Origin: Burkholderiales bacterium | Lineage (GTDB): Bacteria; Pseudomonadota; Gammaproteobacteria; Burkholderiales; SG8-39 | Assembly: GCA_023383795.1 (NCBI GenBank) | Contig: JAHDYJ010000004.1 | Coordinates: forward strand, 22,603 to 86,602 | Reading direction: 5' to 3' | Length of the DNA stretch: 64,000 bases | Part shown: positions 1 to 64,000 of the stretch, piece by piece | Position numbering within the stretch: position 1 is the stretch's first letter | Layout of the letters: every line of letters starts with the position of its first letter | Position numbers and translations under genes: made by a program | Notes under the pieces: generated by a model | Seen by the model: the letters and a program-made list of their open reading frames with translations, nothing else | Told to the model about the DNA's origin: nothing | Database searches by the model: none

Positions 1-280
1 GCACGGCGTCGACACGGAGGGCTACCACCGCTACGCGAACCGCCACGATCTCGTCGTGCTCGCGATCGGCATGGAGCCGAGCGTCAAGGGCGTCGACATC
101 CCGGCCGAGGTGGTCGCCGACTCGAGCGGCTTCATCGAGGCCGCGGCGGACGGCGCCGCCGTCTTCGGCGCCGGCTGCGCGACCAACGCGCTCGACGTGA
201 ACCGCTCGGTGCAGAACGCCACGGCGGCCGCGCTCCGCGCGATCCAGGTCGTCAACCGCGCCGCGCGCGCCGAGAGCTGA
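1..280 (+). CDS. qmoA: QmoA-like flavoprotein, C-terminal fragment (gene begins upstream of window)
   Basis: Frame 2 is open from the window edge to TGA at 278-280, 12 nt before the qmoB start. The tail ...GAGCATNALDVNRSVQNATAAALRAIQ resembles HdrA/QmoA-type FAD protein C-termini. The call rests mainly on synteny with qmoB. Confidence 0.6.
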   Translation, partial: HGVDTEGYHRYANRHDLVVLAIGMEPSVKGVDIPAEVVADSSGFIEAAADGAAVFGAGCATNALDVNRSVQNATAAALRAIQVVNRAARAES

Positions 281-292
281 AGGGGACCGTCA

Positions 293-2521
293 ATGGCGGA
301 GATGAAGACCGCTGCCTACGTCTGCCAGGGGTGCGGGCTCGGCGAGCGTCTTGCGACGCAGCAGCTCGCGCAGGTGGCGCAGAAGGAGGGCAAGATGGCC
401 CTCGTGCGCGAGCACCCGTTCCTCTGCTCCGAGGCCGGCGTGCAGACGATCCGCGACGATATCGAGAAGGAGGGCGTCACGCACATCGCGATCGCGGCCT
501 GCTCGCGCCGCGCCAAGACCGAGGCGTTCCACTTCCCCGCCGTCGCCGTGTCGCGCGCGAACCTGCGCGAAGGCGTGATCTGGTCGCAGCCGGACACCGA
601 GGCGGCGCGCGAGACCACCCAGGAGATGGCCGACGACTACGTGCGCATGGCCTGCGCCGAGGTGAAGAGGATGAAGGCGCCCGCCGGCAACCCGGACGTG
701 GCGAGGAACACGCGGCTCCTGGTCGTGGGCGGCGGCATCTCGGGCATGACCGCCGCCCTCGAGGCGTCCAAGGCAGGCTACCCCGTGACGATCGTCGAGA
801 GGGCCGCCGCCCTCGGCGGGTGGGCGGCGAAGCTGTGGAAGCGCACCCCGGCGCACGAGCCGTTCCAGGCGCCCGCCGAGACCGGCGTCGCGGCCATGAT
901 CGAAGCGGTGCGCGCCGACCCGAACATCGAGGTGCGCCTCTCCTCGACGGTCGCGCGCACGAGCGGCGCGCCCGGCCGCTTCAGCGTCGAGATCGCCGCC
1001 GAATCCGGCGGCGCCGCGACCGAGGAGTTCGGCGCCATCGTGCAGGCCTCCGGGTTCTCGCTCTACGACGCGTCGAAGCTCCCCGAGCTCGGCTTCGGCA
1101 AGAGCCCGAACGTCGTCGACCAGGCCGGCCTGGAGCGGCTCGCGCGCGAGGCGGCGGCGGGCAACGCGCCGATCCGCCGCCCGTCCGACGGCGGCGAGGT
1201 GAAGACCGTCGTGTTCGTGCAGTGCGCCGGCCAGCGCGACGCGAGCGGCACGCACCTGCCCTACTGCTCCGGGCATTGCTGCGCCACCTCGATCAAGCAG
1301 GCGATGTACTTCAAGGACGCGAACCCCGCGGTCGACACGGCGGTGCTCTACACGGACCTGCGCGTGCCGGGGAACGGCGAGGACTTCTACCGCAGCGGCC
1401 AGTCGAAGGGCGTCGTCTTCACGAAGGGAAGCGTGCGCGCGGTCGAGCCCGCGGGCAACGCGTGCACGGTGCGCTTCCGCGACCTGATCCTCGACGAGGA
1501 CGCGGCGATCGAGAACGCCGATCTGGTCGTGCTCGCGACCGGCCAGGTGCCGAACTCGGGCGTCGACATCGAGAAAGTCGCCCAGAACGAGCCGGGGGAG
1601 TGGCAGTCGGACGCGAGCTCGGTGCTCAACCTCGCCTACCGCCAGGGCAAGGACCTGCCGCTCTTGCGGCACGGCTTCAGCGACTCGCACTTCATCTGCT
1701 TCCCGTACGAGACGCGCCGGACGGGGATCTATACCGCCGGCCCGGTGCGCCGGCCGATGGACATCGCGCAGGCGGTCGAGGACGCGACCGGCGCCGCGCT
1801 GAAGGCGATCCAGGCCGCCGAGAACGCCGCGCTCGGCCGCGCCGCGCACCCGCGCTCGGGCGACCTCTCCTTCCCGACGGTGCGCCTCGACGGCTGCACG
1901 CAGTGCAAGCGCTGCACGGTCGAGTGCCCGTTCGGCGCGATCGACGAGGACGAAAAGCGCTACCCGGTGTTCAACGAGAGCCGCTGCCGGCGCTGCGGCA
2001 CGTGCATGGGCGCCTGCCCGGTGCGGGTGATCTCGTTCGAGAACTACTCGGTCGACACCGTCGGCGCGCAGCTGAAGGCGGTGGACGTCCCGGACGAGTT
2101 CTCCGAGAAGCCGCGCATCCTGGTGCTCGCCTGCGAGAACGACGCCTACCCGGCGCTCGACATGGCCGGCATGGCGCGGCGCACCTACAGCGCCTTCGTG
2201 CGCATCATCCCGGTGCGCTGCCTCGGCTCGGTCAACACGATCTGGGTGTCGGACGCGCTGAACAGCGGCTACGACGGCGTGATGCTGATGGGCTGCAAGC
2301 ACGGCGACGACTACCAGTGCCACTTCGTCAAGGGCTCGGAGCTCGCCAACTACCGGATGAGCAAGATCGACGACACGCTGAAGCAGATGGCGCTCGAGAC
2401 CGAGCGCGTCGCGACCTACGAGGTCGCCATCACCGACATCGAGCGCGTGCCGCGGCTGATCGACGAGTACGCCGCGAAGATCGCCGAGATCGGGATGTCG
2501 CCGCTGAAGGGCTTCGCGTAA
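293..2521 (+). CDS. qmoB: QmoB (HdrA-like FAD/FeS protein with C-terminal MvhD-like domain)
   Basis: 742-aa ORF. Dinucleotide fold VVGGGISGMTAAL. 2x[4Fe-4S] ferredoxin motifs CTQCKRCTVECP and CRRCGTCMGACP. MvhD-like tail ILVLACENDAYPALD...GCKHGDDYQCHF. Confidence 0.9.
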   Translation: MAEMKTAAYVCQGCGLGERLATQQLAQVAQKEGKMALVREHPFLCSEAGVQTIRDDIEKEGVTHIAIAACSRRAKTEAFHFPAVAVSRANLREGVIWSQPDTEAARETTQEMADDYVRMACAEVKRMKAPAGNPDVARNTRLLVVGGGISGMTAALEASKAGYPVTIVERAAALGGWAAKLWKRTPAHEPFQAPAETGVAAMIEAVRADPNIEVRLSSTVARTSGAPGRFSVEIAAESGGAATEEFGAIVQASGFSLYDASKLPELGFGKSPNVVDQAGLERLAREAAAGNAPIRRPSDGGEVKTVVFVQCAGQRDASGTHLPYCSGHCCATSIKQAMYFKDANPAVDTAVLYTDLRVPGNGEDFYRSGQSKGVVFTKGSVRAVEPAGNACTVRFRDLILDEDAAIENADLVVLATGQVPNSGVDIEKVAQNEPGEWQSDASSVLNLAYRQGKDLPLLRHGFSDSHFICFPYETRRTGIYTAGPVRRPMDIAQAVEDATGAALKAIQAAENAALGRAAHPRSGDLSFPTVRLDGCTQCKRCTVECPFGAIDEDEKRYPVFNESRCRRCGTCMGACPVRVISFENYSVDTVGAQLKAVDVPDEFSEKPRILVLACENDAYPALDMAGMARRTYSAFVRIIPVRCLGSVNTIWVSDALNSGYDGVMLMGCKHGDDYQCHFVKGSELANYRMSKIDDTLKQMALETERVATYEVAITDIERVPRLIDEYAAKIAEIGMSPLKGFA

Positions 2522-2612
2522 CGGGTGACGGGTGATGGGTGATGGATGACCGACGACGGGAGTGACGGGCGCGCGACCGCGCGCCCGCCATCACCCTTCG
2601 CGCATCACCCGT
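2521..2612. repeat. Heptamer-repeat nested hairpin element (GGGTGAT class), copy A
   Basis: Left arm ACGGGTGACGGGTGATGGGTGATGG (2521-2545). Right arm CCATCACCCTTCGCGCATCACCCGT (2588-2612) is its imperfect reverse complement. An inner perfect 8-bp hairpin GGGCGCGC-gacc-GCGCGCCC lies at 2567-2586. Confidence 0.8.
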
Positions 2613-2631
2613 TGCCCGCGGAGCGAATGGA

Positions 2632-3255
2632 ATGAGCGAGCTGAACGAGCAGGCCCTCGCGAAGTACCGCAACAGCTTCCTGCGCGAGGTCGAGGAGCGG
2701 GTCGACGAGGGCGAGTGGGTCAAGATGTGCATGCAGTGCGGCGTGTGCGCGGGCTCGTGCCCGTTCGGCCCGCACTGGGAGCACTCGCCGCAGAAGATCT
2801 TCATGATGATCCGCGCCGGCAAGCGCGAGGAGGTGCTCGCGTCCGACTCGATGTGGATGTGCACCTCCTGCTACAACTGCGTCGTGCGCTGCCCGCGCAA
2901 GCTGCCGATCACGACCATCATGCACGGGCTCGCGACCTACGCCCACCGGCTCGGGCTCGCGCCGAAGAACCAGCCGACGCGCGACTTCTCGGTGATCTTC
3001 TGGGAGAACTTCACCCGCAACGGGCGTGCGAACGAGATCCGGCTGATGCTCCGGCTCTGGTTCAAGGACGGCATCGGCGCCGGCATCAGGAAGGCGCTCG
3101 CGATGAAGGACGTCGGCCTCGGCATGCTGCGCGCGAAGCGCATGAGCCCGCTCGAGATCTTCGGCGGGCACGGCGTCAAGGACGTCAAGGGCTTCCAGGC
3201 GATGATCAGGAAGGCACAGGAGATCGAGGACCGCAAGCGCGGGTTCTCGAAGTAG
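2632..3255 (+). CDS. hdrC: HdrC-like 4Fe-4S dicluster subunit (soluble, no membrane domain)
   Basis: 207 aa. Motifs CMQCGVCAGSCP and CTSCYNCVVRCP. GGAG lies 8 nt upstream of the ATG. No hydrophobic haem-b (QmoC/HdrE-like) segment is visible. Confidence 0.85.
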   Translation: MSELNEQALAKYRNSFLREVEERVDEGEWVKMCMQCGVCAGSCPFGPHWEHSPQKIFMMIRAGKREEVLASDSMWMCTSCYNCVVRCPRKLPITTIMHGLATYAHRLGLAPKNQPTRDFSVIFWENFTRNGRANEIRLMLRLWFKDGIGAGIRKALAMKDVGLGMLRAKRMSPLEIFGGHGVKDVKGFQAMIRKAQEIEDRKRGFSK

Positions 3256-3272
3256 CCCGGGGAGACACGGTC

Positions 3273-4184
3273 ATGGCGAAGAAGGAATACGCGTTCTACC
3301 CCGGCTGCACCTCGCACTACCGCGGCTCGGCGTCGAACTACCTGGTCTCGGTCGAGTCGATGTGCAAGACGCTCGACGTCAAGCTCACGCAGATCCCCGA
3401 CTGGAACTGCTGCGGCGCCTCGGTGAGCTACGCCGGCTCGGGCGAGCTCGCGCGCCACGTGATCAACGCGCGCAACTTCGCGCTCGCCGAGCAGAGCCTG
3501 CCCGGCCAGGACATAGTCGCCACCTGCGCCGCGTGCTGGCTGAACGCGCGCGAGAGCAAGGAGAAGCTCGACGCGAGCGCCGAGCTCCTCGCCGACACGA
3601 ACGAGGCGCTGAAGGAGGCGGGGCTGCGCTACCAGGGCGTGGCGAGCGTGCGCCACATGGTCGAGGTCCTGATCGAGGACCTCGGCTACGGGGAGATCGG
3701 CAGCCACGTCGTGAAACCGCTCGAGGGCGTGAGGTTCGCCGGCTACGTCGGCTGCCAGACCAACCGCCCGTTCGGCATCGCCGGCGAGTCGTTCGAGAAC
3801 CCCGTGTACCTCGACAAGCTCGTCGAGACGATGGGCGGCGAGGCGGTCACCGACTACGACCAGAAGGTGACCTGCTGCGGCGGCGCGCTCGCGGTCTCCG
3901 AGCCCGAGAAGAGCCAGGCGCAGATCAAGGACATCGTCGAGAGCGCCTACGATCACGGCGCCGACATGATCGTGACGCCCTGCCCGCTCTGCCAGGCGAA
4001 CGTCGAGATCTATCAGGCCGACGTCAACAAGCGCTACGGCACCAAGTTCAACATCCCGGTGACCTACTACAGCCAGCTGATGACCGTCGCCTACGGCGGC
4101 ACGGCCAAGGAGGCCGCGCTCGACGGCCAGATCATCCGCGCGACGAAGCTCGAAGAGATCGCCGCGAAGCCGGTGAAGAAGTAA
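3273..4184 (+). CDS. hdrB: HdrB-like subunit with two CCG (cysteine-rich) domains
   Basis: Internal ATG preceded by GGAGA. YAFYPGCTS...DWNCCGA and FAGYVGCQTNRP...KVTCCGGA...PCPLCQ are typical duplicated CCG domains. Confidence 0.85.
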   Translation: MAKKEYAFYPGCTSHYRGSASNYLVSVESMCKTLDVKLTQIPDWNCCGASVSYAGSGELARHVINARNFALAEQSLPGQDIVATCAACWLNARESKEKLDASAELLADTNEALKEAGLRYQGVASVRHMVEVLIEDLGYGEIGSHVVKPLEGVRFAGYVGCQTNRPFGIAGESFENPVYLDKLVETMGGEAVTDYDQKVTCCGGALAVSEPEKSQAQIKDIVESAYDHGADMIVTPCPLCQANVEIYQADVNKRYGTKFNIPVTYYSQLMTVAYGGTAKEAALDGQIIRATKLEEIAAKPVKK

Positions 4185-4305
4185 CTCGCATCCGGTCGTT
4201 CGCGCGCATCCTTTATGGATGCATACGGGAATGCTATCGCTGCGGACTGGCTCACGAGTCCGGAGGTGTGGCAGACTCGCCCGCGCACCCAGGAGGGGGA
4301 GAGTG

Positions 4306-4761
4306 ATGGGCAAGCTCGCTGAGCGCTTGTCGGACGCGGAGCGCTCGGGCGTCTACCGCGTGGAAACGACCGAGGCGCTCGAGGAGGCCGCGGTGCTGAA
4401 CGGTTTTCCGCTCGTGCGCGTCGCGCTCGACGGCGCAGCGGACGACGAGCTGTGCGCGCTCTGCGCGCGGGTGTTGACACCGGGACTGGACGGCAGCTGG
4501 CGTGGGCTCGCCGCGGCGCTCGCCGATCCCGGCTGGAGCCTGGCACCCGGTCATGTCCTGCTGTTCAGCGGTTTCGAAACGCTCGCGCGCGCCGCGCCGC
4601 GCGCGCTCGATCCGCTGCTCGACGCGCTGCGATCGGTCGCCGCGGGGCGCCGCGCCCGCGGCCAGCCGTTCTTCGCGGCATTCCTGGACCGGGCGGGAAG
4701 CCTGCCGCTCGGTCCACTGTACAATTGGCACCGGCAATCGAAGTCACAACAATCCGTTTAG
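4306..4761 (+). CDS. Hypothetical cytoplasmic protein, possibly barstar-fold family
   Basis: ATG preceded by GGAGGGGGAG. The segment LDGSWRGLAAALADPGWSLAPGHVLLF...LDPLLDALRSV resembles the barstar-family NwDAL.D.L.dl.w...vl pattern. The functional call is weak. Confidence 0.45.
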   Translation: MGKLAERLSDAERSGVYRVETTEALEEAAVLNGFPLVRVALDGAADDELCALCARVLTPGLDGSWRGLAAALADPGWSLAPGHVLLFSGFETLARAAPRALDPLLDALRSVAAGRRARGQPFFAAFLDRAGSLPLGPLYNWHRQSKSQQSV

Positions 4762-4795
4762 AGACCAACAACTAGCCACCCAGAGGAGCCACGTC

Positions 4796-6004
4796 ATGAA
4801 ACCAGATGCACCGAACATCGATCTCCATCGCCGCTGGCTGCTCGCCGCAGGCGCGGGCGGCGCCGCCGCCGGCCTGAGCGGCTTCAGCCCGGCGAGCCTC
4901 GCGCAGCAGGCTGCCACGAAGCCGCTTCCGCCCGTCGCGTCGTTCAAGGACGCGGACCGCGTAATCGTGCACAGCGCGAGCGGCGTCGAGACGCAGCGCA
5001 GCGCGTTCGGCACGAGCGGAATCACGGACCTGGACATCCTCTTCCTGCGCAACAACCTCGGGGCCCCCAACGCCTCGATCGTGGCAAATCCCGACGCCTG
5101 GCAGGTGGACATCCAGGGGGTCACCAGCCCGCGCACGCTCAGCGTCGCCGAGCTCAAGCGCATGGGGCTCGCCAGCGTCGCGATGGTGCTGCAGTGCTCG
5201 GGCAACGGCCGCGCCTTCTTCGGCCACAAGGCGAGCGGCTCGCAATGGAAGGTGGGCGCCGCGGGCAACACGCTGTGGAGCGGCGTGCGGGTGAAGGACG
5301 TGGTCACCGCGCTCGGCGGCGTGCGCGAGGGGATGCGCTACATGACCAGCACCGGCGGCGAGACCATCCCGCCCGGCGTCGAGCCGAAGAAGGTGATGGT
5401 CGAGCGCTCGGTCCCCTGGACCGCGATGGAAGAGGCGATCCTCGCCTGGGAGCTGAACGGCCGACCGATCCCGCTCGCGCACGGCGGCCCGCTGCGGCTC
5501 GTCATCCCGGGGTTCTACGGCGTCAACAACATCAAGTACGTGAAGCGCGTCGCGTTCACGACCGAGGAGACCGACGCGAACATCCAGGCCTCGGGCTACC
5601 GCGTGCGGGCGGTCGGCATGAAGGGCGCGCCCACCCAGCCGTCGATGTGGGAGATGAACCTGAAGTCGTTCGTCACCGGGCCCGCGGGCGATGCGCCGGT
5701 GCGGGCCGGCGACGTACAGATCCACGGCGTCGCGTTCTCCGGCGGCAGTCCCGTCGCCGGCGTCGAGGTCTCCCTCGATGGCGGCCGGTCGTGGCAGCCC
5801 GCGCAGTTCTTCGGGCCGGACCAGGGGCGCTACGCCTGGCGCCAGTTCGTCCTGTCGGCGAAGCTGCCGCCCGGCTCCTACGTGATCACGAGCCGGGCGA
5901 TCGCCGCCGACGGCTCGGTGCAGCCCGAGCTGCGCGTCGAGAACGAGCGCGGCTACGCCCACAACGGCTGGCGGGACCACGCGGTCAAAGTGACGGTCTC
6001 GTGA
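4796..6004 (+). CDS. sorA: Molybdopterin sulfite dehydrogenase/oxidase family protein (SorA-like), Tat-exported
   Basis: ATG preceded by GAGGAG. Tat-type leader HRRWLLAAGAGGAAAGL. Sulfite-oxidase family blocks MVLQCSGNGRAFF, GGPLRLVIPGFYGVNNIKYVKRV, and a C-terminal Ig-like dimerisation region. Confidence 0.8.
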   Translation: MKPDAPNIDLHRRWLLAAGAGGAAAGLSGFSPASLAQQAATKPLPPVASFKDADRVIVHSASGVETQRSAFGTSGITDLDILFLRNNLGAPNASIVANPDAWQVDIQGVTSPRTLSVAELKRMGLASVAMVLQCSGNGRAFFGHKASGSQWKVGAAGNTLWSGVRVKDVVTALGGVREGMRYMTSTGGETIPPGVEPKKVMVERSVPWTAMEEAILAWELNGRPIPLAHGGPLRLVIPGFYGVNNIKYVKRVAFTTEETDANIQASGYRVRAVGMKGAPTQPSMWEMNLKSFVTGPAGDAPVRAGDVQIHGVAFSGGSPVAGVEVSLDGGRSWQPAQFFGPDQGRYAWRQFVLSAKLPPGSYVITSRAIAADGSVQPELRVENERGYAHNGWRDHAVKVTVS

Positions 6005-6312
6005 GGGCAGTGCAGGCGGCAGGGCTCGCGCTCGCGCTCGCCCTGCCGCTCGCCGCGCGCGGCGACGACCTCGGCCGCAAGGTGTTCACGGAGACCGCGG
6101 AGCCGCCGTGCGCGCTCTGCCACACGCTGCAGGCGGCCGGCGCCGAGGGCACGATCGGCCCCTCGCTCGACGAGCTCAAGCCCGACAGGGACCGCATCGT
6201 GCAGGCGGTCCGCAAGGGCGTCGGCGTGATGCCGCCATTCGCGGACAAGCTGTCGGAGGCGGAGATCCAGGCGGTCGCGGCCTTCGTCGCGAAGGCCGTC
6301 GGCAATCGGTAG
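6001..6312 (+). CDS. sorB: Small monohaem cytochrome c (SorB-like electron acceptor)
   Basis: The GTG start overlaps the sorA stop (GTGA). Signal peptide present. A single CALCH haem motif plus downstream GVMPPF Met ligand region. Confidence 0.75.
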   Translation: MRAVQAAGLALALALPLAARGDDLGRKVFTETAEPPCALCHTLQAAGAEGTIGPSLDELKPDRDRIVQAVRKGVGVMPPFADKLSEAEIQAVAAFVAKAVGNR

Positions 6313-6621
6313 ACGGGCACCGCTGCCGAACGACCTTCGGGGATTGCGGTCGCGTGGGCCCCGGCGGGTGCGCAACGCCACGGCGCGAAGCGATCGGCTC
6401 CTGCTCGGGCAGCGATCGCGCCGGCGTTGCCGTCTAATCCTCTGATTTGAAGGAAGAAGCCGCGGAGGGCTCGACGCCGACCGGCGCCCTGCGTCGCACC
6501 GCCGCGACGCGCCGATGGAATGCCTAAGCCGGCGGCAGTTCGCCCGGGTGCCGGCGCAAAAACCCCCAGCCGCATGGCGGTAACCCGGTAACATCCGGCC
6601 GAGAACAAGCGGAGCCAGGGA

Positions 6622-7533
6622 GTGCGCGAGACCAAGGACTACGCGGTGGCGTTCGCCGACATCGCTGCGAGCACGCGCATCTACCGCGAGCTCGGCGACC
6701 AGGCTGCGCGCCAGCTCACCCAGGCCTACTGCGGCCGGGTCCTGGCGCTCCTGCCGCGCTTCGAGGGCCGCCTGGTCAAGACGCTCGGCGACGGCGTGAT
6801 GTGCGTCTTCCCCGAGCCCGAGAACGCGGTGCTCGCGATGAGCGCGCTGCACGCCGAGATGGCGGCGCAGCCGCTGCAGGGCCAGACGATCCGGCTGCAC
6901 TCGGGCGTGAACGTGGGCCCGGTCATCCTCGAGGGCACCGACGTCTACGGCACCATCGTGAACGTCGCGGCCTACCTGGCGGCCACGGCGCGCGCCGAGC
7001 AGATCCTCACGACGCAGGCGGTGGTCGACCGGCTCTCGCCCACCACCGCGAGCTGCGCCCGCGCGATCTACAGCACGAAGCTGAAGGGCGACCAGGACGA
7101 GTCGACGATCTACGAGATCATCTGGCAGACCGACCGCGCCGGGATCACCGACCTCAACCTCGGCCCGCGGCAGCTGCCGGCCGACGAGGGGGCGCTGCTC
7201 TTGTCCACCGGCACCACTACGCTGCGGGTGGATCCGGGCCGCATGCGGGTGCTGCTCGGCCGCGACGCCTCGAACGACATCGCGATCCTCGACCAGCTCA
7301 CCTCGCGCAACCACGCGACGATCGAGTTCGATCGCATGCGCTTCCGGCTGGTCGACCACAGCGCCAACGGGACCTTCGTCTCGTTCGCCGGCACGCCGGG
7401 CGAGGTGCACGTGCTGCGCGGCGAGACCCAGCTCTACGGCTCCGGGCGCATCAGCCTCGGGCGCTCGCTCGGCGACCCGCAGGCGCAGCCGATCGCCTTC
7501 CGGCGCGACCAGCGCGCGCTCTATCGCGTGTAG
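6622..7533 (+). CDS. Class III adenylate/guanylate cyclase domain fused to C-terminal FHA domain
   Basis: N-terminal AVAFADIAAST...VKTLGDGVMCVF...GVNVGPV cyclase motifs. C-terminal LLGRDASNDIAILDQLTSRNHATIEF...LVDHSANGTFV FHA signature. Confidence 0.85.
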   Translation: MRETKDYAVAFADIAASTRIYRELGDQAARQLTQAYCGRVLALLPRFEGRLVKTLGDGVMCVFPEPENAVLAMSALHAEMAAQPLQGQTIRLHSGVNVGPVILEGTDVYGTIVNVAAYLAATARAEQILTTQAVVDRLSPTTASCARAIYSTKLKGDQDESTIYEIIWQTDRAGITDLNLGPRQLPADEGALLLSTGTTTLRVDPGRMRVLLGRDASNDIAILDQLTSRNHATIEFDRMRFRLVDHSANGTFVSFAGTPGEVHVLRGETQLYGSGRISLGRSLGDPQAQPIAFRRDQRALYRV

Positions 7534-7567
7534 CGACCCGGCGCGCCGCGCCCCGCCGCGACGATCG

Positions 7568-8209
7568 TCATCCGCCGACCGAGCGGAGCGCCGGCGCGTG
7601 GCCGAGCCGCTCGACGGCGTGCAGGAACGCCGCTTTCAGCTCCTCGTAGGTGTACGCGACCGGGAACTGCGGAAACTCGGCGACGACGTTCTGTGGCGGG
7701 TGGAACAGGATCCCGACGTCGGCCTCGCCGAGCATCGCGGTGTCGTTGTACGAGTCGCCCGCGGCGATGACGTGGAAGTTGAGCGCGCGCAGCGCGCGGA
7801 CCGACTCGCGCTTGTGGTGCGCCATGCGGATCCGGAGGTCGCGCACCCGGCCGCCGGCGTCGGTCACCAGGTTGTGGCAGAGCAGGACCGGGTGGCCGAG
7901 CTGGCGCATCAGCGGCGCCGCGAACTCGTAGAACGTGTCCGACAGGATGACCACCTGGAAGCGGTGGCGCAGCCACTCGAGGAACTCGCGCGCGCCCGGC
8001 AGCGGCCCCATCCCGGCGATCACGTCCTGGATATCGGGCAGGCCGAGGCGGTGGCGCTCGAGGATCGCGATCCGGCCGCGCATCAGCTTGTCGTAGTCGG
8101 GCTCGTCGCGCGTGGTCCGCGCGAGCTCGGGAATGCCCGTGCGGCGCGAGAACTCGATCCAGATCTCGGGCACGAGCACGCCCTCGAGGTCGAGACAGGC
8201 GATCTGCAA
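7568..8209 (-). CDS. thrH: Phosphoserine phosphatase / homoserine phosphotransferase ThrH (HAD family)
   Basis: (L)QIACLDLEGVLVPEIWIEF...VVILSDTFYEF..PLMRQLG.P.LLCH...AAGDSYNDT.ML is near-colinear with Pseudomonas ThrH as I remember it. TTG start at 8209 with GGGAGG upstream. The upstream part of the track ORF (to 8356) is Arg-rich non-coding. Confidence 0.85.
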   Translation of the reverse strand: MQIACLDLEGVLVPEIWIEFSRRTGIPELARTTRDEPDYDKLMRGRIAILERHRLGLPDIQDVIAGMGPLPGAREFLEWLRHRFQVVILSDTFYEFAAPLMRQLGHPVLLCHNLVTDAGGRVRDLRIRMAHHKRESVRALRALNFHVIAAGDSYNDTAMLGEADVGILFHPPQNVVAEFPQFPVAYTYEELKAAFLHAVERLGHAPALRSVGG

Positions 8210-8315
8210 TCTGGCCTCCCTGGCCGGACGACCGGCGACGGCCCGTATTCTCGGGGTTCGCCTGCGACGCGGCAAGGAAAAAGCGCCGCCGCCGGCGCCC
8301 GCCGCTTCCGGTCGG

Positions 8316-9536
8316 CTAGCGCGCAGCCTCCGCCGTCGTGCACTCGTCCGGCGCACCGGCCGGCGGAATCACGCGTGCCGGCGCGCGGGCGCTCAGCGAC
8401 TCGAGGAACGCGACCAGATCCTCGGACTCCTGCGGCGTGAGCCTGAGCGGGCGCAGGATCCGCTCGCCGTCGGCGTGCAGCCGATCCTCGTCGAGCTCCG
8501 AGTAGTGCCGGACCACATCGCGCAGCGTCGCCAGGCGCCCGTCGTGCATATACGGCGCCGTGCGCGCGACCTCGCGCAGTCCGGGCACCTTGAACTCGCC
8601 GAAGTTGCGGTGCTCGAGGGCCACGTGGCGCGTCCTGCTCGCGGCCGCGCCGCTCGCATCGTCGCTGTACGGCCCCAGCAGGTTGCGCGGGTCGGCGAGG
8701 AGCTGCCTGATCCCGCCGTGGCGCCCCGGGTCGACGCGGCCCGGGGCGACGAAGTACGGCACGCCGACGTCGGCGAACTCGCCGTTGGTGAATGCCGGCC
8801 CGAAGTGGCAGAAGCTGCAGTTGCCCCGCCCGACGAAGAGGGCGAGTCCGCGCCGCGCGGCCGCCGGGTAGGCTGCCGCGGCGGCGGCATCGCCGCGCGC
8901 GAGCGCGTCGCGGAACTCGTCGAACGGCGTGCGTCCGGTGACGAGCGTCTCGAGGAACGCCGCGAGCGCCTTCCCGGCGTCGACCAGCAACGCCTCGGCG
9001 TCGGCGCCGGCGAGCCGCGCCGCGCCGAACGCGCGCTCGTAGCGGCAGGCGAGCGCCGGGTCGGCGCGGATCAGCCTCGCGACGTGCGCCGCGTCGGCGG
9101 CGAGCTCGAGCGGGTGCACGATCGGCTTCACGCTCTGCAGCCACAGGCTGTCGGCCGCGCCGTCCCAGCCGAACCAGCGCGCGAGCCCGACGTTGAGCAC
9201 GCTCGGCGTGTTGCGGTCGAGCAGCGCGCGGCCGCGCGCGCGCGCCCGGCCGTCGGTGAAGGCGCGCCCGGGAACGTGGCACGCGGCGCACGAGAGGGCG
9301 CCGTCGAGCGCGAGACGCCGGTCGAAGAAGAGGCGCCGCCCGAGCGCGATCGCGTCCGGCTGCCCCGACGCGCGGTTGCTCGGGTCGCGCAGCACCGGCT
9401 GCGGCCACGGGCCGTGCTGCAGGACGCGGCGCACCTCGGGCCCGGTGAGCCCGGTCGCGCCGGCCGGCGGCGCGAACGCGAGCATGGCCGCCGCGAGAAG
9501 CGGCGCGCCCGCGCGCGCGAAGGCGCCGGACCTCAT
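8316..9536 (-). CDS. Di-haem cytochrome c peroxidase family protein (CcpA/MauG-like), secreted
   Basis: Start chosen at MRSGAFARAGAPLLAAAMLAF (signal peptide). Two haem motifs, CAACH and CSFCH. Conserved RNTPS, GWDG and PYMHDG blocks. Confidence 0.85.
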   Translation of the reverse strand: MRSGAFARAGAPLLAAAMLAFAPPAGATGLTGPEVRRVLQHGPWPQPVLRDPSNRASGQPDAIALGRRLFFDRRLALDGALSCAACHVPGRAFTDGRARARGRALLDRNTPSVLNVGLARWFGWDGAADSLWLQSVKPIVHPLELAADAAHVARLIRADPALACRYERAFGAARLAGADAEALLVDAGKALAAFLETLVTGRTPFDEFRDALARGDAAAAAAYPAAARRGLALFVGRGNCSFCHFGPAFTNGEFADVGVPYFVAPGRVDPGRHGGIRQLLADPRNLLGPYSDDASGAAASRTRHVALEHRNFGEFKVPGLREVARTAPYMHDGRLATLRDVVRHYSELDEDRLHADGERILRPLRLTPQESEDLVAFLESLSARAPARVIPPAGAPDECTTAEAAR

Positions 9537-9961
9537 TCGAGCGGCACGTCGCGGACCGCGCGCTCGACCTCGGCGCCGGCCTCGACGTCGAACACGATCT
9601 GCCAGCGTCCGGGCATGTGAAAGAGCAGCCCTTCGGCGCGGTAGCGCGCGCCGCCGGCCGATGCGACGGTCGCGCGGTAATTCATGCCGTGACGATGCTC
9701 GGGCATGTGCGCGTCGACACGCAGCCCGGTCGGCCGCGGCGCCGCCCGCTTCGGACAGACCTCCGCGTCGAGCGCGAACGCCCGCCCGACCGCGATCGGC
9801 GCGGGCGCGGGCCGGAAGGCGACCACGTAACGGGCGGATTCGGCGCGCTCGACGCCGGCGCCGAGCCGCGCTCCGCACGGTTCGGCCGCCGCGGCTGCGA
9901 GCGGCAGCGCGAGCAGCGGCGGCACGGCGAGGCGACGCGCCAGGGCGCGCGCGCCGCTCAT
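9533..9961 (-). CDS. Small secreted His/Met-rich protein, YtkA/FixH-like Ig-fold domain
   Basis: 142 aa with a signal peptide. Motifs DAHMPEHRHGMNY and FHMPGRWQIVF. ATGA overlaps with both neighbours (9958-9961 and 9533-9536). Confidence 0.6.
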   Translation of the reverse strand: MSGARALARRLAVPPLLALPLAAAAAEPCGARLGAGVERAESARYVVAFRPAPAPIAVGRAFALDAEVCPKRAAPRPTGLRVDAHMPEHRHGMNYRATVASAGGARYRAEGLLFHMPGRWQIVFDVEAGAEVERAVRDVPLE

Positions 9962-10803
9962 CCGCCGGCGCCGCCCTGCGGCGAGCGCTGCCGGTCGAAC
10001 GCGCCGCCGATCACCGCTTCGCCGTTCCTCCACGCGATGCGCTCGGCGACCTCGCGCGGCAGATCGGCGAGCCATTCGCGCGACCAGCGCGCGTGCTCGG
10101 GCAGGTAGTGCCAGCGCTCGGGAACGTAGGTGTCGGTGCCGACCATGAACCGGTCGGGGAACTCGAGGAACGCCGCGCGCCACTCCGGCACCACCTTTCC
10201 GCCTGCCGCGTGGTCGGTGCGGAACGCGAGGTCGGCCCAGAGGTTCTGGTGCTTGCGCAGCATCTCGCGCACGCGTTCCGGGCGCTCGAAGCCGGCGTGC
10301 GCCCACAGGATGCGCGCCTGCGGCCACTGCGCGAACAGCCGCTCGACCGCGTCGGCGTCCGAATGCGCGTGCAGCATCAGGCCGTACTCGCGGGCGAGCG
10401 CGACCATGCGCCGCGGCACCGGCAGGTCGGCGTCCGCGCCGAACAGATGGAATTCGCCGATCGCGACGAACCGGTAGCGGCGCAGGCGCTCCTCGAGGTA
10501 GCCGACGATCGCCTCGTCGCGCACCCAGGTCGCGATGTCGCCGCGCGTGCGGTATGGCCGCAGCTCGGGCACGACGAGGTCGGGCGCGGCCTCGTAGAGC
10601 ATCTGGGTGCCCTGGTCGTTCGAGCTCGACACCAGCGCGCGCTTGAGGCCGGCCTTGCGCATCAGCGCGACCGCGTCCTTCGGCGGCACGGTCTCCCACG
10701 CGTCGTGGCTGTAGTGCACGTGGGCGTCGAACACCGGCAGTTCGGCGCCGGCGGCCGCCGGCGCGAGCACGGCGGCGATCAGGGCGAGGACGAGCTTGGG
10801 CAT
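9958..10803 (-). CDS. Secreted metal-dependent amidohydrolase (TIM-barrel) family protein
   Basis: Signal peptide MPKLVLALIAAVLAPAAAGA followed by the FDAHVHY metal-binding HxH motif. Later HAHSD and WAHAG blocks. Confidence 0.8.
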   Translation of the reverse strand: MPKLVLALIAAVLAPAAAGAELPVFDAHVHYSHDAWETVPPKDAVALMRKAGLKRALVSSSNDQGTQMLYEAAPDLVVPELRPYRTRGDIATWVRDEAIVGYLEERLRRYRFVAIGEFHLFGADADLPVPRRMVALAREYGLMLHAHSDADAVERLFAQWPQARILWAHAGFERPERVREMLRKHQNLWADLAFRTDHAAGGKVVPEWRAAFLEFPDRFMVGTDTYVPERWHYLPEHARWSREWLADLPREVAERIAWRNGEAVIGGAFDRQRSPQGGAGG

Positions 10804-10956
10804 GGTCGGGGCTCCTGGGTCGGGCGCCGGGCGGGGCGCAGCCGCGCGCCCGGGCCGCCGCGCCCGGCCTTGCGTTCGTGTGATCCGGACGGTGGTTGGG
10901 GTCGCGGCAGGCCGATAGTATAGGCGCCCCGAAATCCGGCCCGGCCGGCGCGATCG

Positions 10957-12315
<1,359 letters not shown>

Positions 12316-12482
12316 AACGCCTTCCGCGCGGGCGCGTTGGCCGCCGCCAACACGCAATTCGCTTTGAAATCCATTGCTTAGAGGAGAGGCCGGCGCCGGT
12401 GTTGGCATTCGCGAACAGGCGGGACGCCCATCCGCGGCCATCGTGCTCCCACAACACCTTGTTTCATTGATGGTTTCTTTTC

Positions 12483-12497
12483 TGGCACGGAAGTTGA
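12483..12497 (+). promoter_or_regulatory. Candidate sigma54 (-24/-12) promoter upstream of small secreted protein gene
   Basis: TGGCACG-gaag-TTGAT versus consensus TGGCACG-N4-TTGCW (one mismatch, at the -12 C). About 87 nt upstream of the ATG at 12584 and directly downstream of a sigma54 activator gene. Confidence 0.45.
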
Positions 12498-12583
12498 TGT
12501 GTCCGGTGCAAGCACCCGCGTCGATTCCGCGAGGAACGAGACGGGACACCGGACGAACGCCGACAACCCGAGGAGAGAGAACC

Positions 12584-12958
12584 ATGAAACGCACCATCGC
12601 CACGCTGCTGACCGCTACTGCGGCCGCCGCCCCGCTCGCCGCCACGAGCGCCCTCGCCGCCGAGCCCGCCGTGCAGGTTGCGATGCTCGCGCCCGCGCAC
12701 GAGGTCCATCCGCAGGCGTATGGTTCGCGCGGGGTCGCGCTCGCCCCCGAGCAGATCGTGACGCCCTACTCCGGCGTCGCCCAGGCGATGAGCGCGCGCT
12801 ACACGCCGCTGCCGGGGTTCGCGCAGATGCTCGCCGATCCGGCCGCGGAGAAGCTCAAGGCGCAGCGCGCGGCATCCCGGCGCGAAGTGCTTCGGTACAG
12901 CATCGACGTGCGCGACCCGCGCCTGCAGGGCTGGGTGAACATGCTCGCGGCGAACTGA
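12584..12958 (+). CDS. Small secreted protein of unknown function
   Basis: GGAGAGAGA Shine-Dalgarno sequence. Signal peptide MKRTIATLLTATAAAAPLAATSALA. 124 aa. I recognise no family. Confidence 0.6.
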   Translation: MKRTIATLLTATAAAAPLAATSALAAEPAVQVAMLAPAHEVHPQAYGSRGVALAPEQIVTPYSGVAQAMSARYTPLPGFAQMLADPAAEKLKAQRAASRREVLRYSIDVRDPRLQGWVNMLAAN

Positions 12959-12980
12959 CGCCCGCCCCTCACCCCCACCC

Positions 12981-13012
12981 CGCCCGGGCGCGCCGCGCCG
13001 CCCGCCCGGGCG
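12981..13012. terminator. GC hairpin between convergent genes (possible bidirectional terminator)
   Basis: The self-complementary decamer CGCCCGGGCG occurs twice (12981-12990 and 13003-13012), allowing a 10-bp stem with a 12-nt loop. There is no clear U-tract. Confidence 0.35.
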
Positions 13013-13013
13013 T

Positions 13014-13382
13014 TCAGCGCCCGGCCAGGCGCCGCGCGACGAGCGCCCGCAGCGCGTCGAGGTCGAAGGGCTTGGTGACGTAGTCGTGGGCGCCGAGATC
13101 GAGCCCGAGCTTGCGGTGGTCGCGCTCGGCGCTCGCGGTCAGGAACACGAACGGGATCGCCGCGGTGGCCGGATCGGCGCGCAGCGCGGCGAGCACCTCG
13201 AAGCCGTCGAGCTCGGGCATGCGCACGTCGCACAGGATCAGGTCCGGCCGCTCGGCGCGCGCAGCCGCGAGCCCCTGCCGGCCGTCGGCCGCCTCGATCG
13301 CCTCGTGCCCCTCGAGCCGCAGGAAACGCCGCAGGTTCGCGCGGATCTCCGCCTCGTCCTCGATGATCAGGATCCTAGCCAT
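13014..13382 (-). CDS. Single-domain CheY-like response regulator
   Basis: 122 aa. ILIIEDE...LILCDVRMPELDG...TKPF receiver motifs. The start overlaps the kinase stop by 8 nt. Confidence 0.9.
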   Translation of the reverse strand: MARILIIEDEAEIRANLRRFLRLEGHEAIEAADGRQGLAAARAERPDLILCDVRMPELDGFEVLAALRADPATAAIPFVFLTASAERDHRKLGLDLGAHDYVTKPFDLDALRALVARRLAGR

Positions 13383-16300
13383 GGGCCGCGTTCGGCAGGG
13401 TCACCGTGAAGCGCGTGCCGCGCCCCGGGGCGCTCGCCAGCGCGATCGTCCCGCCGTGCAGGTCGACCGCCTTCTTCACGATTGCGAGCCCGAGGCCGGT
13501 GCCGGCGATGTTGCCGACGTTGCGCGCGCGGTGGAAAGTCTCGAAGAGATGCGGCAGGTCTTCCTCCGGGATGCCGATGCCCGCGTCGGACACGGTGAAG
13601 ACCGCCCGCTCGCCGTTGCAGGTCACCTCCAGCGCGACCGGCGCGCCGTCGGGCGAGTACTTGAGCGCGTTCGAGACGAGGTTGCCGAGGATGTGCTGCA
13701 GCAGCCGCTCGTCGAAGCGCGCGCCGCCGCACGCGCCCGCGAAGCGCAGCGCCACCCGTGAGGGCGCGCCCGCGGCGTGCCCGTCCGCGTGCTCGGCCTC
13801 GCGGATCACGCGCCGGCAGAGCGCCTCGACGTCCACCGGCCCGGGCTTGAACTCGAGCCGGCCCGCTTCGGCGCGGCCGATCACCAGCACCTGGTCGAGC
13901 ATGCCGGCCATGCGCCGGACCGAGTTGCGGATGCTGCCGAGGAGCTCGGTGCGCTCGCCCGGCGCGAGCCGCTCGCCGTAGTCGCGCAGGAGCTCCGCCG
14001 ACGAGAGGATCGTGGCGAGCGGCGTGCGGAATTCGTGCGAGGTCATCGACACGAAGCGGGACTTGAGGTCGGAGAGCTCCCGCTGCTTCTCGAGCGCCAC
14101 GCGCATGCTTTCCTCCGCGGCATGGCGCCGCGTGACGTCCACCGCGGTCCAGATCACGCCCTGCTCCGGCCTGCCCGGGTAGAGGCTCGCGCCGTAGAGC
14201 TCGAGCCACATGCGGGATCCGTCCTTGCGCCGCACGGGCAGCTCGGCGGCATACGTGCCCGCCGCGGCGAGCGCGGCGTAGGCCTCCCCGCCGAACCGCT
14301 CGAAGCTCGCGTCGTCCTCGAAATGGAGCCGGCTCGTCCGGCCGATCAGCTCGTCGGCGGCGTAGCCGGTCATCTCGCAGAACCGCGGATTCACCCACAC
14401 CCGCCGCCGGTTCACGCTGAACGTGATGCCGACCAGCGTGTTGTTCAGGATGGCCCCGCGCTCGGCCGAGGTCCGCTGCACCGCGTCCTCGAGGGCCTTG
14501 CGGCCGGTGACGTCCACGAACGTCCAGATGGTGCCGCGCGCGAGATCGTGGCGGTCGATCGCCTGGCCGTGGAGCTCGACCCAGATGAGCGTGCCGTCCT
14601 TGCGCCGCATCCGGCACTCGGTGCTGTAGGCGCCGTGCGTCGCGATCCGCGGATAGGCCTCCCGCCCCAGCGCCTCGTGACTCGCGTCGTCGGGAAAGTG
14701 GATCCGGCTCGAGTTGCCGACGAGCTCGGCCGGCTCGAAACCGAGCATCTCGGCGAAACGGCGGTTCACCCACTGGTGCACGCGGTTCACGCTCAGCGTG
14801 ACGCCCACCAGCGTGTTGTTGAGGATCGCCTCGCGCTCGCTCGACGCGCGCCGCAGCTCGGCTTCCAGCAGCTTGCGCGGCGTGATGTCGCGCACCACCC
14901 AGACGCGGCCTGAGCGCGGGTCGCGCGGATCGGTGAGCTTGCCGGAGGCGAGCACCCAGACGAGCGACCCGTCGGCCCGGCGCAGCTGCACCTCGGCCTC
15001 GTATGCGCGCCCGGTGCGCGCCGCGGCGAGCACGGCGTCGCGCATCCGCTCGAACTCCGATCGCGACAGGAAGATCGACTCCATCGTCCGTCCGATCTGC
15101 GCCGTCCGATCGACGGCGAAGAGCTGCTCGGCCGCCCGGTTCAGCCACTGGACGCGCGCCTCGGCGTCGACGAAGATGATGCCGACGATCGAGTTCTCGA
15201 GAATCAGCTCGCGCTCGATCAGGGTGCGGCGCAGATCCTCCTCGAGCCGCACCCGGCGGGTGACGTCGGTGAAGAGGTTCAGGCTCGCCGGGCGGCCGCG
15301 CCAGTCGACCTCGACGCTCTTCACCTCGAGCACGACCCAGTGCCCGGCGCGCGTGAGCAGTCGCAGGTGCCGGACGTGGTCCGCGCCGGCCACGGCGGCG
15401 TGATCGATGCGGCGCACGCCGCGCAGCGCCTCGGGGCGGTCGTCCGGATGCACGTATTCGAGGAACCAGTGCCCGACGACCTCGTCCGGCGCGTAGCCGC
15501 TGATCGCGAGCACCCGCGGGTTCGCGAACACCATCAGCTGATCCTGGACGATGACGATCCCCTCGGTCGCGTTGTCGACGACGCTGCGGTACTGCTCCTC
15601 CGAGCGGCGCAGCGCGTCCTCGGCGGTGCCGCGCGCGAGCGCGTTCGCGCGGAACACCTGCAGCATGCGCGCGAGATCGCCCACCTCGTCCGGCGCGGCG
15701 GGCTCCTCGACGTCGCGCGAGAGATCGCCGGCCGCGAACGCGGCGACCGTGCCCATCAGCGCGCCGAGCGGCCGGCGGATCGATCGGGCGATCGTCCAGC
15801 TCGTCGCGGCCCCGGCCGCGATGACGAGCGCGGCAAGGGCACCCAGCATGGCGAGCGCGAACGCGCGCTCCCGCGCGTGGGCCGCGCGCAGCGCCATCCG
15901 GCGCTCGTCGCTCTCGCCGAGGATGGACTCGATCAGCGCGGTGAGGCGCCGCGCGCCGAGGTCCACGTCCTCGTCGAGCACGCGGCGCTGCCGCTCGAAC
16001 ATCGCGGCGAGGTGCTCGAGCTCCTCCTCCAGCGCGCGGGTGCGCGCGCCGATCGCCGCGAGCGCCTCGCGCTGGAGCTCGGTCGCGGCGAGATCGAGCA
16101 TCACCGGGACCGCGCTCGCGATGCGCCCGAGACTCGCCTTCGCCTCGGCGCGCGAGCCGGCGTCGCGCCGGAGGTAGAAGGCGTTCAGGTTCAGCATCGC
16201 GCCGACGAACGCCTCGTGGGCCTTGCCGAGCGACGGGGCGAGCAGGTCGGTGCGCTCGACGCGCAGCGTCCCGCGGATGATCGCGAACAGCCCGGACGTC

Positions 16301-16791
16301 TCGCGCCCGGCCTTGAGGACGCGCGCCTCGTAGGCGCCGATGATCTGCGGATCGAGCTCGACCAGCGCGTCGAAGCCGGCGACGAGCTGGCGCAGCGCGG
16401 CCCGCGCCGCACGCAGCCGGCCGCGAATGCCGGGGTCGGGCAGCGCGCTCTCCTCGATGCGCCGGCCGAGATCCTCGCCGAGCCGGCGCACTTCGGCCTG
16501 GAGCGCCGGCTCCGGCCGGACGAAGTATTGCCGGACGAGCCCTTTCAGCCGCTCGCTGTCGCGCTCGATGCGCTGCAGCTCGAAGTCGAGCGCGTACCGC
16601 GCCTCGAGCCGGCGCTGGAAGCGCTCCTGCGCGGCCTCGTGGCGCCAGGCGAGCCCGAGCAGCACGCAGGCGATGGCGAGATTGACGCCGAGCAGCAGGA
16701 AGATGCGGCGGCGGATCGGGATCCGCCGCAGCCAGGCCTCGACCGCGCCGGGGCCGGCGGCGCTGCGCGCGCGGCTCATCGGCGGCCGCAC
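13375..16791 (-). CDS. Membrane sensor histidine kinase: periplasmic region, HAMP, four PAS domains, HisKA, HATPase_c
   Basis: TM segments flank a ~270-aa extracytoplasmic region. PAS3 and PAS4 are close paralogues (ILNNTLVG.T.SVNR...WVN.RF.EM.G...EL.G..SR.HF.DDAS). H-box SHEFRTPL. G-box GTGLGLAIVK. Confidence 0.9.
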   Translation of the reverse strand: MRPPMSRARSAAGPGAVEAWLRRIPIRRRIFLLLGVNLAIACVLLGLAWRHEAAQERFQRRLEARYALDFELQRIERDSERLKGLVRQYFVRPEPALQAEVRRLGEDLGRRIEESALPDPGIRGRLRAARAALRQLVAGFDALVELDPQIIGAYEARVLKAGRETSGLFAIIRGTLRVERTDLLAPSLGKAHEAFVGAMLNLNAFYLRRDAGSRAEAKASLGRIASAVPVMLDLAATELQREALAAIGARTRALEEELEHLAAMFERQRRVLDEDVDLGARRLTALIESILGESDERRMALRAAHARERAFALAMLGALAALVIAAGAATSWTIARSIRRPLGALMGTVAAFAAGDLSRDVEEPAAPDEVGDLARMLQVFRANALARGTAEDALRRSEEQYRSVVDNATEGIVIVQDQLMVFANPRVLAISGYAPDEVVGHWFLEYVHPDDRPEALRGVRRIDHAAVAGADHVRHLRLLTRAGHWVVLEVKSVEVDWRGRPASLNLFTDVTRRVRLEEDLRRTLIERELILENSIVGIIFVDAEARVQWLNRAAEQLFAVDRTAQIGRTMESIFLSRSEFERMRDAVLAAARTGRAYEAEVQLRRADGSLVWVLASGKLTDPRDPRSGRVWVVRDITPRKLLEAELRRASSEREAILNNTLVGVTLSVNRVHQWVNRRFAEMLGFEPAELVGNSSRIHFPDDASHEALGREAYPRIATHGAYSTECRMRRKDGTLIWVELHGQAIDRHDLARGTIWTFVDVTGRKALEDAVQRTSAERGAILNNTLVGITFSVNRRRVWVNPRFCEMTGYAADELIGRTSRLHFEDDASFERFGGEAYAALAAAGTYAAELPVRRKDGSRMWLELYGASLYPGRPEQGVIWTAVDVTRRHAAEESMRVALEKQRELSDLKSRFVSMTSHEFRTPLATILSSAELLRDYGERLAPGERTELLGSIRNSVRRMAGMLDQVLVIGRAEAGRLEFKPGPVDVEALCRRVIREAEHADGHAAGAPSRVALRFAGACGGARFDERLLQHILGNLVSNALKYSPDGAPVALEVTCNGERAVFTVSDAGIGIPEEDLPHLFETFHRARNVGNIAGTGLGLAIVKKAVDLHGGTIALASAPGRGTRFTVTLPNAAHG

Positions 16792-16818
16792 CGCGGACGA
16801 CGCGGCGTCACCGCGGCG

Positions 16819-17796
16819 CTACGGCGCCATCGCCCGGATCCGCTCGAGCATCGCCTTCAGGCGCGGATCCCTGACGTGCCGCTCGTACATCGGCCGCACG
16901 CGCTCGGCGAGCTCGCGCATCGCCTCGGGCGCCGGCCGGATCACCACGACGCCGGCGGCGCGCACGCGCGCTTCCGACTGGCGCTCGCGCTCGCTCCAGA
17001 GCTCGCGCATGCGCCGCACCGACTCGGTCGCGCACCGGCGCACGAGCGCGCGGTCGGCCGGCGCGAGCCGCTGCCAGCGGGCCATGGACATCACCAGCAC
17101 CTCCGGGGCCATCGAGTGCTCGGTCAGCGTGTAGTGGGGCGCCACGCGAAAGTGGCCCGAGCTCTCGTAGGAGGGCCAGTTGTTCTCGGCGCCGTCGACC
17201 AGCCCGGTCTCGAGCGCAGTCATCACCTGGCCGTAGGGCAGCCCGACGCCGCGCGCACCGAGCGCGGCCACCAGGTCCACGAAGAGCTGCGACTGCTGCA
17301 CCCGCAGCTTGAGCCCGCGGAAATCGTCCGCCGCGCGCACCGGCCGGTCGCGGGTGTAGAACGAGCGTGCCCCGGAGTCGTAGAACGCGAGGCCGACCAG
17401 CCCGTGGCGCTCGAACGCGGCCAGGATCTCCGCGCCGACCGGCCCGTCGAGGGCGCGGCGCATGTGCTCGGTCGAGCGGAACAGGAACGGCAGCGACGGG
17501 ATGACCGTCTCCGGGACGACGTCGTTGAACGGCGCGAGGTTCACGCGGTTGAGATCGATCGCGCCGCTGCGGGTCTGCGCGATGGTCTCCTTCTCCTCCC
17601 CGAGCTGGCGCTCCGCGAACACCCGGATCCGGTAGCGGCCGCCGGAGCGCGCCTCGAGACGCTCGCCCATGTACAGCACCGCCTGCACCGTCGGGTAGCC
17701 CGCCGGATGGGTGTCGGCGGCGCGCAGCGTCGTCGCGCCCGACGCCGCGGCCGAGCACAGGCCGAGCAGGACGCCCAGGCCGATCACGCGTTTCAT
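16819..17796 (-). CDS. TRAP-type periplasmic solute-binding protein (DctP family), orphan
   Basis: Signal peptide. DctP-family blocks (LRAADTHPAGYPTVQA, FAERQLGEEKETIAQTRSGAIDL, FYDSGARSFY). No dctQ/dctM genes nearby. Lies 27 nt upstream of the kinase gene. Confidence 0.85.
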   Translation of the reverse strand: MKRVIGLGVLLGLCSAAASGATTLRAADTHPAGYPTVQAVLYMGERLEARSGGRYRIRVFAERQLGEEKETIAQTRSGAIDLNRVNLAPFNDVVPETVIPSLPFLFRSTEHMRRALDGPVGAEILAAFERHGLVGLAFYDSGARSFYTRDRPVRAADDFRGLKLRVQQSQLFVDLVAALGARGVGLPYGQVMTALETGLVDGAENNWPSYESSGHFRVAPHYTLTEHSMAPEVLVMSMARWQRLAPADRALVRRCATESVRRMRELWSERERQSEARVRAAGVVVIRPAPEAMRELAERVRPMYERHVRDPRLKAMLERIRAMAP

Positions 17797-17892
17797 CCGC
17801 CCTCCTCGGGCAGGAGCCTAGCGCCGGCCCGCGGGCGGACGCTTTGACCTGCCTCACGCCGCGCCGCGGCGGCGGTGCGGACGAGCCCCGGC

Positions 17893-19203
17893 CTAGGAGA
17901 AGACGTCGTTCATCAGGTTGAAGCCCCAGGCGACCGCGAACAGCGCCTCTTCGGTCGACACCTCGCTCGACACGCCGCCGGCGCCTTTGACCGGGAGCAT
18001 CGTCTTCTGCGCACGGTCGTAGCGGTGCACCGAGGCGACGTGAATGACCTCGCGCGCGCCGACGAAGCTGTAGCACGTGTTCGCGATGATGGGATCGTCG
18101 TTCACCGGCGTGCCCGAAATGAGGGCGGCGACCGCGCCGGCGCAAACCTTGGCCTGCTGGTTCGCCATGTGCCCGGACTTCGGCATTCCGGGCGCCGCGG
18201 CCACCGAATCGCCGATGACGTGGATGCCGCGTGCGGCCACCGACTCGTAGGTCAGGAAACCGACCCGACACCAGCGCTCGTTCGCCGCGACCAGGCCGGC
18301 CTGGTAGGCGATGCCCCCCGCGCGCTGCGGCGGAATGACGTTCAGGCAGTCCGCCCGCACCTCCCCTTGGAGATCGAACTTCATGACCCCGCGGGTCGCG
18401 TCCACCGCTTTCAGGTCGGCGTTCGGGACGTATTCCACCATCCCCGGATACCGGGTGCCCCACACGTGCGAGAAGAGCGCCTTCTTGGACTGGATGTCGG
18501 GATTGGCGTCGAACACGAGCACCTTGCCCTTCGGGTTGCGGGTCGTCAGGTACGACGCGATCATGCTCGCGCGCTCGTACGGCCCCGGCGGACAGCGGAA
18601 CGGCGCCTTCGGGATGTGGATCGCGACGACGCCGCCCGGGGGCAGGTCCGCGATGCGCTTGCGCAGCAGGAGCGTCTGCGGGCCGGCCTTCCACGCGTGC
18701 GGCACGCGCTCCCGCGCCGGCTCGGTCTGGAGGCCGGCGATGTCGTCGTAGACGAAGTCGACGCCGGGTGCGACGATCAGGCGATCGTAGGCGATGCGCT
18801 CGCCCTGGTCGGTGCGGACCTCGCGCCGCGCCGGATCCACCTGGGTCACCGTGGCGTGCACCAACTTCACGCCGTGCCGCTCGGCGAGACGTCCGTAGTC
18901 CCGCTTGAGATCGCGCAGGCTGAGCGATCCGGCGAGCACCCGGTTGCTGAGCGGGCACGAGATCCACTCCCGGTTCGGCTCGATCAGAACCACCTCGATC
19001 TCCGGCGCCCACACCCGCAGGTACTTCGCCGCGGTCGCGCCGGCGAAGCCGCCGCCCACCACGACGACCGTGGCCCGGGACGCAGCGCGCAGCGCGCGCG
19101 GCCAGAAGCCGGCTGCAAGCCCGGTCGCGGCAAGCGTGTGCAGGAAGTTTCTGCGCGTCGGGTCCATCGCGTGCTCCTCCGCTGGGGTGTGGACCGTCGT
19201 CAT
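17893..19203 (-). CDS. fccB: Flavocytochrome c sulfide dehydrogenase flavoprotein subunit (FccB/SoxF-like)
   Basis: Tat leader TRRNFLHTLAATGL. FAD fold VVVVGGGFAGATAAKYL. The start at 19203 overlaps the fccA stop (ATGA). An alternative ATG lies at 19167. Confidence 0.85.
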   Translation of the reverse strand: MTTVHTPAEEHAMDPTRRNFLHTLAATGLAAGFWPRALRAASRATVVVVGGGFAGATAAKYLRVWAPEIEVVLIEPNREWISCPLSNRVLAGSLSLRDLKRDYGRLAERHGVKLVHATVTQVDPARREVRTDQGERIAYDRLIVAPGVDFVYDDIAGLQTEPARERVPHAWKAGPQTLLLRKRIADLPPGGVVAIHIPKAPFRCPPGPYERASMIASYLTTRNPKGKVLVFDANPDIQSKKALFSHVWGTRYPGMVEYVPNADLKAVDATRGVMKFDLQGEVRADCLNVIPPQRAGGIAYQAGLVAANERWCRVGFLTYESVAARGIHVIGDSVAAAPGMPKSGHMANQQAKVCAGAVAALISGTPVNDDPIIANTCYSFVGAREVIHVASVHRYDRAQKTMLPVKGAGGVSSEVSTEEALFAVAWGFNLMNDVFS

Positions 19204-19511
19204 GGCTTGACCCTCGAGAAGTACTCGGAGATCTGCCTCAGCTCTCCGTCGGAGTAGCCCTTCGCGTGCTGGTGCATCACCGTGGCCGGACGCTCTCCGC
19301 TCTTGAAGGCGAGCATCAGGGTGTAGAGCTCGTCCGCCTTGCGTCCGGCGATCGGCGGCATGCCGCCTTCGGAGCGCCCTTCGGTGCCATGGCACGCCGC
19401 GCAGCTCGCCGCCCACTGGCGCACCTTGTGCTGGTCGCTCTGCGCCAGCGCCGGCCCCCAGGCCACCAGCGCGGCCAGCACCCACGCGGTGCTTCCACTG
19501 TTCCGCGTCAT
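19200..19511 (-). CDS. fccA: Monohaem cytochrome c subunit (FccA/SoxE-like)
   Basis: 103 aa. Signal peptide. A single CAACH motif. Translationally coupled to fccB. Confidence 0.8.
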   Translation of the reverse strand: MTRNSGSTAWVLAALVAWGPALAQSDQHKVRQWAASCAACHGTEGRSEGGMPPIAGRKADELYTLMLAFKSGERPATVMHQHAKGYSDGELRQISEYFSRVKP

Positions 19512-19694
19512 CGGGTTCTCCCTGTCGGATGTCGTCTCATTGCACCCTTGCAGTCACGCACATCATGCGCCGCAGCGCAACAGATCCGGGCATGCAAGCG
19601 TGATCGAATCGGCTTCCGAGGCGTGCGCGGCAAGAGAAATGAATCTCATGTGCCGAAGTCCGGACAGCGCGGTTCGTGCGGCGCCCGGCAGCGG

Positions 19695-21788
19695 CTAAGC
19701 CGTGAGCCGACGGTACACGCCCGCAACCTGCAGCGGCAGCCGCCGCACGTCGTCCACCAGGACGAAGTTCGCCGCGCCGTACATGTGGGGCAGGTAGGCT
19801 CGCGCCTGCTCGTCGATGGTGATGCAGAACGGATGGACGCCGGCGCGGCGCGCCTCGACGAGCGCCTGGCGCGTGTCCTCGATCCCGTACTCCCCGCGAT
19901 AGCCGTCGCCGAAGTCGTCCGGCTTGCCGTCCGAGAGCGTCACGAGCAGGCGCGTGCGCGCGTCCTCGGCGGCGAGCATGCGCGTGATGTGGCGGATCGC
20001 AACGCCCATGCGCGTGTAGTCCTGCGGCATGATTCCGGCGATCCGCGCCTTGACCTCGGCGCCGTAGGGCTCGTCGAAACGCTTGACGCGGTAGAGCTCG
20101 CAGCGCTTGCGGGTCATCCCCGAGAAGCCGTAGATCGCGTAGCGGTCGCCGAGCACCTCGAGCGCCTCGCACAGGAGCACGAGCGCCTCGCGCTCGGCGT
20201 CGTTGATCCAGCCCTTGGTCGAGCCGCTCATGTCGACCAGGAACATCACCGCGATCGAGCGCTCGGTCCGGTGCCGCCGCACGAAGAGCCGCTCGGGCAG
20301 CTCGCGTCCCGCGGCGGCGTCGGCGAGCCCGGCCACCGCGGCGTCGAGGTCGATGCCGTCGCCGTAGGGCTCGCGCCGGTGCAGGCGATCCTCGCCGCGC
20401 AGCGCCTCGAACGTGCGCTTCAGGCTCGCGATCTGCGGCCGGTAGCGCTCCAGCGTGCGCCAGACGAAGGCGGGGTCGCCGGGATGCACGTCGCGGCTGC
20501 GCAGGACGCACCAGCCCCGCCGGTAATGCCGCCGCGCGTAGTCCCATTCGTCGTAGACCGCCGCGCCCGCCTCGGCCTCCGCGGCGCCGTCGTCGCCCGC
20601 CGCGCCGGCCGGGGTGCTCGGCGCGTAGGCGCCCGCGCCGGCGGGCTCCAGGTACTCCGGCGGCAGCGTGCCGAGATCCTGCAGGATCGATTGCATCAGG
20701 CTCGCGGCGTCGGCCGGCGGCGAGACCGCCGCGCCGTCGAGGAAGAGCTCGACCGTGCGCTCGCCGGTCGCGGCGGACTCCGAGACGCGCGCCTCGAAGC
20801 GGCCCGGCCCCGCGCCCGGCGCGCCGCCCTCCTCCCGCTCCGCGTCCCGCAGGCCGCCGAGCAGCGCGCGGAAGGTTTCGCGCTCGCGTCCGATCCGTGC
20901 CTCGCGCACCTCCTGCGCCCGCTCCGGATGCAGGCGCACCACGTAGGGCCACGCGGGCGGCGCACGCGCGAGGTCGACCGCGCCGAGCGCGGCAAGCGTT
21001 GCCTCGAGCGGCGCGTCCGGGTCGGCGAGCGGCGCCGCCGCGGCCGCGACGCGCGCGTCGGGGGCGGGCTGCTGCAGCACGCGCATGTCGCGCGCCAGTC
21101 CGGGCAGCGCGCGCTCGAGCTTCGCCCCGAGACGCACCGCCTCCAGGAACGCGAGCCAGCGCCGCACGCGGGCCGGATGCGCGCTCGCCTCAACGGCGGC
21201 CCCGAGCGCCGGCGCGAAGGTTTCGAACCGGCACTGCGCCCACGCGAGCGCCGCCATCGCCTTGTAGACGAGGAAGTTGCGGTTGCGCGCCGCGTACAGC
21301 GTCACCTCGTGCGGCAGGTACACCGTCTCCGTGTCGGTCCAGGGCTCGTCGGCCGCCGCGACCCGCAGGCGACGGCCGGAGAGACCCCACAGGAAGAGCT
21401 CGAGGACGCGGCCCGCGTCCTCGAAGCGCACGGCGTCGGCCTGCGCGTCCCAGGAGCGCACGAAACCGGTCAGGTCCTTGAGCGCCGCGCTCGCCGCGTA
21501 CATGCTGCCATGGTCGTACACGTCCATCGCCTGCACGAGCCAGGCCTCGGCGCCGCGCTCGCCGAGCACCGCGAGGGCGCGCGGGGCAGCGGCGGCGAAC
21601 TGGTAGGCCAGCTCGGCGCTCGAGCGCGCGACGACGCCGGCCCAGTGCAGCACGAAGTCCTGCTGGCCCCGTTCGAGCGCGGCGAGACCGGGCACGAGCG
21701 CGGCGGCGGTGCGGCGTGACGAGAGGCAGGCCTCGAGCAGGTCCTCCAGGCGCTCTTCGAGCTCGGAAGCCGAAAGCCGTGCGTTCAT
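19695..21788 (-). CDS. VWA-domain protein of the CbbO/NorD family
   Basis: 697 aa. C-terminal von Willebrand A domain with MIDAS-like VMFLVDMSGST. Lies immediately downstream of a CbbQ/NorQ ATPase gene. Confidence 0.8.
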   Translation of the reverse strand: MNARLSASELEERLEDLLEACLSSRRTAAALVPGLAALERGQQDFVLHWAGVVARSSAELAYQFAAAAPRALAVLGERGAEAWLVQAMDVYDHGSMYAASAALKDLTGFVRSWDAQADAVRFEDAGRVLELFLWGLSGRRLRVAAADEPWTDTETVYLPHEVTLYAARNRNFLVYKAMAALAWAQCRFETFAPALGAAVEASAHPARVRRWLAFLEAVRLGAKLERALPGLARDMRVLQQPAPDARVAAAAAPLADPDAPLEATLAALGAVDLARAPPAWPYVVRLHPERAQEVREARIGRERETFRALLGGLRDAEREEGGAPGAGPGRFEARVSESAATGERTVELFLDGAAVSPPADAASLMQSILQDLGTLPPEYLEPAGAGAYAPSTPAGAAGDDGAAEAEAGAAVYDEWDYARRHYRRGWCVLRSRDVHPGDPAFVWRTLERYRPQIASLKRTFEALRGEDRLHRREPYGDGIDLDAAVAGLADAAAGRELPERLFVRRHRTERSIAVMFLVDMSGSTKGWINDAEREALVLLCEALEVLGDRYAIYGFSGMTRKRCELYRVKRFDEPYGAEVKARIAGIMPQDYTRMGVAIRHITRMLAAEDARTRLLVTLSDGKPDDFGDGYRGEYGIEDTRQALVEARRAGVHPFCITIDEQARAYLPHMYGAANFVLVDDVRRLPLQVAGVYRRLTA

Positions 21789-21857
21789 GGCGTCGCGAGC
21801 GTCGCACCTTCGTCCCGCCCCTCCCCCCGCCAGGGGGAAGGTGAGGGACGCGGCGAC

Positions 21858-22670
21858 TCAGAAGACCGAAGCGACGAGCTCATTCAGCGCAGCGAGCGTC
21901 TCCGGTTCGTCGGTGAGCGGCTCTGCGATCGCCGCAAGACAGGCCGTGCGCGGCGCCACGCCGAGCATGACCAGTTTGCCGGCGTGCACCAGCAGCCGGG
22001 TGCTCGCGCCTTCGTCGAGGCCGTTTCCCTTGAGGTTGCGCGTCATGCCCGCGAGCCGCACCAGGCGCTCGGCCGTGCCCTCGTCGACGCCGGTCTCGTG
22101 CGCGACGATGCGGCGCTCCAGCGCCGGCTCCGGATGCCCGAACTCGATCGCGACGAAGCGCTGCCGCGTGCTCTGCTTGAGCTCCTTCAGCACGCTCTGG
22201 TAGCCGGGGTTGTAGGAGAGCGCCAGCAGGAACTCGGGCGGCGCGCGCAGGACCTCGCCGGTCTTCTCCACCGGCAGGATGCGGCGGTCGTCGGCGAGCG
22301 GGTGGATCACGACGGTGGTGTCCTTGCGCGCCTCGACGATCTCGTCCAGGTAGCAGATCGCGCCGAGCCGCACTGCGGCGGCGAGCGGGCCGTCCACCCA
22401 CACCGTCTCGGCGCCGATGATCAGATAGCGGCCGACGAGATCCGACGCGGTCAGGTCGTCGTGGCAGGAGACGGTGACGAGCGGCCGCCCGAGCCGCCAG
22501 GCCATGAACTCCATGAAGCGCGTCTTGCCGCAGCCGGTCGGCCCCTTGAGAAGCACCGGCACGCGGCTCGCGTGGGCCGCCTCGAAGAGGCGCACCTCGT
22601 CGCCGACCGGCTCGTAGTAGGGCTCGGATCTGACGAGGTACTGGTCGGCGCTGTGGGCGCGGGTGTCCAT
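21858..22670 (-). CDS. MoxR-class AAA+ ATPase of the CbbQ/NorQ family
   Basis: [26 protein letters not shown]...[13 protein letters not shown] (Walker A), with the typical CbbQ/NorQ N-terminus. The track ORF start at 22724 lies inside a repeat array and was rejected. Confidence 0.85.
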
Positions 22671-22676
22671 GACGAA

Positions 22677-22771
22677 GTGGACAGTGGACAGTGGACAGTT
22701 GGCAGTTGGCAGTTGGCGGTTCAACGAAGCCTAGGCACGCGCATCGCTCCGTCTGCTGCCCACTGCCCACT
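22677..22771. repeat. Heptamer-repeat inverted repeat (CAGTGGR class), copy D
   Basis: GTGGACA x3 followed by GTTGGCA x3 (22677-22719). The opposing arm is CTGCTGCCCACTGCCCACT (22753-22771). It fills the ykgJ-cbbQ spacer and ends 6 nt from the cbbQ ATG. Confidence 0.8.
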
Positions 22772-22777
22772 TTCTTT

Positions 22778-23677
22778 TCAGTCGTCCAGGCTGTCGTACA
22801 TCCGGTCCTGCTCGGCGGCGCGCCTCGCGGCCGCCTCGCGCTCGGTCGCCTCGACCTTGTCCTTGTAGCGTGCGAGGCGCCGCGCGGCGGCATCCCGGCG
22901 CAGCGGAATCGACATCTCGCCGAACAGCGTCTGGCGCAGGAAGCGCATCGCGAACGAGAGCAGCGTCTCGTCGTCGCTCGCGATCGCGCGCAGAAGGCCG
23001 GGCTCGAGCTCGAAGAGCTCCTGGAAGCCGGGGCTCATCACGAACGCACGGAAGCCGTCGACGTCATAGCTCGCGAGGAAGAAGAGCTCGAGGCTCTTCT
23101 GCGACGGCTTGCCGATCGCCGGCCCGCCCGAGCGCTTCTTCAGGATGATGCGCCGCCATTCCCGGTTCGCCTCGTCGTACGGCTCGAGGCCCTGCTCCCG
23201 GCGGTACTCGCGCACGGTCTGCTCGTGCGGCTCCTGGTGCCCGAGGCAGTGGGCCTCCTTCACGACGAAGTACGCGTCCTCGTCCGCGGCCGACTCCTTC
23301 CGCCGCATCGACATCAGTCCGAGCGCGTAGTAACGGCACGCCGAGGGCCGGTCCTCGTAGACGCTGCAGCCTTCGGGCGTGAGGTAGATGCACTCGTTCG
23401 AGCCCTCCTTCGTCTTGAGCTTCAGCCCCGGCATGCCGTGCCCGTCCATCTGGAAGTCGCGCGTGTCGCGGTCGATCCACTCGCGCGCCGGGAGGTCGAA
23501 GCGTCGCTTCAGCCGCAGCACGTCGTAGGGCGTCAGCATGATGTCGATGTTCCGGCAGCACTGATTGAAGCATGCAATGCCTTTATGGCAGCGGAAGCGG
23601 AACTTGTCAGCCAGGCCGAGCTGCACCGGCTGCACCGGCGAGACGGGCACGGGATCGCGAATGTCTTCGGGGGTCAT
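22778..23677 (-). CDS. YkgJ-family (UPF0153) cysteine-cluster protein
   Basis: CHKGIACFNQCCRN (CxxCxxCC-type cluster) plus the later CIYLTPEGCSVYEDRPSACRYY, typical of the YkgJ zinc/iron-binding family. Confidence 0.8.
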   Translation of the reverse strand: MTPEDIRDPVPVSPVQPVQLGLADKFRFRCHKGIACFNQCCRNIDIMLTPYDVLRLKRRFDLPAREWIDRDTRDFQMDGHGMPGLKLKTKEGSNECIYLTPEGCSVYEDRPSACRYYALGLMSMRRKESAADEDAYFVVKEAHCLGHQEPHEQTVREYRREQGLEPYDEANREWRRIILKKRSGGPAIGKPSQKSLELFFLASYDVDGFRAFVMSPGFQELFELEPGLLRAIASDDETLLSFAMRFLRQTLFGEMSIPLRRDAAARRLARYKDKVEATEREAAARRAAEQDRMYDSLDD

Positions 23678-23886
23678 CTGGGCAGAAAAGCTGCAACAGC
23701 GGCCGGGCCAAGCTACCCGAGGGCCCGTCCGATGTCCAGCGGCGCGCGGGGTCGGTCCGCCGCGGGGTCGAGCGCGCTCGCCCGCCGTCGGCGCCGGGGG
23801 CCTCGCCGCGGATTTGGCAGCTTTCGTTCGTGCCCGGTAGGATTACGGCTGCGAACGCTGCAGTCGGCGAGACAGAGGAAAAAAAC

Positions 23887-25173
23887 ATGAAGCGCACCCG
23901 CCCCTTGTCGCTGGGCCTCGGCAACGTCAGCCAGGCCGATCTGGAGGCGGCACCGGACCGCACGCCGCGCGCCGCCCGCGCGAGCGGCCTCGACCGCTCG
24001 CTCTGTCGCGCCCTGCTGCGCGCGGCCGGCAGCCCGCCGGTTGCGCTCCGGCTGTGGAACGGCGAGGTCGTCTCGACCGCGGATGCCGCCCCGGTCGCGA
24101 CGGTCGTGCTGCGCGACCGCGGCGCGCTCTATCGCCTGATCCGGAACCCGGATCTGCATTTCGGCGACCTCTACAGCGTCGGGCGGATCGACGTCGAAGG
24201 CGACTTCGTCGCGTTGCTGGAGGCGATCTATCGCGGCATGGGGCACCTGCACGGCAATGCGCTCGTGCGCCTGCGCGAGCGGCTCACGAACCGCCCGCGC
24301 GTCAACACCCTCGCCGGGTCGCGCGAGAACATCCACCACCACTACGATCTCGGCAACGAGTTCTACCGGCTGTGGCTCGACACGGCCGCGATGCAGTACA
24401 CCTGCGCCTACTATCCCGACCCGGCGATGTCGCTCGAGCAGGCCCAGGTCGCCAAGCTCGACCACGTCGCGCGGAAGCTCCGCCTCAAGCCCGGCGACCG
24501 GGTGGTCGAGGCCGGCTGCGGCTGGGGCGGGCTCGCGCGGCATTTCGCGCGGAGCTACGGGGTCACCGTCCGGGCGTACAACATCTCGAGCGAGCAGGTC
24601 GCCTTCGCGCGCGAGCGCGCCCGCGACGAGGGCCTCGCGGACCGCGTCGAGTACGTGCTCGACGACTACCGCAACATCGAGGGCAGCTACGACGTGTTCG
24701 TCTCGGTCGGGATGCTCGAGCACGTCGGGCCCACGAACTACGGCACGCTCGGCGACGTCATCGACCGCTGCCTCGCGCCGCACGGTCGCGGCTTCATCCA
24801 CTCGATCGGGCGCAACCGCCCGGGCAAGATGAACGCCTGGATCGAGAAGCGGATCTTTCCCGGCGCGTACCCGCCGTCGCTCGGCGAGATGATGGCGATC
24901 TTCGAGCCGCGGCGGTTCTCCGTGCTCGACGTCGAGAACCTGCGCCTGCACTACGCGCAGACGCTGCGCCACTGGCTCGAGCGCTTCGAGCGCAACGCGG
25001 GGACGATCGAGGACATGTTCGACCCGTTCTTCGTGCGCGCCTGGCGGCTCTACCTCGCCGGCTCCATCGCGGCCTTCACGACCGGATCGCTGCAGCTCTT
25101 CCAGGTCGTCTTCGCCCGCGGCGCCGACAACGAGCTTCCCTGGTCGCGGGCGCACCTGCACCCGCAGGCCTGA
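23887..25173 (+). CDS. cfa: Cyclopropane-fatty-acyl-phospholipid synthase family methyltransferase
   Basis: HYDLGNEFYRLWLD, SAM motif VVEAGCGWGGLA, FVSVGMLEHVG, IEKRIFPGAYPPSL and YLAGS.AAF are all canonical Cfa/mycolic acid methyltransferase blocks. Confidence 0.9.
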   Translation: MKRTRPLSLGLGNVSQADLEAAPDRTPRAARASGLDRSLCRALLRAAGSPPVALRLWNGEVVSTADAAPVATVVLRDRGALYRLIRNPDLHFGDLYSVGRIDVEGDFVALLEAIYRGMGHLHGNALVRLRERLTNRPRVNTLAGSRENIHHHYDLGNEFYRLWLDTAAMQYTCAYYPDPAMSLEQAQVAKLDHVARKLRLKPGDRVVEAGCGWGGLARHFARSYGVTVRAYNISSEQVAFARERARDEGLADRVEYVLDDYRNIEGSYDVFVSVGMLEHVGPTNYGTLGDVIDRCLAPHGRGFIHSIGRNRPGKMNAWIEKRIFPGAYPPSLGEMMAIFEPRRFSVLDVENLRLHYAQTLRHWLERFERNAGTIEDMFDPFFVRAWRLYLAGSIAAFTTGSLQLFQVVFARGADNELPWSRAHLHPQA

Positions 25174-25226
25174 GCGTCCGGCCGCGCCGCGGCGCGGGCG
25201 ATCCGGAGCGGCGTGCAACGCGCGCC

Positions 25227-25260
25227 GGGAAAGCAAACGGGGCCCGGCGTACCGGGCCCC
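25227..25260 (-). terminator. Intrinsic terminator downstream of aprA (sited between convergent cfa and aprA)
   Basis: Perfect 9-bp stem GGGGCCCGG-cgta-CCGGGCCCC (25239-25260). On the minus-strand RNA it is followed by GUUUGCUUUCC. Confidence 0.6.
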
Positions 25261-25289
25261 GCTCGCCTGTCCTGGAGGACGCGGCGCCG

Positions 25290-27206
25290 CTACTTGATCA
25301 GCTGGACGTACGGAACCTTCTTGATCTCCCACTGCTTGGTGTTGCGGTCGTAGCGGGAGTTGACGAAGCACTTCCAGTTCTCGTCGTCGATGTAGTTGTG
25401 GTCCATCCGGTAGTAGAAGCCCGGGTAACGGGTCTCCTCGCGGAACTGGATGTGCTTCATGTGCGCTTCGGCCGCGATGATGCGGTGGTAGTTCTCCCAC
25501 GCGCGCAGCAGCTCGTGCAGGTCCTTCGCACGCATCTTCAGCGAGTCTTCCTTCAGCATCTCGAGCTTCTTCTCGGCGACCTTGAGCATCGCGCCGTTGG
25601 TCCGGTAGTAGGTCGCCACGCCCGCCACGTACTCGTCCATGAGCTTCTGCAGCCGGAACTGCAGCATCTTGGGCGTGATGTAGTGCGGGTTGACGTCGAT
25701 CGCGGTGGTGTAGTCCTTGTGCTCGAGGAAGGTCTTGACCGGCCGGTAGATCTCCTCGACGAGCTCCGCGGTCGTGCGCGAGGACTCCGGCTTCCAGTCC
25801 TTGTTGTCGAGCGCGAAACGGACCATGGCCTTGGCCGCGATGCGCCCCTCGGTGAACGACCCCGACGAGAACTTGTGGCCCGAGGCGCCGACGCCGTCGC
25901 CGGCGGTGAACAGCCCCTTCACCGTGGTCATCGAGCGATAGCCCCAGCTCCACTCCTCCGGCACGCCCGGCAGGTCGGTCGGCCCGGACACCCAGATCCC
26001 GGCGCAGCCCGAGTGCGAGCCGAGCAGATACGGCTCGGTCGGCATGATTTCGGACGGAGTCTTCTCGGGCTCGATGTTCTCGCCGGCCCAGATGCCGCAC
26101 TGGCCGATCGTCATGTCGAGGAAGTCCTCCCACGCCTCGGCCTCGAGGTGCTTGACCTCCTTTGGCGTCATCTTCTCGGCGAGCTTCTGCATCGCGGTCG
26201 GCGTGTCCATGTAGATCGGACCGCGGCCGGCAAGCATCTCCTCGAGCATGATGTGGTTGCGCAGGCAGGTGCCCGGGACGCCGTGGCCGTACTTGCCGAA
26301 GCGCTTCTCGTCCTTGATGATGTCGGCGCGCAGGGTCGAGTAGTCCTCGCCGAAGCCGTTCATCACCTTCGCCTTGAAGAGCAGGAACCACGCCCCGACC
26401 GGCCCGTAGCCGTCCTTGAAGCGCGCCGGGACGAAGCGGTTCTCCATCATCGTCAGCTCGGCGCCGCACTCGGCCGCCATCGCGTAGGTCGAGCCTGCGT
26501 TCCACACCGGGTACCACGCGCGGCCGGTGCCTTCGCCGACCGAGCGCGGCCGGAACACGTTCACCGCGCCGCCCGCCACGAGCAGGCAGCACTTGAACTT
26601 GTAGATGTAGAGCTTGTGCTCGCGCACCGAGAAGCCGGCGGCGGCGGCGACCCGGCTCGGGTCGTTCTTGTCGGTGACCAGGCGCACGATGAACACGCGC
26701 TCCTGGATGTTCTCCATCCCGAGCGCCTTCTTCGCGGCCTCGGCGACGATCCACTTGTAGGACTCGCCGTTGATCATGATCTGCCACTTGCCCGAGCGCA
26801 CCGGCTTGCCGCCGGCGCGCAGCGACTTGTCCTCGTCGCCCGGCTGTTTCCAGATCGGCAGCCCCCAGTCCTCGAAGTTGTGGACCGAGTCGTCGACGTG
26901 GCGGCCGACGTCGTACACCAGGTCCTCGCGGATGATGCCCATGAGGTCGTTCCTCACGTAGCGCACGTAGTCCGATGGGTCGTTCTCGCCGCAGTAGGTG
27001 TTGATCGCCGACAGGCCCTGCGCGACCGCGCCCGAGCGCGACAGCGCCGCCTTGTCGACCAGCTTGATCTTCAGGTTCGCGCCGGCCGCCTTTGCCCACT
27101 GGCCGATCTCGAACGCCGCGCCGCAGGCGGCCATGCCGCCGCCGATGATCAGGACGTCGACCTCTTCCTCGACGATCTCGGGATTGCCGAATCCAAACTC
27201 TGCCAT
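25290..27206 (-). CDS. aprA: Adenylylsulfate (APS) reductase alpha subunit
   Basis: 638 aa. The N-terminus MAEFGFGNPEIVEEEVDVLIIGGGMAACGAAFE and the whole length are typical of AprA FAD subunits. Confidence 0.95.
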   Translation of the reverse strand: MAEFGFGNPEIVEEEVDVLIIGGGMAACGAAFEIGQWAKAAGANLKIKLVDKAALSRSGAVAQGLSAINTYCGENDPSDYVRYVRNDLMGIIREDLVYDVGRHVDDSVHNFEDWGLPIWKQPGDEDKSLRAGGKPVRSGKWQIMINGESYKWIVAEAAKKALGMENIQERVFIVRLVTDKNDPSRVAAAAGFSVREHKLYIYKFKCCLLVAGGAVNVFRPRSVGEGTGRAWYPVWNAGSTYAMAAECGAELTMMENRFVPARFKDGYGPVGAWFLLFKAKVMNGFGEDYSTLRADIIKDEKRFGKYGHGVPGTCLRNHIMLEEMLAGRGPIYMDTPTAMQKLAEKMTPKEVKHLEAEAWEDFLDMTIGQCGIWAGENIEPEKTPSEIMPTEPYLLGSHSGCAGIWVSGPTDLPGVPEEWSWGYRSMTTVKGLFTAGDGVGASGHKFSSGSFTEGRIAAKAMVRFALDNKDWKPESSRTTAELVEEIYRPVKTFLEHKDYTTAIDVNPHYITPKMLQFRLQKLMDEYVAGVATYYRTNGAMLKVAEKKLEMLKEDSLKMRAKDLHELLRAWENYHRIIAAEAHMKHIQFREETRYPGFYYRMDHNYIDDENWKCFVNSRYDRNTKQWEIKKVPYVQLIK

Positions 27207-27262
27207 GTTGCTTCCTTTCAGTCCGGCTGCGCCCGACTCCGGGGCGCCCTGCCGGGGAAACT

Positions 27263-27378
27263 GTGATGGGTGATGGGTAATGGGTGATGGGTGATGGAAA
27301 TCCGTCCTCTGCAGACCGGTCGGGGGTAATCAGGGTGGGGCGTCGCGCCCATCACCCGTCACCCTTCGCCCATCACCC
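27263..27378. repeat. Heptamer-repeat inverted repeat (GGGTGAT class), copy B
   Basis: Left arm of five heptamers GTGATGG GTGATGG GTAATGG GTGATGG GTGATGG (27263-27297). 50-nt spacer. Right arm CCCATCACCCGTCACCCTTCGCCCATCACCC (27348-27378) abuts and overlaps the aprB stop codon. Confidence 0.85.
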
Positions 27379-27837
27379 TTTGAGGAACTGGCTCATGTCG
27401 ACCTTGTGCGTCCCCTTCGTGAAGAGCACCTTGTCGTCGGTCGCGTCCTTCCAGTCCGCGGCGGGCTTGCCGCCGTACGGGTCCGCCGAGCCCTCCGGCG
27501 TCGTGCGGATCGGGAACTTGAAGCGCTTCACGGTGCCGTTCCGGAACTTGATGGTCCACAGGATCGAGTCCGAGCCGCGCAGCGGCTGGACCGATGCGCC
27601 GAGCGGCACGATGTCGGCGTAGTGGCGCACCTCGATCGCGTTCTGCGGGCAGATCTTCACGCAGGAGTAGCACTCCCAGCACTGCTCGGGCTCCTGGTTG
27701 TAGGCCTTCATCGCATGGCCGGTCTGCGAGCCGTCCTTGTCGAGCATCATCAGGTCGTGCGGGCAGATGTACATGCAGGCGGTCTTGTCCTGGCCCTTGC
27801 AGCCGTCGCACTTGTCGGTACGGACGAAAGTCGGCAT
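27373..27837 (-). CDS. aprB: Adenylylsulfate (APS) reductase beta subunit
   Basis: MPTFVRTDKCDGCKG...ACMYICPHDLM...CWECYSCVKICPQ: two [4Fe-4S] motifs and the typical AprB tail. GGAG precedes the ATG at 27837. The track ORF start at 27897 lies in repeat array C. Confidence 0.9.
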   Translation of the reverse strand: MPTFVRTDKCDGCKGQDKTACMYICPHDLMMLDKDGSQTGHAMKAYNQEPEQCWECYSCVKICPQNAIEVRHYADIVPLGASVQPLRGSDSILWTIKFRNGTVKRFKFPIRTTPEGSADPYGGKPAADWKDATDDKVLFTKGTHKVDMSQFLKG

Positions 27838-27857
27838 TGCCTTCTCCTCGTAAAACC

Positions 27858-27906
27858 CGTGAATCGTGAATCGTAGCTCGTGAACCGCGGATCGCAAGTC
27901 GTCGAA
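27858..27906. repeat. Degenerate period-7 array (CGTGAAT class), copy C
   Basis: CGTGAAT CGTGAAT CGTAGCT CGTGAAC CGCGGAT CGCAAGT CGTCGAA: seven consecutive heptamers each starting CG(T/C), located in the sat-aprB spacer. Confidence 0.6.
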
Positions 27907-27912
27907 AACCGG

Positions 27913-29130
27913 TCAGCGCGCCGAGTGTCCGGCGAGCTTCACCTCCACCTTCTCGTGCGCCGCCAGCCCGGCGTAGTACTCGCGCAGGATCTCCAGCACC
28001 TCGGGCCGGCTGAACTCGGCCGGCACCGGCGAGCCCTCGGACAGCCACTTGCGCAGCTTCGTGCCCGACACGAGCAGGCGGTCCTCGTCGGCGTGCGGGC
28101 AGGTGCGCGCCGAGGCCATGCCGCCGCAGCGGTAGCACCAGAACGTCCAGTCGATCTTGAGCGGGCGCGTCTCGAGCGATCCGGCCGGGATCTCGTCGAA
28201 GATGCGGTGCGCGTCGAACGGCCCGTAGTAGCTGCCGACGCCGGCGTGGTCGCGCCCGACGATCAGGTGCGAGCAGCCGTAGTTCTGGCGGAAGAGCGCG
28301 TGCAGCAGCGCCTCGCGCGGTCCGGCGTAGCGCATGTCGAGCGGATAGCCCGCCTGCACCACCGTGTTCCTCACGAAATAGCGCTCGATCAGCGCGGCGA
28401 TCGCGCGAGTGCGCACCTCGGCCGGGATGTCGCCGGGCTTCAGCGCGCCGAGCAGCGAATGCACCAGCACGCCGTCGCAGGTCTCGATGGCGACCTTGGC
28501 GAGATATTCGTGCGAACGGTGCATCGGGTTGCGCGTCTGGAAGGCGGCCACCCGCGACCAGCCGAGCGACTCGAACAGCGCGCGCGTCTCGCGCGGCGTC
28601 AAGAACAGCGCGCCGTAGCGCTCCGGGAAGCCGCCGGTCGAGAGCACCTTGACCGGCCCCGCCAGGTTCACCTCGCCCTGCTCCATCACCATCTTGACGC
28701 CGGGGTGCTCGAGGTCCGCCGTCCTGAACACCATCATGCACTCGTGCGCCTTGTCGATGGCGTACTTCTCGGTGACCTGCATGACCGCGAGGATTTCGCC
28801 GTCCCCGCCGTCGGCGAGCGCGATCTCGGCGCCGGTCCGGATCGAGTCCGCCGTGGCGCGGTCGGTGGAGAGCGTGATCGGGATCGGCCAGAAGAGGTCG
28901 CTCGCGAGCTTCATGCCGTCGCACACGCGCTCCCAGTCGCCGTGCGTCATGAATCCGTCGAGCGGCGTGAACCCGCCGATGCCGAGCATGATGAGGTCGC
29001 CCTTCTCGCGCGAGCTGACCGCAATGCGCGGCAGCGTGCGCGCGCGGGCGAGCGCATCGGCGCGCTCGGCGCCCTCGAGCAACAGCGGCTTGAGTGGTCC
29101 CCCACCGTGGGGGTTGACAAGACCTGGCAC
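27913..29130 (-). CDS. sat: Sulfate adenylyltransferase (ATP sulfurylase), dissimilatory type
   Basis: [16 protein letters not shown] and GRDHAGVG motifs. I prefer the GTG at 29130 (AGGAGA 5 nt upstream) over the track start at 29148. Confidence 0.9.
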
Positions 29131-29445
29131 GCTTTCTCCTGACGGCACGAGCCGCGCGGCGGCTTCGCCGCGCCGGTCTGCCTGGCGGCGCGCCGATCTC
29201 TTTCCGGGTCTTCTTGGACGTCGCGCGCCGCCGGAGCACCGGCGGACAATGCCTCGTTCGCGCGCGCGGGATCAGCGAGCACCGTATTCTGACGGGGTCG
29301 GCCCGCGGGCAGAAAGTGGTTATTTTGATCCGCTGATAAACCTCCCTGTTTGGGGCCGCGGCGGACGTGCGCGGGCCGCATTTCCGGTCGCGGGACGGCC
29401 GCCTTGGTAGACTTGCGGCATCGGACGGGAATTCTGGGGGCGGCG

Positions 29446-29805
29446 ATGAGCGCGGCGGCAAGAACGCAGGCAGTGGCGGCCGGGACGGGCGGCGGCGGGA
29501 TGGGCAAGCAGGACTTCGCGCCCGACACGCGCTACACGCTCACCTGGCGGGACGAGCGCGGCCGGGAGCGGCCCCTGAACATCTACGTCTACCGGACCTA
29601 CGACGGCTTCATGGTGGCGCGGGAGACCTCGGGCGCGGGGCTCGTGCGCAAGATCGCCTATGCCGACGTCGTGCGTGTCGTGCTCGCGCAGCCGGTCCCG
29701 CCGGCCGCGCGCTACTTCCTGCCGGCCGCCGTGCTCGACGAGAAGAACTGGCGCGACCGGACCACGATGCAGCATTACGCCACCGCGCCGGGGCTCGGCA
29801 AGTAG
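29446..29805 (+). CDS. Small hypothetical protein (alternative start 29500)
   Basis: 119 aa (101 aa from the alternative start). The stop TAG at 29803-29805 is 1 nt before the GTG of the ChrB-like gene. No family recognised. Confidence 0.5.
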   Translation: MSAAARTQAVAAGTGGGGMGKQDFAPDTRYTLTWRDERGRERPLNIYVYRTYDGFMVARETSGAGLVRKIAYADVVRVVLAQPVPPAARYFLPAAVLDEKNWRDRTTMQHYATAPGLGK

Positions 29806-29806
29806 C

Positions 29807-30805
29807 GTGGGCGAGCAGAGCCCGCCCGCAGCGGACGCGCCCACGCGCTGGCTGGCGCTGGTTGCGGCGCTGCCGCGCGACGACGCGGCCGGGCGCATGC
29901 ACGCCCTGCGCACGCTCGAAGGCCTCGGGTGCGCGGTGATGCGCGAGGGCGTCTACCTGCTGCCCGACACGCCCGGCAACCGCGCGAGCTTCCAGCGGCT
30001 CGTCGACCACATCGCGCGGATCAAGGGCGACGCCTGGCTGCTGCCGGTGCAGACGGAGAGCGCCGCGGAGGCGAAGCGCCTGCGCACGATGTTCGATCGC
30101 AGCGGCCGCTACAGCGAGCTCATCAAGACGGTCGAGGGCCTGAAGGCGGGCTTCGGCATCTCCGATCCGACCGCGATCGGGCAGGTCCTCGCCAAGCAGC
30201 GGCGCGAGCTCGAGGCGATCACCTCGCTCGACTTCTTCGTGTCGCCGCTGAAGGAGCGCGCCGAGCGCTTGCTCGCCGAGATGGAGGCGCGCGTCCGCGA
30301 GATGATGTTTCCCGACGACGCCGCGCCGCCCGGCGCGCTGCCGGCGGCGCGCTCGAAGCGGCAGTACTTCCGGCGGGCCTGGGCCACGCGCAAGCCGCTG
30401 TTCGCCGACCGGCTGGCGAGCGCGTGGCTGATCCGGCGCTTCATCGACCCGGAGGCGAGGATGCTGTGGCTGGACAAGCGCGAGCCCTGTCCGGCGACCG
30501 CGGTCGGGTTCGCCTTCGACGGCGCCGAGTTCCGCAACTCGAAGACGCGCGTGACCTACGAGGAGCTTCTCGCGAGCTTCAGGCTCGACCGGCAGGCCAG
30601 CCTCGTCAAGATCGGCCGGCTCGTGCACGCGCTCGACGCCGGCAACAAGCGCATGCCCGAGGCGGCCGGCGTCGAGACGCTGCTCGCCGGTGCGCGCCAC
30701 CGCGCCTCGAACGAGGACGAGCTCCTGCGCGAGAGCGAGCGGACCTTCGACCTGCTCTACGAGGCGTACTACGAAATGCCGAAGAAGGAGGACAGCGGAC
30801 AGTAG
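29807..30805 (+). CDS. ChrB-family (chromate resistance-associated) protein
   Basis: The C-terminal block RAWATRKPLFADRLASAWLIRRFIDPEARMLW matches the conserved ChrB C-domain signature. N-terminal ChrB-N-like region. No chrA transporter gene is in the window. Confidence 0.7.
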   Translation: MGEQSPPAADAPTRWLALVAALPRDDAAGRMHALRTLEGLGCAVMREGVYLLPDTPGNRASFQRLVDHIARIKGDAWLLPVQTESAAEAKRLRTMFDRSGRYSELIKTVEGLKAGFGISDPTAIGQVLAKQRRELEAITSLDFFVSPLKERAERLLAEMEARVREMMFPDDAAPPGALPAARSKRQYFRRAWATRKPLFADRLASAWLIRRFIDPEARMLWLDKREPCPATAVGFAFDGAEFRNSKTRVTYEELLASFRLDRQASLVKIGRLVHALDAGNKRMPEAAGVETLLAGARHRASNEDELLRESERTFDLLYEAYYEMPKKEDSGQ

Positions 30806-30874
30806 TCAGTGGGCAGTAGCCTGCAGTTCACTGTCCACTGCTCCCTGCTCCCTACCCACTGCCCACTGTCCACT
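30806..30874. repeat. Heptamer-repeat element (CAGTGGG/CACTGYC class), copy E
   Basis: CAGTGGGCAGT (30807-30817) pairs perfectly with ACTGCCCACTG (30858-30868). 30829-30874 is a run of 6.5 heptamers: CACTGTC CACTGCT CCCTGCT CCCTACC CACTGCC CACTGTC CACT. It fills the whole convergent spacer. Confidence 0.8.
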
Positions 30875-32360
30875 ATCTCTTGGCGCGCAGCTCCTCGTCG
30901 CGCATCCGGCGCAGCTCGCGCAGCCGCGCGTCCACCGCCGACAGCACGTAGAAGTCCGCGTCGCCGGCGCGCTGGGCGAGCTGGAGCTGCTCGATGGCCG
31001 CCGGCACGCTGCCCTGCAGGAGGTAGACCTCTGCCAGCATGCGGTGCTGCTCGGTGCGCAGGCCGAGCGCCGAGAAGCTGCGCGCCCGCATCTCGTAGGC
31101 CTTCGCGGCGCGCGGATCGAGCCGGGCGACCTCGGCCAGCGCCTCGAGCGCCTCGCGGTGGCGGCCGGCGGCCTGCAGCGCCGAAGCGTAGGCGTAGCCG
31201 ACCCCGAGGTTCTGCGGATAGCGCGCGTACGCGGCCGCGAGCAACGCGACCGCCCCGGCGTCGTCCCCGGCCGCGCTCTTGACGCGCGCCGCGAGCGTCT
31301 CGAGCATCGGGTGCTGCAGGCCCGCGAGCCGCACGCGCTCCACCTCGGCGGCGGCGGACGTGTCCTTTGCGCGCAGCAGCGCCGTGGCGTAGCCGTAGCG
31401 CGCGGCCTGCTCGCTGCTGAAGCGCCGGTCGCGCAGGAGCTCGCGGAAGTGGGTCACCGCTTCCTCCGGCCGGTCGACCTCCGCGCGCAGCTTCGCGCGC
31501 ACCAGGCCGAACTCGATGCTGTCGGCGCGCTGCCGGACGCGCGCCTCCTGCGCACGGTTCTGCATGTCGGCGATGCGCTCGGTCGTGATGGGGTGGCTGC
31601 GCAGGTACCCGGGCGCGTTGTTCTCGTAGAGCCGCGTGGAGCGCTGCAGCCGCTCGAAGAAGTCCGGCGCCCCCTGCGCGTCGTAGCCGGCGCTCTCGAG
31701 CATCTGGAAGCCGACGCGATCGGCCTCGCGCTCGAAGTCCCGGCTGTAGCCGAGCGCGGCCTGCAGCGGCGCCGCCTGCGAGGCGATCGCCGCCGCCTGC
31801 GCCACCTGCGGGCTGGAGCGCGCGGCGAGCAGCGCGAGCGCGAACGCCGCCATGCTGGCGAGCTGCAGCTGGTTCTGCTTGGTGACCATGCGCGCCATGT
31901 GGCGCTGCACGACGTGCGCGATCTCGTGCGCCACCACCGAGGCGAGCTCCGACTCGGTCTGCGCGGTCAGCAGCAGCCCGGTGTGCAGGCCGATGTGCCC
32001 GCCCGGGAGCGCGAAGGCGTTCACCTGCGGATCGCGGATGACGAAGAACTCGAACGACTGCGTCCCGCCCGCGTACCCGCCGGCGAGACGATCGCCGAGC
32101 CGCTGCACGTATGCGGAGACTTCCGGATCGTCCACGTAGGCCGGATCGCGGCGGATGTCGCGCATGATGGCCTCGCCGATCCGGCGCTCCTCGCCGGGCG
32201 AGAGATCGGCCTGCGAGGCGTCCCCGAGGTCGGGCAGATTCTGCGCGGCGGCCGGCGGCGCGTACCCGAGGGGCGCGACGGCGAGCGCGACGGCGAGCAC
32301 GGCCGGCAGCGCACGCCCACAGCGGCGGCGGTCGGCGGCGTAAAGGCGGATGCGGAACAT
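30873..32360 (-). CDS. Periplasmic M48 zinc metalloprotease with C-terminal TPR domain (BepA/YfgC-like)
   Basis: Start at MFRIRLY... with a signal peptide. HEIAHVVQRH (HExxH). C-terminal TPR repeats. Confidence 0.85.
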   Translation of the reverse strand: MFRIRLYAADRRRCGRALPAVLAVALAVAPLGYAPPAAAQNLPDLGDASQADLSPGEERRIGEAIMRDIRRDPAYVDDPEVSAYVQRLGDRLAGGYAGGTQSFEFFVIRDPQVNAFALPGGHIGLHTGLLLTAQTESELASVVAHEIAHVVQRHMARMVTKQNQLQLASMAAFALALLAARSSPQVAQAAAIASQAAPLQAALGYSRDFEREADRVGFQMLESAGYDAQGAPDFFERLQRSTRLYENNAPGYLRSHPITTERIADMQNRAQEARVRQRADSIEFGLVRAKLRAEVDRPEEAVTHFRELLRDRRFSSEQAARYGYATALLRAKDTSAAAEVERVRLAGLQHPMLETLAARVKSAAGDDAGAVALLAAAYARYPQNLGVGYAYASALQAAGRHREALEALAEVARLDPRAAKAYEMRARSFSALGLRTEQHRMLAEVYLLQGSVPAAIEQLQLAQRAGDADFYVLSAVDARLRELRRMRDEELRAKR

Positions 32361-32440
32361 AGGCTTATGATACCCGCGCGGCCGCGAGGTTCCGCACCGG
32401 TCGCACACCGCGCGTGGCCCCGTCGGGCATAATCGCCTGC

Positions 32441-32956
32441 ATGGGGAAGGCGAAGGCGACCTCGGGTCCGGTGAAGGCACCGCTCAGCCATTTCGACGCG
32501 CACGGCCAGGCGCACATGGTCGACGTCGGCGACAAGGCCGAGACGCAGCGGGTCGCCCGCGCGCGTGGCGCAATCCTCATGCGCCCCGAGACCTTCGCGC
32601 TGGTCCGCTCGGGAAGCGCACAGAAGGGTGACGTGCTCGGGGTCGCGCGGGTCGCGGCGATCCAGGCCGCGAAGCGCACGGCGGATCTGATCCCGCTGTG
32701 CCATCCGCTCGCGCTGACCCGCGTCGCCGCGGAGTTCGAGCTGGACGAGGACCGCGCGGCCGTGGTGCTGACGGTGACAGTCGAGACGCGCGGCCGGACC
32801 GGCGTCGAGATGGAAGCGCTGACCGCGGTGAGCGTCGGACTGCTGACCGTATACGACATGTGCAAGGCCGTGGACCGCGGCATGCGCATCGAGGCGATCC
32901 GGCTGCTCGAGAAGTCCGGCGGCCGATCGGGCCACTTCGTCGCGGCCGCGCCCTGA
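32441..32956 (+). CDS. moaC: Cyclic pyranopterin monophosphate synthase MoaC
   Basis: [61 protein letters not shown]. An alternative ATG lies at 32414. Confidence 0.9.
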
Positions 32957-33196
32957 GTCCGCCTGCGCGTCCCGGAGCTTATTAGGGCATCTTATGGTTC
33001 CCCTCGGAATTTCGTTGCGCGGTTTCCTTGCCTGGACCGGGGTTTTGTGATTACCCTCTTCGGCCGTACCCGGTACGACTCATACAGTTACTGGAAAAGC
33101 GCGGGCGAGCGCGTCGCACCGGTGCATCGGAATCGCAAATCGCGTCTCGTTCGCGCTTTCGAGGTCTCAACCGCTGGCAGGAGGACTGGAGAAGCC

Positions 33197-33664
33197 ATGG
33201 ATCAAACTCGTAGAGGCGTGCTGAAGGGGGCCGGCACGGCCGGAGCGCTCGTCGCCGCGTTCGCGACCGGCGCGCTGCGCCCGGCCGACGTTTTCGCGGC
33301 CTGGAACAAGAGCGCGTTCGACGCGAAGTCGACCGCCGACGCGCTGAAGGCGATGAACATCACCTCGGCCGCGGACAGCGCCGACATCGTGATCCGCGCG
33401 CCCGACATCGCCGAGAACGGCGCGGTCGTGCCGATCGACATCACCAGCAAGATCCCCGGCACGCAGAGCATCTCGCTCTTCGTCGAGAAGAACCCGTTCC
33501 CGTACGTCGGGACGTTCAACGTCGCGCCGGGCGCGGAGCCGTACGTGCACGTGCGGGTCAAGATCGGCGAATCGTCGAACGTGCGGGCGGTGGTGGCGGC
33601 CGCGGGCAAGCACTACCAGACGGTCAAGGAAGTGAAGGTCACCATCGGCGGCTGCGGCGGCTGA
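33197..33664 (+). CDS. soxY: Sulfur carrier protein SoxY
   Basis: Tat leader TRRGVLKGAG. C-terminal GGCGG swinging-arm motif. GGAGGA upstream. Confidence 0.9.
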   Translation: MDQTRRGVLKGAGTAGALVAAFATGALRPADVFAAWNKSAFDAKSTADALKAMNITSAADSADIVIRAPDIAENGAVVPIDITSKIPGTQSISLFVEKNPFPYVGTFNVAPGAEPYVHVRVKIGESSNVRAVVAAAGKHYQTVKEVKVTIGGCGG

Positions 33665-33701
33665 CCGGGATCGCGACCACAGGGCAACGGAGGAGCGAAA
33701 G

Positions 33702-34016
33702 ATGGGCGACCCGATGAAGATCCGGGCGAGGCTGCAGGGCGACGTCGCCGACGTGCGCGTGCTGATGGCCCACCCGATGGAGACCGGCCAGCGCAAGGAC
33801 CCGTCCGGGAAGGTGATCCCAGCGCATTTCATCAAGGAGATCCGCGCCGAGCTGAACGGCAAGCCGGTGTTCGAGGCGCAGATCAGCCAGGCCGTGTCGC
33901 GCAATCCGGTGTTCGCGTTCAGGGTGAAGGGCGCGAAGGCGGGCGACAAGCTGCGCATCACCTGGGAAGACAACACCGGCGACAAGCGCACCGACGAGAT
34001 CACCGTGGGCGGCTGA
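33702..34016 (+). CDS. soxZ: SoxZ
   Basis: 104 aa. MKIRARL..GDVADVRVLMAHPMETGQRKD...HFI is typical of SoxZ. Directly follows soxY. Confidence 0.9.
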   Translation: MGDPMKIRARLQGDVADVRVLMAHPMETGQRKDPSGKVIPAHFIKEIRAELNGKPVFEAQISQAVSRNPVFAFRVKGAKAGDKLRITWEDNTGDKRTDEITVGG

Positions 34017-34055
34017 GCGCCGCCCGCGTATTCTCCCGGCAAGAAGAAGCGAAGC

Positions 34056-34078
34056 GCGCCCGGGGTCGCCCCGGGCGC
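34056..34078 (+). other. Intra-operon GC hairpin between soxZ and soxA
   Basis: GCGCCCGGGG-tcg-CCCCGGGCGC, a perfect 10-bp stem with no U-tract, located in a 139-nt spacer. Confidence 0.4.
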
Positions 34079-34155
34079 CGCGAGACAGGCGCAGGACGGG
34101 CGGCAGCGCCGTTGCTCCGGTCGCCCCGACCGCGCCTCAACCTTAGGAGGAGCTG

Positions 34156-34977
34156 ATGAGACACGCACTCGTGCTGTGCGCCGCCGCGGGGCTGGCTGCA
34201 GGGCTCGCCGGCCAGCCGGCCGTCGCCCAGTCCGACGACCGGACGGCCGCCGAGTTCGACAAGTTCCGCGAGGTGCTGGAGGAGGCGAATCCGGCCGAGC
34301 TCTGGGAGTTGAAAGGCGAGGAGCTCTGGAAGACGCGGCGCGGCCCGAAGAACGCCTCGCTCGAGCAGTGCGACCTCGGTCTCGGCCCGGGCGTGGTGAA
34401 GGGCGCCTACGTGCAGATGCCGCGCTACTTCGCCGACACCGGCAAGGTCATGGACGCCGAGCAGCGGATCGTGCACTGCATGATCACGCTGCAGGGGTTC
34501 AAGTACGAGGAGCTCGCGAAGGCGCCCTTCAGCCGCGGCAACTACACCCCCGACCCGGTCTCGATCGTCACCTACGTTGCAGCGCAATCGCGCGAGATGA
34601 AGATCGCGGTGCCGCAGAGCCATCCGAAGGAGCGCGAGACCTACGAGATCGGCAAGCAGATCTTCTACTACCGCGCCGGGCCGTGGGATTTCTCCTGCGC
34701 GAGCTGCCACGGCGAGGACGGCCTGCGGATCCGCACGCAGAACCTGCCGAACTTCACCAAGCCGGGCGCGCAGGCCGCGCGCAGCTTCATCGGCTGGCCG
34801 GGCTACCGGATGACCGGCGGGGTGATGCACAGCCTGCAGTGGCGCATGAACGACTGCTTCCGCCAGCAGCGCTTTCCTGAGCCGGGCTACGCCTCCGACA
34901 CCATCGCCGCGCTGCTCACCTACATGGGCGTGAACTCGAACGGCGAGCTGTACCGCGGGCCGGGGATCAAGCGCTGA
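34156..34977 (+). CDS. soxA: SoxA, cytochrome c subunit of SoxAX (single-haem type)
   Basis: Signal peptide. One CASCH motif. Conserved GWPGYRM...LQWRMNDCF block. Confidence 0.9.
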   Translation: MRHALVLCAAAGLAAGLAGQPAVAQSDDRTAAEFDKFREVLEEANPAELWELKGEELWKTRRGPKNASLEQCDLGLGPGVVKGAYVQMPRYFADTGKVMDAEQRIVHCMITLQGFKYEELAKAPFSRGNYTPDPVSIVTYVAAQSREMKIAVPQSHPKERETYEIGKQIFYYRAGPWDFSCASCHGEDGLRIRTQNLPNFTKPGAQAARSFIGWPGYRMTGGVMHSLQWRMNDCFRQQRFPEPGYASDTIAALLTYMGVNSNGELYRGPGIKR

Positions 34978-34999
34978 CCGACGACGAGGGGGAGAACCG

Positions 35000-35608
35000 A
35001 TGAGAAAGGCAATCGTTTTCGCGGGCGTCGCGGCGGTGGCGGCGGGATGCGCGGGCATGGGAGGCGAGATGGCCTACCGCGAGCAGGCCGTCGGGATCAT
35101 GAAGCGCGACTTCCACGCGCGCGGCATGGCGACGGTGGACCGCCTGAACCAGGACGAGCTGCAGCGCGTCTGCACCCAGTACAACAACAAGCCCCCGGCG
35201 GACGTCGAGAAGCGCCTCGAGGCCGCCCAGCTGGCGGCGATCAAGGCCCCTGCCGACGGCAAGTACATGGGCGACTGGAAGCGCGGCCAGCGCATCGCCT
35301 CCAGCGGCCGCGGCATGACCTGGAGCGACAAGCCCGGCGCGGCCGGCGGCAGCTGCTACAACTGCCACCAGCTCTCGCCGCAGCAGCCGTCGTTCGGCAC
35401 CATCGGTCCGAGCCTGCGCGGGTTCGGCAAGACGCGCGGCTACACCGCCGAGATGCAGAAGTACGCGTACGAGCGGATCTACAACTCGAAGGCGTTCTCG
35501 CTCTGCTCGACGATGCCGCGGTTCGGCCATTCCGGCACGCTGAACGAGCAGCAGATCAAGGACGTGGTCGCCTACCTGATGGATCCGGCGTCCCCGGTCA
35601 ACCGGTAG
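35000..35608 (+). CDS. soxX: SoxX, monohaem cytochrome c subunit of SoxAX
   Basis: CYNCH haem motif. The context GGSCYNCHQL...FGTIGPSL and MPRFG is typical of SoxX. Confidence 0.85.
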   Translation: MRKAIVFAGVAAVAAGCAGMGGEMAYREQAVGIMKRDFHARGMATVDRLNQDELQRVCTQYNNKPPADVEKRLEAAQLAAIKAPADGKYMGDWKRGQRIASSGRGMTWSDKPGAAGGSCYNCHQLSPQQPSFGTIGPSLRGFGKTRGYTAEMQKYAYERIYNSKAFSLCSTMPRFGHSGTLNEQQIKDVVAYLMDPASPVNR

Positions 35609-35627
35609 CCGCGACCGGCGGGCACAC

Positions 35628-35664
35628 GGGGGGCTTGGGCGACCAGGCCCCCTTTTTCTTCTTT
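35628..35664 (+). terminator. Intrinsic terminator between soxX and soxB
   Basis: 10-bp stem (GGGGGCUUGG / CCAGGCCCCC with one G.U), GCGA tetraloop, then TTTTTCTTCTTT. Confidence 0.7.
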
Positions 35665-35728
35665 GCGGCCGGCCGCGGCGCGCCCCCGGCACTCGCTTCC
35701 CACTCCTCACGCCTCACTCGATCGACCG

Positions 35729-37438
35729 ATGAACCGCAGAGAATTCCTCGAAGTCCTCGCCGCGGCGGCCGCCGCCGGCCTCGTGCTCGACTCGCGCGCG
35801 GCGCTCGCCCAGGCGAGCGCCGATGCGCTCTACCGCGTGCCGAGGTTCGGCAACGTCTCGCTGCTGCACTTCACCGACTGCCATGCGCAACTGCTGCCGG
35901 TCTACTTCCGCGAGCCGAGCGTGAACATCGGCGTCGGCGGGGCCGCCGGCAAGCCGCCGCACCTGGTGGGCGAGCGGCTCCTGAAGGCGTTCGACATCGA
36001 GCCCGGCACGCCGGAGGCGCACGCGTTCACGTACCTGGACTTCGAGGCGGCGGCGAAGACCTACGGCAAGGTCGGCGGATTCGCGCACCTCGCCACGCTG
36101 GTGAAGCGCCTGCGCGCCGAGCGGCCGGACGCGCTGCTGCTCGACGGCGGCGATACCTGGCAGGGCTCGGGGGTGTCGCTGTGGACCAAGGGCGCGGACA
36201 TGATCGAGGCCTGCAAGGCGCTCGGCGTGGACGTCATGACCGGGCACTGGGAGTTCACCTACGGCGCCGAGCGCGTCAAGCAGGCGGTCGAGAAGGAGCT
36301 CGCCGGCAAGATCGAGTTCGTCGCGCAGAACGTGAAGACGCAGGACTTCGGCGATCCGGTGTTCAAGCCCTATACGCTGCGTACCCTCGGCGGCGTGCCG
36401 GTGGCGATCGTCGGCCAGGCGTTTCCGTACACGCCGATCGCCAACCCGCGCTACATGGTGGCGGAGTGGACCTTCGGCATCCAGGAGGAGGAGCTGCAGA
36501 AGGTCGTGAACGAGGCGCGCGGCAAGGGCGCGCAGGTTGTCGTGCTGCTCTCGCACAACGGCATGGACGTCGACCTCAAGCTCGCGAGCCGGGTGCGCGG
36601 CATCGACGCGATCCTCGGCGGGCATACCCATGACGGCGTGCCGCAGCCCACCGTGGTGAAGAATGCCGGCGGCCGGACGCTGGTGGCGAATTCCGGCTCG
36701 AACAGCAAGTTCCTCTCGGTCCTCGACATGGAGGTGAAGGGCGGCAAGGTCGCGGGCTACCGGTACCGGCTGCTGCCGGTCTTCGCCAATCTGCTCCCGG
36801 CCGACGCGGCGATGGCCGAGATCATCGCCCGCACCCGCGCGCCCTACGAGCAGAAGCTCGGCGAGCGGCTCGCGGTCACCGAGGGCCTGCTCTACCGGCG
36901 CGGGAACTTCAACGGCACGTTCGACCAGCTGATTCTCGACGCGCTGATGGAGGTGAAGGGCGCCGAGATCGCGTTCTCGCCCGGCTTCCGCTGGGGCACG
37001 ACGATCCTGCCCGGCCAGCCGATCACGCTCGAGCACGTGATGGACCAGACCGCGATCACCTATCCCTTCTCGACCCTCTCGGAGCTCACCGGCGCGCAGA
37101 TCAAGGAGGTCCTGGAGGACGTCTGCGACAACCTGTTCAACCCGGACCCGTACAAGCAACAGGGCGGCGACATGGTGCGCGTCGGCGGGCTCGCCTACAC
37201 CTGCGTTCCGGGCGCGAAGATGGGCGGCCGCATCGTGGACATGCGCCTCGGCGGCAAGCCGCTCGAGCCGGCGAAGAAGTACAAGGTGGCCGGCTGGGCG
37301 CCGGTCGCCGAGGGCGCGAGCGGCGAGCCGATCTGGGAGGTCGTGGCGGGCTGGCTGCGCGCCAGGAAGAGCGTGCCGCCGCGCAAGCTGAATCTGCCGC
37401 GGCTGCAGGGCGTCGAGGGCAATCCGGGGATCGCCTGA
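35729..37438 (+). CDS. soxB: Thiosulfohydrolase SoxB (dimanganese 5-prime-nucleotidase-like)
   Basis: Tat leader NRREFLEVLAAAAAAGL. Metallophosphoesterase motifs HFTDCH, GGDTWQGSG, GHWEF, SHNG, GGHTHD. Confidence 0.95.
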   Translation: MNRREFLEVLAAAAAAGLVLDSRAALAQASADALYRVPRFGNVSLLHFTDCHAQLLPVYFREPSVNIGVGGAAGKPPHLVGERLLKAFDIEPGTPEAHAFTYLDFEAAAKTYGKVGGFAHLATLVKRLRAERPDALLLDGGDTWQGSGVSLWTKGADMIEACKALGVDVMTGHWEFTYGAERVKQAVEKELAGKIEFVAQNVKTQDFGDPVFKPYTLRTLGGVPVAIVGQAFPYTPIANPRYMVAEWTFGIQEEELQKVVNEARGKGAQVVVLLSHNGMDVDLKLASRVRGIDAILGGHTHDGVPQPTVVKNAGGRTLVANSGSNSKFLSVLDMEVKGGKVAGYRYRLLPVFANLLPADAAMAEIIARTRAPYEQKLGERLAVTEGLLYRRGNFNGTFDQLILDALMEVKGAEIAFSPGFRWGTTILPGQPITLEHVMDQTAITYPFSTLSELTGAQIKEVLEDVCDNLFNPDPYKQQGGDMVRVGGLAYTCVPGAKMGGRIVDMRLGGKPLEPAKKYKVAGWAPVAEGASGEPIWEVVAGWLRARKSVPPRKLNLPRLQGVEGNPGIA

Positions 37439-37456
37439 CGCCTGCGCGCCGGGGGC

Positions 37457-39175
37457 TCACCCGCGGGTGCGCGGCTTCTCGCCGACGAGGCGCATGTCGC
37501 GCGGCTCGCGCAGCTTGAACTGCGCCGGCTCCTGGCGGACATTGACCAGGCCGGCTTCGGCCATGATGGCGCCGAGGCTCTGCGGCGTGTAGTTCCAGCG
37601 GTGGCACATGAGCGGGTCGCGCCAGGCGGGATCCCCGTAGAAGACCCACATCGTGCGCTGGCCCTCCTGTCCGGGACCTGCGCCGGCCACCGGGTTCCTG
37701 AGGAGCTCCTCGCACGCGGCGAGCAGATTCGGGCACTCGAGGATCATCCGGCCGCCTGGCTTCAGCACCCGCGCCCACTCCCGCAGGACGTCGACGACCT
37801 CCCACCGCCAGAAGTGCTCGACCACGTGCACCGCGAGCACCTCGTCCGCGCTGTCGGACTCGAACGGCGTCAGAGCGTGCAGGTCGCACAGCACGTCGGG
37901 CGACTTCCCGGCGCGACTCGCCGCGACGTCCACGTTGACGTAGCCGGGAAGGATCTTGTCGCCGCAGCCGAGGTTGAGCCGCACGACCGCCTCTCCGCCG
38001 GCCGCCGCAGCGGCGTCGCTCGGCTCGCCGCTCCCCGCGAGCAGACGCTCCCATTCGGCGGCGATCCGCTCCGGCGAGAAGCGGGCGGCGACGCGCTCCT
38101 GGCCGGCGCGAATCCGCGCGACCGCCTCGTCGGGATGGTCGAGCGCCCACGCGACGCCCGCGCCGAGGTCGTCCCCGACCCACGCGTAGTCGGCGAGCTC
38201 GAGGTACGACGGGATCGGCGAGGCGATCGCGATGCGCCCGCCGCGGATCGCCTCGACCAGGCGGTTGTGCGACTTCACGCGCCCCCAGCGCTCGCCGTGC
38301 TCCTGCGGCAGGATGACGAGATCGCAATCGTCGATCGCGCGCCAGGTCGCCTCGGGCGACCACGGCACGAACCGGGTGGCGAGCGACGGGTGCGCGCGAA
38401 GCAGCAGCTCCGCGAGGGCGGCGGCGAGCTCCCGCCGCGTCTCGTGCGTCACGAGCAGGAGCTCGGCGGCGCGGCCGCGCAGCCCGCCGGCCGCGCGCGC
38501 GAGACCCCGCGCGACCGATTCGAGGTTGGCCGTGCCGAGCTGGCCGAACCAGCAGAGCCGGGCCGGATCGCCGCGCGGGCCGCGCGGCGGGCGCGCCTGC
38601 GGGCTCTCGTACGGGTCCTCGATGACGTGGATGCCGCGCTTCGCGTACGGCGCGAGCTCCGCCCTCAACGCCTCGCATGCGACGGTCAGCACGCAGAGCT
38701 CGCCGAGCGCCGCCTGATAGCGCCCGAGGAACGGCTGGCCGGTCGCCTCGCCGATCGCGGCGTAGTTGTCCGAGAGATCGGCCACGAGCCTGATCCGTCC
38801 GCGCGCCCGGGCCAGCCACGCGAGCAGCGCTTCGAAGCGCTCCGGCGCGGCGAGCAGGTCCGCGGTGGAGAACTTCGTCACGACGAGGGTCTCGACCGGC
38901 GCGACCGCATCGAGCGCCGTGTCCGTAGCGAGGAGCTCCGGCGGCACCAGGTACACGGGTCGCGACTCGGCGAGGTGCAGCGCCGGCACGAACGCACGCA
39001 GCCGCACGCTCGCGAGCTCCGAGTAGAGCTCGGCCCCGGGGTCCACCCGGACCGGCTCGTCCACGTTCACCACGTACGCGAGCGCGCCCGGCTCGCGGCC
39101 GGCGGCCGCGGCGGGCTGCGCCGCCGGGCGGGCGGATCCCCCCTTGAGCAGCTGGGAAACGAAGCTTCGGAGCAT
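37457..39175 (-). CDS. Fusion protein: GT-B-like glycosyltransferase-type domain + C-terminal class I SAM methyltransferase
   Basis: C-terminus: LNLGCGDKILPGYVNVD...LAVHVVEHF...VLKPGGRMILECP. The N-terminal ~390 aa is paralogous to the 49395-50513 product (LCWFGQ.., CDLVILP.., ARFSPERIAAEWERLL). Confidence 0.75.
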   Translation of the reverse strand: MLRSFVSQLLKGGSARPAAQPAAAAGREPGALAYVVNVDEPVRVDPGAELYSELASVRLRAFVPALHLAESRPVYLVPPELLATDTALDAVAPVETLVVTKFSTADLLAAPERFEALLAWLARARGRIRLVADLSDNYAAIGEATGQPFLGRYQAALGELCVLTVACEALRAELAPYAKRGIHVIEDPYESPQARPPRGPRGDPARLCWFGQLGTANLESVARGLARAAGGLRGRAAELLLVTHETRRELAAALAELLLRAHPSLATRFVPWSPEATWRAIDDCDLVILPQEHGERWGRVKSHNRLVEAIRGGRIAIASPIPSYLELADYAWVGDDLGAGVAWALDHPDEAVARIRAGQERVAARFSPERIAAEWERLLAGSGEPSDAAAAAGGEAVVRLNLGCGDKILPGYVNVDVAASRAGKSPDVLCDLHALTPFESDSADEVLAVHVVEHFWRWEVVDVLREWARVLKPGGRMILECPNLLAACEELLRNPVAGAGPGQEGQRTMWVFYGDPAWRDPLMCHRWNYTPQSLGAIMAEAGLVNVRQEPAQFKLREPRDMRLVGEKPRTRG

Positions 39176-39278
39176 CTATCCGGCAACGCGTAGAGTGCCG
39201 CCCGCGTGAGCGCCCGCGGCATGATCATCGGAACCGATGTCGCTCCCGATGCGGGTGGAACCGGTGGACGTCGCGGAA

Positions 39279-40175
39279 CTACCGCGGCGCATCGAGCAGC
39301 GCGGCGATCCGGCCCCAGTCGTTCGGGAACAGCGCGAGCTGCTCGGCCTTGCCCTCCGCGAGGACCCCGAAATCGACCGCGAGGTACTCCGCGATCAGCG
39401 CGTCCAGATGATCGCGGATGTAGGTCGACTCCGGGTCGAGGTTGCGCACCACCGCGAGCCCGGTCGGGGTCGCCCCGATCGTGTGCACCACGAGGTCGGG
39501 CCGGTGCTTGCGCAGCAGCAGAACCAGTCGCCAGATGTCGCCGCTCCAGAACTCGGTGGCCCGGTCGCGGGCGGCGGTGCGCTCGTCGAGCGGGTATACG
39601 TCGTGGATGAGGATCGTCGAGCCCGGCGTGCAGAGCGGCTCGATGTTCATGAAGTCGCGCAGCGCAAACTCGAAGTGGTGCATGCCGTCGATGAACGCGA
39701 GATCGACCGGGAGACCGCCGAGCTCGGCGCGCACGTCGTTCAGCGCGAAGAAGTCGTCGCTCGTCTGGGCGAAGATCTTCACGTTCGGCGGGAGCGCAAA
39801 GTTGATCTCGGGCGCGGGGTCGACGCCCAGGGCGCGCGTCTCCGGACCGACGAGCCGGATCGAGTCGCCCTTTGCAACGCCGATCTCGACGTAGGTGCGC
39901 GGCCGGAGATGCGCATGGATGCGCGCGATCACGCGGAAATAGTCCTCCCCGGGCATGCTGATCGCCGCGAGCAGGAAATGGGCGCGGGTGTAGTTGGGGT
40001 CGAGCTCGAGCGCCGCCCGGCAGCCCGCGATCGCCTCCGCGAAACGGCCCGCTTGGGCGTCAGCCAGCGCGGCCTGGTAATAGGCCACGCGCGCATCGGA
40101 CGGCGGCTGCGCCTCGGCCGCCGGGACGCGCGCCGAGCGCGACGGCAGGAAAACCCTCAGCAGGTTGCCAAGCAT
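39279..40175 (-). CDS. TPR-repeat + class I methyltransferase (Methyltransf_24/TylF-like) protein
   Basis: N-terminal TPR (YYQAALADAQAGRFAEAIAGCRAALELDPNY). C-terminal YVEIGVAKGDS...LAFIDGMHHFEF...ILIHDV. Confidence 0.75.
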   Translation of the reverse strand: MLGNLLRVFLPSRSARVPAAEAQPPSDARVAYYQAALADAQAGRFAEAIAGCRAALELDPNYTRAHFLLAAISMPGEDYFRVIARIHAHLRPRTYVEIGVAKGDSIRLVGPETRALGVDPAPEINFALPPNVKIFAQTSDDFFALNDVRAELGGLPVDLAFIDGMHHFEFALRDFMNIEPLCTPGSTILIHDVYPLDERTAARDRATEFWSGDIWRLVLLLRKHRPDLVVHTIGATPTGLAVVRNLDPESTYIRDHLDALIAEYLAVDFGVLAEGKAEQLALFPNDWGRIAALLDAPR

Positions 40176-40292
40176 CCGCGGATCTTAACCCCGGGCACGC
40201 GGTCGGCACAACGTTCCTCCCGCCGAAGCGTGAAAGGTTCCCTTAACAGCGCGCGACGCGCGCCGGATGTCCCTCCGCCCTCTGGCCGAGCC

Positions 40293-42233
40293 CTACCCGG
40301 CCGCGCGGACCACGCGCTCGATCCAGTCGGCCAGCGCCTCGACCGCCGCATCGGTCTCGAACAGTCGCGGGTGTGCGGCGCTGATCTTGGCGCGGTACGC
40401 GGCCCTGGCCGCCGGATCGCGGGCGAATGCGACCGCGAGCTCGACGAAGTGCTCCGGCGAGCGCGCGACACAGTCGGTGACGCCCGCCTGCCAGTACATG
40501 CCCGCCGTCATGCGGCCGCGGAAGAGCTCGCCGGGCAGCGTGACCAGCGGGACCCCGAGCGACATCACGACGTAGCTCGTCACGCCGCCCGAGAAGTGGA
40601 ACGTGTCGAGCACGCAATCGGCCGCGAGCAGAATGCTCAGGAACTCGGGCGTCGGCGCGAACGGCCGGAACGTGATGCGATCGGCGACGTCCGGCATGAC
40701 GCGCGCGAAGCGCGCCTCGAGCTGGCGCTGCCACACCGGGTGCGTCACGTCCGCGAACAGGACCACCTCGCCGTCCGGATCGCGGCGCAGAATGCCGGCG
40801 AGCGCGGCGTCGAAGTCCGGATGCATCTTCTGGAGCATCATCGGGCAGACGTAGTAGCGCACCTCGTCCAGCCAGCCGAGCGCCGCGCGCGAGAGCGGCT
40901 CGGCCGGAGGCACTGAGCGGGGGACGTAGACCGCGATTTTCGGCAACCGCACGAGCCGCTCGCTGTAGTGCGCCTGCGCGTGCTCGCCATCCTGGAACAC
41001 GTTGCTCAGGAAGTAGTCGATCGTGGGGATGCCCGACGTGCAGGGGTGGCCGATCAGCAGGGCCTGCACGGGCGCCAGACGGCTGAACGCCAGGAAGTAG
41101 AGGAAGGGGTGGAGGAAAAGGTCGGTGTAGATGAGGACGTCCGGCCGGCGCGCCTCGATGCACGGGCGCGCGGCCTCCAGCGTCTTTCCGAGGGGCACGA
41201 AAGCGCCGCGCTTCTCCGCGGCCGCCTTGAGTTCCGGATCCATAAAGCGATCGCCGTAGGCGAACAGGACCGTGTCGAACCGGTCCCGCTCGATCAGCAG
41301 GCGCACGAGGTTGCGATACCAGACGCCGACCGAGTGGCGACCCAGATAACCCGATACGATGCCGACGGTCGGCCTCTTCCCCGCCAGCGGCTCCCCGGCT
41401 GCGGCCTGTCGCGACGCATAGCGGAGCCCGGGCGACGCATAGCGGAGGCCGGGCGACGAGCGCAGCATGAGTTCGGCGACGCGCTCGTTCGTCGCGCGAT
41501 CGTTGTGCCCTTGGTACCCGAGGAAGAACGGCGTGTGATGGATCGCCGCCACCGGATCGGGAATCGAAGGCGGCTGCGCAAGCAGCCGGTCGAGCTCGCC
41601 CTCGAACCAGGCGCGCGCATCGGCAAGCGCGGCGCGCGACGCGCCGATCTGCGGCACCGTGTCGATCAGCCGGTTGACCTCGAGCGCGCCGCGCTCGGTC
41701 GCGGTTGCGAGCTCGAGCGCCCGGTCGAAGTAAGCGCGCGCCCCATCGATGTCGCCCAGACGGTATCCGACGAGCCCCAGCATCTCGAGCGGCGCTGCGG
41801 CGTGCGGCAACAGGCGGCGCGCGAGCTGCAGGCATGCCTCCGCCGGAATCGGTTCTTCTTCGTTGATATAGTGCACCCCGCGCGCGAAGAAGTGGAATCC
41901 GACGCCCCGCTCTATCGGACGCCCGGCATCCAACTGGCGCGCGGCGTCGAACGCCCCCTGCGCGGCGGCGTCGTCGCCGGCGCGCTCTAGAAACACGCCG
42001 TGCAGTGCGCTCGCCAGCGCGTCGTGCGGACGCCGGCGCCGCGCACGCTCCAACACCTCGGCGGCCCCCGCCGCATTCCGCGCGGCGTGAGCCTTGCGCA
42101 GGGCACCGACAAGCGCCGGATCGGCGTCCGGAGGCAGGTCGGCAAGCGGGACCAGCTCGACCGCTGGGGCGGAGCCGCCGGAAAAGGTGCGAAGCAATCT
42201 GAGCAGCATGGTGTCCGGGCGGGGAACGCCCAT
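40293..42233 (-). CDS. TPR + GT41 (SPINDLY/OGT-like) glycosyltransferase, paralogue 1 (alternative start 42209)
   Basis: TPR N-half. C-half has GT41-like blocks (VGIVSGYLGRHSVG, VLIYTDL, FSRLAPVQALLIGHPCTSG, LDTFHFSGGVTSY). The ATG at 42209 gives the island-typical N-terminus MLLRLLRTF. Confidence 0.8.
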   Translation of the reverse strand: MGVPRPDTMLLRLLRTFSGGSAPAVELVPLADLPPDADPALVGALRKAHAARNAAGAAEVLERARRRRPHDALASALHGVFLERAGDDAAAQGAFDAARQLDAGRPIERGVGFHFFARGVHYINEEEPIPAEACLQLARRLLPHAAAPLEMLGLVGYRLGDIDGARAYFDRALELATATERGALEVNRLIDTVPQIGASRAALADARAWFEGELDRLLAQPPSIPDPVAAIHHTPFFLGYQGHNDRATNERVAELMLRSSPGLRYASPGLRYASRQAAAGEPLAGKRPTVGIVSGYLGRHSVGVWYRNLVRLLIERDRFDTVLFAYGDRFMDPELKAAAEKRGAFVPLGKTLEAARPCIEARRPDVLIYTDLFLHPFLYFLAFSRLAPVQALLIGHPCTSGIPTIDYFLSNVFQDGEHAQAHYSERLVRLPKIAVYVPRSVPPAEPLSRAALGWLDEVRYYVCPMMLQKMHPDFDAALAGILRRDPDGEVVLFADVTHPVWQRQLEARFARVMPDVADRITFRPFAPTPEFLSILLAADCVLDTFHFSGGVTSYVVMSLGVPLVTLPGELFRGRMTAGMYWQAGVTDCVARSPEHFVELAVAFARDPAARAAYRAKISAAHPRLFETDAAVEALADWIERVVRAAG

Positions 42234-42418
42234 ATGGCCGCATCGCGCGGCACCCTCGCAGTAACCGCCCGCCGGCGCCGGGTTGAGGGAATTCTAACCG
42301 CACTCGCCTGCAGGTCCGTCCGGCGACCGCGATCGGGACGCGACAATTTGCCTGTCGCGCAAGAAGCAGGCACGGGCTCGCGGGGCGCGCGTGCAATCTT
42401 GTACCTTGTTGCCGCCGG

Positions 42419-44518
42419 ATGCGTTCAGTAAGATCCCTGGCTCAACCGGCACGGAGACGAGGGCGCTGGCCGATGGGCTTGCTTGAGCGGGTTCGCCGCG
42501 CCCTTGAGCGCAGCGACGGGCAACCGGATCCAGCCCTGCTCGCGTACGTCGTCGCGCTCTACGAGAACGGGAGTATCGACGAGGCCGAAGCCGAATGCAC
42601 GCGCGTACTCGCCCGTCACCCGGGCAGCGCGCAGGCCCTGCACCTCCGCGGTCTCATCGCCGATCGGCGCGGCGACCGCCTGCGAGCGGAGCAGCTCATC
42701 GGATCGGCGGTCGCGGCGGCGCCCGGTGTCGGGCTCTACCGCTACAACCTCGGCAACGTGCAGCGCATGCTGGGCCGCGCCGACGCCGCGCTCGCCAGCT
42801 ATTCCCGGGCAGTGGAGCTCGAACCCGACCGCTTTGCCGCATGGTTCAATCTCGCGCAGTTGCATGCCGAGCAAGGCCGGCCGGCCCAGGCGATCGTCGC
42901 GTTCCGACAGGCGCGCCGGATCGATCCGGCGAGCGCCGAGGCCCGGTTGGGCCTCGCCGCGGCGCTCGTAGACGCTGCCCAGACCGGTGACGACGGGGCA
43001 TCCAGCTGTGCGGAAGCGCTCGCGCTGGTCGAGGGTTACTGGGCGCACGCCGCGGAGCCTTCGCGCGCACGCTTCGTTCTGGCGATGGCGCTGGCCGGCT
43101 GCGAGCGCTGGACCGAAGCCGCATCGCATCTCGAGGCGCTGGTTGCGGCGCATCCCGAGGCGGCCGAGTTGCGCAATCAGCTCGCCAACTGCTACAACCG
43201 CGTCGGCCGCGCGGCAGACGCCGTCGCGGAGTACCGCGAGACCTTCCGGCTCGCGCCCGATTTTCATCATGCGCTGACCGGCGTCCTCGGAACCCTGAAC
43301 GCCGTGGCCGAGGCGACCCCGGAGGAAGTGTTCGAGGCCCACCGCGCTTGGGCCGCCGCCGTTGCCGCACCGCTCTACCCGAGCGCGCCACGGTACCGGA
43401 ACACGCGCGATGCGCACCGCCGCCTGCGTATCGGCTATGTCTCGCCGGACCTGCGCCGCCATCCGGTCGGCGCGATGTTCGCGCCCGTGCTCGAACGCCA
43501 CGACCCCGCGCGCATGGAAACGTTCTGCTACTACAACTACCCGCGCGGGGACGTGATGACCGACCGCATGCGCCGCGCCGCGCATCACTGGCGCGACGTC
43601 TTCGGGCAGGACGACGCCGCCGTCGCAGAGGCGGTCCTGGCCGACGCGGTCGACATCCTGGTCGATCTCGTCGGACACACGCGGCACACCCGCCTCCCGG
43701 TCTTCGCGCGCAAGCCCGCGCCGGTCCAGGTCAGCTGGCTCGGGTACTTCAACACGACGGGGCTCGCGACGATGGACTATTTCGTCACCGACCCCGTCTC
43801 GTCTCCGCCGGGACAGGAGCGGTACTTCGTCGAGCGCCTGGTCCGTCTGCCCGCGACACGGTTCTGCTACGAGCCCCCCGAGTTCCTCCCTGCGGTGAGC
43901 GCGCTGCCGGCGCGCGCGCGCGGTCACATCACGTTCGGCTGCCTGAACAGTCTCGCCAAGCTGAACGACGGCGTGCTCGCGCTGTGGGCGCGGATTCTCG
44001 CCGCGGTCCCCGGCGCGCGCCTGTTGCTGCAGGCGTCCGCATTGAACGATCCGCTCGTGCAGCAGCGCTTGCGCGCGCGCGCCGAAGCGCACGGCATCGC
44101 CGCCGATCGGCTCGAGCTGCGCCGCTTCGTCCCCGTGGAGCAGGCGGGCCGCACGTACCACGACATCGACATCGCGCTCGATCCGTTCCCGTTCTGTGGC
44201 GGCATGACGAGCCTGGATGCCCTGTGGATGGGGGTGCCGGTGGTGACGCTGCCGCAGGCGATGATCGCCGGCCGTCAGACTGTGAGCATGCTCGCCAACC
44301 TCGATCTGCACGAGCTGGTCGCCGCGGACGCGGCGGCCTATGTGGCGATTGCCGTCGATCTCGCGCGCGATCTGGATCGCCTGGCAGCGCTGCGGGCGGG
44401 ACTGCGCGAGCGGTTCCGGCGCTCGCCCCTCGCCGACCACGACCGCTTCACCCGGGATCTCGAGGCTGCTTACGCCGGAATGTGGGCCGCATGGCTGGCG
44501 GCGCCACGCCAGGACTGA
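42419..44518 (+). CDS. TPR + GT41 (SPINDLY/OGT-like) glycosyltransferase, paralogue 2 (alternative start 42473)
   Basis: RIGYVSPDLRRHPVG, VDILVDLVGHT, FARKPAPVQVSWLGYFNTTG, FGCLNSLAKL and LDPFPFCGGMTS..LWMGVPVVT are canonical GT41 blocks following ~300 aa of TPR. Confidence 0.85.
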   Translation: MRSVRSLAQPARRRGRWPMGLLERVRRALERSDGQPDPALLAYVVALYENGSIDEAEAECTRVLARHPGSAQALHLRGLIADRRGDRLRAEQLIGSAVAAAPGVGLYRYNLGNVQRMLGRADAALASYSRAVELEPDRFAAWFNLAQLHAEQGRPAQAIVAFRQARRIDPASAEARLGLAAALVDAAQTGDDGASSCAEALALVEGYWAHAAEPSRARFVLAMALAGCERWTEAASHLEALVAAHPEAAELRNQLANCYNRVGRAADAVAEYRETFRLAPDFHHALTGVLGTLNAVAEATPEEVFEAHRAWAAAVAAPLYPSAPRYRNTRDAHRRLRIGYVSPDLRRHPVGAMFAPVLERHDPARMETFCYYNYPRGDVMTDRMRRAAHHWRDVFGQDDAAVAEAVLADAVDILVDLVGHTRHTRLPVFARKPAPVQVSWLGYFNTTGLATMDYFVTDPVSSPPGQERYFVERLVRLPATRFCYEPPEFLPAVSALPARARGHITFGCLNSLAKLNDGVLALWARILAAVPGARLLLQASALNDPLVQQRLRARAEAHGIAADRLELRRFVPVEQAGRTYHDIDIALDPFPFCGGMTSLDALWMGVPVVTLPQAMIAGRQTVSMLANLDLHELVAADAAAYVAIAVDLARDLDRLAALRAGLRERFRRSPLADHDRFTRDLEAAYAGMWAAWLAAPRQD

Positions 44519-44540
44519 GCGGGCGACGCGCGGCGGCGCC

Positions 44541-45113
44541 TCAAGCCTCGGAAGACCGGGCGCGCAGCTTGGCCTCGAGATCGAGCAGCGCGCGCGAGCG
44601 CGCGCCAATGCGCCGGGCGGGAATGCCGGCGTATAGCGTGAACGGCTCGAGCGATTTCTTCACCAGCGAGAGCGCGCCCACGGCGGCGCCCTCACCGATC
44701 GTGACCCCGGGCAGCACGACCGTTCCGGTCCCGATGACGACGTGGCGACCGATCCTCACCGGCGCGTCGGTCACCCGCCGGTACTCCAGCGGCACGGTCG
44801 GGTTGGTCATTCCCGCGCCGCTGAAGTCGTCCGTGCTCGAATAGACGGCGACGCGGCCCGACAGGTTGCTGAAGTCCTCGAGCTCGATGCGGGCCTTGCC
44901 GATCAGCGTGCACTGGCATGCGACATGCACGTAGCTGCCGATGCTTATCCCCCCTTCGCCTGCGGACAGCACGCAGAAATCGTCGATGCGCACGCGGTCG
45001 CCGAGCGCGATGCGCGGCGCACCGTGGATCGACGCCTTGTCGCTGACGAGCACGTCGGCGCCGATGTCCGCGAAGCCCAGTCTGCGCAACGCCTGACGGC
45101 TCAGGAACGCCAT
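44541..45113 (-). CDS. Hexapeptide-repeat (left-handed beta-helix) acetyltransferase
   Basis: 190 aa. Repeated [LIV]G-x4 hexapeptides (IGRHVVIGTGTVVLPGVTIGEGAAVGA). Overlaps the end of the aminotransferase gene by 13 nt. Confidence 0.85.
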   Translation of the reverse strand: MAFLSRQALRRLGFADIGADVLVSDKASIHGAPRIALGDRVRIDDFCVLSAGEGGISIGSYVHVACQCTLIGKARIELEDFSNLSGRVAVYSSTDDFSGAGMTNPTVPLEYRRVTDAPVRIGRHVVIGTGTVVLPGVTIGEGAAVGALSLVKKSLEPFTLYAGIPARRIGARSRALLDLEAKLRARSSEA

Positions 45114-46225
45114 GCGCCCCCCCCGGTGCCGCCGGCGATCGCCCGTCGCAGCATGCCGAACACGCGGCCCAGGTCGGCTCGCGTGAGCTCGAGATGGAAC
45201 GGCACGCCGAGTACGCGGCCCGACACCGCTTTTACGCCTTCCCTCGGCCCCGCCCTCTCCACCGCCGCAAACCCCGGGTGGTGCGACAGCGGCGGGCAGT
45301 ACCAGCGGCGCGACTGCACGCCGGCGCGCGCCAGCGCCTCGATCACCGCCACCGGCTCGACGGCCGCCGGCAGCAGCACCGGCGCGATCGTATACGCGCC
45401 GCCCACCGGCCGCGCCTGCGCGGTGACCGACGGGCACTGCTCGGGCATCAGCTCGAGGAAGGTGCGCCACTGCGCGCGTCGCGCCGCGGCGCGTTCCGGC
45501 CAGCGCTCCAGCGCGGCGAGCGCGACCGCCGCGTGATACTCGCTCAGCTTCGCGTTGGTGCCCGGCCGATCGACGATGCCGGTCGAGACATCGATGCCGA
45601 AATTGCTGAGCCGCCGGATGCGCTCGATCAGCGCGGCGTCGCGCGACACCACGAAGCCGCCCTCGCCGGCGCCGAGCGCCTTCGTGGCGTGCAGGCTGAA
45701 CGCGACGTGCGCGCGCCGCCCGGCACGCTGGTTGCCGAACGCTCCGGCCGCATCGATCACGACCGGCAGTCCGGTCTCGCCGCTGAACCGGTCCCAGGCT
45801 TCCGCGTCCTGTGGGCAGCCGAACGTCGCCACCGGCATCACCGCGTCCACCGGGCGCTCGGCGATCGCCCGCCGGGCGATTTCGGGCGTGAGGAGCCAGC
45901 TCTGCGGGTCGACGTCGGCGACCACCGGTCGGCAGCCGCTGCGCATGACCGCGGTAGCGGTCGCGACGAACGTGAAATCGGGAAGCAGAACGCGCGCCCC
46001 GTCGGGCAGGCCAAGCGCCTGCAGCGCGAGTTCGAGCGCCGCGGTGCCGCTCGCGAGCGTCGCAACGCGATCGTCGGCGGCGAAGTGCGCGCCCAGCCGC
46101 TCCTCGAGCTCGCGCACGAGGGGTCCGAAGTTCGTGTACCACCGCGCCGCGTCGACCCGGGCAAGATACGGCGCGAGCGCCGCCGCGGGCGGCATGTCCG
46201 GAACGAGCAGCTTGATCTCGTTCAT
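45101..46225 (-). CDS. DegT/DnrJ/EryC1/StrS-family PLP-dependent sugar aminotransferase
   Basis: MNEIKLLVPDM.., ASGTAALELAL, and FSLHATKALGAGEGG (PLP lysine). The ATG overlaps the stop of the upstream GT41 gene (ATGA). Confidence 0.9.
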   Translation of the reverse strand: MNEIKLLVPDMPPAAALAPYLARVDAARWYTNFGPLVRELEERLGAHFAADDRVATLASGTAALELALQALGLPDGARVLLPDFTFVATATAVMRSGCRPVVADVDPQSWLLTPEIARRAIAERPVDAVMPVATFGCPQDAEAWDRFSGETGLPVVIDAAGAFGNQRAGRRAHVAFSLHATKALGAGEGGFVVSRDAALIERIRRLSNFGIDVSTGIVDRPGTNAKLSEYHAAVALAALERWPERAAARRAQWRTFLELMPEQCPSVTAQARPVGGAYTIAPVLLPAAVEPVAVIEALARAGVQSRRWYCPPLSHHPGFAAVERAGPREGVKAVSGRVLGVPFHLELTRADLGRVFGMLRRAIAGGTGGGAWRS

Positions 46226-47880
46226 CCGCCGGCCCGCGCGCGGTCGCAGTACTCCCGCCACATCGCGTCGTACGCCTCCTCCAGGCGCCGCGTGAAGCGC
46301 TCGGCCGCGTAAAGCGGTGATGCGCGGTAGCGGTCACGCAGGCCCGCGCGCAGCGTTGTGAGCCGCGCGGGATCTTCGGCGAGCCGCGCCGCGGCTGCGA
46401 CGTACTCTGCGGCGCTCGTTGCGACGAGCTCGGGCAGCCCGACCGCCGCGAGGATCGTCACGCCGCAGCGGGACATCGCGGAGTTACCGGCGAGCGTGAC
46501 CACGGGAACCCCAGACCACAGGCACTGGTGCGTCGTCGTGCCGCCGTTGTACGGGAACGGGTCGAGCGCGATGTCGATTTGGGCGAGCTGGCCGAAGAAG
46601 CCCGCAAGGTCGGTCCGCCCGCGAACGTCGATGCGCTCGGGTGCGATGCCGTGCGCCGCGAAGCGTGCGCGCACCGCCGCTGCGGCCGGCGGCCGGTCGG
46701 CGTGATCGGCGAGCACGCGCAGGCTGGATCCCGGCACGGCGGCAAGGATCCGCGCCCAGATCGCGACCGCAGCGTCGCTTACCTTGAAGTACTGGTTGAG
46801 CGAGCCGAAGGTCAGTGCGCCGCCCGCGGCGCTCGGCGGGCGGCGGGAGAGCGGCGCGTCCTCGGGCGGCACGAAGCAGAACCCGCACTCGGGCAGGCGC
46901 CAGAGCCGCTCGGTCCCGTACGCCTCGGTCTCGCCGGCGGGATCCATATGGTGGTCGGTGATGCGGTAGTCGACCGCATCGAGGCCGGTCGTCTGCGGAT
47001 AGCCGAGCCAGGTCGCCTGGACCGGCGCGGGCTTGCGCGCGAACACCGGAAGCCGGTGGCCGAGGGTGTGCCCGGAAAGATCCACCAATACGTCGATGCG
47101 ATCGTCCAGGATCTGGCGCTCCAGCGCGTCGTCGTCCAGGGCGTGCACCGGCCGCCAGTGCTCGACGAGGCCGCGCAGACGGGCCGTGGTGTCGTCCGGC
47201 TGCGCCCAGTTGTCGTAGCAGAAGACCTCGAAGCGGCTGCGGTCGTGGTGCGCGAGCACCGGACCGATGAAGAACGCGACCGAATGGCCGCGAAAGTCGG
47301 CCGAGACGTATCCGACGCGCAGCCGCGCCGCTTCGCGCGGCCGTGCCCGTGCCGCGTGGGCGCGGCGCGGCGCGGCAAAACGGCGCGCCCACGCCCGGTG
47401 CGCCTGGAAGACCTCGCGCCGGCCGTGGCCGGGAGCATAGTTGAGAAGACAAAGGAGGCTGTGCTGCCAGGCATCGACCGCGGGCTCGGCCGCGATCGCC
47501 TGCCGATACGCGTGCTCGGCCTCAGCGTAGCGGGCGCGTTCGAACTCGAGCAGTCCGAGGTTGTACCACGCCGCGGCGAGCGTTGGCCGCAGGCGGGCCG
47601 CTTCGCGCAGATGGTACGCGGCCTCGTCCGGCTCTCCGGCCGCGCGCAGCGCGACGCCAAGGTTGCAGTGCACCTCGGGCGACGCGCCCGCCGCGGCAAG
47701 GATCGCGCGCAGCGGTACGATCGCGCCGGGGAGGTCGCCGACGCCCATCGCGCGCTGCGCCGCCACGTAGTGGGCCGACAAGGCCTCGGCTGCGGACGCT
47801 GCGGTCTCGACGGCAGCGACGCGCGCGCGCGAGGCGGACCTGCTCCGCAGCCCGCCGAGCAGGCGGCCGATCAGGGCCAT
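46222..47880 (-). CDS. TPR + GT41 (SPINDLY/OGT-like) glycosyltransferase, paralogue 3
   Basis: Start at MALIGRLLGGLRSR. RVGYVSADFRGHSVAFF, IDVLVDLSGHT, FARKPAPVQATWLGYPQTTG, FGSLNQYFKV, LDPFPYNGGTTT..LWSGVPVVT. Confidence 0.85.
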   Translation of the reverse strand: MALIGRLLGGLRSRSASRARVAAVETAASAAEALSAHYVAAQRAMGVGDLPGAIVPLRAILAAAGASPEVHCNLGVALRAAGEPDEAAYHLREAARLRPTLAAAWYNLGLLEFERARYAEAEHAYRQAIAAEPAVDAWQHSLLCLLNYAPGHGRREVFQAHRAWARRFAAPRRAHAARARPREAARLRVGYVSADFRGHSVAFFIGPVLAHHDRSRFEVFCYDNWAQPDDTTARLRGLVEHWRPVHALDDDALERQILDDRIDVLVDLSGHTLGHRLPVFARKPAPVQATWLGYPQTTGLDAVDYRITDHHMDPAGETEAYGTERLWRLPECGFCFVPPEDAPLSRRPPSAAGGALTFGSLNQYFKVSDAAVAIWARILAAVPGSSLRVLADHADRPPAAAAVRARFAAHGIAPERIDVRGRTDLAGFFGQLAQIDIALDPFPYNGGTTTHQCLWSGVPVVTLAGNSAMSRCGVTILAAVGLPELVATSAAEYVAAAARLAEDPARLTTLRAGLRDRYRASPLYAAERFTRRLEEAYDAMWREYCDRARAGG

Positions 47881-48193
47881 GCAGGAACGTGCGCCGACGA
47901 CGACATGCAACCGCAAGCTATCACGCCGGCACAGGCGCGTCAGTGCGCTATTGCCGGGTCTGCCGGCACGACGCATTCCCCGCTCGTGGCCCGGTCGCGC
48001 GCCGGGCGTCACGCCGCGAGCGCCGCCGCCCGGCGCACCGATCCGCCCGCGGCACGTTCCTGGACGGCGTATTCCTGCCATGTTAACGTTTCCCATGCTC
48101 GGCGACGTTTCGACAAACGCGCGAACACGTGCGATCGCGCCCGCGGGCGCCCGGCTGCCGCCGGTTCGGACCCATGCGACGGCCTCTGCCTGA

Positions 48194-49327
48194 ATGCTCG
48201 GCCGGCTGTTAGCCGCTCTGACCGGAAGACGCGAGCTCCGCGAGGCGCCCGACGGGTCGCACGAGAAGCCGATCGCGCAGCTCCGCGCCGAAGCGGCCGT
48301 CGCGGCCGAACGGGGTCGCCATGCGGAAGTGATTGCGCTGCTGGAACGCGCCGTTTCGCGCGCCGGCGCGAGCGCGGACCTGCTCCTCGATCTCGGGATC
48401 GCGCATTCCCGTGCAGGCGACTACGAGCGCGCGCACGCAGCCTACTGCGCGGCGCTCGAATTGCGGCCCGGATTCCCCGTTGCCCTGGACGCGCAGCTGG
48501 GCGCGGCGTTCGCAAGGACCCGCCTGGATCCCCGGCCGGCCAGCGCGCAGGAACCGGAGCTGCCGCCGCCGCCGCGCGATCGACTGGTCTCCGTGGTCGT
48601 TTGCAGCATCGATCGCGGGAAGTTCGAGCGAGTCGTTGCCGACTTCCACGACCGCCTGGATTCCGTACCCCACGAGATCGTCGGGATCCACGACGCCCGG
48701 TCGCTCTGCGAGGGCTACAACCGCGGCCTCGCGCAGAGCCGCGGCGACATCGTCGTCTTCTCGCACGACGACATCAGGATCGTCTCGCCCGACTTCGCCG
48801 CGAAGCTCTTCGCCAGCCTCGAGCGATGCGACATCGTCGGCGTAGCCGGGACGACGAGACTGCGCTGCGCCGAATGGAACCGGTCGGGCTGGCCGCATCT
48901 GGCGGGGCAGGTCATGCACCTGCAGCCCGGCATCGGCTGGGTGGTGAGCGTGTACGGCCTGCACGACCGGCTGGTCGCCGGAGCGCAAGCGCTCGACGGG
49001 CTGTTCTTCGCGGTGCGCCGCGAAGTCCTCGGTCGCCTGCAGTTCGACGAGGCGACCTTCGACGGCTGGCATTTCTACGATGCGGATTTCACCTACTCGG
49101 CGTTCCAGGCCGGTCTGCGGCTGGGCATCCGCACCGATCTGCTGCTGCGGCACGACTCGCGCGGCAGGTTCGACGAGTCCTATCGTCGATACGCCGCGCG
49201 CTTCTTGCGCAAGCATGGCGCGCAGCTCGCGGGCGAGGACGGCGGAGTAGATCCGCAGCGCCGGGGTCTGCCGGTCGCATCGGAAGAGGACTGGATCCTG
49301 TTGACGCGTCACGCCTACGCGGCGTGA
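48194..49327 (+). CDS. TPR + GT2-like (Glyco_tranf_2_5-type) glycosyltransferase
   Basis: N-terminal TPR (~120 aa), then VSVVVCSIDRGKF...YNRGLAQSRGDIVVFSHDDI, a GT-A fold with a DD(D) motif. Confidence 0.7.
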   Translation: MLGRLLAALTGRRELREAPDGSHEKPIAQLRAEAAVAAERGRHAEVIALLERAVSRAGASADLLLDLGIAHSRAGDYERAHAAYCAALELRPGFPVALDAQLGAAFARTRLDPRPASAQEPELPPPPRDRLVSVVVCSIDRGKFERVVADFHDRLDSVPHEIVGIHDARSLCEGYNRGLAQSRGDIVVFSHDDIRIVSPDFAAKLFASLERCDIVGVAGTTRLRCAEWNRSGWPHLAGQVMHLQPGIGWVVSVYGLHDRLVAGAQALDGLFFAVRREVLGRLQFDEATFDGWHFYDADFTYSAFQAGLRLGIRTDLLLRHDSRGRFDESYRRYAARFLRKHGAQLAGEDGGVDPQRRGLPVASEEDWILLTRHAYAA

Positions 49328-49394
49328 CCTCCCGGTGCGGGAGCGTCCGCCCGGCTTGCGCGCGACGCGCATCGGTCGGCGGCTCGGAGAGGAC

Positions 49395-50513
49395 ATGCGG
49401 ATCATCTGGATCAGCGATACGGCGCCCGCGGGCCTCACGACCGACGCGGAATATTTCGCGGGTCACCGCCTGGCGTCGATGCGCTTTCGCATCGGCGCGC
49501 CGGCGCGCGCGCTCGCGCGGCTCGGCGTCGAGAGCGCCTTCGTCGGTCTCGATACGCCGGCCGTGCTCGAGCACCTGGCGCCCGGGTGCGTCGACGCGGT
49601 GGTGTTCTCCAAGCTGTCCACGCCGCGCGGCCCGACCTACGATGCGTTCACGACCGCCTACCTGGGCACTGCGGATCATGCGCGCGCGCACGGGCTGGCC
49701 GTCGTCGTCGACCTGGTCGACAACGTATTCGCGACCGAGCGGAGCGACTTCTTCGTCGAGCTGCTGGCCCGCGCCGACGCGGTGACTGCCGGCACCGAGC
49801 CGCTCGCCAGGATCTGCCGGCAACACGCGCGGTCGCCGGTGCACGTGGTGGCCGATCCGGTCGAGGGCGATCGGCGCCCGCCGTGTTTCGCGCCGCCGGG
49901 CGCAGGCTTGCTGCGGCGCCTCGGGCTGGCGCGCTCCGCGCCGCCGCTCCGCTTGCTGTGGTTCGGCGGGCAGTACCGCAACTTTCTCGCCCTCGCCGCG
50001 CTCTTCCCGGCACTCGGCGATCTCGCCGCCGAGCGACCCCTCGACCTCGTCGCCGTCATGAACCGCGACGACCGCCTCACGCGCGACTTGGAGGCGCTGT
50101 GCGACCGCGCGCCCGGGCGCATCACGGCGCGCTTCGCCGAGTGGTCGCCCGCGGCCATGGCCGGAGAGCTCGAGCGCTGCCATCTCGTGGTGCTGCCGGC
50201 GGATGCGCACGACGAGATGCGCGCGGTGGCCGGCGCGAACCGCCCGGCGCGCGCGCTGTGGGCCGGGCGGGCGGTGGTCGCGCATCCGCTGCCGGGCTAC
50301 GACGAGCTCCGCGACGCCGCGCTGCTCGACGCCGATCCGGTCGGCGCGATCCGCTGGGCGCTCGCGCACCCCGCCGAGGTGGCGCAGCGGATCGGGCTCG
50401 GCCAGCGGATCGTCGCTGCGCGCTATAGCCCGGAGGCGATCGGCCGCCGCTGGCTCGAAGTGCTCGAGTCGGTCGCGCCGTCCGCCCCCGGCGGGACCGC
50501 ATCACGCTCCTGA
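49395..50513 (+). CDS. GT-B-fold glycosyltransferase-like protein (paralogue of N-domain of 37457-39175)
   Basis: MRIIWISD... Shared blocks LLWFGGQ, CHLVVLPAD, ARYSPEAIGRRWLEVL with the other GT-B-like domain. The family assignment is tentative. Confidence 0.6.
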   Translation: MRIIWISDTAPAGLTTDAEYFAGHRLASMRFRIGAPARALARLGVESAFVGLDTPAVLEHLAPGCVDAVVFSKLSTPRGPTYDAFTTAYLGTADHARAHGLAVVVDLVDNVFATERSDFFVELLARADAVTAGTEPLARICRQHARSPVHVVADPVEGDRRPPCFAPPGAGLLRRLGLARSAPPLRLLWFGGQYRNFLALAALFPALGDLAAERPLDLVAVMNRDDRLTRDLEALCDRAPGRITARFAEWSPAAMAGELERCHLVVLPADAHDEMRAVAGANRPARALWAGRAVVAHPLPGYDELRDAALLDADPVGAIRWALAHPAEVAQRIGLGQRIVAARYSPEAIGRRWLEVLESVAPSAPGGTASRS

Positions 50514-50552
50514 CGCCGCGCGGCAGCGCGCGCGGCCTTGCCCTCCGGCGCG

Positions 50553-52166
50553 CTACGGGCGCGACGTCGATGCGCAGGCGCGACGCCACATGTCGCGATA
50601 GGCGTCCTCGAGATCGCGCAGGAACCCGGGCGCGTCCATCAGCGGCGAGGCCTGCATCCTCGCCCGCAGGCCGCGCTGGAGTGCGCGCAACCGTTGCCGG
50701 TCGTTCGCGAGGGCCGCAGCGATCTCCAGGTATTGCGCGTCGGACTCGGCCACGAGCTCGCGCAACCCGACGTTGCCGAGGATCGACGCGCCGGAGCGGG
50801 CAAAGCCGAGGGCACCCGCCCGGGTGACGACGGGCACGCCGAGATACAGGCACTCGCAGGTTGTCGCGCCGCCGTTGTACGGAAAGGGGTCGAGCGCGAT
50901 GTCGGCGCGACGAATGGTCTGCCAGTAATCCGCCCGCAGCTGGCGCGGCAGCGTGATCACCCGCGACTCGGCGATGCCGCGCTCGCGAAACGGCGCCAGC
51001 AGCGCGGCACGCGCCTCGTCGCTCGGCACGTCCAGGATCCAAAGCTCCGAACGCGGGACGCGCTCGAGCAGTCGCGCCCACAGGCTTACAAGGTCCGGGT
51101 GGATCTTCGTCAGGCGGTTGAAGCTGCCGAAGACGACTGGGGCGTCGTTCGGTTCCGGACGCATCGCGGGCGCGGGCATGTCCGCCCACGGCGCGAAGCA
51201 CCAGAGCGTGCGCGGCAGCCGGGCCAGCCGCTCGGTGTGGAAGGCGTCCGCCGTGCCGGGCGGATCGGCCAGCGCGTCGGTGACACGATAGTCGAACGCG
51301 CGGCTTCCGGTCGTGCCGAGGTACCCGAGATAGCTCACCTGGACCGGCGCAGGCCTGCGCGCGAGCGCGAGCGTCCGACCGCCGCGCGTGAGTCCCGCGA
51401 GATCGACCAGGATGTCCACGCGATGATCGAGGATCGCGTGCGCCAAGGCTTCGTCGGAGGTGCCGCTCACGTCGTACCAGGCGTCGGCGAGCGCGCGCCA
51501 GCGCTGCGTGCGCGCGTCCTCCTTTCCGATCGTCTGATAGCACAGCACCTCGAACGCCGCCCGGTCGCGGTGTGCAAGCAGGGGTTCGATGAAGAAGGCC
51601 ACCGCGTGGTCGCGGAAGTCGCCGGAGATGTAGCCGATCCGCAGCCGGCGCTCCGGATCGGCCAGGCGCGACCGCGGAATCTCGAGGTGCGGCACCGGAT
51701 CGAGGAACCGCGCGGCCACCGCCCGGTGCTCGGCATGGAGCTGCTCGGGCGTCACCGTCGGATCCTGGTTCAGGACGAAGAGGACGTCGGCGGCGCGGAC
51801 GAAGGAGTCCGGCTCGAGCGCCGCGGCCCGCCGCGCCGCCGCGAGCGCCGCATCATAGCGTCCGAGCGCGAGCAGCGCCCCGGCGCGGTTCGCGTGCAGG
51901 CCGGCCACATGTCCGCCGCGCCGCAGCGCCTCGTTGAAGTAGTCGAGCGCCGTGTCGAACTGGAGACGGCGCATGTAGAGGTGCCCGAGCATGCCGAGCG
52001 CGTCGGGACATGCTGGGTCGAGCGTGAGCACCTCCAGGAGCGCCGCCTCGGCCTCGGCATAGCGGTCTTCGCGCAGCGCCGCGAGGCCGCGCTCCAGCAG
52101 CTCGGTCACGCGCGCGTCCGCGCCCCGCCCGGGGCGACCGAGACCGCGAAGCAGGGCCTTGAGCAT
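50553..52166 (-). CDS. TPR + GT41 (SPINDLY/OGT-like) glycosyltransferase, paralogue 4
   Basis: Start at MLKALLRGLGRPGRG. RIGYISGDFRDHAVAFF, VDILVDLAGLT, LARRPAPVQVSYLGYLGTTG, FGSFNRLTKI, LDPFPYNGGATTCE.LYLGVPVVT. Confidence 0.85.
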   Translation of the reverse strand: MLKALLRGLGRPGRGADARVTELLERGLAALREDRYAEAEAALLEVLTLDPACPDALGMLGHLYMRRLQFDTALDYFNEALRRGGHVAGLHANRAGALLALGRYDAALAAARRAAALEPDSFVRAADVLFVLNQDPTVTPEQLHAEHRAVAARFLDPVPHLEIPRSRLADPERRLRIGYISGDFRDHAVAFFIEPLLAHRDRAAFEVLCYQTIGKEDARTQRWRALADAWYDVSGTSDEALAHAILDHRVDILVDLAGLTRGGRTLALARRPAPVQVSYLGYLGTTGSRAFDYRVTDALADPPGTADAFHTERLARLPRTLWCFAPWADMPAPAMRPEPNDAPVVFGSFNRLTKIHPDLVSLWARLLERVPRSELWILDVPSDEARAALLAPFRERGIAESRVITLPRQLRADYWQTIRRADIALDPFPYNGGATTCECLYLGVPVVTRAGALGFARSGASILGNVGLRELVAESDAQYLEIAAALANDRQRLRALQRGLRARMQASPLMDAPGFLRDLEDAYRDMWRRACASTSRP

Positions 52167-53806
52167 CACCGCGAAGCGGGCTCTGCGCCCGCGGCGCGCG
52201 CGCAGGCTTCTCGCCACACGCTGCGGTAAGCGGCTTCGAGATTGCGCATGAAGCGCGGCGCGTCGAGCAACGGCGACGCACGGAGCCGGTCGCGCATTCC
52301 GTGCTGCAACGCGCGCAGGCGTGGTCGATCGAAAGCAAGCGTCGCGGCGATCTCCAGGTACTGCTCGTCGTTCTCGGCCACGAACTCGCGCATGCCGACG
52401 GCTTCCAGGATCGAGGCGCCCGAGCGCGCGAAGCCCATTGCGCCCGCCCTGGTCACGACGGGCACCCCGAGCCACAGGCACTCGCAAGTCGTCGCGCCGC
52501 CGTTGTACGGGAAGGTGTCGAGTGCGATGTCCGCGCGGCGAATCAAGTCCCAGTACGGCTGCGGCGGCAGCCGGCCCCAGGTCCGGATCCGCTCCGCGGC
52601 CACGCCGGCGACGGCGAGGGCGGCGACGAGCCGTTCATGGCTCTCGTCGCTCGGGACGTCGGCGAACCAGAGCTCGGAGTCGGGTACGCGCGCGAGCAGG
52701 CGCCCCCACAACCGCAGCATGTCCGGCTGCACCTTGGCGAGGCGGTTGAAGGAGCCGAATACGATCGGCGCCCCTGCATCGCCGCCGCGCGGCGCCGGCG
52801 CGGGCATCGCGCCGCGCGGACTGAAGCACCATTGCGTTTCCGGCAGGCGGACGAGCCGCTCGCTGTACCACCGGTCCGTATCGCCCGGCGGGTCGGCGCG
52901 GGCGTCGGTGACCCGGTAGTCGATGGCATCGATCCCGGTCGTCGCGAGATAACCGAGGTAGCTCATCTGCACCGGCGCCGGCTTTCTCGCGATCACGTGC
53001 ACGCGGTTGCCGTCGGTCAGGCCCGCGAGGTCCACCAGGATGTCGATCTCGTCCGCCTGGATCAGGGCGGCGAGTTCCTCGTCGGACAGTTTCGCCACGG
53101 AGTGCCAGCGGTCGGCAGCCGCGCGCAGTTCCGCCGTCCGCTCGTCTTCATCGTCGACGGTGTGGTAGCAGAACGCCGCGAACGCGTCCCGGTCCCGTGC
53201 AGCGAGGAGCGGCTCGATGAAGTAGGCGACCGCGTGCGCGCGGAAATCGCCCGAGAGGTAGCCGATGCGGAGCCGTCGCTCGGGGTCGGCCAGGCGCTCG
53301 GCTCCGATCGGCAGCCGCCGAGCGCCGCTCAGCACGCGCTCCATGCACGCGCGGTGTTCGGCCAGCAGCTGCTCGGGCGCCGTTTCGGCCTGCTGGCTCA
53401 GATGGAACAGGAGGGAGGTGTTGAACCGCAGCCCTCGCGGGTCGAGCGCAAGGGCCTTGCGGTAGGCCGCCTCGGCCTCTCGATTTCGCCCAAGCGCCTG
53501 CAGCGCCATCCCGAGGTTGCGGTGGAAGTCCGCTACGGGCAGGTCCCCGCGCAGCGCCTCGCGGAAGTAGTCGAGCGCGGTGTCGTAATGCATGCGCCCG
53601 TAGGCGAGGAGGCCGAGCAGGTTGAGCGCGTCCGGGTTGCGGGGCTCGAGCCTGAGCGCCTCGAGAAAGCACCGCTCTGCCTCCGCGCTGCGCTTTGCCC
53701 GCGCGTGCTCGACGCCCGCTTCCAGGGCAGCACGCACGTCCGCTGCGAGCGCTGCCGGATCGCGCCGCCGCGCGCCCAGCAGGCCGGCGACGAGGCCCTT
53801 CAGCAT
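52166..53806 (-). CDS. TPR + GT41 (SPINDLY/OGT-like) glycosyltransferase, paralogue 5
   Basis: MLKGLVAGLLGARRR... Colinear with paralogue 4, with well over half of positions identical by eye. Its stop overlaps the paralogue 4 start (TGATG). Confidence 0.85.
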   Translation of the reverse strand: MLKGLVAGLLGARRRDPAALAADVRAALEAGVEHARAKRSAEAERCFLEALRLEPRNPDALNLLGLLAYGRMHYDTALDYFREALRGDLPVADFHRNLGMALQALGRNREAEAAYRKALALDPRGLRFNTSLLFHLSQQAETAPEQLLAEHRACMERVLSGARRLPIGAERLADPERRLRIGYLSGDFRAHAVAYFIEPLLAARDRDAFAAFCYHTVDDEDERTAELRAAADRWHSVAKLSDEELAALIQADEIDILVDLAGLTDGNRVHVIARKPAPVQMSYLGYLATTGIDAIDYRVTDARADPPGDTDRWYSERLVRLPETQWCFSPRGAMPAPAPRGGDAGAPIVFGSFNRLAKVQPDMLRLWGRLLARVPDSELWFADVPSDESHERLVAALAVAGVAAERIRTWGRLPPQPYWDLIRRADIALDTFPYNGGATTCECLWLGVPVVTRAGAMGFARSGASILEAVGMREFVAENDEQYLEIAATLAFDRPRLRALQHGMRDRLRASPLLDAPRFMRNLEAAYRSVWREACARAAGAEPASR

Positions 53807-53860
53807 GGTGCCAAGACCACCCTACGCCCGCCGGGCAGCGGCGCGGCGCCGTTGGGATCC

Positions 53861-53895
53861 ACAAAAAGAAACAGGCCCCTCCGCGGAGGGGCCTG
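53861..53895 (-). terminator. Intrinsic terminator of pilA
   Basis: Perfect 24-nt palindrome CAGGCCCCTCCGCGGAGGGGCCTG (53872-53895). On the minus-strand RNA it is followed by UUUCUUUUUGU. Lies 24 nt after the pilA stop. Confidence 0.8.
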
Positions 53896-53918
53896 CCGTC
53901 CGACTGCTGCTGCCGTGA

Positions 53919-54332
53919 TTACCGGCAGGAACCCGGCATGTAGCGCGACGGGGTGCCCGTGCAGCTCCAGGTCAGCGTGCCCGCCGACGTGTTCACGGTG
54001 GGCGTCAGCACCACAGTGACGGCGGTGCCGACGCTCGTCGGCGCGCTGGAGCCCGTAATCGTGACCACGCCGGTGTTGGCGACGGTCGCGCCCAGGATCT
54101 TGCCGAAGGCGACGATCGACGTTCCGCTGCCCATGTTGGCCGAGTCCTGGTCGGCCTGGTACTTCTCGGTGATCGCCGTGCGCGCAGCGCTCGCCGCCAG
54201 GATCAGCTCCGAGACCTTCGAGCGGATCGTGTAGTCCTGATACGCCGGCAGCGCGATCGCCGCCAGGATGCCGATGATCGCGACCACGATCATCAGCTCG
54301 ATCAGGGTGAAACCCTTTTGAATTGCCTTCAT
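53919..54332 (-). CDS. pilA: Type IVa major pilin
   Basis: Class III leader [35 protein letters not shown]-terminal disulfide loop [20 protein letters not shown] Shine-Dalgarno sequence. Confidence 0.95.
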
Positions 54333-54386
54333 TCACTTCTCCTCTACGGTTGATTGCGAGAACTCTGACCCGCCGACCCCGTAGGA

Positions 54387-54401
54387 GCAAGCTGTATGCC
54401 A
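54387..54401 (-). promoter_or_regulatory. Sigma54 (-24/-12) promoter of pilA
   Basis: The minus strand reads TGGCAT-acagc-TTGC, about 55 nt upstream of the pilA ATG. An AT-rich tract (54424-54458) further upstream is a plausible IHF/activator region. Confidence 0.65.
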
Positions 54402-54574
54402 TCGTCAAGGCGAGCATCGGGTGGTATTTAATGCATTGATTTATAAGCTCATTTTTTCGCGCCCCCGGGCCCGGCGGCTGGAACCGTGAACTATGCCGCG
54501 GCGCTGTCCGGCCGCGGCACTCCTGCGAAGTGACGTGCAGCGTCAGTTCCTGACCCATCTTTGCCGGGCTGCGC

Positions 54575-56389
54575 TCAGATGCGTCTGGCAGCCGCCCGGA
54601 CGAGCGCGGTCCAGTCGCCTCCCGCCGTCTGGCGCAGCAGCTCGACCGACGGGTACCACGGCATGCGGTCGCCTGCGCGCAGGTAGCGCCACTCGGGCGC
54701 CGCCGGTACCAGCGCGATCACTCGGGCGCCAAGCGCCCCCCCTAGATGGACGACGGAGCTGCACACGGTCACCACGGCGTCCAGTGCGCCGATCAATGCG
54801 GCAGTCTCCTCCGGATGCGACGCTGCCTCCGGCCAGTGCGCGACGGGCTTGCCGGCGACGGCCTGCAATCGCGCGAGCTCCTCGCCGGTGGCGCGATGTT
54901 GCAGGCTCACGAACGCGAGGTCGGTGCGACCGACGAGCGGCGCGAGATCCTCGGGAGAGAGCGAGCGCGTTCGCTGGCGCGTGCGCATCAGTCCGCCGCG
55001 CCAGGCGATACCGATCTTGCGCCCCGATCCCAGCGTGGCGAGGCGGGACCGATACTCGTGCACGCGCGCCGGATCGGCCGCGAGATAGCTGCGGCGCGCG
55101 GGAAAGTCCGCGGCGCCGCGCCGGTAGCGGCGCGGCAGGCTGCCGGCGGCAATCTGGACGTCGATCGCGCCGGCACCCGCGAGCCAGGCGTGGTCCCAGG
55201 TCCGCGGCGCGCCGCAGACCGCGGCGGTCGGAAAGGCGCGCCGGAAGAGGCTCTCGAGCCGGGGGTCGCACTCGACCACGACGGCGCGCGCCTCGGCGAT
55301 CAGGTCCGGCAGGCAGCTCGCAAACATGATCTCGTCGCCGAGTCCTTGCTCCGCATAGACCAGCACGGTCTTGCCGGCCGCCGGCTCGGCGCCGAGCTCC
55401 GGTTGCGGAAACCCGCGCCGCGGCGACTCGCCCGAATCGAACCGACCCTCGTAATCTTCCCACCCGCCGGCGAAATCGCCGAGCGCGAGCCGCAGCAGCG
55501 CCCGGCCCAGACGGGCATCGCCGGATCCCGGCGCGAGCGCGAGCGCCGCGTCGTACTCGGCACGCGCGCCGGAGGTATCGCCGAGATCCGCGAGCGCCGC
55601 GGCGAGCGCGCTGCGCGCGGCGACCTCCGCAGGGCGCTGTGCGACGAGCGCCGCCACCGCATCACGCGCCTCTGCGGCCATGCCGAGCTCACGCAGCACG
55701 ATCGCGCGGTGGGTCAGCGTCGTCGCATCGCCGGGCGCCAGCGCCATCGCCCGGTCGAGCTCGCGCAGCGCGTCGGCGTGCCGATCGAGCCCGCGCAGGC
55801 ACATCGCCAGGCGATTGAGCGGCTCCGCCCGCTCCGCTTCGAGCGCCGCCGCGCGGGCAAAATGCGTCGCGGCCTCGTCGAGCCGTCCCAGCTCCTGCAG
55901 TGCGATGCCAGAGTTCAAGTGTGCCGCAGCGTGGTCAGGATCACGCTTGAGAACCCACCGCAGCACATCGATCGCCTCCTGCGGGCGGCCGAGCTCGGCG
56001 AGCGCGCCGGCGAGCTCGCTGCGCGCCGGAAGGCTCGCCGGGTTGATCTCGATCGCCCGGCACAGCGCGTGCGAGGCCTCCAGCGCGGCGCCGCGGCGGC
56101 GCAGCGCCTGGCCGAGCAGCTCGTGCGCGTGCGCGTCGTCCGGCCGCGCCTGCAGCATCTCGCGCATCAGCGCCTCGGCGCCCGCATTGTCGCCGCGCTC
56201 GAGGCAGATTTCGGCGAGGAGGTAGCCCGCGGCCGGACGCTCCGGCGCGGCCCGCATCACGTGCCGCGCGAGTTCTGCCGCGCGATCGAGATCGCCTCTT
56301 CCGCGCGCCGCGGCCGCAGCGTCGAGCAGCCGGTCGGTCTCGCTCGGCCGCGCGCGGCCGGCGAGCCGCGAGATCAGGACGCGCAGCAT
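54575..56389 (-). CDS. TPR + GT9 (heptosyltransferase-family) glycosyltransferase, paralogue 1
   Basis: ~330 aa of TPR, then GKTVLVYAEQGLGDEIMFASCLP...VTVCSSVVHLGGALG, typical of the GT9 family. Confidence 0.8.
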   Translation of the reverse strand: MLRVLISRLAGRARPSETDRLLDAAAAARGRGDLDRAAELARHVMRAAPERPAAGYLLAEICLERGDNAGAEALMREMLQARPDDAHAHELLGQALRRRGAALEASHALCRAIEINPASLPARSELAGALAELGRPQEAIDVLRWVLKRDPDHAAAHLNSGIALQELGRLDEAATHFARAAALEAERAEPLNRLAMCLRGLDRHADALRELDRAMALAPGDATTLTHRAIVLRELGMAAEARDAVAALVAQRPAEVAARSALAAALADLGDTSGARAEYDAALALAPGSGDARLGRALLRLALGDFAGGWEDYEGRFDSGESPRRGFPQPELGAEPAAGKTVLVYAEQGLGDEIMFASCLPDLIAEARAVVVECDPRLESLFRRAFPTAAVCGAPRTWDHAWLAGAGAIDVQIAAGSLPRRYRRGAADFPARRSYLAADPARVHEYRSRLATLGSGRKIGIAWRGGLMRTRQRTRSLSPEDLAPLVGRTDLAFVSLQHRATGEELARLQAVAGKPVAHWPEAASHPEETAALIGALDAVVTVCSSVVHLGGALGARVIALVPAAPEWRYLRAGDRMPWYPSVELLRQTAGGDWTALVRAAARRI

Positions 56390-56437
56390 TCGGCGCCGTG
56401 CGAGCGCGCCGCGGCTCGCGGCCGGCGATCGGGTTCC

Positions 56438-57121
56438 CTACGCCGGCGCACGCTGGGTGCACGCAAGCATGCGCTCGAGCTCCTGCCGCCACTCCTCGGC
56501 GTACTCGCAGTCGCGGTACTCCTGGAAGTAAGGCCCGCCGAGCGTGTAGTGTACGAGCGAGACGTCGCGGCTCGGGGCGTAGTAGCCGACCAGGTGGTTC
56601 CAGCGCCGCGGCAGCTCGCCGATCAGGCTCTCGCTTTTCAGCCACTTGAACTGGTGCAGCTCGAGTCCGGACGCGCGGTTGACGTACTCCGGCGTGAGCG
56701 CGGTGCAGCGCGAGTTGTTGAACAGCATCACGCTCGACCAGTTCTTCTTGGGGTACTGGGTCTGCGGCTGGTCGAGGAACTTGATCGTCTCGCGCGGCTG
56801 GTGGTCGTGCTTCACCACCATGACCGCGTACCGGTCGTCGCGCAGCCGCCACAGGTTCGCGATGTCGTCCAGGACCAGCATGTCGCAGTCGGTGAAGATG
56901 CTCCATCCCTCGTAGCCCGACAGGTGCGGGACGAGGAAACGCGTGAAGGCGAAATCGGTCGACTGCAGCGGGTGGCGCTCGCGCGAGAAGACGCCGCGCA
57001 GCGCGGAGAGCACGAGCGGCGTAATGCTGACCGGCTCGCTCGCGCGCACGTGCATGCTGTGCGCGAGGACGCTGAATGCCACTGCCTCGCGCGGATCGTA
57101 TCCGATGAAAACGTTGATCAT
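56438..57121 (-). CDS. GT8-like nucleotide-sugar glycosyltransferase
   Basis: 227 aa. MINVFIGYDPRE...TRFLVP...IFTDCDMLVLDDI (DxD) is a GT-A fold. The family assignment is from motif memory only. Confidence 0.65.
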   Translation of the reverse strand: MINVFIGYDPREAVAFSVLAHSMHVRASEPVSITPLVLSALRGVFSRERHPLQSTDFAFTRFLVPHLSGYEGWSIFTDCDMLVLDDIANLWRLRDDRYAVMVVKHDHQPRETIKFLDQPQTQYPKKNWSSVMLFNNSRCTALTPEYVNRASGLELHQFKWLKSESLIGELPRRWNHLVGYYAPSRDVSLVHYTLGGPYFQEYRDCEYAEEWRQELERMLACTQRAPA

Positions 57122-57213
57122 GCGGTGTCCCGGTGCAGTGGCACGATAATATCAAGCCGCCCGCGCATCGCGCACGCGCGGCCGCCGGCGCACGTGCCTT
57201 TTTGCCGCATGTG

Positions 57214-58851
57214 CTAACCCCGGTGCCCGCTGCGGAGCGCAGCGAGCTCGCGCCGCACCGCGTCGACGACCGGGCTCCAGTCCGCGCTCGCGGCCTGGCG
57301 CAGCAGGCGCACGGACGGATACCACGGCATGCGCTCGCCCGCCGCGCCGTAGCGCCACTCCGGCGCGCGCGGCGTCATCACCCACACCGGACGCCCGAGG
57401 GCGCCGCCGAGGTGGACGATCGCGGTGCAGACCGAGACGATGCCGTCGAGCGCGGTCGCCAGCGCGGCGGTCTCGTCGTAGTCGTCGATGGCCTCGGGCC
57501 AGTGATGCATGCGGATTCCGCTGGCCGACGCGAATCCCGCGGCCTCGGCGGCGGCCTCGGGCCCGTACTGCAGGCTCACGAAATGGAACCCGAGCTCGCG
57601 CAGCAGTGGCTCGAGCACCCCGAGCGTGAGCGAGCGGCGCTCGGTGCGCGTGCGTGCGGTCCCACCGCGCCACGAGACGCCGATGGCGCGGCCCGGACCG
57701 AGTGCGGCCAGGCGCTCGCGCCAGCGGCCGACCTTTGCCGGATCGGCGCGCAGGTAGCCCTGGTGCGCCGGGAACGCCGTCGGCGCATTGCGGAGGTAGA
57801 GCGGCAAGCTCCCGGCCGGCACCTGCACGTCGATGCCGAGCGGCAGTGTCCAATCGACCGGATCGGCCTGGTGTCCGGCATGCACCGTCGCGGGCGGGAA
57901 CGAGCGGACGAAGAGCGGCGCGAGCTTCGGAGAGCAGTCGATCACGCAGTGCCGCGCCGCACCGACGATCTCCGGCAGGCAGGATGCAAAGAGGATCTCG
58001 TCGCCGATGCCCTGCTCGGCGTGCACGAGGATGGTCTTGCCGGCGAGGGGCTCGCCGTTCCAGCGCGGAAACGGAAACGCCCGCTGCGGACGGTCCTCGG
58101 AGCGCAGCCGCAGCTCGTAGTCCGGCCACGCCTCGGCGAAGCGGCCGGCGGTGAGCAGCGCGATCGCGCGGTGGAAGCACGCGCCGACGTGCTGCGGGTC
58201 GCGCGAGCGCGCGGCATCGTAGGCGGCGAGAGCGTCCTCGAGCCGCCCGAGCTCCTGCAGCGCGGCGCCGTAAGCCGTGAGCGTGTCGGGATCGCGCTCG
58301 CCGAGCGACACCGCGCGCTCGAGGGCGGCGAGCGCCGGCGCCGCATCGAACGCGCCGCGCATGTGAAGCCGGCCGAGCGCCGCGAGCGCGACCGCGTGAT
58401 CCGGGAAGCGCTCGACGACCGAGCGCAGCAGCGCGATGTCCTCGTGGGGCACGGCGTCGTCCGGCAGCCAGTCGACGAGCCCCCGGATCGCCGCCGACGA
58501 GCTCGGATCGGCGCGCACCGCGCGCCGGAAGCACTCGAGCGCGGAGGGTCGATCGTCCCGTCGCGCGTGCAGCAAGCCGAGGTTCGCCAGCGCCGAGGCG
58601 TGGTCCGGTGCCAGCGCGATCGCCGCGGCGTAGCTGCGTTCGGCCGCCGATTCCTCGCCGAGCAGGACGAGGACGTTCCCGAGATCGGAGTGCGTGTCGG
58701 CCGAATCCGGCGCGAGCGCGAGCGCGCGCTCGAGCAGCGCCCGCGCCCGCGGCGCGTCTCCGCCGCCCGCCGCGCGCCATGCGCCCTCCCGCAGCGCGCG
58801 GGGGTCCTCGGCGCCACGGGGTCGCACGCGCTTCAGCAGGTCGCGCAGCAC
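57214..58851 (-). CDS. TPR + GT9 (heptosyltransferase-family) glycosyltransferase, paralogue 2 (track ORF extends to 58929)
   Basis: GKTILVHAEQGIGDEILFASCLP...VSVCTAIVHLGGALG. The GTG at 58851 (GGGGGA upstream) gives the N-terminus (M)LRDLLKRVRPRG, matching the island motif. Confidence 0.8.
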   Translation of the reverse strand: MLRDLLKRVRPRGAEDPRALREGAWRAAGGGDAPRARALLERALALAPDSADTHSDLGNVLVLLGEESAAERSYAAAIALAPDHASALANLGLLHARRDDRPSALECFRRAVRADPSSSAAIRGLVDWLPDDAVPHEDIALLRSVVERFPDHAVALAALGRLHMRGAFDAAPALAALERAVSLGERDPDTLTAYGAALQELGRLEDALAAYDAARSRDPQHVGACFHRAIALLTAGRFAEAWPDYELRLRSEDRPQRAFPFPRWNGEPLAGKTILVHAEQGIGDEILFASCLPEIVGAARHCVIDCSPKLAPLFVRSFPPATVHAGHQADPVDWTLPLGIDVQVPAGSLPLYLRNAPTAFPAHQGYLRADPAKVGRWRERLAALGPGRAIGVSWRGGTARTRTERRSLTLGVLEPLLRELGFHFVSLQYGPEAAAEAAGFASASGIRMHHWPEAIDDYDETAALATALDGIVSVCTAIVHLGGALGRPVWVMTPRAPEWRYGAAGERMPWYPSVRLLRQAASADWSPVVDAVRRELAALRSGHRG

Positions 58852-58969
58852 GGCGTCCCCCGGCGGTGGCGAAGCGGAGTCCGTGTGATTTTGCCCACGC
58901 AGGTCGCGGCCCGCGCCGCTCGCCGGCACCGGCCGATGCTAGAATCCGCTTGATGATGGGAGGCTAAGT

Positions 58970-59317
58970 ATGGGGCTCTTCTCGCTCTTCTCCAACAAGG
59001 AAGTGACTGCGTTTGCGAAAGACCTCGCGGCAGGCCTCGCGAAGCGCTATCCGCCGGCGCTCGATATCAGCCCCGAGAAGCGCGTGTCGGAGAATCGCCT
59101 GACGAAGGTGCTCGAGGAGACGCTCGCCCAGGCGGTGGAGTTCCAGCAGAAGAACAGGCTCGGCCTGGTCGGCAAGGCGAAGCTCGGCAACGAGTTCCGG
59201 TGGCAGCTGAAGGAGCTCGGCTACACCGAGCGGTTCGTCGACGTCGCCACCGAGGGCCTGATGGTCTACATCACCCGCGGCTCGGCCGCCGCGGCGGCGT
59301 CGCAGAAGAAGGCCTGA
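58970..59317 (+). CDS. Hypothetical protein
   Basis: 115-aa ORF whose codon usage is consistent with its neighbours. No motif recognised. Confidence 0.5.
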   Translation: MGLFSLFSNKEVTAFAKDLAAGLAKRYPPALDISPEKRVSENRLTKVLEETLAQAVEFQQKNRLGLVGKAKLGNEFRWQLKELGYTERFVDVATEGLMVYITRGSAAAAASQKKA

Positions 59318-59336
59318 GCGCGGCCGGGCGCCGGCG

Positions 59337-61040
59337 TCAGCCGGCGAAGCCCGGGATCCGTTCCTCGACCACCTCGTCGATCTGCTCCGGATCGAGGAAC
59401 TGGCGCGCGTACTGCAGGTAGACCCTGCTGCGGACGAAGATGTCGAAGAGATCCGGGTCGATGTGCCCGTTCTCCTTGAACTGGCCCAGGATCCGGAGCG
59501 ACTCGGAGAGCGTCTTGCCCTGCTTGTAGGGGCGGTCCTTCGCGGTCAGCGCCTCGAAGATGTCGGCGATGCCCATGATGCGCGCCTGCACCGACATCTG
59601 CTCGCGCGAGAGCCCGCGCGGGTAGCCCTTGCCGTCCATGCGCTCGTGGTGCCCGCCGGCGTACTCCGGCACGTTCTTCAGGTGCTTCGGCCACGGCAGC
59701 GCCTCGAGCATCTTGATGGTCGAAACGATGTGGTGGTTGATGATCTCGCGCTCCTCCGCGGTCAGCGTGCCGCGCGCGATCGTCAGGTTCTTGATCTCGT
59801 CCGCGGTCAGGAAGTCGGAGGTGTTGCCGGCGGTGTCGCGCCACTTGTAGCTGGTGCCGATCCGGCGCACGCGCTCCTGCTCCTCGCGCGACATCGACTC
59901 GCCGCCGATGTTGCAGCGGCGCAGGAACTTGCGGTCCTCGTCGAGCTGGCGCAGCCGCTCGCGCAGCTGCTGCTCGATCTCGAACAGCCGCGTGCGCTGG
60001 GTGATCTCGTCGATGTCGCGCCGCCCGGCGAGCTCGAGCTTCCTGCGCATCGCCTCGAGCTCGGCGTCGCGGATCAGGACCTCGAAGCGGGTGTCGACCA
60101 GGTGGATGCGGTCGAAGATCGTCTCGAGCTTGGTCGCCTTGTCGACGACGTGGACCGGGGTCGTGATCTTGCCGCAGTCGTGCAGCAGGCCGGCGATCTT
60201 CAGCTCGTAGCGGTCCTTGTCGGTCATGCGGAAGGCGGCGAGCGGCCCCTCGCTCGCCGCGTCCGCGGCCTCCGCGAGCATCATGGTGAGCTGCGGCACC
60301 CGCTGGCAGTGCCCGCCGGTGTAGGGCGACTTCTCGTCGATCGCGGTGTTGATCAGCTCGATGAACGACTCGAACAGGTCCTCGAGCTGGATGATCAGGG
60401 CGCGGTTGGTGAGCGCGATCGCGGCCTGCGAGGCGAGCGACTCGGCGAGCCGCTGGTCGGAGTTCGAGAACGCGACGATCTCGCCGCTCGCCACGTCCTG
60501 GCAGTTGATCAGCTGCAGGACGCCGATGATCTCGCCCTCGTGGTTCTTCATCGGCACCGTCAGGAAGGACTTCGACCGGTAGCCGGTCTTCTGGTCGAAG
60601 CGCCGGGTGCCGGAGAAGTCGAACCCCTCCTCGGTGTAGGCGTCGGCGATGTTGACCGTGGTGCCGGTGAGCGCCGCATACGCGGCGACCATGGAGTTGT
60701 TCGGCTGCCCGTCGCGGTAGAGCTGGATCGGGAAGAACGGGATCGGGTTGCCGGTGGTGCCGCCGAGCGCGATGTTGAGCGACGCGGTGCGCACGATCTC
60801 GAAGTGCAGCTCCGGATGGCCGTCGCTGCCCTTCAGCAGGTAGAGCGTGCCGCCGTCGGCGCGCGTGATCGTCTTCGCCGCGACCAGGATCTTCTCGAGC
60901 AGCGCGTCGAGGTTCTTCTCGAGCGACAGCGCCGCCCCGATCTCGTTCAGCTGGTCCAGCCGGCGGAACAGATCGTCGGTCGTGTCGGACGGTCGCCGCG
61001 CCCCGGGCCCGGCCATCGGGGCGACGTTCGTGCCAGACAT
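59337..61040 (-). CDS. GAF-domain HD-GYP phosphohydrolase (putative c-di-GMP phosphodiesterase)
   Basis: Start at MSGTNVAP with AGGAG 8 nt upstream. GAF (GVLQLINCQ). HD-GYP (GLLHDCGK...GGHHERMDGKGYPRGL). The upstream 650 aa of the track ORF is an out-of-frame shadow. Confidence 0.9.
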   Translation of the reverse strand: MSGTNVAPMAGPGARRPSDTTDDLFRRLDQLNEIGAALSLEKNLDALLEKILVAAKTITRADGGTLYLLKGSDGHPELHFEIVRTASLNIALGGTTGNPIPFFPIQLYRDGQPNNSMVAAYAALTGTTVNIADAYTEEGFDFSGTRRFDQKTGYRSKSFLTVPMKNHEGEIIGVLQLINCQDVASGEIVAFSNSDQRLAESLASQAAIALTNRALIIQLEDLFESFIELINTAIDEKSPYTGGHCQRVPQLTMMLAEAADAASEGPLAAFRMTDKDRYELKIAGLLHDCGKITTPVHVVDKATKLETIFDRIHLVDTRFEVLIRDAELEAMRRKLELAGRRDIDEITQRTRLFEIEQQLRERLRQLDEDRKFLRRCNIGGESMSREEQERVRRIGTSYKWRDTAGNTSDFLTADEIKNLTIARGTLTAEEREIINHHIVSTIKMLEALPWPKHLKNVPEYAGGHHERMDGKGYPRGLSREQMSVQARIMGIADIFEALTAKDRPYKQGKTLSESLRILGQFKENGHIDPDLFDIFVRSRVYLQYARQFLDPEQIDEVVEERIPGFAG

Positions 61041-61048
61041 CGCGGCTC

Positions 61049-63406
61049 CTACTTGATGCAGACCGCGCGCACCTGGGCGATGTCGGTGATGCCCATCAGC
61101 ACCTTCTCGACGCCGTCCATTTTCAGGGTGCGCATCCCCTCCTCCAGCGCGACGGCGAGGATCTCCGCCACGCGCGCGTGCTCCTGGATCAGCTTCTTGA
61201 TGTGGTCGCTGCCGACCAGCAGCTCGTGCAGGCCGACGCGGCCCTTGTAGCCCGAGCCGCCGCAGGCGTCGCAGCCGGCCTTCCGGTGGAGGGTGAACTG
61301 GCCCTGCTCGTTGCCGAACGCCTTCACCCAGTCGCGGTACACCGCCTCGTAGGCCGACTTCGCGTCCTTCTTGAAAGTGGTGGTGTTCAGGAGCTCCTGG
61401 CAGTACTCGGTGATCAGCGATTTGACCTCCTCCTGCCCCGGCGTGTACGCCACCTTGCACTTCGAGCAGAGCCGCTTGGCGAGGCGCTGCGCGAGCACAC
61501 CGAGCAGCGCGTCGGCGAAGTTGAACGGGTCCATGCCCATGTCGAGCAGGCGGATGATCGACTCGGGCGCGCTGTTCGTGTGCAGGGTCGCGAACACCAG
61601 GTGGCCGGTGAGCGAGGCCTCGATGCCGATCGAGGTCGTCTCCTTGTCGCGCATCTCGCCGACCATGATGATGTCCGGGTCGGCGCGCAGGAACGCCTTC
61701 ATGACCGTGGGGAAGTCCAGGCCCGCCTTGCGGTTGACCTGCACCTGGCGCAGGCCCTTCTGCGTGATCTCGACCGGGTCCTCGGCGGTCCAGATCTTGG
61801 TGTCGGGAGTGTTCAGGTACTTCAGCACCGAGTGCAGCGTGGTCGTCTTGCCGGAACCGGTCGGGCCGCAGACGAAGAAGAGCCCGTACGGCTTCTCGAC
61901 GGTGGCCTTCAGCGCCTCGAGGTTCCACGGCGAGAGGCCGAGCTTGTCCAGCGGAATCGGCTCGCCGGCGGCGAGGATCCGCATGACCACGTCCTCGACG
62001 CCGCCCGCGGTCGGGATCGTCGCGACCCGCAGCTCGATGTCGAGCGGGCCGAACTTCTTGAACTTGATCTTGCCGTCCTGCGGCTTGCGGCGCTCGGAGA
62101 TGTCGAGGTCGCACATGATCTTCAGGCGCGCCACGAGCGAGTTCCGGTAGGAGGCCGGCACCTCGATGTAGGGCGCGAGCGAGCCGTCCTTGCGGAACCG
62201 GATCTCGGTCTTGGCCTTGCCGGGGTACGACTCGATGTGGATGTCGGAGGCGCCCTGCTGGTAGGCCTCGACGATGATCTTGTTGACGAGCTTCACCAGC
62301 TCGTTGTCGGCGGCCGCCGACAGGTCGTCGTTGCCGGCGTCTTCGCTGCCCTCCTCGTCCATGCCCGAGAGCAGGTCGCCGATGTCGCCGATGTCGAGAT
62401 CGGCGCCGAAGAACTGGTTCAGCGTCTCCTTGAACTCGCGCTGGGTGGTGACGACGTACTTGATGCGCCCCTTCTGGAAGACGTTGTTGACGATCCGCGA
62501 GCCCTTGATGCGCTCCGGATCGAGGCACATCACCAGCAGGCCGTCCTTGTTCTCCTCGAGCGGGATCCACTGGTTCGCGTCGACGTACTCGCGCTTGAGG
62601 TTCTTCAGCAGATCGATCGGCTTCACCCGCTCCGGCTTGAACGGCTCGTACGGGACGCCGAAGAACTTCGACAGCGCCGCGCCGAGCGCCGGCAGCTTGA
62701 CGTTGAACTCCTCGATCAGCACCGCCTCGATGTCGGTCGCCTTCTTGCGCGCCGAGCGCGCCGCGAGCTCGAACTCCGCGGCCGAGATCACCGCGTCGGC
62801 CACGAGGAAGTCGTACTTGGTCTTGAGCAGCGCCGGCTTCTGGCGCTGGCGGAAGGCGATCGCGAGGGTCTGGCAGAGTTCGGTCACGCCCTCCTCGGCG
62901 AGGTGGCCGAACGGCTGCCCGGACTTGTTGTTGATGAGCTGCACCACGCCGATCAGGTCGGCCTTCTCGGCGTCGAGGATCGGCGCGCACAGCATCTGCT
63001 TGGTGCGGTAGCCGGTGCGCTTGTCGACTTCCTGCAGGAACCGCAGCGACGCATGGTGCTTCTTGAGCTCCGACTCGTCGTAGACGTCCTTGACGTTCAG
63101 GAGCTTCTTCGACATCGCGCAGTAGCCGGCGAGCGAGTGCTCGGCGATCGGCAGCTTCAGGTCGCGGAACGAGTTCAGCCCGATCTTGACCTTGGAGACG
63201 ATGGTCGCCTTGTCGTCGCCGGTCGCGTAGATCGTCAGCCGGTCGGCGTTGAAGAGGTGGCAGATGTCGGCGCTCACCTCCAGCATGATCTCGTCGATGT
63301 TGCTGGTGGCGTGGATGCGGTTCGTGACGACCTGCAGGCTCTTCTGGAAGGCGAGCCGGGAGTTGACGTCACCCGAGGCGGCGGCAGGGCTCAGCACGGC
63401 ACTCAT
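61049..63406 (-). CDS. GAF-domain + GspE/PilB-family secretion/pilus ATPase
   Basis: N-terminal GAF (GVVQLINNK), a T2SS-E N-domain, then the ATPase core (Walker A GPTGSGKTTT, Asp/His boxes, C-terminal CxxC...CDACGGSGYKGR tetracysteine). Confidence 0.9.
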   Translation of the reverse strand: MSAVLSPAAASGDVNSRLAFQKSLQVVTNRIHATSNIDEIMLEVSADICHLFNADRLTIYATGDDKATIVSKVKIGLNSFRDLKLPIAEHSLAGYCAMSKKLLNVKDVYDESELKKHHASLRFLQEVDKRTGYRTKQMLCAPILDAEKADLIGVVQLINNKSGQPFGHLAEEGVTELCQTLAIAFRQRQKPALLKTKYDFLVADAVISAAEFELAARSARKKATDIEAVLIEEFNVKLPALGAALSKFFGVPYEPFKPERVKPIDLLKNLKREYVDANQWIPLEENKDGLLVMCLDPERIKGSRIVNNVFQKGRIKYVVTTQREFKETLNQFFGADLDIGDIGDLLSGMDEEGSEDAGNDDLSAAADNELVKLVNKIIVEAYQQGASDIHIESYPGKAKTEIRFRKDGSLAPYIEVPASYRNSLVARLKIMCDLDISERRKPQDGKIKFKKFGPLDIELRVATIPTAGGVEDVVMRILAAGEPIPLDKLGLSPWNLEALKATVEKPYGLFFVCGPTGSGKTTTLHSVLKYLNTPDTKIWTAEDPVEITQKGLRQVQVNRKAGLDFPTVMKAFLRADPDIIMVGEMRDKETTSIGIEASLTGHLVFATLHTNSAPESIIRLLDMGMDPFNFADALLGVLAQRLAKRLCSKCKVAYTPGQEEVKSLITEYCQELLNTTTFKKDAKSAYEAVYRDWVKAFGNEQGQFTLHRKAGCDACGGSGYKGRVGLHELLVGSDHIKKLIQEHARVAEILAVALEEGMRTLKMDGVEKVLMGITDIAQVRAVCIK

Positions 63407-63622
63407 GTCATCGCATCCTGTGTAGTCTGCGGCCGGGGTCGGGCCGGCCGCGCAACGGCGAAACGCGCACGCCGGGGCCGCACCGGCCCCGGTGGCGCAA
63501 CGAAGCATGCTAGCCGCCCGCTCCGGGGCAGGCAACCCGGCCGTGCCGGGAGATGCGGCTTATTGCAGGCGGCGGCCCGAACCCGCCCGGCCGGAGCGGC
63601 TTCGTCGCGCCGAATCGGCGGG

Positions 63623-64000
63623 CTAGCGCGCACGGCCCTCGCCTCCGCCGAGGCCGCCCTGCAGCACGAAGGCGCGGAGCCCGCGCTGGGCGAGCAGAAA
63701 CGCGGCCGCCGCGCTGCGCCGTCCGGTCTGGCAGTACACGACGTACTCGCGGGACTTGTCGAGAATCTTTACGGCGTTGCGGATCTCGGCGAGCGGGACG
63801 TTGATCGCCCCGGGAAGCTTGTCGTACTGGTACTCGGACGGATAGCGCACGTCGAGCCACTGCCCGCCCCGCGCGACCTTCTCGCGCGCGGTCTCCATGT
63901 TGACGCCGTGCAGCAGCGGCTTCTTCAGGAGCTCGTTGAAGTCGTTCTTGTCCAGCCGCAGCAGCGTTCCGTCCGTCAGCATCGTGACGGTCGCGTTGCG
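63623..64000 (-). CDS. Rhodanese-domain protein, C-terminal part (gene continues beyond window)
   Basis: WLDVRYPSEYQYDKLPGAINVP...VVYCQTGRRSAAAAFLL (active-site CQTGRRS). The upstream residues LLRLDKNDFNELL suggest a preceding cNMP-binding domain. The frame is open to the window edge. Confidence 0.75.
   Translation of the reverse strand, partial: RNATVTMLTDGTLLRLDKNDFNELLKKPLLHGVNMETAREKVARGGQWLDVRYPSEYQYDKLPGAINVPLAEIRNAVKILDKSREYVVYCQTGRRSAAAAFLLAQRGLRAFVLQGGLGGGEGRAR

Follow-up and report, generated by a model that had tools for sequence, protein, structure and literature searches.

We show that four intergenic spacers in a 64,000-nt stretch of DNA from a Burkholderiales bacterium of SG8-39 (hereafter the window; JAHDYJ010000004.1, positions 22,603-86,602 of the forward strand, assembly GCA_023383795.1) carry a heptamer array together with an opposing reverse-complement array, and that the arrays are members of the published heptanucleotide long-SSR/STRR class. 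We favor, as the probable though by no means certain explanation, that they form convergent inverted pairs that grew by slippage and are tolerated through the folding out of a hairpin.

Results

The host is a Burkholderiales-like sulfur oxidizer with 71% GC. Period-7 arrays were called by TRF in the window at 2521-2550, 22676-22721, 22756-22771, 27263-27297, 27348-27378, 27858-27874, and 30829-30874. When periods 4 to 12 were compared in a self-match scan requiring 17 or more matches in 21, period 7 gave five clusters and each other period zero to two, against a chance expectation for period 7 of 0.15 on average and 3 at most in 100 second-order Markov simulations. The five heptamer-built spacers described in a previous sequence-only reading are therefore real. 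So is the absence that it reported from 37-64 kb, where TRF and the self-match scan found no comparable array and the only period-7 TRF rows are G+C low-complexity stretches. Because a JGI contig obtained independently and Logan contigs of several sequencing runs contain the same arrays, they are not an assembly artefact.

Four of the five spacers combine an array with its opposing reverse complement, as had been proposed: 2521-2618 (E1), 22676-22772 (E2), 27263-27378 (E3), and 30790-30877 (E4), with arms of 26-37 nt that are 73-87% complementary. A fifth inverted array (E5) lies in a sister strain. The elements and two single-arm sites are as follows.

2522-2549, + strand: E1 G-rich arm, CGGGTGA CGGGTGA TGGGTGA TGGATGA
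2550-2587, + strand: E1 loop, with its own perfect G+C hairpin GGGCGCGCGACCGCGCGCCC at 2567-2586
2588-2618, + strand: E1 C-rich arm, CCATCAC CCTTCGC GCATCAC CCGTTGC CCG
22753-22772, - (coding) strand: E2 G-rich arm, AAGTGGGCAGTGGGCAGCAG
22676-22721, - (coding) strand: E2 C-rich arm, AACCGCC, AACTGCC twice, AACTGTC, CACTGTC twice
27348-27378, - (coding) strand: E3 G-rich arm, GGGTGAT GGGCGAA GGGTGAC GGGTGAT GGG
27298-27347, - strand: E3 loop, with no sequence relation to any other element's loop
27263-27297, - (coding) strand: E3 C-rich arm, CCATCAC CCATCAC CCATTAC CCATCAC CCATCAC
30790-30817, + strand: E4 arm that is G-rich on +, GGACAGC GGACAGT AGTCAGT GGGCAGT
30829-30877, - strand: E4 arm G-rich on -, reading as CACTGYC-type units on +
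27858-27906, - strand: decayed single-arm array in the sat-aprB spacer, on the + strand CGTGAAT twice and then five units
35697-35717, + strand: weak single C-type arm, TTCCCAC TCCTCAC GCCTCAC
L247 1050-1161 (sister strain, 7 kb upstream of where the window starts): E5, with printed units GTGAACG, GTGAGCA, and GTGAACA

The gene context is as claimed, mostly within operons (qmoB-hdrC, ykgJ-cbbQ, aprB-aprA, and sat-aprB). The G-rich arm of E1 begins 1 nt past the TAA stop (2519-2521) of a QmoB-like gene, and its C-rich arm is followed by the SD GGAG (2620-2623) and the ATG (2632) of an HdrC-like gene. E2 separates a CxxCxxCC (YkgJ-type) gene from a CbbQ-type AAA gene, its G-rich arm beginning 5 nt past the TGA stop of the former (22778-22780), with 5 nt between the end of its C-rich arm and the ATG of the latter (start 22670); on the + strand, CTTTCTTTTC comes after E2. 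In E3, the TGA stop of aprB (27373-27375) lies inside the first unit of the G-rich arm, the loop holds the motif ACCCCCGACCGG-N-ACGGATTT, which a Thiohalobacter MAG also has upstream of its aprB, and a 56-nt segment separates the C-rich arm from aprA; the relatives L002 and L082 have a recognizable counterpart of the part of this segment that runs from GGCAGGGCGC to the aprA ATG. E4 is located where the convergent chrB and M48 peptidase genes meet: chrB shares its last codons and TAG stop (30803-30805) with the arm that is G-rich on the + strand, and the other arm overlaps the TAG stop of the peptidase gene (30873-30875). In L247, UAAGGAGC precedes the hairpin and UUGAAUCCAUG comes after it. 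Regarding the single arms, 27858-27906 retains 2.4 perfect copies, its five further units keep just the CG phase, and it has no partner arm; 35697-35717 is placed between a canonical terminator (35628-35653) and soxB, 12 nt upstream of the latter.

Several unit classes (GGGTGAY, CAGTGGR/CAGTTGG, and GTGAACN) coexist within 71 kb. GGGTGAY is common to E1 and E3, and CAGTGGR to E2 and E4 as well as to the distant Thiotrichaceae MAG L028. The arrays have no common core sequence, a G-quadruplex motif occurs in just some of them, and the loops or cores of the five inverted elements are mutually unrelated. The earlier description of a constant period and inverted design with variable units was right. 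A rare variant unit, GCGAA, is shared by E1 and E3 in the window strain and not in the sister strain. Sharing of units between loci, including this variant, is not predicted by purely independent local slippage, and is a hint that units were copied between loci or selected for their sequence.

All five inverted elements have the same orientation, with the G-rich arm first, at the stop codon, and the C-rich arm second. The same placement was found among 120 unrelated metagenome contigs chosen for a (GGGTGAY)3 array, in which 17 arrays had their reverse-complement partner downstream and 1 had it upstream. On the G-strand side, 31 of 71 arrays had the end of an ORF of at least 100 aa no more than 40 nt before the array or within its first unit, and on the C-strand side, counted over 40 nt only, 7 of 71 had such an end nearby. 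In these contigs, further heptamer arrays, built from different units, occur at 164 per Mb, compared with 8.4 per Mb in control apr loci (about 20 times less dense) and with an average of 28 per Mb for periods 5, 6, and 8 in the same contigs; a further heptamer array of a different unit was present in 40 of the 74 loci of at least 3 kb. Genomes with one array thus tend to carry many with unrelated units, and therefore the period, not the sequence, is the constant. In L028, AGTGGAT/AGTGGAC-type arrays flank a repeated core palindrome, one copy of which has a nested palindromic insertion.

In silico folding, suggested by the sequence-only reading, gave the four inverted spacers hairpins of -40 to -84 kcal/mol that are more stable than shuffles (z -2.6 to -7.5; in order, -7.5, -3.0, -3.6 to -5.0, and -5.8/-2.6 for the two strands of the fourth spacer), whereas 27858-27906 showed no excess structure (z +0.36). 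In the predicted folds of E1, E2, E3, and L247, the stop codon is adjacent to the base of the stem, as is the start codon or SD in E1, E2, and L247; juxtaposition of stop and start is inapplicable to E3, since this element ends 56 nt before aprA. In the predicted fold of E1, the SD-containing stretch is paired with the last qmoB codons at the stem base, and in L247 the SD-to-AUG spacing is predicted to be normal only when the hairpin is folded out.

The proposal that the arrays are prone to slippage is backed by aprB-aprA, where three strains that are at least 99% identical differ by exactly 7 nt each: 159 nt in the sister strain L238, 166 nt in the window, and 173 nt in the Logan contig L001. 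These alleles are one unit apart, through a change once in the G-rich arm (one unit fewer in L238) and once in the C-rich arm (six units in L001, five in the window). The 7-nt deletion is the sole indel above 3 nt across 20.3 kb of 99% identical sequence. Predicted stabilities of the alleles are -54.7, -60.0, and -63.3 kcal/mol, and the predicted stem is retained in all three through a register shift; no compensatory base changes were found between strains.

None of the syntenic relatives L082-L084 (AprB 85-87% identical) and L002-L010 (AprA 82-89% identical) has arrays in the orthologous spacers, which measure 41 nt or overlap (ykgJ-cbbQ), 15-58 nt (M48-chrB), and 75-133 nt (aprB-aprA). The arrays are therefore young, lineage-specific expansions. 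Because they are absent from these relatives, they are not a conserved regulatory feature of these operons.

Discussion

The sequence-only reading regarded the arrays as an undescribed family, a view that does not survive comparison with the literature, although its interpretation is overall partly supported. One of the closest precedents is found in Xanthomonas campestris and X. axonopodis, which carry 70-75 convergent inverted pairs of GGGAATC heptamers per genome, adjoining stop codons (Rehm et al. 2015, PMC4692102). Between close relatives or species these pairs differ in length and sequence and keep their type, and they have no association with mobile elements (PMC4692102). Shared with our arrays are a 7-nt unit with a G3 run, a strong intergenic bias, and convergent arrays on opposite strands; differences are the units, with several classes together here, the presence of four G3 tracts in only some arms, and the host. 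In cyanobacteria, a 7-base STRR hairpin lies between hupS and hupL, for which roles in transcript stability and translational coupling have been guessed (PMC2670836), and STRR units are listed in PMC2408588. Like our arrays, STRRs are 7-bp tandem units of several classes per genome that can form hairpins, and in hupS-hupL they are intercistronic, between genes for redox-enzyme subunits; the STRR units ccactga ctactgac also resemble CCACTGC CCACTGT here. However, STRR hosts belong to another phylum and are low in GC, and paired inverted arrays are reported to be rare in Nostoc (PMC4692102), whereas every strong array here is paired.

More generally, many high-GC bacteria have heptanucleotide SSRs as their most abundant long-SSR class; period-7 dominance occurs in scattered lineages with large, high-GC genomes, including Burkholderia, and a period-specific slippage bias has been proposed for LSSR (Mrazek et al. 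2007, as cited in PMC4679880 and PMC4692102). The sporadic, genome-level heptamer enrichment of that survey is reproduced in our metagenome contigs; the survey is statistical, and the summaries of it in those two papers credit it with neither the inverted-pair architecture nor the stop-codon position. Other sulfur-oxidizing hosts, marine Beggiatoaceae and Thiocystis violascens, have intergenic TAACTGA repeats of 2-6 copies, often positioned a few nucleotides before a start codon without a canonical RBS, for which a post-transcriptional role was proposed (MacGregor 2015, PMC4679880). The position of the E2 C-rich arm before the cbbQ-type ATG is similar, but the TAACTGA repeats have just one, AT-rich unit, are nearly always direct (169 direct sets, one indirect; PMC4679880), and are not located at stop codons. 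The likeness of our arrays to REP/BIME is by function only. These enterobacterial elements are imperfect palindromes, situated between cistrons or at the 3' end, whose folding in mRNA can shield upstream segments against 3' exonucleases; a REP is a copy of a single conserved palindrome of 35-40 nt, linked to a RAYT transposase, and is neither a tandem heptamer array nor variable in 7-nt steps.

Could the arrays instead be selected cis-regulatory RNA elements or contingency rheostats, in which slippage sets hairpin length and thereby AprB:AprA and QmoB:HdrC product ratios or mRNA processing? Their place within operons for multi-subunit redox enzymes, the copy-number differences between strains, the allele-dependent predicted stability, and the pairing of the hdrC SD at the predicted stem base are in its favor. 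We nevertheless think it unlikely, since the operons of all relatives examined work without arrays, E4 lies between convergent, unrelated genes, and length varied in just one of the four window arrays among the strains sampled. Additionally, the repeat-associated genes of Xanthomonas spread across many functional classes, and a role in phase variation was judged unlikely there (PMC4692102). A role as transcription terminators or attenuators, bidirectional at E4 and partial within operons, would fit long, stable predicted hairpins directly past stop codons, the convergent genes at E4, and CTTTCTTTTC beyond E2. It is improbable, given that no array has a U-tract 3' of it on the coding strand or was called by the terminator scan that called the one at 35628-35653. 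Moreover, relatives carry ordinary terminators 3' of aprA, and a full stop at aprB/aprA or qmoB/hdrC would split the subunits of one enzyme.

Miniature mobile elements (MITE, REP, or REPIN-like) with heptamer arrays as terminal inverted repeats, spread by transposition or recombination rather than grown in place, would account for the lineage-specific gain of 70-110 nt by insertion in spacers that are otherwise short, for arm units and the GCGAA variant shared by distant loci, and for the flanked palindromes of L028. We give this scenario little credence as well: the cores are unrelated, no target-site duplication was visible (without a dedicated search), arms are unequal in unit number and composition, and strains differ by the gain or loss of single units rather than by presence or absence. 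In addition, the aprB stop lies inside the first E3 unit, with a gene-end sequence like that of relatives (L002 AAGGGGTAA, L084 AAGGGCTGA), and no mobile-element association was found in Xanthomonas (PMC4692102). Most doubtful of all are G-quadruplex elements of the Xanthomonas/Nostoc GGGNATC type, acting as G4 or i-motif near gene ends in DNA or RNA. The canonical G3N1-7 x4 motif occurs in both E3 arms and in the - strand G-rich arm of E4; of the seven canonical motifs in the window, three fall inside these arrays, and position and orientation agree with the rule reported for G4 repeats (PMC4692102). Yet the window scan found no canonical motif in E1 or E2, the printed E5 units show just two G3 runs, and CAGTGGA and CAGTTGG hold GG runs only. 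Within each inverted pair, the G-tracts are contested by the complementary arm, whose duplex with them is far more stable, and what is constant is the period and the hairpin, not G-tracts.

Most likely, then, the arrays were born by slippage and are tolerated as hairpins that fold out. They arose recently in this lineage, within spacers that are short in relatives, and gain and lose whole 7-nt units in either arm as expected from replication slippage; they may persist only where both arms can pair. We infer every RNA-level step of this explanation, including any effect on mRNA stability or translational coupling. The transcript would fold out the extra 70-110 nt as a single long imperfect hairpin, placing the upstream stop beside the downstream RBS or start codon at the stem base, so that the insertion could be tolerated in a translationally coupled operon. 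The hairpin is probably also a 3'-end protector of the REP/BIME type or a target of RNase III. Selection may favor the G-first order, since a C-rich, G-poor arm that emerged first from RNA polymerase would present Rho with an exposed loading site. A change in copy number would shift the register of the stem, with only a modest effect on its stability, and any tuning of expression would be a side effect, not a designed switch.

Heptamer arrays and their predicted folds

Tandem Repeats Finder (TRF) detected period-7 arrays at 2521-2550, 22676-22721, 22756-22771, 27263-27297, 27348-27378, 27858-27874 and 30829-30874, with the unit sequences that the sequence-only reading had described and beside genes whose identities agree with its labels. 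When at least 17 of 21 positions were required to be equal at lag p in a sliding self-match test, the window yielded five clusters at period 7 and 0-2 at each other lag from 4 to 12; for p = 7, 100 second-order Markov simulations of the window gave a chance expectation of 0.15 on average and 3 at most. These are head-to-tail 7-nt units, present in at least three copies and above chance, as in heptanucleotide long SSRs and STRR sequences. The strong arrays all lie in spacers, and intragenic period-7 TRF hits in the window consist only of G+C low-complexity stretches. As had been noted from the sequence, neither TRF nor the self-match test finds a comparable array at 37-64 kb of the window.

In four spacers an array faces its reverse complement; the arms, each 26-37 nt long, show 73-87% complementarity. 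The fifth, in line with the earlier count of four inverted spacers out of five, holds a decayed single arm, in which two perfect CGTGAAT units precede five with nothing but the CG phase preserved. Folding the RNA of the coding strand against dinucleotide shuffles bears out the hairpins that had been proposed for the four inverted spacers (z -2.6 to -7.5). The single arm at 27858-27906 has neither a partner arm nor excess structure (z +0.36). Another inverted array, E5, lies in the sister strain, whose contig extends the sequence by 7.4 kb upstream of the window start. It sits between the genes for the Fe-S and DmsC-type subunits of a molybdopterin oxidoreductase operon and represents a third unit class, in which GTGAACG, GTGAACA and GTGAGCA face ACCGTTN. 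The 71 kb formed by the window and this upstream sequence hold three unit classes in five inverted and two single arrays, the inverted ones built from GGGTGAY, CAGTGGR, CAGTTGG and GTGAACN units.

Heptamer arrays, with predicted folding energy, z-score and position of the stop codon
E1, 2521-2618: inverted array, qmoB-hdrC spacer; -81.7 kcal/mol, z -7.5; qmoB TAA 1 nt before the array
E2, 22676-22772: inverted array, ykgJ-cbbQ spacer; -46.2 kcal/mol, z -3.0; ykgJ TGA 5 nt before the array
E3, 27263-27378: inverted array, aprB-aprA spacer; -60 to -64 kcal/mol, z -3.6 to -5.0; aprB TGA inside the first unit
E4, 30790-30877: inverted array between the convergent chrB and M48 genes; minus strand -55.6 kcal/mol, z -5.8; plus strand -40.5 kcal/mol, z -2.6; chrB TAG and M48 TAG both inside units
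E5, 1050-1161 of sister-strain locus L247: inverted array; z -3.7; stop of the Fe-S subunit gene directly before the stem
27858-27906: decayed single arm, sat-aprB spacer; z +0.36
35697-35717: weak single arm, upstream of soxB

In each of the five inverted elements the G-rich arm precedes the C-rich one, an order that reads identically on either strand because of the symmetry of the element, and the arm next to a stop codon is G-rich on the coding strand in six cases out of six. The same orientation rule is described for Xanthomonas and Nostoc repeats (PMC4692102). At the base of the predicted E1 stem, the last qmoB codons (GCUUCGCG) pair with CGCGGAGC, which holds the Shine-Dalgarno (SD) sequence of hdrC, and the predicted E2 stem begins 5 nt after the stop and finishes 5 nt before the AUG. 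In E5, the stem is flanked by UAAGGAGC on its 5' side and by UUGAAUCCAUG on its 3' side, such that the SD-to-AUG spacing would be normal only with the 100-nt hairpin treated as looped out. E3 is an exception to this juxtaposition of stop and start, with 56 nt between the end of the array and aprA.

Length alleles among strains

Exact-protein look-ups retrieved a sister-strain contig of 85.7 kb (JGI sample 3300009873; loci L228, L238 and L247) that is 99.0-99.2% identical to the window, as well as short Logan contigs from several sequencing runs. These look-ups gave only short Logan contigs for the response regulator and YkgJ, and no match for AprA or the CbbQ-type protein. A comparison of orthologous spacers for length differences in multiples of 7 had been proposed, and such differences occur in the aprB-aprA spacer, whose alleles are polymorphic in whole units, as is characteristic of STRR sequences.

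Alleles of the aprB-aprA spacer
L238 (sister strain): 159 nt; 3 G-arm units, 5 C-arm units
Window: 166 nt; 4 G-arm units, 5 C-arm units
L001 (own lineage): 173 nt; 4 G-arm units, 6 C-arm units

The alignment of the window with L238 covers 20.3 kb and contains nine indels, of which only the 7-nt deletion in the E3 array is longer than 3 nt. All three E3 alleles retain a long predicted stem through a register shift (-54.7, -60.0 and -63.3 kcal/mol). Invariance of the spacers, which had been named together with unchanged transcripts as evidence against a role for the arrays, does not hold for E3 but does hold, as far as length is concerned, for E1 (6 substitutions in 110 nt) and E4 (5 substitutions in about 100 nt around it) among the sampled strains. 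Between the window and the sister strain, E4 carries no compensatory changes, and its predicted folds merely shift register. Since YkgJ look-ups gave just short Logan contigs, E2 could be compared only over the 36 nt adjoining ykgJ, which are identical in one of them.

Among the matches listed, seven of the ten hdrC contigs have their 5' ends inside E1 (among L229-L237), and the lone Logan ykgJ contig (L246) has its 3' end inside E2. The arrays therefore break short-read assemblies within the qmo-hdr and ykgJ-cbbQ operons.

Recent arrival in tight gene junctions

A scan for AprA with one genome per species gave 80 loci (best 89% identical), the closest of them from betaproteobacterial or Burkholderiales-like MAGs, Pelomicrobium included. 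Three metagenome contigs (L082-L084; AprB 85-87% identical) share synteny with the window across M48, chrB, sat, aprB, aprA, ykgJ and cbbQ. In these 80 species and three contigs the orthologous spacers are free of heptamer arrays, and three junctions are shorter in relatives than in the window.

Lengths of orthologous gene junctions
ykgJ-cbbQ: relatives 41 nt or overlapping genes; window 107 nt
M48-chrB: relatives 15-58 nt; window 67 nt
aprB-aprA: relatives 75-133 nt; window 166 nt

The arrays are therefore lineage-specific insertions or expansions. The 56-nt segment directly upstream of aprA includes a part, running from GGCAGGGCGC up to the ATG, that can be recognised in the relatives L002 and L082. 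As far as the compared sequences show, the arrays are recent and sit in junctions that were ancestrally short or overlapping.

Heptamer arrays in other genomes

In other sulfur oxidisers, the apr loci (1.3 Mb in total) contain 8.4 heptamer arrays per Mb, a density not above that of periods 6 or 8, with the arrays clustered in a few genomes. A Thiotrichaceae MAG (L028, 45% GC) carries two inverted pairs of AGTGGAT/AGTGGAC-type units at 792-1015 and 2453-2733, of which AGTGGAC is the unit of E2, and a Thiohalobacter MAG (L027) carries GTGAGGN arrays. In L028 the arrays flank a repeated core palindrome (GGTGGNCTAGAGGCTTCAGCCGG...CCGGCTAAAGCCTCTA), with a second palindrome nested in one copy, and in that genome resemble components of a mobile or REP-like element. 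L027 also holds an 18-copy TTCTGGA array at 6957-7085, 99% perfect, adjoined by shorter GAGTGAG and GCTTCCA arrays.

Searching metagenome contigs for (GGGTGAY)3 gave at least 120 loci, whose G+C content ranges from 29 to 73%. With the query arrays and a telomere-like contig (L174) excluded, other heptamer arrays with different units reach 164 per Mb among the matches listed, compared with an average of 28 per Mb for periods 5, 6 and 8 in the same loci and with the 8.4 per Mb of the apr loci. A different-unit heptamer array is also present in 40 of the 74 listed loci of at least 3 kb, and 23 matches from a viral collection follow the same pattern. This enrichment indicates that particular genomes favour the period whatever the unit, in agreement with the earlier suggestion of a constant period with a varying unit. 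The excluded L174 is dense in AGGGTTT and GGGTTTC arrays, the longest reaching 42 copies, and probably represents telomeric or subtelomeric DNA of a eukaryote (plant-type).

The arrangement around stop codons recurs in these contigs. Among the matches listed, 17 G-arrays have a reverse-complement partner downstream and 1 has it upstream. Flanks of 400 nt or more are available for 71 of the listed arrays. On the G-strand side, an ORF of 100 aa or longer ends no more than 40 nt before the array in 23 of these, and inside the first unit in 8 more (31/71 together); on the C-strand side, where only the 40 nt were counted, this is so for 7 of 71. In one such contig (L179), a 533-aa ORF ends 5 nt before three GGGTGAC units, which are followed by a short G+C loop and four GTCACCC units. 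IMGVR_UViG_3300010885_000060, a 19.8-kb sequence of about 40% GC from the viral collection (L086, L090 and L104), carries (GGGTGAY)3 at three or more sites, with an inverted partner at a distance of about 125 nt in two cases, so the architecture extends to low-G+C sequence and to putative phage or prophage DNA.

Alternative identities of the arrays

An intrinsic (Rho-independent) terminator is contradicted by a scan that called none of the arrays and by the coding-strand sequence beyond the 3' arms, which has no T-run. The scan did call a canonical terminator at 35628-35653 on the plus strand, between a soxX-like gene and soxB, with an 11-bp G+C stem followed by TTTTTCTTCTT; the organism thus uses ordinary terminators elsewhere, and relatives have ordinary terminators after aprA. 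A MITE or a single mobile element does not account for the arrays, as pairwise BLAST of the five elements finds similarity in the repeat arms only, with unrelated loops, and no target-site duplication is visible on inspection of the ends of E1-E4. The same pairwise comparison of the five elements showed no conserved palindrome common to them; a REP or REPIN family has many copies of one such palindrome of 20-40 nt and a RAYT transposase in the genome. Rfam 15 gave no match for the whole window at the gathering threshold, and a permissive search with two spacers returned only hits that scored well under threshold, most of them with generic hairpin models of miRNA precursors.

The units of the arrays do not conform to the GGGNATC type of Xanthomonas and Nostoc (consensus GGGAATC or GGGGA(C/T)T). 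They also differ from the TAACTGA repeats of Beggiatoaceae, which form direct arrays close upstream of start codons; the arrays here are paired, and only the C-arm of E2 abuts a start codon. Nor are stop codons a unifying feature: GGGTGAY provides TGA in all three frames, but the sequences of CAGTGGR and CAGTTGG show no stop. A canonical G-quadruplex (G4) motif, four G3 runs with spacings of 1-7 nt, is found in both arms of E3 and one arm of E4 and is absent from E1 and E2; we reject it as a unifying feature because two of the four window elements lack it. The G4 scan covered the window; the E5 units as printed have two G3 runs only.

In a separate part of the window, ARAGORN called a tRNA-Pyl (anticodon CTA) at 41935-42023 on the minus strand, inside a long ORF at about 40293-42053 that synteny with L238 identifies as a glycosyltransferase 41-type gene; the call is probably a false positive.

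Shared units and a possible function

Units recur at separate loci: E1 and E3 both contain GGGTGAY, and CAGTGGR is common to E2, E4 and the distant L028. In the window strain, E1 (2588-2618) and E3 (27348-27378) additionally have in common a rare two-change variant, GCGAA within ...GCGAAGGGTGA..., which the sister strain lacks: its E1 position reads GTGAC (L228 2957-2987) and the E3 unit is deleted (L238 about 3646-3670). Recurring units and the common GCGAA do not fit pure local slippage; the variant suggests either that the two arrays, 25 kb apart, have exchanged units or that selection acts on the sequence.

The E3 loop (27300-27330, minus strand) contains a motif, ATYACCCCCGACCGG-N(3-10)-GGACGGATTTC, that starts with one ATCACCC unit. 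The motif is also found at 2459-2486 of L027, about 220 nt upstream of aprB, and in no other fetched locus besides the own-lineage L001 and L238. It might be a conserved apr leader or binding site, or else a seed for the array.

The arrays gain and lose whole units, fold into long predicted stems with the G-rich arm first at a stop codon, and, judging by the metagenome contigs, occur in genomes prone to period-7 arrays of whatever sequence. Most likely, slippage generates heptamer arrays and selection then retains those with pairing arms, because the hairpin would fold the extra sequence aside. The order of the arms may have a related reason: a C-rich, G-free arm such as (CCAUCAC)5 would expose a Rho loading site if it emerged first, and would pair immediately with the G-arm if it emerged second. 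By analogy with REP/BIME elements and long dsRNA stems, which are precedents for 3'-end protection and for RNase III cutting, the hairpin may in addition shield the upstream 3' end or serve as an RNase III target.

A more ambitious reading is that the arrays form a functional, self-renewing intercistronic module instead of tolerated junk. A G-first hairpin formed during transcription would hide the C-rich Rho loading site, and the stop kept beside the next start would allow ribosomes to re-initiate across roughly 100 nt, with GGUGAU units that would be complementary to the conserved 16S 3' tail GAUCACC. Unit changes in either arm would act as a heritable rheostat of subunit ratios in core sulfur-oxidation operons, and ectopic conversion would exchange units between loci. 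We regard this combination of hairpin, re-initiation, rheostat and conversion as improbable, and a regulatory reading is weakened by the absence of the arrays from the relatives compared.

Relation to known heptamer repeats

The arrays are not a new kind of genetic element, and the supposition that the family was undescribed did not survive a look at the literature. Convergent inverted GGGAATC pairs are reported from Xanthomonas (PMC4692102). STRR hairpins occur in cyanobacteria, for example between hupS and hupL, where a role in transcript stability or translational coupling was proposed (PMC2670836), and TAACTGA heptamer arrays occur in the sulfur oxidisers Beggiatoaceae and Thiocystis (PMC4679880). 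A genome-specific period with a free unit goes back to Mrazek et al. 2007, as summarised in PMC4679880 and PMC4692102. In contrast to the Xanthomonas pairs, STRR hairpins and long SSRs, the arrays described here have other unit sequences, place several unit classes adjacent to one another, and reside in another host.

What our analysis adds are natural alleles one unit apart, with the change in either arm, evidence for the recent insertion of arrays into ancestrally short or overlapping gene junctions, and a G-arm-first, stop-codon rule that holds across unrelated metagenome contigs. A practical consequence is that the arrays fragment MAGs exactly at apr, qmo and related loci. The function of heptamer arrays has been a standing question since 1990 for cyanobacterial STRR sequences and again since 2015 for Xanthomonas, and the elements of this sulfur-oxidation region offer two testable ideas: that a fold-out hairpin may preserve translational coupling between neighbouring genes, and that the order of the arms would avoid Rho loading.

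Follow-up and report, generated by a model that had tools for sequence, protein, structure and literature searches.

REP elements stabilize mRNAs, and they are obstacles to terminating ribosomes when they lie close to a stop codon, as known from the malE-malF and REP background. Hairpin elements with heptamer arrays are already known from Xanthomonas, Geobacter and Coxiella. Paired GGGAATC or GGGGA(C/T)T heptamer arrays are enriched in the non-coding DNA of Xanthomonas and Nostoc (Rehm et al. 2015, PMC4692102). Each Xanthomonas genome holds 70-75 convergent array pairs able to form stem-loops. On the coding strand the arrays follow stop codons and on the non-coding strand they precede start codons, in either case within 50 bp; they are scarce between divergent genes and vary in unit number (PMC4692102). 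In the 23S intervening sequence (IVS) of Coxiella burnetii a 28-bp terminal stem contains tandem GACAGAT heptamers in strain-variable number (Warrier et al. 2016, PMC4990558), and this stem is cut in the middle by RNase III (PMC4990558). Marine Beggiatoaceae carry TAACTGA heptamers a few nucleotides upstream of starts, over the expected ribosome-binding site (MacGregor 2015, PMC4679880). There, Shine-Dalgarno sequences are found in ~10% of the repeat-bearing spacers, and a translational role was suggested (PMC4679880). For Geobacter metallireducens, the element descriptions in Aklujkar et al. (2009, PMC2700814) give dozens of intergenic copies with four or five tandem heptamers (GGGACCG; MTYCTGA), which were proposed to be regulatory and some of which are drawn as paired across strands. 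In these descriptions no analysis of start- or stop-codon position was found.

The locus analyzed here is the spacer between a ykgJ-like gene and cbbQ in a window of 64,000 nt, the whole stretch of DNA under study, from the draft genome G000 (4.93 Mb, 71.5% GC, 234 contigs). We read the hairpin in this spacer, copy D, as a recently inserted copy, ~105 nt long, of a lineage-specific dispersed hairpin element that fills nearly the whole spacer. It would be a gene-less relative of PF05635 cassettes with a presumed effect on expression, and not a regulator that evolved for cbbQ. We put the probability of this reading at roughly 80%. The genes concerned are all on the minus strand. The ykgJ-like CxxCxxCC gene (22778-23677; own gene call; Pfam PF03692, E = 3.3e-7) ends with TGA at 22778-22780, and its 3' end is conserved in the sister genome G003. 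It is followed by the cbbQ/norQ-type AAA+ ATPase gene (21858-22670; ATG 22668-22670; Pfam AAA_5 1.2e-31, CbbQ_C 2.6e-31) and, downstream of cbbQ, by a VWA-domain (CbbO/NorD-like) gene (19695-21788; Pfam VWA). Both gene names used in the earlier note were upheld, by the CxxCxxCC motif and by AAA_5 plus CbbQ_C. The cbbQ start position is common to the six genus genomes with the gene (ATG, GTG or TTG, then D-T/A-R); the genus member G002 is without cbbQ.

Read as mRNA, that is on the minus strand, copy D starts right after the ykgJ stop codon with an outer A-rich terminus, AAAGAAA (22771-22777), corresponding to the TGAAAGAAA terminus found before the G-rich arm in many GTGGGCA/GTTGGCA-class copies. 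The 5' arm, GUGGGCA twice plus G (22756-22770), forms the main stem of the minimum free energy (MFE) fold. The loop holds the subfamily core AGACGGAGCGATGCGCGTGCCTAGGCTTCGTTGAAC (22719-22754), in which 32/36 bases equal the core consensus. On the other side, the inner 3' arm (CGCCAAC, UGCCAAC, UGCCAAC; 22698-22718) can pair with the 5' arm only if one mismatch is accepted in each unit. The outer 3' arm consists of three UGUCCAC units (22677-22697), two of which pair with the 5' arm via G.U, and the last with AUGGACA of the cbbQ start. A 6-nt linker, UUCGUC (22671-22676), without Shine-Dalgarno sequence, leads from the element to the AUG. Tandem Repeats Finder (TRF) gave 94-100% matches for the arrays; one arm has 3+3 units, the opposite arm 2.

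Most of the layout described in the earlier note was reproduced. On the plus strand GTGGACA is present three times (22677-22697) as claimed. The second set had been given as three GTTGGCA units; its third unit is GTTGGCG, so that 22698-22718 reads GTTGGCA twice plus GTTGGCG. The opposing arm, CTGCTGCCCACTGCCCACT, was confirmed at 22753-22771 of the plus strand. Pairing of GUGGGCAGUGGGCAG with CUGUCCACUGUCCAC in the mRNA sense, 15 positions with two G.U, can be read off the sequence, and the stem is also present in the MFE fold; both G.U positions are A.C on the plus strand. It is likewise correct that the spacer measures 107 nt, that the last heptamer of the 3' arm stops 6 nt short of the cbbQ ATG, and that cbbQ has no Shine-Dalgarno sequence, since no run of at least 4 bases of AGGAGG occurs within -18 to -4 of the ATG. 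The hairpin does occupy the ribosome-binding position of cbbQ.

The sister genome G003 was used for comparison. Its CbbQ is 91% identical, ~40 kb are syntenic with the window, and the alignment breaks exactly at the elements. At the site of copy D, G003 reads GACGAC TGA TCATTCTC TTG GACACC, with a stop-start gap of 8 nt, a TTG start and no Shine-Dalgarno sequence. The hairpin had been proposed to replace the ribosome-binding region of cbbQ. This cannot be maintained, because the ancestral-type junction of G003 has no Shine-Dalgarno sequence either, and thus no ribosome-binding site was replaced. Further copies in the window were compared in the same way. Copy A (GTGATGG class, 2520-2633) corresponds to a TGATG stop/start overlap in G003 (6 nt), and copy B (GTGATGG class, 27255-27371, after the aprB stop) to a segment of 11 nt. 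Copy E (GTGGGCA class, 30806-30874) fills a convergent junction, at which G003 has 274 nt of unrelated repeats. Altogether 21 orthologous junctions were compared, drawing on 1.1 Mb of G003 as the single sister genome for empty sites; a G000-type element was found in 0/21, and 9/21 measured at most 10 nt. The remaining G003 junctions hold unrelated sequence, including a palindromic repeat of G003's own, and one has a different heptamer array. Four further cbbQ-bearing genus members have different upstream neighbours and no heptamers at the cbbQ junction.

Filled and empty sites differ by a replacement of 6-12 nt and not by a clean insertion. No target-site duplication was found at the three empty sites in the window or at further ones elsewhere, and no transposase or other insertion mechanism was found for the element family. 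Compared with a MITE, the element has inverted termini, but no transposase-bearing parent was found; such longer relatives as exist all carry PF05635. At two GTGATGG-class copies the empty G003 junctions hold unit-like sequence, GTGATGG at copy A (2520-2633) and GGATGAGCG at C35:1771-1939. Judged from the sequences, this hints at microhomology-guided insertion or local seeding of arrays. The other empty sites have no unit-like sequence.

Several side observations were made in the same alignments. Copy C (27858-27906), between sat and aprB, consists of a single arm of CGTGAAT-type units. The alignment with G003 is unbroken there, so something similar may exist in G003. Two segments of the window, 23746-25289 (~1.5 kb, with a plus-strand gene at 23887-25173) and 8283-19677 (~11.4 kb), have no counterpart in the syntenic G003 contig and are indels between the two species. 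At like junctions, sister species have palindromic spacer repeats too, but of types of their own. In G005, GTCATTCCCGCGAAAGCGGGAATC-type hairpins lie upstream of cbbQ (L090, ~1370-1500), and several spacers of G003 (L095/L111) contain CCCCTCCT-N6-AGGAGGGG hairpins, with a ~21-nt period in the copy E junction. A motif, CGATGCGCGCGATAAT, is conserved 15-130 nt upstream of the cbbQ start in four genus members with different upstream genes (L089-L092) and might act as an operator or as the -10 region of a promoter. G003 is without it, and G000 has only a 10-nt partial match, GCGATGCGCG, inside the subfamily core of the loop. The copy D loop was considered as a relic of the ancestral cbbQ upstream region on the strength of CGATGCGCGCGATAAT and GCGATGCGCG; this was rejected because the subfamily core occurs at seven other loci.

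Copy D belongs to a large family in G000. At a TRF score of at least 40 we counted 171 period-7 arrays, 29 of period 8 and 50 of period 6. The intergenic share is 64% for period 7 and 4-22% for other periods, except for the related period 14 (37%). The heptamer units of G000 are GTGAACG, GTGATGG, GTTGGCA, GTGGGCA, GTGGACA, GTGAGCG and GTGAGGA. With genes taken from our own simple gene caller (4635 genes, 90% coding), two or more consecutive GTKRDSR units were found in 113 intergenic regions. Both arms are present in 44 of these 113 regions, with the G-rich arm first in 44/44. The element is built as a hairpin whose arms are tandem GTKRDSR-type heptamer arrays; whichever strand is read, the G-rich array comes 5' and the complementary one 3'. 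The unit class is the same in both arms in 37/44 elements. Duplexes between an element's own arms have a mean of -32.9 kcal/mol, compared with -22.7 kcal/mol for cross-pairings between copies (p = 2e-8).

A blastn search with the 38-nt core retrieved ~8 copies of the copy D subfamily in G000, which have the non-repetitive core GTAGACGGAGCGATGCGAGCGTCTAGACTTCGTTGAAC in common and termini of the form TGAAAGAAA...TTTCTTTCA. Their order is TGAAAGAAA, (GTGGGCA/GTGGACA)n, the 38-nt core and (TGCCAAC)n(TGTCCAC)n. The 38-nt core had no match in 300 other genomes of the order and matched no JGI metagenome contig; the ykgJ-cbbQ junction as a query in the metagenome scan was also without match. Exact look-ups of CbbQ in other assemblies found nothing, and the ykgJ-like protein led to one Logan contig, which is broken inside the element. 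Hits to (GTKRDSR)x3 numbered 235 in G000, 27 in one congener and 0-11 in others, with almost none elsewhere in the order. The exception is one genome from another taxonomic family, which has GTGAGGA arrays of the same build. Contig ends of G000 (C49:1-55, C150:1-29, C160:1-55) are perfect heptamer arrays, several exactly 55 nt long. Since contigs end in perfect arrays, long arrays break the assembly, and copy numbers are underestimated.

The elements are placed tightly with respect to genes. Divergent spacers hold 7/113 elements, where 17.7 are expected by spacer count (p = 0.002); counted by intergenic bases, p = 1.5e-9. Once the element is subtracted, a median of 11 nt of spacer remains. Both element ends are within 12 nt of the flanking genes in 17/33 co-directional and 10/11 convergent two-armed copies, and the elements sit close to the codons themselves, at 4-10 nt from starts and 5-7 nt from stops. 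The C-rich arm lies at most 12 nt from 37 gene starts, which were positioned by our own gene caller and of which about eight were compared against G003. A Shine-Dalgarno sequence (at least 4 nt) was found at 2/37 of these arm-adjacent starts, compared with 40% genome-wide (p = 2.6e-6), and ATG at 33/37, compared with 68% genome-wide (p = 0.0025). The arrangement seen at cbbQ, with an arm at the start and no Shine-Dalgarno sequence, is thus a family trait, because 37 starts adjoin C-rich arms and nearly all are without one. GGUGAU is complementary to AUCACC at the 3' end of 16S rRNA. GGUGAU units as extended Shine-Dalgarno mimics were considered and set aside, as this would fit one unit class only.

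The family shares with the Xanthomonas type (PMC4692102) the enrichment in non-coding DNA, the convergent arms, the proximity to stops and starts and the depletion between divergent genes. It differs in that G000 units are GTGNNNN and mostly without G3 tracts (copy D has fewer than the at least four G3 tracts of the Xanthomonas type), and in that G000 has several unit classes per genome and non-repetitive subfamily cores. Moreover, Xanthomonas sites are mostly common to two species (PMC4692102), whereas 0/21 junctions of G000 are common with its sister. The 23S IVS with an S23p/PF05635 ORF of Coxiella burnetii and Leptospira (PMC4990558) has a similar long inverted-repeat stem of tandem heptamers, but copy D has a 38-nt loop, no ORF, and lies in an mRNA spacer instead of rRNA. 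RNase III cleavage has been demonstrated for the Coxiella IVS (PMC4990558) and would have to be presumed for copy D, whose stem, at 15-19 bp including two G.U, is short for the enzyme to cut efficiently. Beggiatoaceae resemble G000 in their start-proximal heptamer arrays and in the mostly absent Shine-Dalgarno sequence. In contrast, their arrays are direct repeats of a single A/U-rich unit with one inverted pair in 170 sets (PMC4679880), whereas those of G000 are GC-rich and typically form inverted pairs. The Geobacter metallireducens elements have different units, and in the descriptions given in PMC2700814 some copies are intragenic.

REP/BIME elements of enterobacteria and REPIN-RAYT systems are likewise high-copy extragenic palindromes after stops and inside operons, and rare in divergent promoter regions; G000 has ~113 such regions. 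The G000 stems differ from these in that they are tandem heptamer arrays instead of a fixed 20-40-nt palindrome, abut starts as well as stops, and come with no RAYT that we found. REPIN-RAYT was rejected as an identity of the family: PF01797 (Y1 transposase) had no match in G000, and matches in G002, G006 and 6/14 control genomes. As the assembly is in 234 contigs, the absence of a RAYT from G000 is not absolute. A known RNA family was also rejected, with only chance-level matches in Rfam 15 (mir-449, E = 0.73; sX6, E = 0.46), far below gathering scores. The G000 family is to be classed as paired heptamer arrays, or as gene-less IVS-like hairpins; the kind is known and these members are new.

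The earlier note had interpreted the hairpin as kept by selection on the RNA of the coding strand and as evolved to gate cbbQ relative to ykgJ; the GTTGGCA units were taken to offer weaker alternative registers. Both strands of 22660-22785 were folded, giving -47.7 kcal/mol for the mRNA and -50.8 kcal/mol for the plus strand. The expected higher stability of the coding strand was thus not observed. Copy D folds better than shuffled sequences on both strands (z = -2.98 for the mRNA strand, -2.30 for the plus strand), and on the plus strand the CCCAC arm takes the GUUGGCA units as its partner. What does speak for the gate is the arm-to-arm duplex of copy D alone, at -26.2 versus -18.1 kcal/mol some 8 kcal/mol better in the sense strand, together with an AUG that is paired in the predicted folds at a start without Shine-Dalgarno sequence. 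The subfamily core is also sense-oriented in 3/3 co-directional junctions, plus one contig-end copy. Across the family no folding advantage of the sense strand is seen. Among the two-armed copies between co-directional genes (n=33), the arm duplex was better in sense in 18 and in antisense in 14 (Wilcoxon p = 0.94). Whole spacers (n=31) were sense-better in 13 cases and antisense-better in 18, and their mean bias of +1.9 kcal/mol compares with +2.0 kcal/mol in 150 control spacers. The difference in copy D lies inside the family scatter, so the G.U asymmetry does not support RNA-level selection. Covariation in orthologous spacers, which had been suggested as a check, is not possible because the relatives lack the element. 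Finally, a gate dedicated to cbbQ is contradicted by the presence of the same family at >100 unrelated junctions, and by an orthologous junction without the element in five other cbbQ-bearing genus members. We therefore regard selection for gating cbbQ as quite unlikely.

A DNA-level repeat without a role in expression would arise by replication slippage and intrastrand template switching and be tolerated only at harmless gene ends. Among the long simple-sequence repeats of bacteria, heptamers are the most common, and their origin has been ascribed to polymerase slippage (Mrazek 2007, as cited in PMC4679880). This origin agrees with a family in which neither strand is favoured, the arms remain matched while units differ between copies, long arrays break contigs, no transposase was found, and the native junctions GTGATGG (copy A) and GGATGAGCG resemble array units. 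But non-repetitive cores are common to subfamily members at distant loci, and local slippage cannot be their source. The tight start/stop placement and the ATG excess suggest targeting or selection, and so stable an mRNA hairpin is unlikely to be neutral. On balance we hold this explanation possible but doubtful. A transcription terminator or attenuator is suggested by the full GTGGGCA-class copies, which have an A-tract, hairpin and U-tract (AAAGAAA ... UUUCUUU) in the layout of a bidirectional intrinsic terminator; terminal AAAGAAA/TTTCTTT tracts occur in many copies, and 10/11 two-armed convergent copies fill the entire gap between two stop codons. The plus strand of copy D keeps CCCAC and then TTTCTTTT. 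In the mRNA sense, however, the 3' arm of copy D is followed by UUCGUCAUG and not by a U-tract, a consensus scan of the spacer found no terminator, loops of 40-100 nt are atypical, and the GTGATGG and GTGAACG classes are without A or U tracts, which makes termination a very unlikely function. The heptamer arrays might also be read as G-quadruplexes, given the G3 tracts in GGGTGAT and GTGGGCA units. Four G3 tracts are needed for this; copy D has two in the mRNA and only GG on the plus strand, and the abundant units GTGAACG, GTTGGCA and GTGGACA contain none, so that we consider a quadruplex hardly credible.

Longer relatives of the inserted hairpin were found at PF05635 genes. At C222:55535-56032 of G000, a PF05635 protein (E = 3.4e-34) is encoded within the 440-nt loop of a two-armed copy. 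G000 has just one further PF05635 gene (C223:71443-71931), which lies between GTTGGCA and TGCCAAC arrays, with the unit of copy D, and the sole PF05635 gene of G003 (C76:32630-32836) adjoins a ~19-unit array (18.9 copies, 1282-1413 of L168). Hence all three PF05635 genes of the genus are inside or beside inverted heptamer arrays. Period-7 arrays flank 26/32 order-level and 21/28 phylum-level PF05635 loci, with units that differ by genome, and they are present on both sides at 16 order-level and 11 phylum-level loci. The purine-rich array is on the left of the PF05635 gene, whichever strand the gene is on. Array density in the phylum sample falls from 3.3 per kb near the PF05635 gene to 0.11 per kb farther away. 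CAGTAGG, the cassette unit in another genus, also occurs there without a gene, as short pairs at some ten additional loci in each genome; there, as in G000, cassette arms and gene-less hairpins of one genome are alike in unit type. The loop of copy D consists of ~38 nt of family core, and the PF05635 ORF is absent, so copy D is at most a gene-less relative of the cassettes. Such a kinship is the most likely one.

A more far-reaching view is that gene-less hairpins such as copy D are non-autonomous partners of the PF05635 (23S-rRNA-IVS / Avd-like four-helix-bundle) cassettes. They would share the unit type of their genome and insert precisely between the stop and start of tightly coupled genes, yielding hairpin-bridged, Shine-Dalgarno-less initiation or RNase III processing sites. 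This partnership is a tentative proposal that we think rather less likely to hold than to fail. If true, dozens of operon junctions in one species would have had their translational coupling rewired by one family of elements.

Under our preferred reading of copy D as an inserted element, the insertion would have occurred after the split from the sister species, into a tight junction without Shine-Dalgarno sequence that was presumably translationally coupled. An insertion that postdates the species split did not evolve for cbbQ, and the G.U asymmetry would be incidental. The element is presumably transcribed within a ykgJ-cbbQ-VWA mRNA; scans of the spacer found no promoter and no terminator signal. 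The initiation region of cbbQ would then be covered by the stem and by a small hairpin that the last unit forms with AUGGACA, and free initiation could be lowered. In every predicted fold the AUG of cbbQ is paired with the last UGUCCA unit. Two routes to the start may be envisaged. In one, translation of ykgJ ends at the UGA 7 nt ahead of the stem, and the terminating ribosomes could open the base of the stem and would be set beside the AUG by the helix. Alternatively, RNase III could cut the stem, as in rRNA intervening sequences. When the fold was constrained with a ribosome parked on the ykgJ stop, the main stem was shortened and the AUG was still paired to the last unit, so that the coupling model by itself does not free the start codon. 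Coupling of ykgJ and cbbQ is only moderately supported by this modelling. The hairpin would also protect the 3' end of the upstream mRNA in a REP-like manner, and, by analogy, a role in mRNA stabilization like that of REP elements is equally possible. Start occlusion, coupling to ykgJ termination and RNase III cleavage are most likely by-products, if they occur at all.

For the annotation of this locus, the cbbQ hairpin should not be recorded as a dedicated riboregulator, and its G.U pattern should not be taken as evidence of selection. For the organism, an element is present at about 2-3% of the G000 gene junctions, where it separates stop and start by ~100 nt and, at 37 genes, leaves no room for a Shine-Dalgarno sequence. 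These 37 genes would either use an unusual route of translation, by coupling across the hairpin or after processing, or have lowered expression. The sister species with its empty sites offers a clean natural experiment on the effects of such hairpins, and the family is a possible handle on the unexplained PF05635 / rRNA-IVS family.

Follow-up and report, generated by a model that had tools for sequence, protein, structure and literature searches.

The heptameric STRR sequences of cyanobacteria are intergenic tandem repeats with a sporadic distribution, and REP/BIME elements occupy co-directional or convergent spacers, often near stop codons, where they are transcribed and stabilise upstream mRNA segments. 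In Xanthomonas and Nostoc, Rehm et al. (2015, PLoS One, PMC4692102) described tandem arrays of GGGAATC and GGGGA(C/T)T heptamers, respectively, at approximately 185 loci with a preference for four units, and counted 70-75 convergent inverted pairs. These repeats are under-represented between divergent ORFs and lie within 50 bp of a translation stop, on the coding strand; most of them are transcribed, they are unlinked to mobile elements, and no function was found for them (PMC4692102). In marine Beggiatoaceae, TAACTGA heptamers abut start codons instead of ribosome-binding sites (MacGregor 2015, PMC4679880). As Mrazek et al. (2007) are summarised in the same paper (PMC4679880), many genomes have heptanucleotides as their commonest class of long simple sequence repeat (LSSR), those of high-GC Burkholderia and Xanthomonas in particular, and polymerase slippage was proposed for this heptamer excess. 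REPs, for their part, are units of 30-40 nt that form imperfect palindromes, carry GTAG 5' of the foot and have a cognate Y1 transposase, RAYT (Ton-Hoang et al. 2012, PMC3333891).

The element analyzed here separates aprB from aprA in a 64,000-nt stretch of DNA (the window, i.e., the whole stretch that was analyzed), which belongs to a draft genome of 4.93 Mb in 234 contigs with 71.5% G+C. The genes sat, aprB and aprA follow one another in this order on the minus strand, all three of them Pfam-confirmed, and the features of the locus are as follows.

25290..27206, minus strand, CDS of aprA, APS reductase alpha subunit (Pfam)
27207..27262, minus strand, native aprA leader, not part of the insert, folding at -27.6 kcal/mol
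27263..27297, minus strand, aprA-proximal arm, GTGATGG GTGATGG GTAATGG GTGATGG GTGATGG on the plus strand and five (CCAUCAC)-type units in the mRNA
27298..27347, minus strand, loop of 50 nt, in which, according to the fold, a short GC stem (GGGCG/CGCCC) lengthens the hairpin on the stop-proximal side
27348..27378, minus strand, stop-proximal arm of 31 nt, CCCATCACCCGTCACCCTTCGCCCATCACCC, which pairs with 27263-27297
27373..27837, minus strand, CDS of aprB, APS reductase beta subunit (PF12139, 3e-29)
27913..29148, minus strand, sat, ATP sulfurylase (PF01747, 4.5e-88), upstream of aprB and in the same direction

The nearest AprA sequences, from Burkholderiales and Gammaproteobacteria metagenome-assembled genomes, are 71-89% identical to the protein encoded here. 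We localized the aprB start at the ATG at 27837, with GAGGAG upstream, and not at the TTG at 27897 of the longest ORF. In the sat-aprB spacer (27838-27912) there is a degenerate CGTGAAT/ATTCACG array of 2.4 units (27858-27874) with no clear partner arm, which resembles the C-rich arm of the GTGAACG family described below.

An earlier, sequence-only reading of this DNA had described five GTGATGG/GTAATGG heptamers, a 50-nt gap and an opposed arm within a 166-nt aprB-aprA spacer, and both the sequence and the spacer coordinates (27207-27372) agree with it. The same reading had the G-rich arm begin at the aprB stop codon; the stop indeed lies within the arm, but the last aprB codon, GGG, precedes it there, and the TGA (27373-27375) occupies bases 4-6, which is a minor correction. 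In the mRNA sense, this stop-proximal arm reads GGGTGAT GGGCGAA GGGTGAC GGGTGAT GGG, approximately 4.4 heptamers, and 56 nt separate the end of the C-rich arm from the aprA ATG, where about 55 nt had been estimated. Tandem Repeats Finder scored the two arms 63 (27263-27297; 5.0 units, 92% matches) and 41 (4.4 units), and the 14-mer GTGATGGGTGATGG, allowing up to two mismatches, occurs nine times in the window against 0.23 expected. The RNA structure prediction that had been suggested gave -60.2 kcal/mol for the 116-nt element, compared with -38.9 +/- 3.9 kcal/mol for shuffled sequences (z -5.45; 0 of 200 shuffles as good); the predicted fold is an interrupted hairpin of about 40 bp with the aprB stop in its foot, and the spacer region as a whole folds significantly on both strands. 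The loop has no match among the other loops of the family or elsewhere in the genome. Taken together, the element is well supported as a heptameric simple-sequence-repeat inverted pair of the GGGTGAT type, formed by two opposed tandem arrays around a unique loop.

Across a set of 78 related aprBA loci of public genomes, about half of them with approximate aprA starts, aprB-aprA spacer lengths have a median of 49 nt and range from 9 to 184 nt; this bears out the statement in the sequence-only reading that the two genes are usually closely spaced. Only one of the 78 spacers exceeds 166 nt, and the other 77 are shorter. Comparable structured spacers are not the norm in related loci either, since 0 of 64 fold below -60 kcal/mol, against -75.6 kcal/mol for the spacer in the window. 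The position of so large a structured insert had been called unexpected, and relatives with a close homologue of this apr operon concur: the element is absent from the spacers of the same-genus genomes G002 (approximately 48 nt; AprB 94% identical) and G003 (61 nt; AprB 95% identical) and of the same-family genome G007 (9 nt). In G003, aprB ends on the same codon position and with the same TGA as in the window, and 12 nt later comes CGGCAGGGCGCTCCAGGGTCGAGCGCAGCCGGCACTGAAAGGAAGCGAC-ATG, a stretch homologous to window positions 27207-27262. These positions are homologous to the whole distal spacer of G003 and of a further related locus, L001. They hold a small hairpin, CCGGCAGGGCGC...GCGCAGCCGG, in which 5 of 10 pairs show compensatory changes among six sequences (the window, G003, L001, L003, L004 and L009), together with a Shine-Dalgarno region, GAAAGGAAG, located 5 nt before the ATG. 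Judging from these alignments, the small hairpin may be a native aprA 5' leader element. Since the relatives lack the heptamer element and the native stop and leader are conserved, the element is a recent, lineage-specific insertion; its approximately 110 nt lie exactly between the native aprB stop and the native aprA leader, leaving both intact. The last aprB codon is GGG both here and in L001 (GGG-TAA), so that a GGGTRA string pre-existed at the junction. We also considered the loop as a remnant of the ancestral spacer, which is unsupported for this copy because the loop has no homology to the native spacer of G003 or L001. A metagenome scan with a conserved 21-mer of the aprB 3' end, aimed at spacer variants, yielded 14 loci, all of which were chance matches in other genes.

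Using Tandem Repeats Finder on the whole genome, we obtained 754 period-7 arrays, of which 190 belong to a few A/T-containing unit families and cluster into at least 138 loci; array number and length are underestimated, because long arrays break the assembly. Ten arrays of up to 14 perfect units are located at contig ends (C49:1-55, C108, C150, C160, C164, C196, C82 and others). The four unit families are GTGATGG/GTGACGG (approximately 60 arrays), CAGTGGG/CAGTGGA/CAGTTGG (approximately 80), GTGAACG (approximately 30) and GAGYGAG (approximately 15); array length has a median of 4-5 units. The G-rich arm precedes the C-rich arm (5' to 3') in all 77 cases, namely in every one of the 42 two-arm loci and in all 35 single arrays for which a partner could be detected, a polarity that reads the same on either strand. 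Besides the aprB-aprA copy, the window contains the following members.

2521..2601, no strand assigned, copy A, of the same unit family as the aprB-aprA copy, with the G-rich arm right after a TAA stop and a GC palindrome as the loop
22676..22771, no strand assigned, CAGTGGA/CAGTTGG copy that fills a co-directional spacer and has a 35-nt core common to approximately 7 loci
30800..30874, no strand assigned, CAGTGGG copy that fills a convergent spacer

Genes were called with a crude, self-trained program (4510 genes, 89.6% coding, start positions approximate), which places 93 loci in co-directional spacers, 26 in convergent ones and 2 in divergent ones, the last figure comparing with 34.9 expected from intergenic length (p = 2e-15). 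The median distance between a stop-adjacent arm and its stop codon is 1 nt, with overlap in 38 of 96 cases, and start-adjacent arms end a median of 8 nt before the start codon. One operon-internal copy separates the gene of a periplasmic binding protein from that of an ABC ATPase. The mreB-mreC junction, outside the window (contig C49:13391-13475), is filled by an 85-nt GGGTGAT/CCATCAC hairpin, 4 nt behind the mreB stop and 5 nt ahead of the mreC ATG, where no Shine-Dalgarno sequence is present; stop and start thus stand at the two feet of the stem. At 41 junctions, the downstream gene starts within 12 nt of the C-rich arm, with ATG in 36 of them; a Shine-Dalgarno core is present in 2 of these 41 genes, compared with 41% of genes genome-wide.

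Every architectural feature of the Rehm et al. repeats (PMC4692102) is reproduced in this genome: G-rich 7-nt units in tandem, spread over far more than 100 loci and with about four units as the mode, convergent inverted pairs able to form stem-loops with the G-rich arm first, array lengths that vary among close relatives, no linkage to insertion sequences or transposable elements, and few copies in divergent spacers with many near stop codons, one of which, that of aprB, is overlapped by the aprB-aprA copy. The sequence family differs, the unit here being GGGTGAT and not the Xanthomonas consensus GGGNATC; moreover, at least four unrelated unit families coexist here, two of them without G3 tracts, and the burst is found in one species of its genus, whereas the Xanthomonas genomes Xcc and Xac share most loci (PMC4692102). 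Like the TAACTGA repeats of Beggiatoaceae (PMC4679880), the arrays are intergenic tandem heptamers of sporadic phylogeny which, at the level of the family, replace Shine-Dalgarno sequences (the 41 genes above). In contrast to the TAACTGA repeats, almost all of which are direct (one inverted set in 170; PMC4679880), the arrays here form inverted pairs as a rule, and at the aprB-aprA copy the Shine-Dalgarno of aprA is not replaced. The LSSR concept of Mrazek et al., as it is rendered in PMC4679880, covers neither the inverted pairing nor the strict polarity nor the placement at gene ends.

The scarcity of divergent copies, together with the co-directional and convergent placement, is terminator-like, and the CAGTGGG family has A-rich/T-rich flanks such as those of bidirectional terminators. 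Both observations would suit an attenuator or terminator at which RNA polymerase stops or pauses between aprB and aprA, aprA then needing read-through or a downstream promoter. However, the mRNA-sense stem of the aprB-aprA copy is followed by CAGUUUCCCC, and that of the other strand by CCCUUUGAGG; neither is a U-tract, the whole GTGATGG family has none, and a terminator scan gave no match at this site, for which reasons an intrinsic (Rho-independent) terminator was rejected as the main function. Furthermore, the 56-nt aprA leader holds no promoter-like site, and members sit in obligate operon junctions, e.g., mreB-mreC, with no room for a promoter. We therefore regard an attenuator or terminator as quite unlikely. 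A search of Rfam 15 gave no match at the gathering score; the best matches were eukaryotic and viral miRNA hairpin models with at most 28 bits against thresholds of 83-97, i.e., chance hairpins, and a known structured RNA family was likewise rejected.

The two arms of the aprB-aprA copy match the canonical G3N4 quadruplex motif, on opposite strands (regular-expression search). DNA-level action has been proposed for the Xanthomonas repeats, and the analogous GGGAATC repeats form G-quadruplexes (G4) in vitro (PMC4692102), so that a quadruplex or cruciform acting here on replication, recombination or nucleoid proteins deserves consideration, and the lack of strand bias reported below would fit it. 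Against this proposal, a canonical G4 motif is present in only 23 of the 138 loci, and the complementary arm competes with G4 by forming the hairpin. The GTGAACG and CAGTTGG families, for which no three-tetrad G4 is possible, show the same architecture, copy number (median 4-5) and placement. Since two of the unit families have no G3 tracts, G4 capacity is not the common denominator of these repeats, and a DNA-level function of this type seems rather improbable.

As dispersed extragenic palindromes with REP-like placement, the elements resemble the REP/BIME of enterobacteria and pseudomonads (PMC3333891), and a non-autonomous mobile element (MITE or REP/BIME-like) could have transposed into the aprB-aprA spacer. 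In further support, about seven copies of the CAGTKGR subfamily have a common 35-nt core. Nevertheless, the loops of the aprB-aprA copy and of most copies are unique, and the arms consist of tandem heptamers in varying number instead of fixed terminal repeats. There is also no GTAG foot, and PF01797 (Y1 transposase, RAYT) has no match in the 234-contig draft, although it is found in 8 of 21 related genomes and in 6 control genomes. On these grounds we rejected both a REP/BIME with RAYT and, for the aprB-aprA copy, a MITE or common master copy, the core being confined to the approximately seven copies of another unit family; we hold transposition into this spacer to be very unlikely.

The approximately seven CAGTKGR copies have near-identical loop cores of 30-35 nt (TCAACGAAGTCTAGACGCTCGCATCGCTCCGTC), whereas the other loops are unique. 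They are located at window positions 22676-22771 and at C167:13658-13815, C223:6839-6964, C87:15780-15904, C150:1-66, C37:34516-34582 and C228:11335-11431. From its shared core, this subfamily looks like a small mobile unit, unlike the other loci.

To compare the two strands, both were folded for the 33 two-arm elements located between co-directional genes. The mRNA-sense strand was the more stable one in 18 elements and the antisense strand in 15, and G:U pairs numbered 143 and 142, respectively, with no sense-strand bias (Wilcoxon p = 0.77). An RNA structure optimised on the sense strand is thus unsupported, the strands folding equally well in the 33 elements. By a hand count from the table of arrays, single-arm detections divide 30:30 between stop-proximal and start-proximal positions. 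An origin seeded at the stop codon, for which a longer stop-proximal arm is expected, is unsupported by this split; the start-proximal arm is as long and clean as the stop-proximal one, which does not fit a simple form of that origin. Because there is no bias between sense and antisense and the single arms split evenly, the element behaves as a strand-symmetric DNA palindrome, whose placement is constrained and whose fine structure is not.

The sequence-only reading had tied the element to the stoichiometry of AprB and AprA, and an apr-specific control would mean that the hairpin was selected to uncouple or tune AprB (or Sat-AprB) relative to AprA, by way of segmental mRNA stability, of processing by RNase III or RNase E, or of a pause of the ribosome at the aprB stop. 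Such a role would agree with a hairpin that is highly stable, begins within the stop codon, has no counterpart in any other apr locus examined and spares the aprA leader. On the other hand, the same architecture is found at the at least 138 unrelated junctions of the genome, at the 3' ends of all kinds of genes, and same-genus relatives with the same operon lack the element. The loop is unique, the conserved aprA leader and its Shine-Dalgarno are untouched, and the aprB-aprA copy pairs better in antisense (-71.4 kcal/mol) than in sense (-60.2 kcal/mol), within a family devoid of sense-strand G:U bias. In addition, AprA and AprB are obligate partners in a 1:1 heterodimer, so that expressing them unequally brings no obvious benefit. 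The stoichiometry role is unsupported as it was stated, the aprB-aprA element is not a dedicated regulator of AprB/AprA stoichiometry, and we consider apr-specific adaptive control unlikely.

The phylogenetic distribution was analyzed with the repeat units themselves. Patterns of (GTGATGG)x3 and (GTGAACG)x3 are absent from 40 relatives, including six same-genus genomes, and for the CAGTKGR pattern the counts are 154 in this genome, 26 in G002 and one in each of two other relatives. The array density is 43.7 per Mb in this genome, compared with 0-5 per Mb in three same-genus genomes (0.2-0.4 Mb sampled). Across 400 genomes of the class, (GTGATGG)x3 is sporadic, occurring in five of them, in some cases as single arrays after a stop codon and in others as inverted pairs with the G-rich arm first. 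The genomes G158 and G335, which belong to one distant genus of another family in the same class (loci L162 and L163), have approximately 43 (GTGATGG)x3 matches each, including one array of more than 25 units; this is an independent or transferred burst of the GTGATGG unit. A soil metagenome contig recovered through a chance 21-mer match (Ga0070741_10031858, locus L112) holds two heptamer inverted pairs within 7.3 kb, at 3684-3757 and 5208-5374, with units of the AGTGATG/CATCACT and TCAGCTA/AGCTGAC types; one pair lies between a stop codon and an ATG preceded by a Shine-Dalgarno sequence. The sporadic matches elsewhere, combined with the near-absence from same-genus relatives, indicate that heptamer inverted pairs are a widespread but patchy kind of element, with a recent burst in the source species.

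The reading that we favour, with a confidence slightly above even, combines these observations: the element would be a passenger that was generated by slippage and is tolerated, and its side effects on the sat-aprBA mRNA would resemble those of REP elements. The GGG-TGA already present at the end of aprB could have served as the seed from which a 7-nt unit expanded by strand slippage, and the complementarity of the partner arm would be maintained through intra-hairpin templated repair. Copies would survive only in promoter-free spacers beside the 3' ends of genes, where hairpins of this type are presumably tolerated. At the apr locus, the element would be co-transcribed within the sat-aprB-aprA mRNA and fold there into the interrupted hairpin of about 40 bp whose foot holds the aprB stop, with a G-quadruplex in the G-rich arm as a possible alternative fold. 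Because it has no U-tract, it would not terminate transcription, and aprA would be initiated independently, 56 nt downstream, from an intact conserved leader and Shine-Dalgarno of its own. With the G-rich arm transcribed first, the C-rich arm would pair at the moment of its synthesis; in the reverse order, the C-rich arm would offer Rho an exposed loading site, which is a plausible reason for the G-first rule.

In E. coli, REP sequences near stop codons are a precedent both for a 3'-to-5' exonuclease barrier and for hindrance of termination. By analogy, the apr hairpin is likely to act as such a barrier, stabilising the upstream sat-aprB segment, and is likely to hinder termination mildly at the aprB stop. 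Ribosome pausing and protection of the sat-aprB segment, which the sequence-only reading had listed among possible roles, are thus plausible as side effects.

Pure neutrality does not explain the exclusion from divergent spacers, the strict polarity or the tight abutment to stop and start codons. The strict 77/77 polarity, the several unrelated units bursting in one species and the 41 junctions, mreB-mreC among them, at which a stop codon and the next start occupy opposite feet of the stem without a Shine-Dalgarno sequence are the reasons to propose that the heptamer hairpins go beyond slippage debris and form a lineage-specific system that either has a function or is produced by a dedicated mechanism, a proposal that we judge improbable. 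Two variants of it would fit: stop-to-start bridging, i.e., termination-reinitiation across the foot of the stem, similar to ribosome shunting, and templated 3'-end addition of repeats at breaks. Under bridging, the aprB-aprA copy would be a member in which it is unused, since aprA keeps its own leader.

For sulfur metabolism, the finding means little: the aprBA operon bears a passenger hairpin that is absent from relatives and should not be annotated as a conserved apr regulatory element. The aprB-aprA hairpin is of the kind already described in Xanthomonas and is not a device specific to sulfur metabolism. For genome biology it is moderately useful, as a natural case, and a clean one, of heptameric inverted pairs that have undergone a recent burst (approximately 44 arrays per Mb versus 0-5 in same-genus genomes). 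We argue from it that G4 capacity does not define or place repeats of this type, because the G4-incapable unit families behave identically. Any model of these elements must explain why the G-rich arm comes first, why the arms abut stop and start codons and why divergent spacers are excluded.

Follow-up and report, generated by a model that had tools for sequence, protein, structure and literature searches.

Cytoplasmic glycosyltransferases of the BAHT (TibC, AAH) and HMW1C/NGT groups modify their proteins before Sec-dependent export, evidence that a chain already carrying sugars can still be translocated. Pilins can also be glycosylated by a PglL-dependent route, as in Burkholderia. The same dependence is described for Neisseria (PMC7591256), and in Ralstonia, a glycosyltransferase gene adjoins the pilin gene (PMC9306852). 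In Caulobacter crescentus, FlmG consists of a TPR domain (residues 1-313 of 596) followed by a GT-B domain, the former binding the substrate and the latter setting donor specificity (PMC7591256, bioRxiv 10.1101/2022.03.25.485807). The cyanobacterial TPR-GT41 enzyme Ogt, which has no signal peptide, is needed for PilA glycosylation and its gene adjoins pilA in 38% of 201 genomes (PMC9306852). Given this precedent for direct pilin glycosylation, the best reading of the locus described here is a FlmG/OGT-like pilin-modification system working without an oligosaccharyltransferase, with the pilin as putative substrate of direct transfer, a reading to which we give a probability of roughly one half. 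The idea as such has thus already been published for Ogt and PilA (PMC9306852); the main new comparative result is a pilin-linked arrangement of TPR-GT9-like genes that is conserved across species.

The locus was analyzed within the window, i.e., the whole stretch of 64,000 nucleotides, in which genes were called by GC3 because the G+C content is ~72%. On these calls, positions 37457-58929 are filled by 15 genes, with a longest unassigned gap of ~310 bp. The sequence-only reading had counted 17 consecutive genes for modifying enzymes; there are 14, plus the pilin gene, which is indeed the only non-enzyme gene of the block. A Pfam search recovered the families that had been proposed for the five GT41 genes and for the GT2-like, methyltransferase, DegT, and hexapeptide (Hexapep) genes. 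TPR domains, a typical feature of transferases that act on proteins, occur in nearly all enzymes of the battery. None of the enzymes in the block has a signal peptide, the transferases are predicted to be soluble, and the TPR enzymes have in common a basic amphipathic N-terminal peptide, consistent with membrane association.

The pilin gene (53919..54332, minus strand) encodes a type IVa prepilin of 137 aa, with the leader MKAIQKG followed by FTLIELM and a C-terminal disulfide loop in the mature protein (Cys117-Cys129). Its identification is borne out by matches to PF00114 and PF07963 and by Neisseria PilE as the nearest solved relative (E = 3.5e-20), and a 100% identical protein, annotated as "pilin," is present in a Burkholderiales MAG. 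The gene is, as had been stated, co-directional with its minus-strand neighbors. A Ser/Thr content of about one third in the C-terminal half had also been pointed out; the count is right (24 of the last 70 residues, 34%), but it is ordinary for the group, since related pilins average 27%. Just past the stop codon, a strong intrinsic-terminator-like hairpin (53870..53897, minus strand) has a 12-pair stem with 8 G-C pairs followed by a T run, TCTTTTTGTG, and ~54 nt upstream of the start codon, a sigma-54-type promoter match, TGGCATacagcTTGCT, is located at 54386..54401 (minus strand). A strict sigma-54 motif occurs at the same distance upstream of 16/70 related pilins, with an expectation of 0.003 per 260 nt. 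As the pilin has its own predicted promoter and terminator, its linkage to the enzymes in one transcript is only putative.

Directly upstream of the pilin gene, GT9a (54575..56389, minus strand; 604 aa) has ~8 TPR repeats reaching to about residue 295, followed by a GT9-like GT-B domain, an architecture like that of FlmG. A second TPR enzyme of this kind, GT9b (57214..58851, minus strand), shares 51% identity with GT9a in the catalytic domain, always adjoins the gene of a 115-aa protein (sm115), and has positional orthologues in loci L001-L016. Both had been called GT9-like; no sequence model in Pfam, NCBIfam, or PDB matched either catalytic domain, but the predicted structure does resemble GT9 heptosyltransferases. 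For the AlphaFold2 model (pLDDT 90.8), the best Foldseek matches are GT9 structures, with 3tov first (E = 6e-8, TM 0.61) and WaaF and WaaC next, and a further match, at TM ~0.5, is TibC, a heptosyltransferase that acts on protein. Over its full length, GT9a aligns with both modules, TPR and GT, of an Azospirillum protein (33-34% identity, E = 9e-64 and 2e-61). The gene of that protein immediately follows flagellin and flbT, with pseI nearby, a setting that matches the genomic context described for FlmG. Homologues were also seen on a Burkholderia plasmid and a Ralstonia megaplasmid, in uninformative contexts. Between the two GT9-like genes, 56438..57121 (minus strand) encodes a small GT8-like (GT-A, D-x-D) glycosyltransferase, a label that was only partly upheld: the PF01501 score is below the cut-off (21.6 versus 24.3 bits), and a PDB sequence search gave no match, but the stretch matched by PF01501 contains the D-x-D motif.

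The five genes that had been read as TPR-GT41 enzymes all score above the PF13844 cut-off of 25 bits. GT41a (40293..42233, minus strand) is the most divergent, at 60 bits, and is matched by the NCBIfam N-glycosyltransferase (NGT) model (E = 2e-13); its true start is likely 42209 (MLLRLLRTF), its orthologues having 615-630 aa. GT41b (42419..44518, plus strand; 188 bits and many TPR matches) likely starts at 42473 (MGLLERV), giving 681 aa, the length also found in its orthologues. GT41c (46222..47880), GT41d (50553..52166), and GT41e (52166..53806), all on the minus strand, score 182, 186, and 182 bits, respectively, the last being directly downstream of the pilin gene. The top PDB matches of GT41e are SPINDLY (E = 4.9e-94), a protein O-fucosyltransferase, and Thermobaculum OGT (E = 6.5e-91), and its FNxLxK motif keeps the active-site Lys, with the Lys of FNRLAK aligned to that of FNQLYK in human OGT. 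To our knowledge, every characterized GT41 enzyme has a protein acceptor.

Among the remaining enzymes, 37457..39175 (minus strand) encodes a fusion in which a GT-B-like domain (residues ~1-380) precedes a SAM methyltransferase (~416-479) and which opens with the shared N-terminal peptide, here MLRSFVSQLL; in Pfam, Methyltransf_11 matches with 42.7 bits and Glyco_trans_1_2 very weakly (E = 0.009). The N-terminal half of the fusion has a paralogue (31% identity, E = 2e-24, BLASTP) in 49335..50513 (plus strand), a GT-B-like protein without family assignment that gave no match in the Pfam and NCBIfam scans. The TPR-methyltransferase at 39279..40175 (minus strand; Methyltransf_24, PF13578, 44.7 bits; one TPR, E ~1e-4), the TPR-GT2-like enzyme at 48194..49327 (plus strand; Glyco_tranf_2_5, PF13712, 83 bits), the DegT-type sugar aminotransferase at 45101..46261 (minus strand; PF01041, 231 bits), and the hexapeptide-repeat sugar acetyltransferase at 44541..45119 (minus strand; PF00132, 40 bits) agree with what the sequence-only reading had proposed. 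For the last two, the closest NCBIfam models, both under the respective cut-offs, are the DesI-type dTDP-4-keto-6-deoxyglucose aminotransferase (168 bits) for the DegT protein and the NeuD/PglB/VioB family for the acetyltransferase.

Three further genes adjoin the block. The first one, sm115 (58970..59317, plus strand), is divergent from the GT9-like genes and encodes an all-helical protein with no Pfam or NCBIfam match; it has 280 homologues, with 63-100% identity among the 120 listed, and its AF2 model (pLDDT 84) gave no match in Foldseek. The second (59337..61040, minus strand) encodes a GAF and HD-GYP protein of 567 aa, a length shared by its orthologues (PF13487, 151 bits; GAF, 60 bits), and is predicted to be a c-di-GMP phosphodiesterase. 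The third (61049..63406, minus strand; 785 aa) encodes a GAF-MshEN-T2SSE ATPase (PF00437, 385 bits, plus MshEN and GAF) resembling PilB or MshE; its assignment as a canonical PilB was rejected (TIGR02538, 479 bits versus a cut-off of 676).

In order to follow the arrangement across species, 76 loci were fetched from species-representative genomes via the GT9-like domain alone. In 44 of them there is a closely related pilin, of the same subfamily, whose median distance to the nearest TPR-GT9-like gene is 170 bp; of the 32 pilin-less loci, 17 are truncated where the contig ends. The sequence-only reading had asked whether such clusters in relatives lie beside a pilin gene, and in these 44 loci, the last GT9-like gene is followed by 1-3 pilin genes, in most cases with the same orientation. 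The conserved module consists of the GAF-MshEN PilB-like ATPase, the HD-GYP gene, the divergent 115-aa gene (in 47/76 loci), 1-6 TPR-GT9-like genes per locus, often with a GT8-like gene (45/76, the commonest companion), and the pilin gene or genes. Its core order is kept in Betaproteobacteria and Methylococcaceae and persists down to 42-55% identity of the GT9-like domain. The linkage to the pilin gene is conserved for the TPR-GT9-like and GT8-like genes, but GT41 genes occur in only 24/76 loci and are, like the DegT and methyltransferase genes, variable add-ons. In relatives with 71-96% pilin identity, the pilin gene is located between TPR-GT9-like and TPR-GT41 genes and the accessory content differs; the close relatives L004, L007, and L009 carry, e.g., Glyco_transf_61, TylF, sulfatase, and IS elements in the battery. 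The carriers identified in species-representative genomes and in metagenomes are, without exception, MAGs of uncultured organisms. The presence of a pilin within such batteries in dozens of uncultured proteobacteria suggests, at the level of sequence, that soluble FlmG-like enzymes may glycosylate a pilus subunit.

Direct transfer faces a topology problem, as the globular domain of type IV pilins is on the periplasmic side, prepilins are inserted co-translationally, and the enzymes have no signal peptide. Moreover, GT9 and GT8 are families classically known from LPS-core synthesis, where the acceptors are lipid-linked, and together with the fold match to GT9 and the amphipathic peptide, this would fit membrane work on a lipid carrier. 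The enzymes might build an undecaprenyl-phosphate-linked glycan at the cytoplasmic face of the inner membrane, which would be flipped and moved en bloc to the periplasmic pilin by a PglL/TfpO-type oligosaccharyltransferase encoded elsewhere, the TPR domains holding the enzymes together as a complex instead of binding the pilin. Such a route, known for pilins in Neisseria (PMC7591256), would remove the topology problem, and in 4/76 loci, a PglL-type gene (PglL_A + Wzy_C + Wzy_C_2) is found inside the module, directly upstream of the pilin in L039 and L080 and adjoining the 115-aa gene in L051 and L054. The earlier exclusion of the lipid-linked route was too strong in view of these four loci and of a genome covered here only by the window, but the lack of its genes in the window stands: Wzy_C/PglL, flippase, and phosphoglycosyltransferase domains were found neither in the region nor in the scanned or read called genes of the window (the pathway-gene scan left out the short upstream ORFs 2-280, 13014-13400, 29350-29805, 32414-32956, and 33702-34016), and the region has no transmembrane glycosyltransferase, flippase, initiating transferase, or oligosaccharyltransferase. 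An oligosaccharyltransferase, a flippase, and an initiating phosphoglycosyltransferase are also absent from 72 of the 76 related loci. In addition, we know of no GT41 enzyme with a lipid-linked acceptor nor of TPR arrays of such length on glycan-assembly transferases, and the full-length homologue with flagellin, flbT, and pseI as neighbors speaks for direct glycosylation of a protein, since flagellin never meets the periplasm. We regard a lipid-linked route as the main rival reading, though a rather unlikely one.

Less probable still is that the TPR enzymes glycosylate another protein, such as a flagellin encoded elsewhere, an adhesin, or a cytoplasmic component of the pilus machine, e.g., the neighboring ATPase or the 115-aa protein, with the pilin gene merely a conserved neighbor. 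The genes for the 115-aa protein, the ATPase, and the HD-GYP protein reach about the same degree of conservation in the module as the pilin gene, the GT9-like homologues of cultured bacteria are not beside pilins (one adjoins the Azospirillum flagellin), and bacterial OGT homologues are reported to be able to modify numerous cytoplasmic proteins (PMC11329713). However, this would leave aside the 1-3 pilins that so closely follow the last GT9-like gene in 44/76 loci, no flagellin motif was found in the 87 sequences scanned (86 loci and the window), and in the cyanobacterial precedent, such adjacency does go with glycosylation of the pilin. That the pilin locus is only a hot spot of variable sugar genes for polysaccharide or LPS, as variable sugar-metabolism genes gather beside pilA in Pseudomonas aeruginosa, is very improbable, for although battery content varies greatly among close relatives and the pilin has its own predicted transcription unit, the core order is kept from Betaproteobacteria to Methylococcaceae, polysaccharide polymerase or export genes are absent, the G+C of the region is uniform without sign of a recently acquired island, and nearly every enzyme carries the TPR domain.

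Under the FlmG/OGT-like reading, we infer soluble enzymes that are probably tethered to the membrane, whose TPR domain would recognize the acceptor and whose catalytic domain would transfer the sugar directly. Still facing the cytoplasm, the prepilin would receive the sugars at Ser/Thr, either ahead of its Sec/SRP-dependent insertion or in the course of it. The two TPR-GT9-like enzymes, as the conserved core with FlmG architecture, would place the first sugars, and the GT8-like enzyme would extend them; the five TPR-GT41 enzymes together with the GT2-like and GT-B-like ones may serve glycan extension or further sites. An N-acetylated amino-deoxy sugar could come from the DegT protein and the acetyltransferase acting as a pair, and the methyltransferases could decorate the glycan. 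With a GAF-MshEN ATPase and an HD-GYP protein encoded alongside, c-di-GMP may gate the assembly of the pilin.

The system would share with PglL/PilO/TfpO and TfpW (Neisseria, Pseudomonas, Acinetobacter, Ralstonia) a type IVa major pilin as target, glycosylation genes often located beside pilA, and, in four related loci, a PglL-type gene; those enzymes are polytopic membrane proteins that act in the periplasm with a lipid-linked donor, whereas the window encodes predicted soluble transferases and no such enzyme, flippase, or initiating transferase. The BAHT and NGT enzymes resemble it through the TibC match to the GT9-like model and the NGT match to GT41a; however, both are without TPR (NGT has an all-alpha domain instead), and their substrates are adhesins, not pilins. 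FlmG, compared by its described architecture, has the same order of N-terminal TPR and C-terminal GT-B as GT9a, both are soluble without a signal peptide, direct sugar transfer by FlmG needs no oligosaccharyltransferase, and the GT9a homologue in Azospirillum has flagellar neighbors. In contrast to FlmG, the locus has no nonulosonic-acid (Pse/Leg) pathway, the structural neighbor is a type IV pilin and not flagellin, the substrate would cross the membrane via Sec after modification, and there are 1-6 paralogues per locus plus GT8-like and GT41 partners. With Ogt/OgtA and PilA of Synechococcus elongatus and Nostoc punctiforme, the locus shares a TPR-GT41 gene beside a pilin gene and the same question of topology. 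It differs in that a single GlcNAc-adding enzyme is found there and five accessory GT41 paralogues here, in its hosts of another phylum, in a GT9-like family as the conserved partner, and in the dedicated ATPase and HD-GYP module attached to it.

The genes of the window were called by third-position G+C (GC3) and the translations were then checked, raw ORF lists containing many spurious frames at ~72% G+C. The calls place 15 genes in the locus (37457-58929), namely, 14 enzymes and one type IVa pilin (53919-54332, minus strand), and thus the 17 consecutive enzyme genes counted in a sequence-only reading of this DNA were too many. An ORF antisense to the pilin (53953-54234, plus strand) was discarded as a high-G+C artefact, with the Pfam matches lying in the pilin frame; its third-position G+C is 0.96 versus 0.92 for the pilin, so calls by GC3 alone are not always reliable in this genome. 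The uniform G+C across the region led us to reject a recently acquired island. Positions 1-37438 are a dense sulfur-oxidation and carbon-fixation neighborhood, with an Hdr-like complex, a sulfite-oxidase-type molybdoenzyme, FccAB flavocytochrome c (17893-19511), AprAB with Sat, SoxXA, SoxB, and CbbQ/O; also present in this stretch are genes for a sigma-54 activator (10957-12315) and for a large PAS histidine kinase (13375-16791). Given these sulfur-oxidation genes and a 100% identical protein annotated as "pilin" in a Burkholderiales MAG (homologue database), the host is taken to be an uncultured sulfur-oxidizing betaproteobacterium. An exact-sequence look-up of the pilin returned no record.

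Its sequence features identify the pilin as a true type IVa prepilin, as had been proposed. It matches PF07963 (39 bits) and PF00114 (48 bits), a short leader ending in Gly followed by FTLIELM with Glu5 can be read, and its closest solved relative is Neisseria PilE (E = 3.5e-20). Cys117 and Cys129 of the mature protein, which delimit the C-terminal disulfide loop, are conserved in 96-100% of 70 relatives. The gene is served by a promoter match of its own, of the sigma-54 type (TGGCATacagcTTGCT), and by a strong terminator. Of 70 related pilins, 16 have a strict motif of this type at the same distance upstream, where 0.003 would be expected. The Ser/Thr content of the C-terminal half, estimated earlier at about one third, was counted at 34%; since related pilins average 27%, this is ordinary for the group and was not retained as evidence for glycosylation.

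The same layout recurs on contigs whose pilins are 96%, 93%, 90%, 78%, 72%, and 71% identical. It runs from a GAF-MshEN-T2SSE ATPase and a GAF-HD-GYP protein through a divergent ~115-aa gene to TPR-GT9-like genes with a ~230-aa GT8-like gene, then the pilin, and then TPR-GT41 genes and other sugar enzymes. Accessory content varies among relatives (Glyco_transf_61, TylF, sulfatase, IS elements), while the core is constant. As an independent test, GTDB representative genomes, one for each species, were searched with the GT9-like domain alone. Relatives are encoded in more than 585 stretches; 76 loci were kept for annotation with HMMs built from the window proteins. These come mostly from Betaproteobacteria/Burkholderiales MAGs, with some from Methylococcus and Methylocaldum. 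A pilin of the same subfamily is present in 44 of the 76, often in two or three tandem copies, and in 17 loci it is absent with a contig end within 1.5 kb. The 115-aa gene was found in 47 loci, the GT8-like gene in 45, and a GT41 gene in 24, with one to six GT9-like genes per locus. Given that the GT9-like gene nearest to the pilin lies at a median of 170 bp, and that GT41 genes are found in only 24 loci, the TPR-GT9-like family is the one most tightly linked to the pilin. The neighborhood check suggested by the sequence-only reading thus upholds its association of the enzyme battery with a pilin, and the conserved synteny lends its interpretation partial support, but the GT41 enzymes that it emphasized are accessory.

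Five loci (L030, L046, L050, L064, and L070) carry a different pilin subtype (…AIPAYQDYIARSQVSEA…). In all five, the GT9-like gene and the pilins are separated by an ORF of ~1,000 aa with 8-10 hydrophobic segments (L030, 11007-14054; L046, 9919-12942; L050, 10987-14061; L064, 9649-12630; L070, 3923-6967). The one from L030, the only one scanned, has an additional spermidine-synthase-like domain. L030 also encodes a PAP2-family membrane protein, and L064 a protein with seven hydrophobic segments and C-terminal TPR repeats.

The catalytic domains of the two TPR-GT9-like proteins of the window, encoded directly upstream of the pilin (GT9a, 54575-56389, minus strand) and further upstream (GT9b, 57214-58851, minus strand), have no Pfam (including PF01075) or NCBIfam match at E <= 0.01. 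Against PDB sequences, both a single sequence and a 14-sequence profile retrieved only WaaF, at E = 0.34. A few homologues have a precomputed PF01075 match, and some are named "glycosyltransferase family 9 protein" by NCBI. An AlphaFold2 model (pLDDT 90.8) gave 3tov as the best Foldseek match (E = 6e-8, TM 0.61), followed by WaaF and WaaC, and the top nine matches are all GT9 structures (3tov, 1psw, 2h1h, 2gt1, 6dfe; E = 6e-8 to 8e-5, TM 0.5-0.6). The protein heptosyltransferase TibC is also matched, with a TM of ~0.5. Aligned homologues share an invariant EQGxGDE motif, which may resemble the G-D motif of WaaC, with its catalytic Asp. The domain is invisible to sequence models but closest to GT9 structures, and therefore the GT9 label given earlier is kept at the level of the fold and not of family membership.

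This family is very large, with 44,495 clusters at 50% identity matching the domain profile, 26,071 of them at E <= 1e-30, and most members are publicly annotated as "tetratricopeptide repeat protein". It includes giant proteins of 1,000-3,140 aa with two to six tandem copies of the domain (P0361-P0510). Among annotated plasmids and chromids, the family is frequent in those of Azospirillum, Ralstonia, Burkholderia, and relatives. In a locus of the Azospirillum ramasamyi plasmid NZ_CP029830.1 (locus positions 3754-16942), flagellin and flbT are directly followed by a protein of 1,409 aa that consists of two TPR-GT9-like modules in tandem, each aligning with the whole of GT9a (33-34% identity, E = 9e-64 and 2e-61). 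The arrangement resembles an island for flagellin glycosylation that uses the GT9-like family. Acyl-carrier and AMP-binding genes and pseI lie upstream, pseI being a few genes from the 1,409-aa protein. The plasmid contexts of the Burkholderia thailandensis and B. ambifaria homologues were uninformative. A Ralstonia solanacearum copy at the edge of a fliG-K cluster was rejected as a flagellar link, as it is flanked by diguanylate cyclases and has no flagellin within 49 kb.

The five TPR-GT41 genes recognized earlier were borne out. The proteins encoded at 40293-42233, 42419-44518, 46222-47880, 50553-52166, and 52166-53806 all pass Glyco_transf_41 (PF13844), with 60, 188, 182, 186, and 182 bits, respectively (cut-off 25), and TPR families were matched in all five, weakly (E ~1e-3) in the first. 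The last of them matches Arabidopsis SPINDLY (7y4i) at E = 4.9e-94 over residues 39-536 and the Thermobaculum OGT at E = 6.5e-91. The Lys in its FNRLAK (FNxLxK) aligns to the one in FNQLYK of human OGT, which we take to be the nucleotide-binding K842, and an N-x-x-x-K motif is readable in the other four as well. Pfam also matched a TPR-Glyco_tranf_2_5 gene, a TPR-Methyltransf_24 gene, DegT, and a hexapeptide acetyltransferase in the locus; for the DegT and acetyltransferase pair, the nearest NCBIfam models are of the DesI and VioB types. The fusion protein (37457-39175, minus strand) has a Methyltransf_11 domain, and its N-terminal half is paralogous to the 49335-50513 protein, to which neither Pfam nor NCBIfam assigned a family. 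The GT8-like protein (56438-57121, minus strand) reaches 21.6 bits on Glyco_transf_8 (cut-off 24.3) over a stretch spanning the D-x-D motif FTDCDMLVLDD, with no match among PDB sequences.

All 10 TPR-bearing or fusion enzymes, with catalytic domains from five families, begin with M-L-x-x-L-L-x-x-L followed by basic, Arg-rich residues. On the minus strand, these are the genes ending at 39175, 40175, ~42209, 47880, 52166, 53806, 56389, and 58851, and on the plus strand those starting at ~42473 and 48194. The mean helical hydrophobic moment of the peptide is 0.54, versus 0.29 for other N-termini in the window (p = 1.7e-4), and GT41 and GT9-like genes elsewhere among the loci carry the peptide too. 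It is too short and too charged for a Sec or Tat signal, and may serve as a docking helix, with the membrane or another protein as its partner.

The 115-aa gene (58970-59317, plus strand) is usually divergent from the first GT9-like gene and has 280 homologues, 63-100% identical among the 120 matches listed. The protein has no Pfam or NCBIfam family, and its confident all-helical model has no structural neighbor in the PDB; the best structural matches, to globins (E = 0.15, TM 0.3), were taken as chance. Beyond it are encoded a PilB-like ATPase with N-terminal GAF and c-di-GMP-binding MshEN domains (61049-63406, minus strand; 479 bits on the PilB model, cut-off 676) and, following it, a predicted GAF-HD-GYP phosphodiesterase (59337-61040, minus strand). 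No PilC, PilD, or PilMNOPQ genes were found near this pair. The domain content suggests c-di-GMP control of pilus assembly. Upstream of the ATPase, a protein with cNMP-binding and rhodanese domains is encoded.

In agreement with the sequence-only reading, neither the region nor the called window genes that were scanned or read (those other than five short upstream ORFs) yielded an oligosaccharyltransferase (Wzy_C/PglL_A), a flippase, or an initiating transferase, and ORFs with at least six transmembrane or hydrophobic segments are absent from the window. Scanning the related loci for membrane proteins identified PglL-type genes (PglL_A, Wzy_C, and Wzy_C_2) inside the module in four of the 76 loci, from four species, either directly upstream of the pilin (L039, 7463-10111; L080, 3174-4997) or beside the 115-aa gene (L051, 4776-6815, and L054, 3289-5406, both minus strand). 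These four embedded genes, together with an N-terminal helix whose membrane binding would suit lipid-linked glycan assembly, favor an alternative in which the enzymes of the locus build a lipid-linked glycan and an oligosaccharyltransferase encoded elsewhere transfers it. We consider this main alternative less likely, given that an oligosaccharyltransferase is missing from 72 of the 76 loci and from the window, that the flagellin-adjacent Azospirillum homologue implies direct transfer, and that GT41 enzymes are, to our knowledge, protein transferases only. The reading we prefer, with a probability of about 0.5, is that TPR-guided enzymes glycosylate the prepilin directly and on the cytoplasmic side. 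The topology objection to it is, in our analysis, real but not decisive; HMW1C/NGT and the TibC/AAH heptosyltransferases modify proteins ahead of Sec export.

Under direct glycosylation, the GT9-like enzymes would be the conserved initiators, and the GT8-like, GT41, GT2-like, and GT-B-like enzymes would extend the glycan or modify other sites. DegT and the acetyltransferase could supply an N-acetylated amino-deoxy sugar, and the methyltransferases could decorate the glycan. Genes for nucleotide-sugar synthesis are missing from the core module, which suggests housekeeping donors (e.g., ADP-heptose or UDP-hexoses). More tentatively, and with the odds somewhat against the proposal in its entirety, many Betaproteobacteria and Methylococcaceae would possess an unrecognized, oligosaccharyltransferase-free pilin glycosylation, in which a pilin-dedicated branch of the FlmG-resembling TPR-GT9-like family acts on prepilin at the cytoplasmic membrane face before translocation, in a multi-enzyme line with GT8-like and GT41 partners, recruitment through the N-terminal peptide, and coupling to pilus assembly by a dedicated c-di-GMP-gated PilB-like ATPase. 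The initial observation is partly confirmed, with its domains and pilin borne out and its gene count and GT9 family assignment corrected.

The standard view places the glycosylation of Gram-negative pilins in the periplasm, where it depends on an oligosaccharyltransferase such as PglL or TfpO, or on a GT-C enzyme such as TfpW; the one exception in the literature searched is a cyanobacterial OGT homologue. If our reading is true, pilins of many environmental proteobacteria, including sulfur oxidizers and methanotrophs, would share the FlmG-type direct mechanism, and the long-standing question of topology, i.e., cytoplasmic glycosylation of an SRP/Sec-inserted protein, would become testable. A very large family, annotated only for its repeats, would thereby gain its first functional context, and tandem paralogues with separable acceptor and donor domains might be of use in glyco-engineering. 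If the lipid-linked route is instead the right one, the locus would keep its interest as a line for glycan assembly that is dedicated to a pilin and, unusually, built from TPR-fused enzymes.

Among the known systems, FlmG (596 aa) acts in the cytoplasm, where it modifies flagellin directly; binding of flagellin falls to the TPR domain, and donor specificity to the GT-B domain (PMC7591256). GT9a has the soluble two-domain architecture described for FlmG, with an N-terminal TPR and a C-terminal GT-B domain, and its Azospirillum homologue sits in an FlmG-like setting, beside flagellin, flbT, and pseI. Unlike in the FlmG class, the flagellin motif is absent from all 87 sequences scanned (86 loci and the window), and no Pse/Leg synthase was found among the window genes scanned with Pfam and NCBIfam. 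The cyanobacterial TPR-GT41 Ogt, which has no secretion signal and poses the same topology puzzle, adjoins pilin genes in 38% of 201 genomes, and both normal piliation and the modification of PilA with GlcNAc depend on it through its catalytic Lys (Suban et al., PMC9306852); similar findings for Nostoc OgtA are cited there. Our literature search on TPR, GT9, or heptosyltransferase proteins with pilin found only this cyanobacterial Ogt work, and none on proteobacteria or the GT9-like family. Given the Ogt-PilA precedent, the concept of direct pilin glycosylation is already known, as is, with FlmG and flagellin, the direct TPR-guided glycosylation of a surface filament subunit. What is new is the large, conserved, multi-paralogue, pilin-centered locus in Betaproteobacteria and Methylococcaceae, its essentially unannotated enzyme family, and the attached ATPase, HD-GYP protein, and 115-aa gene.
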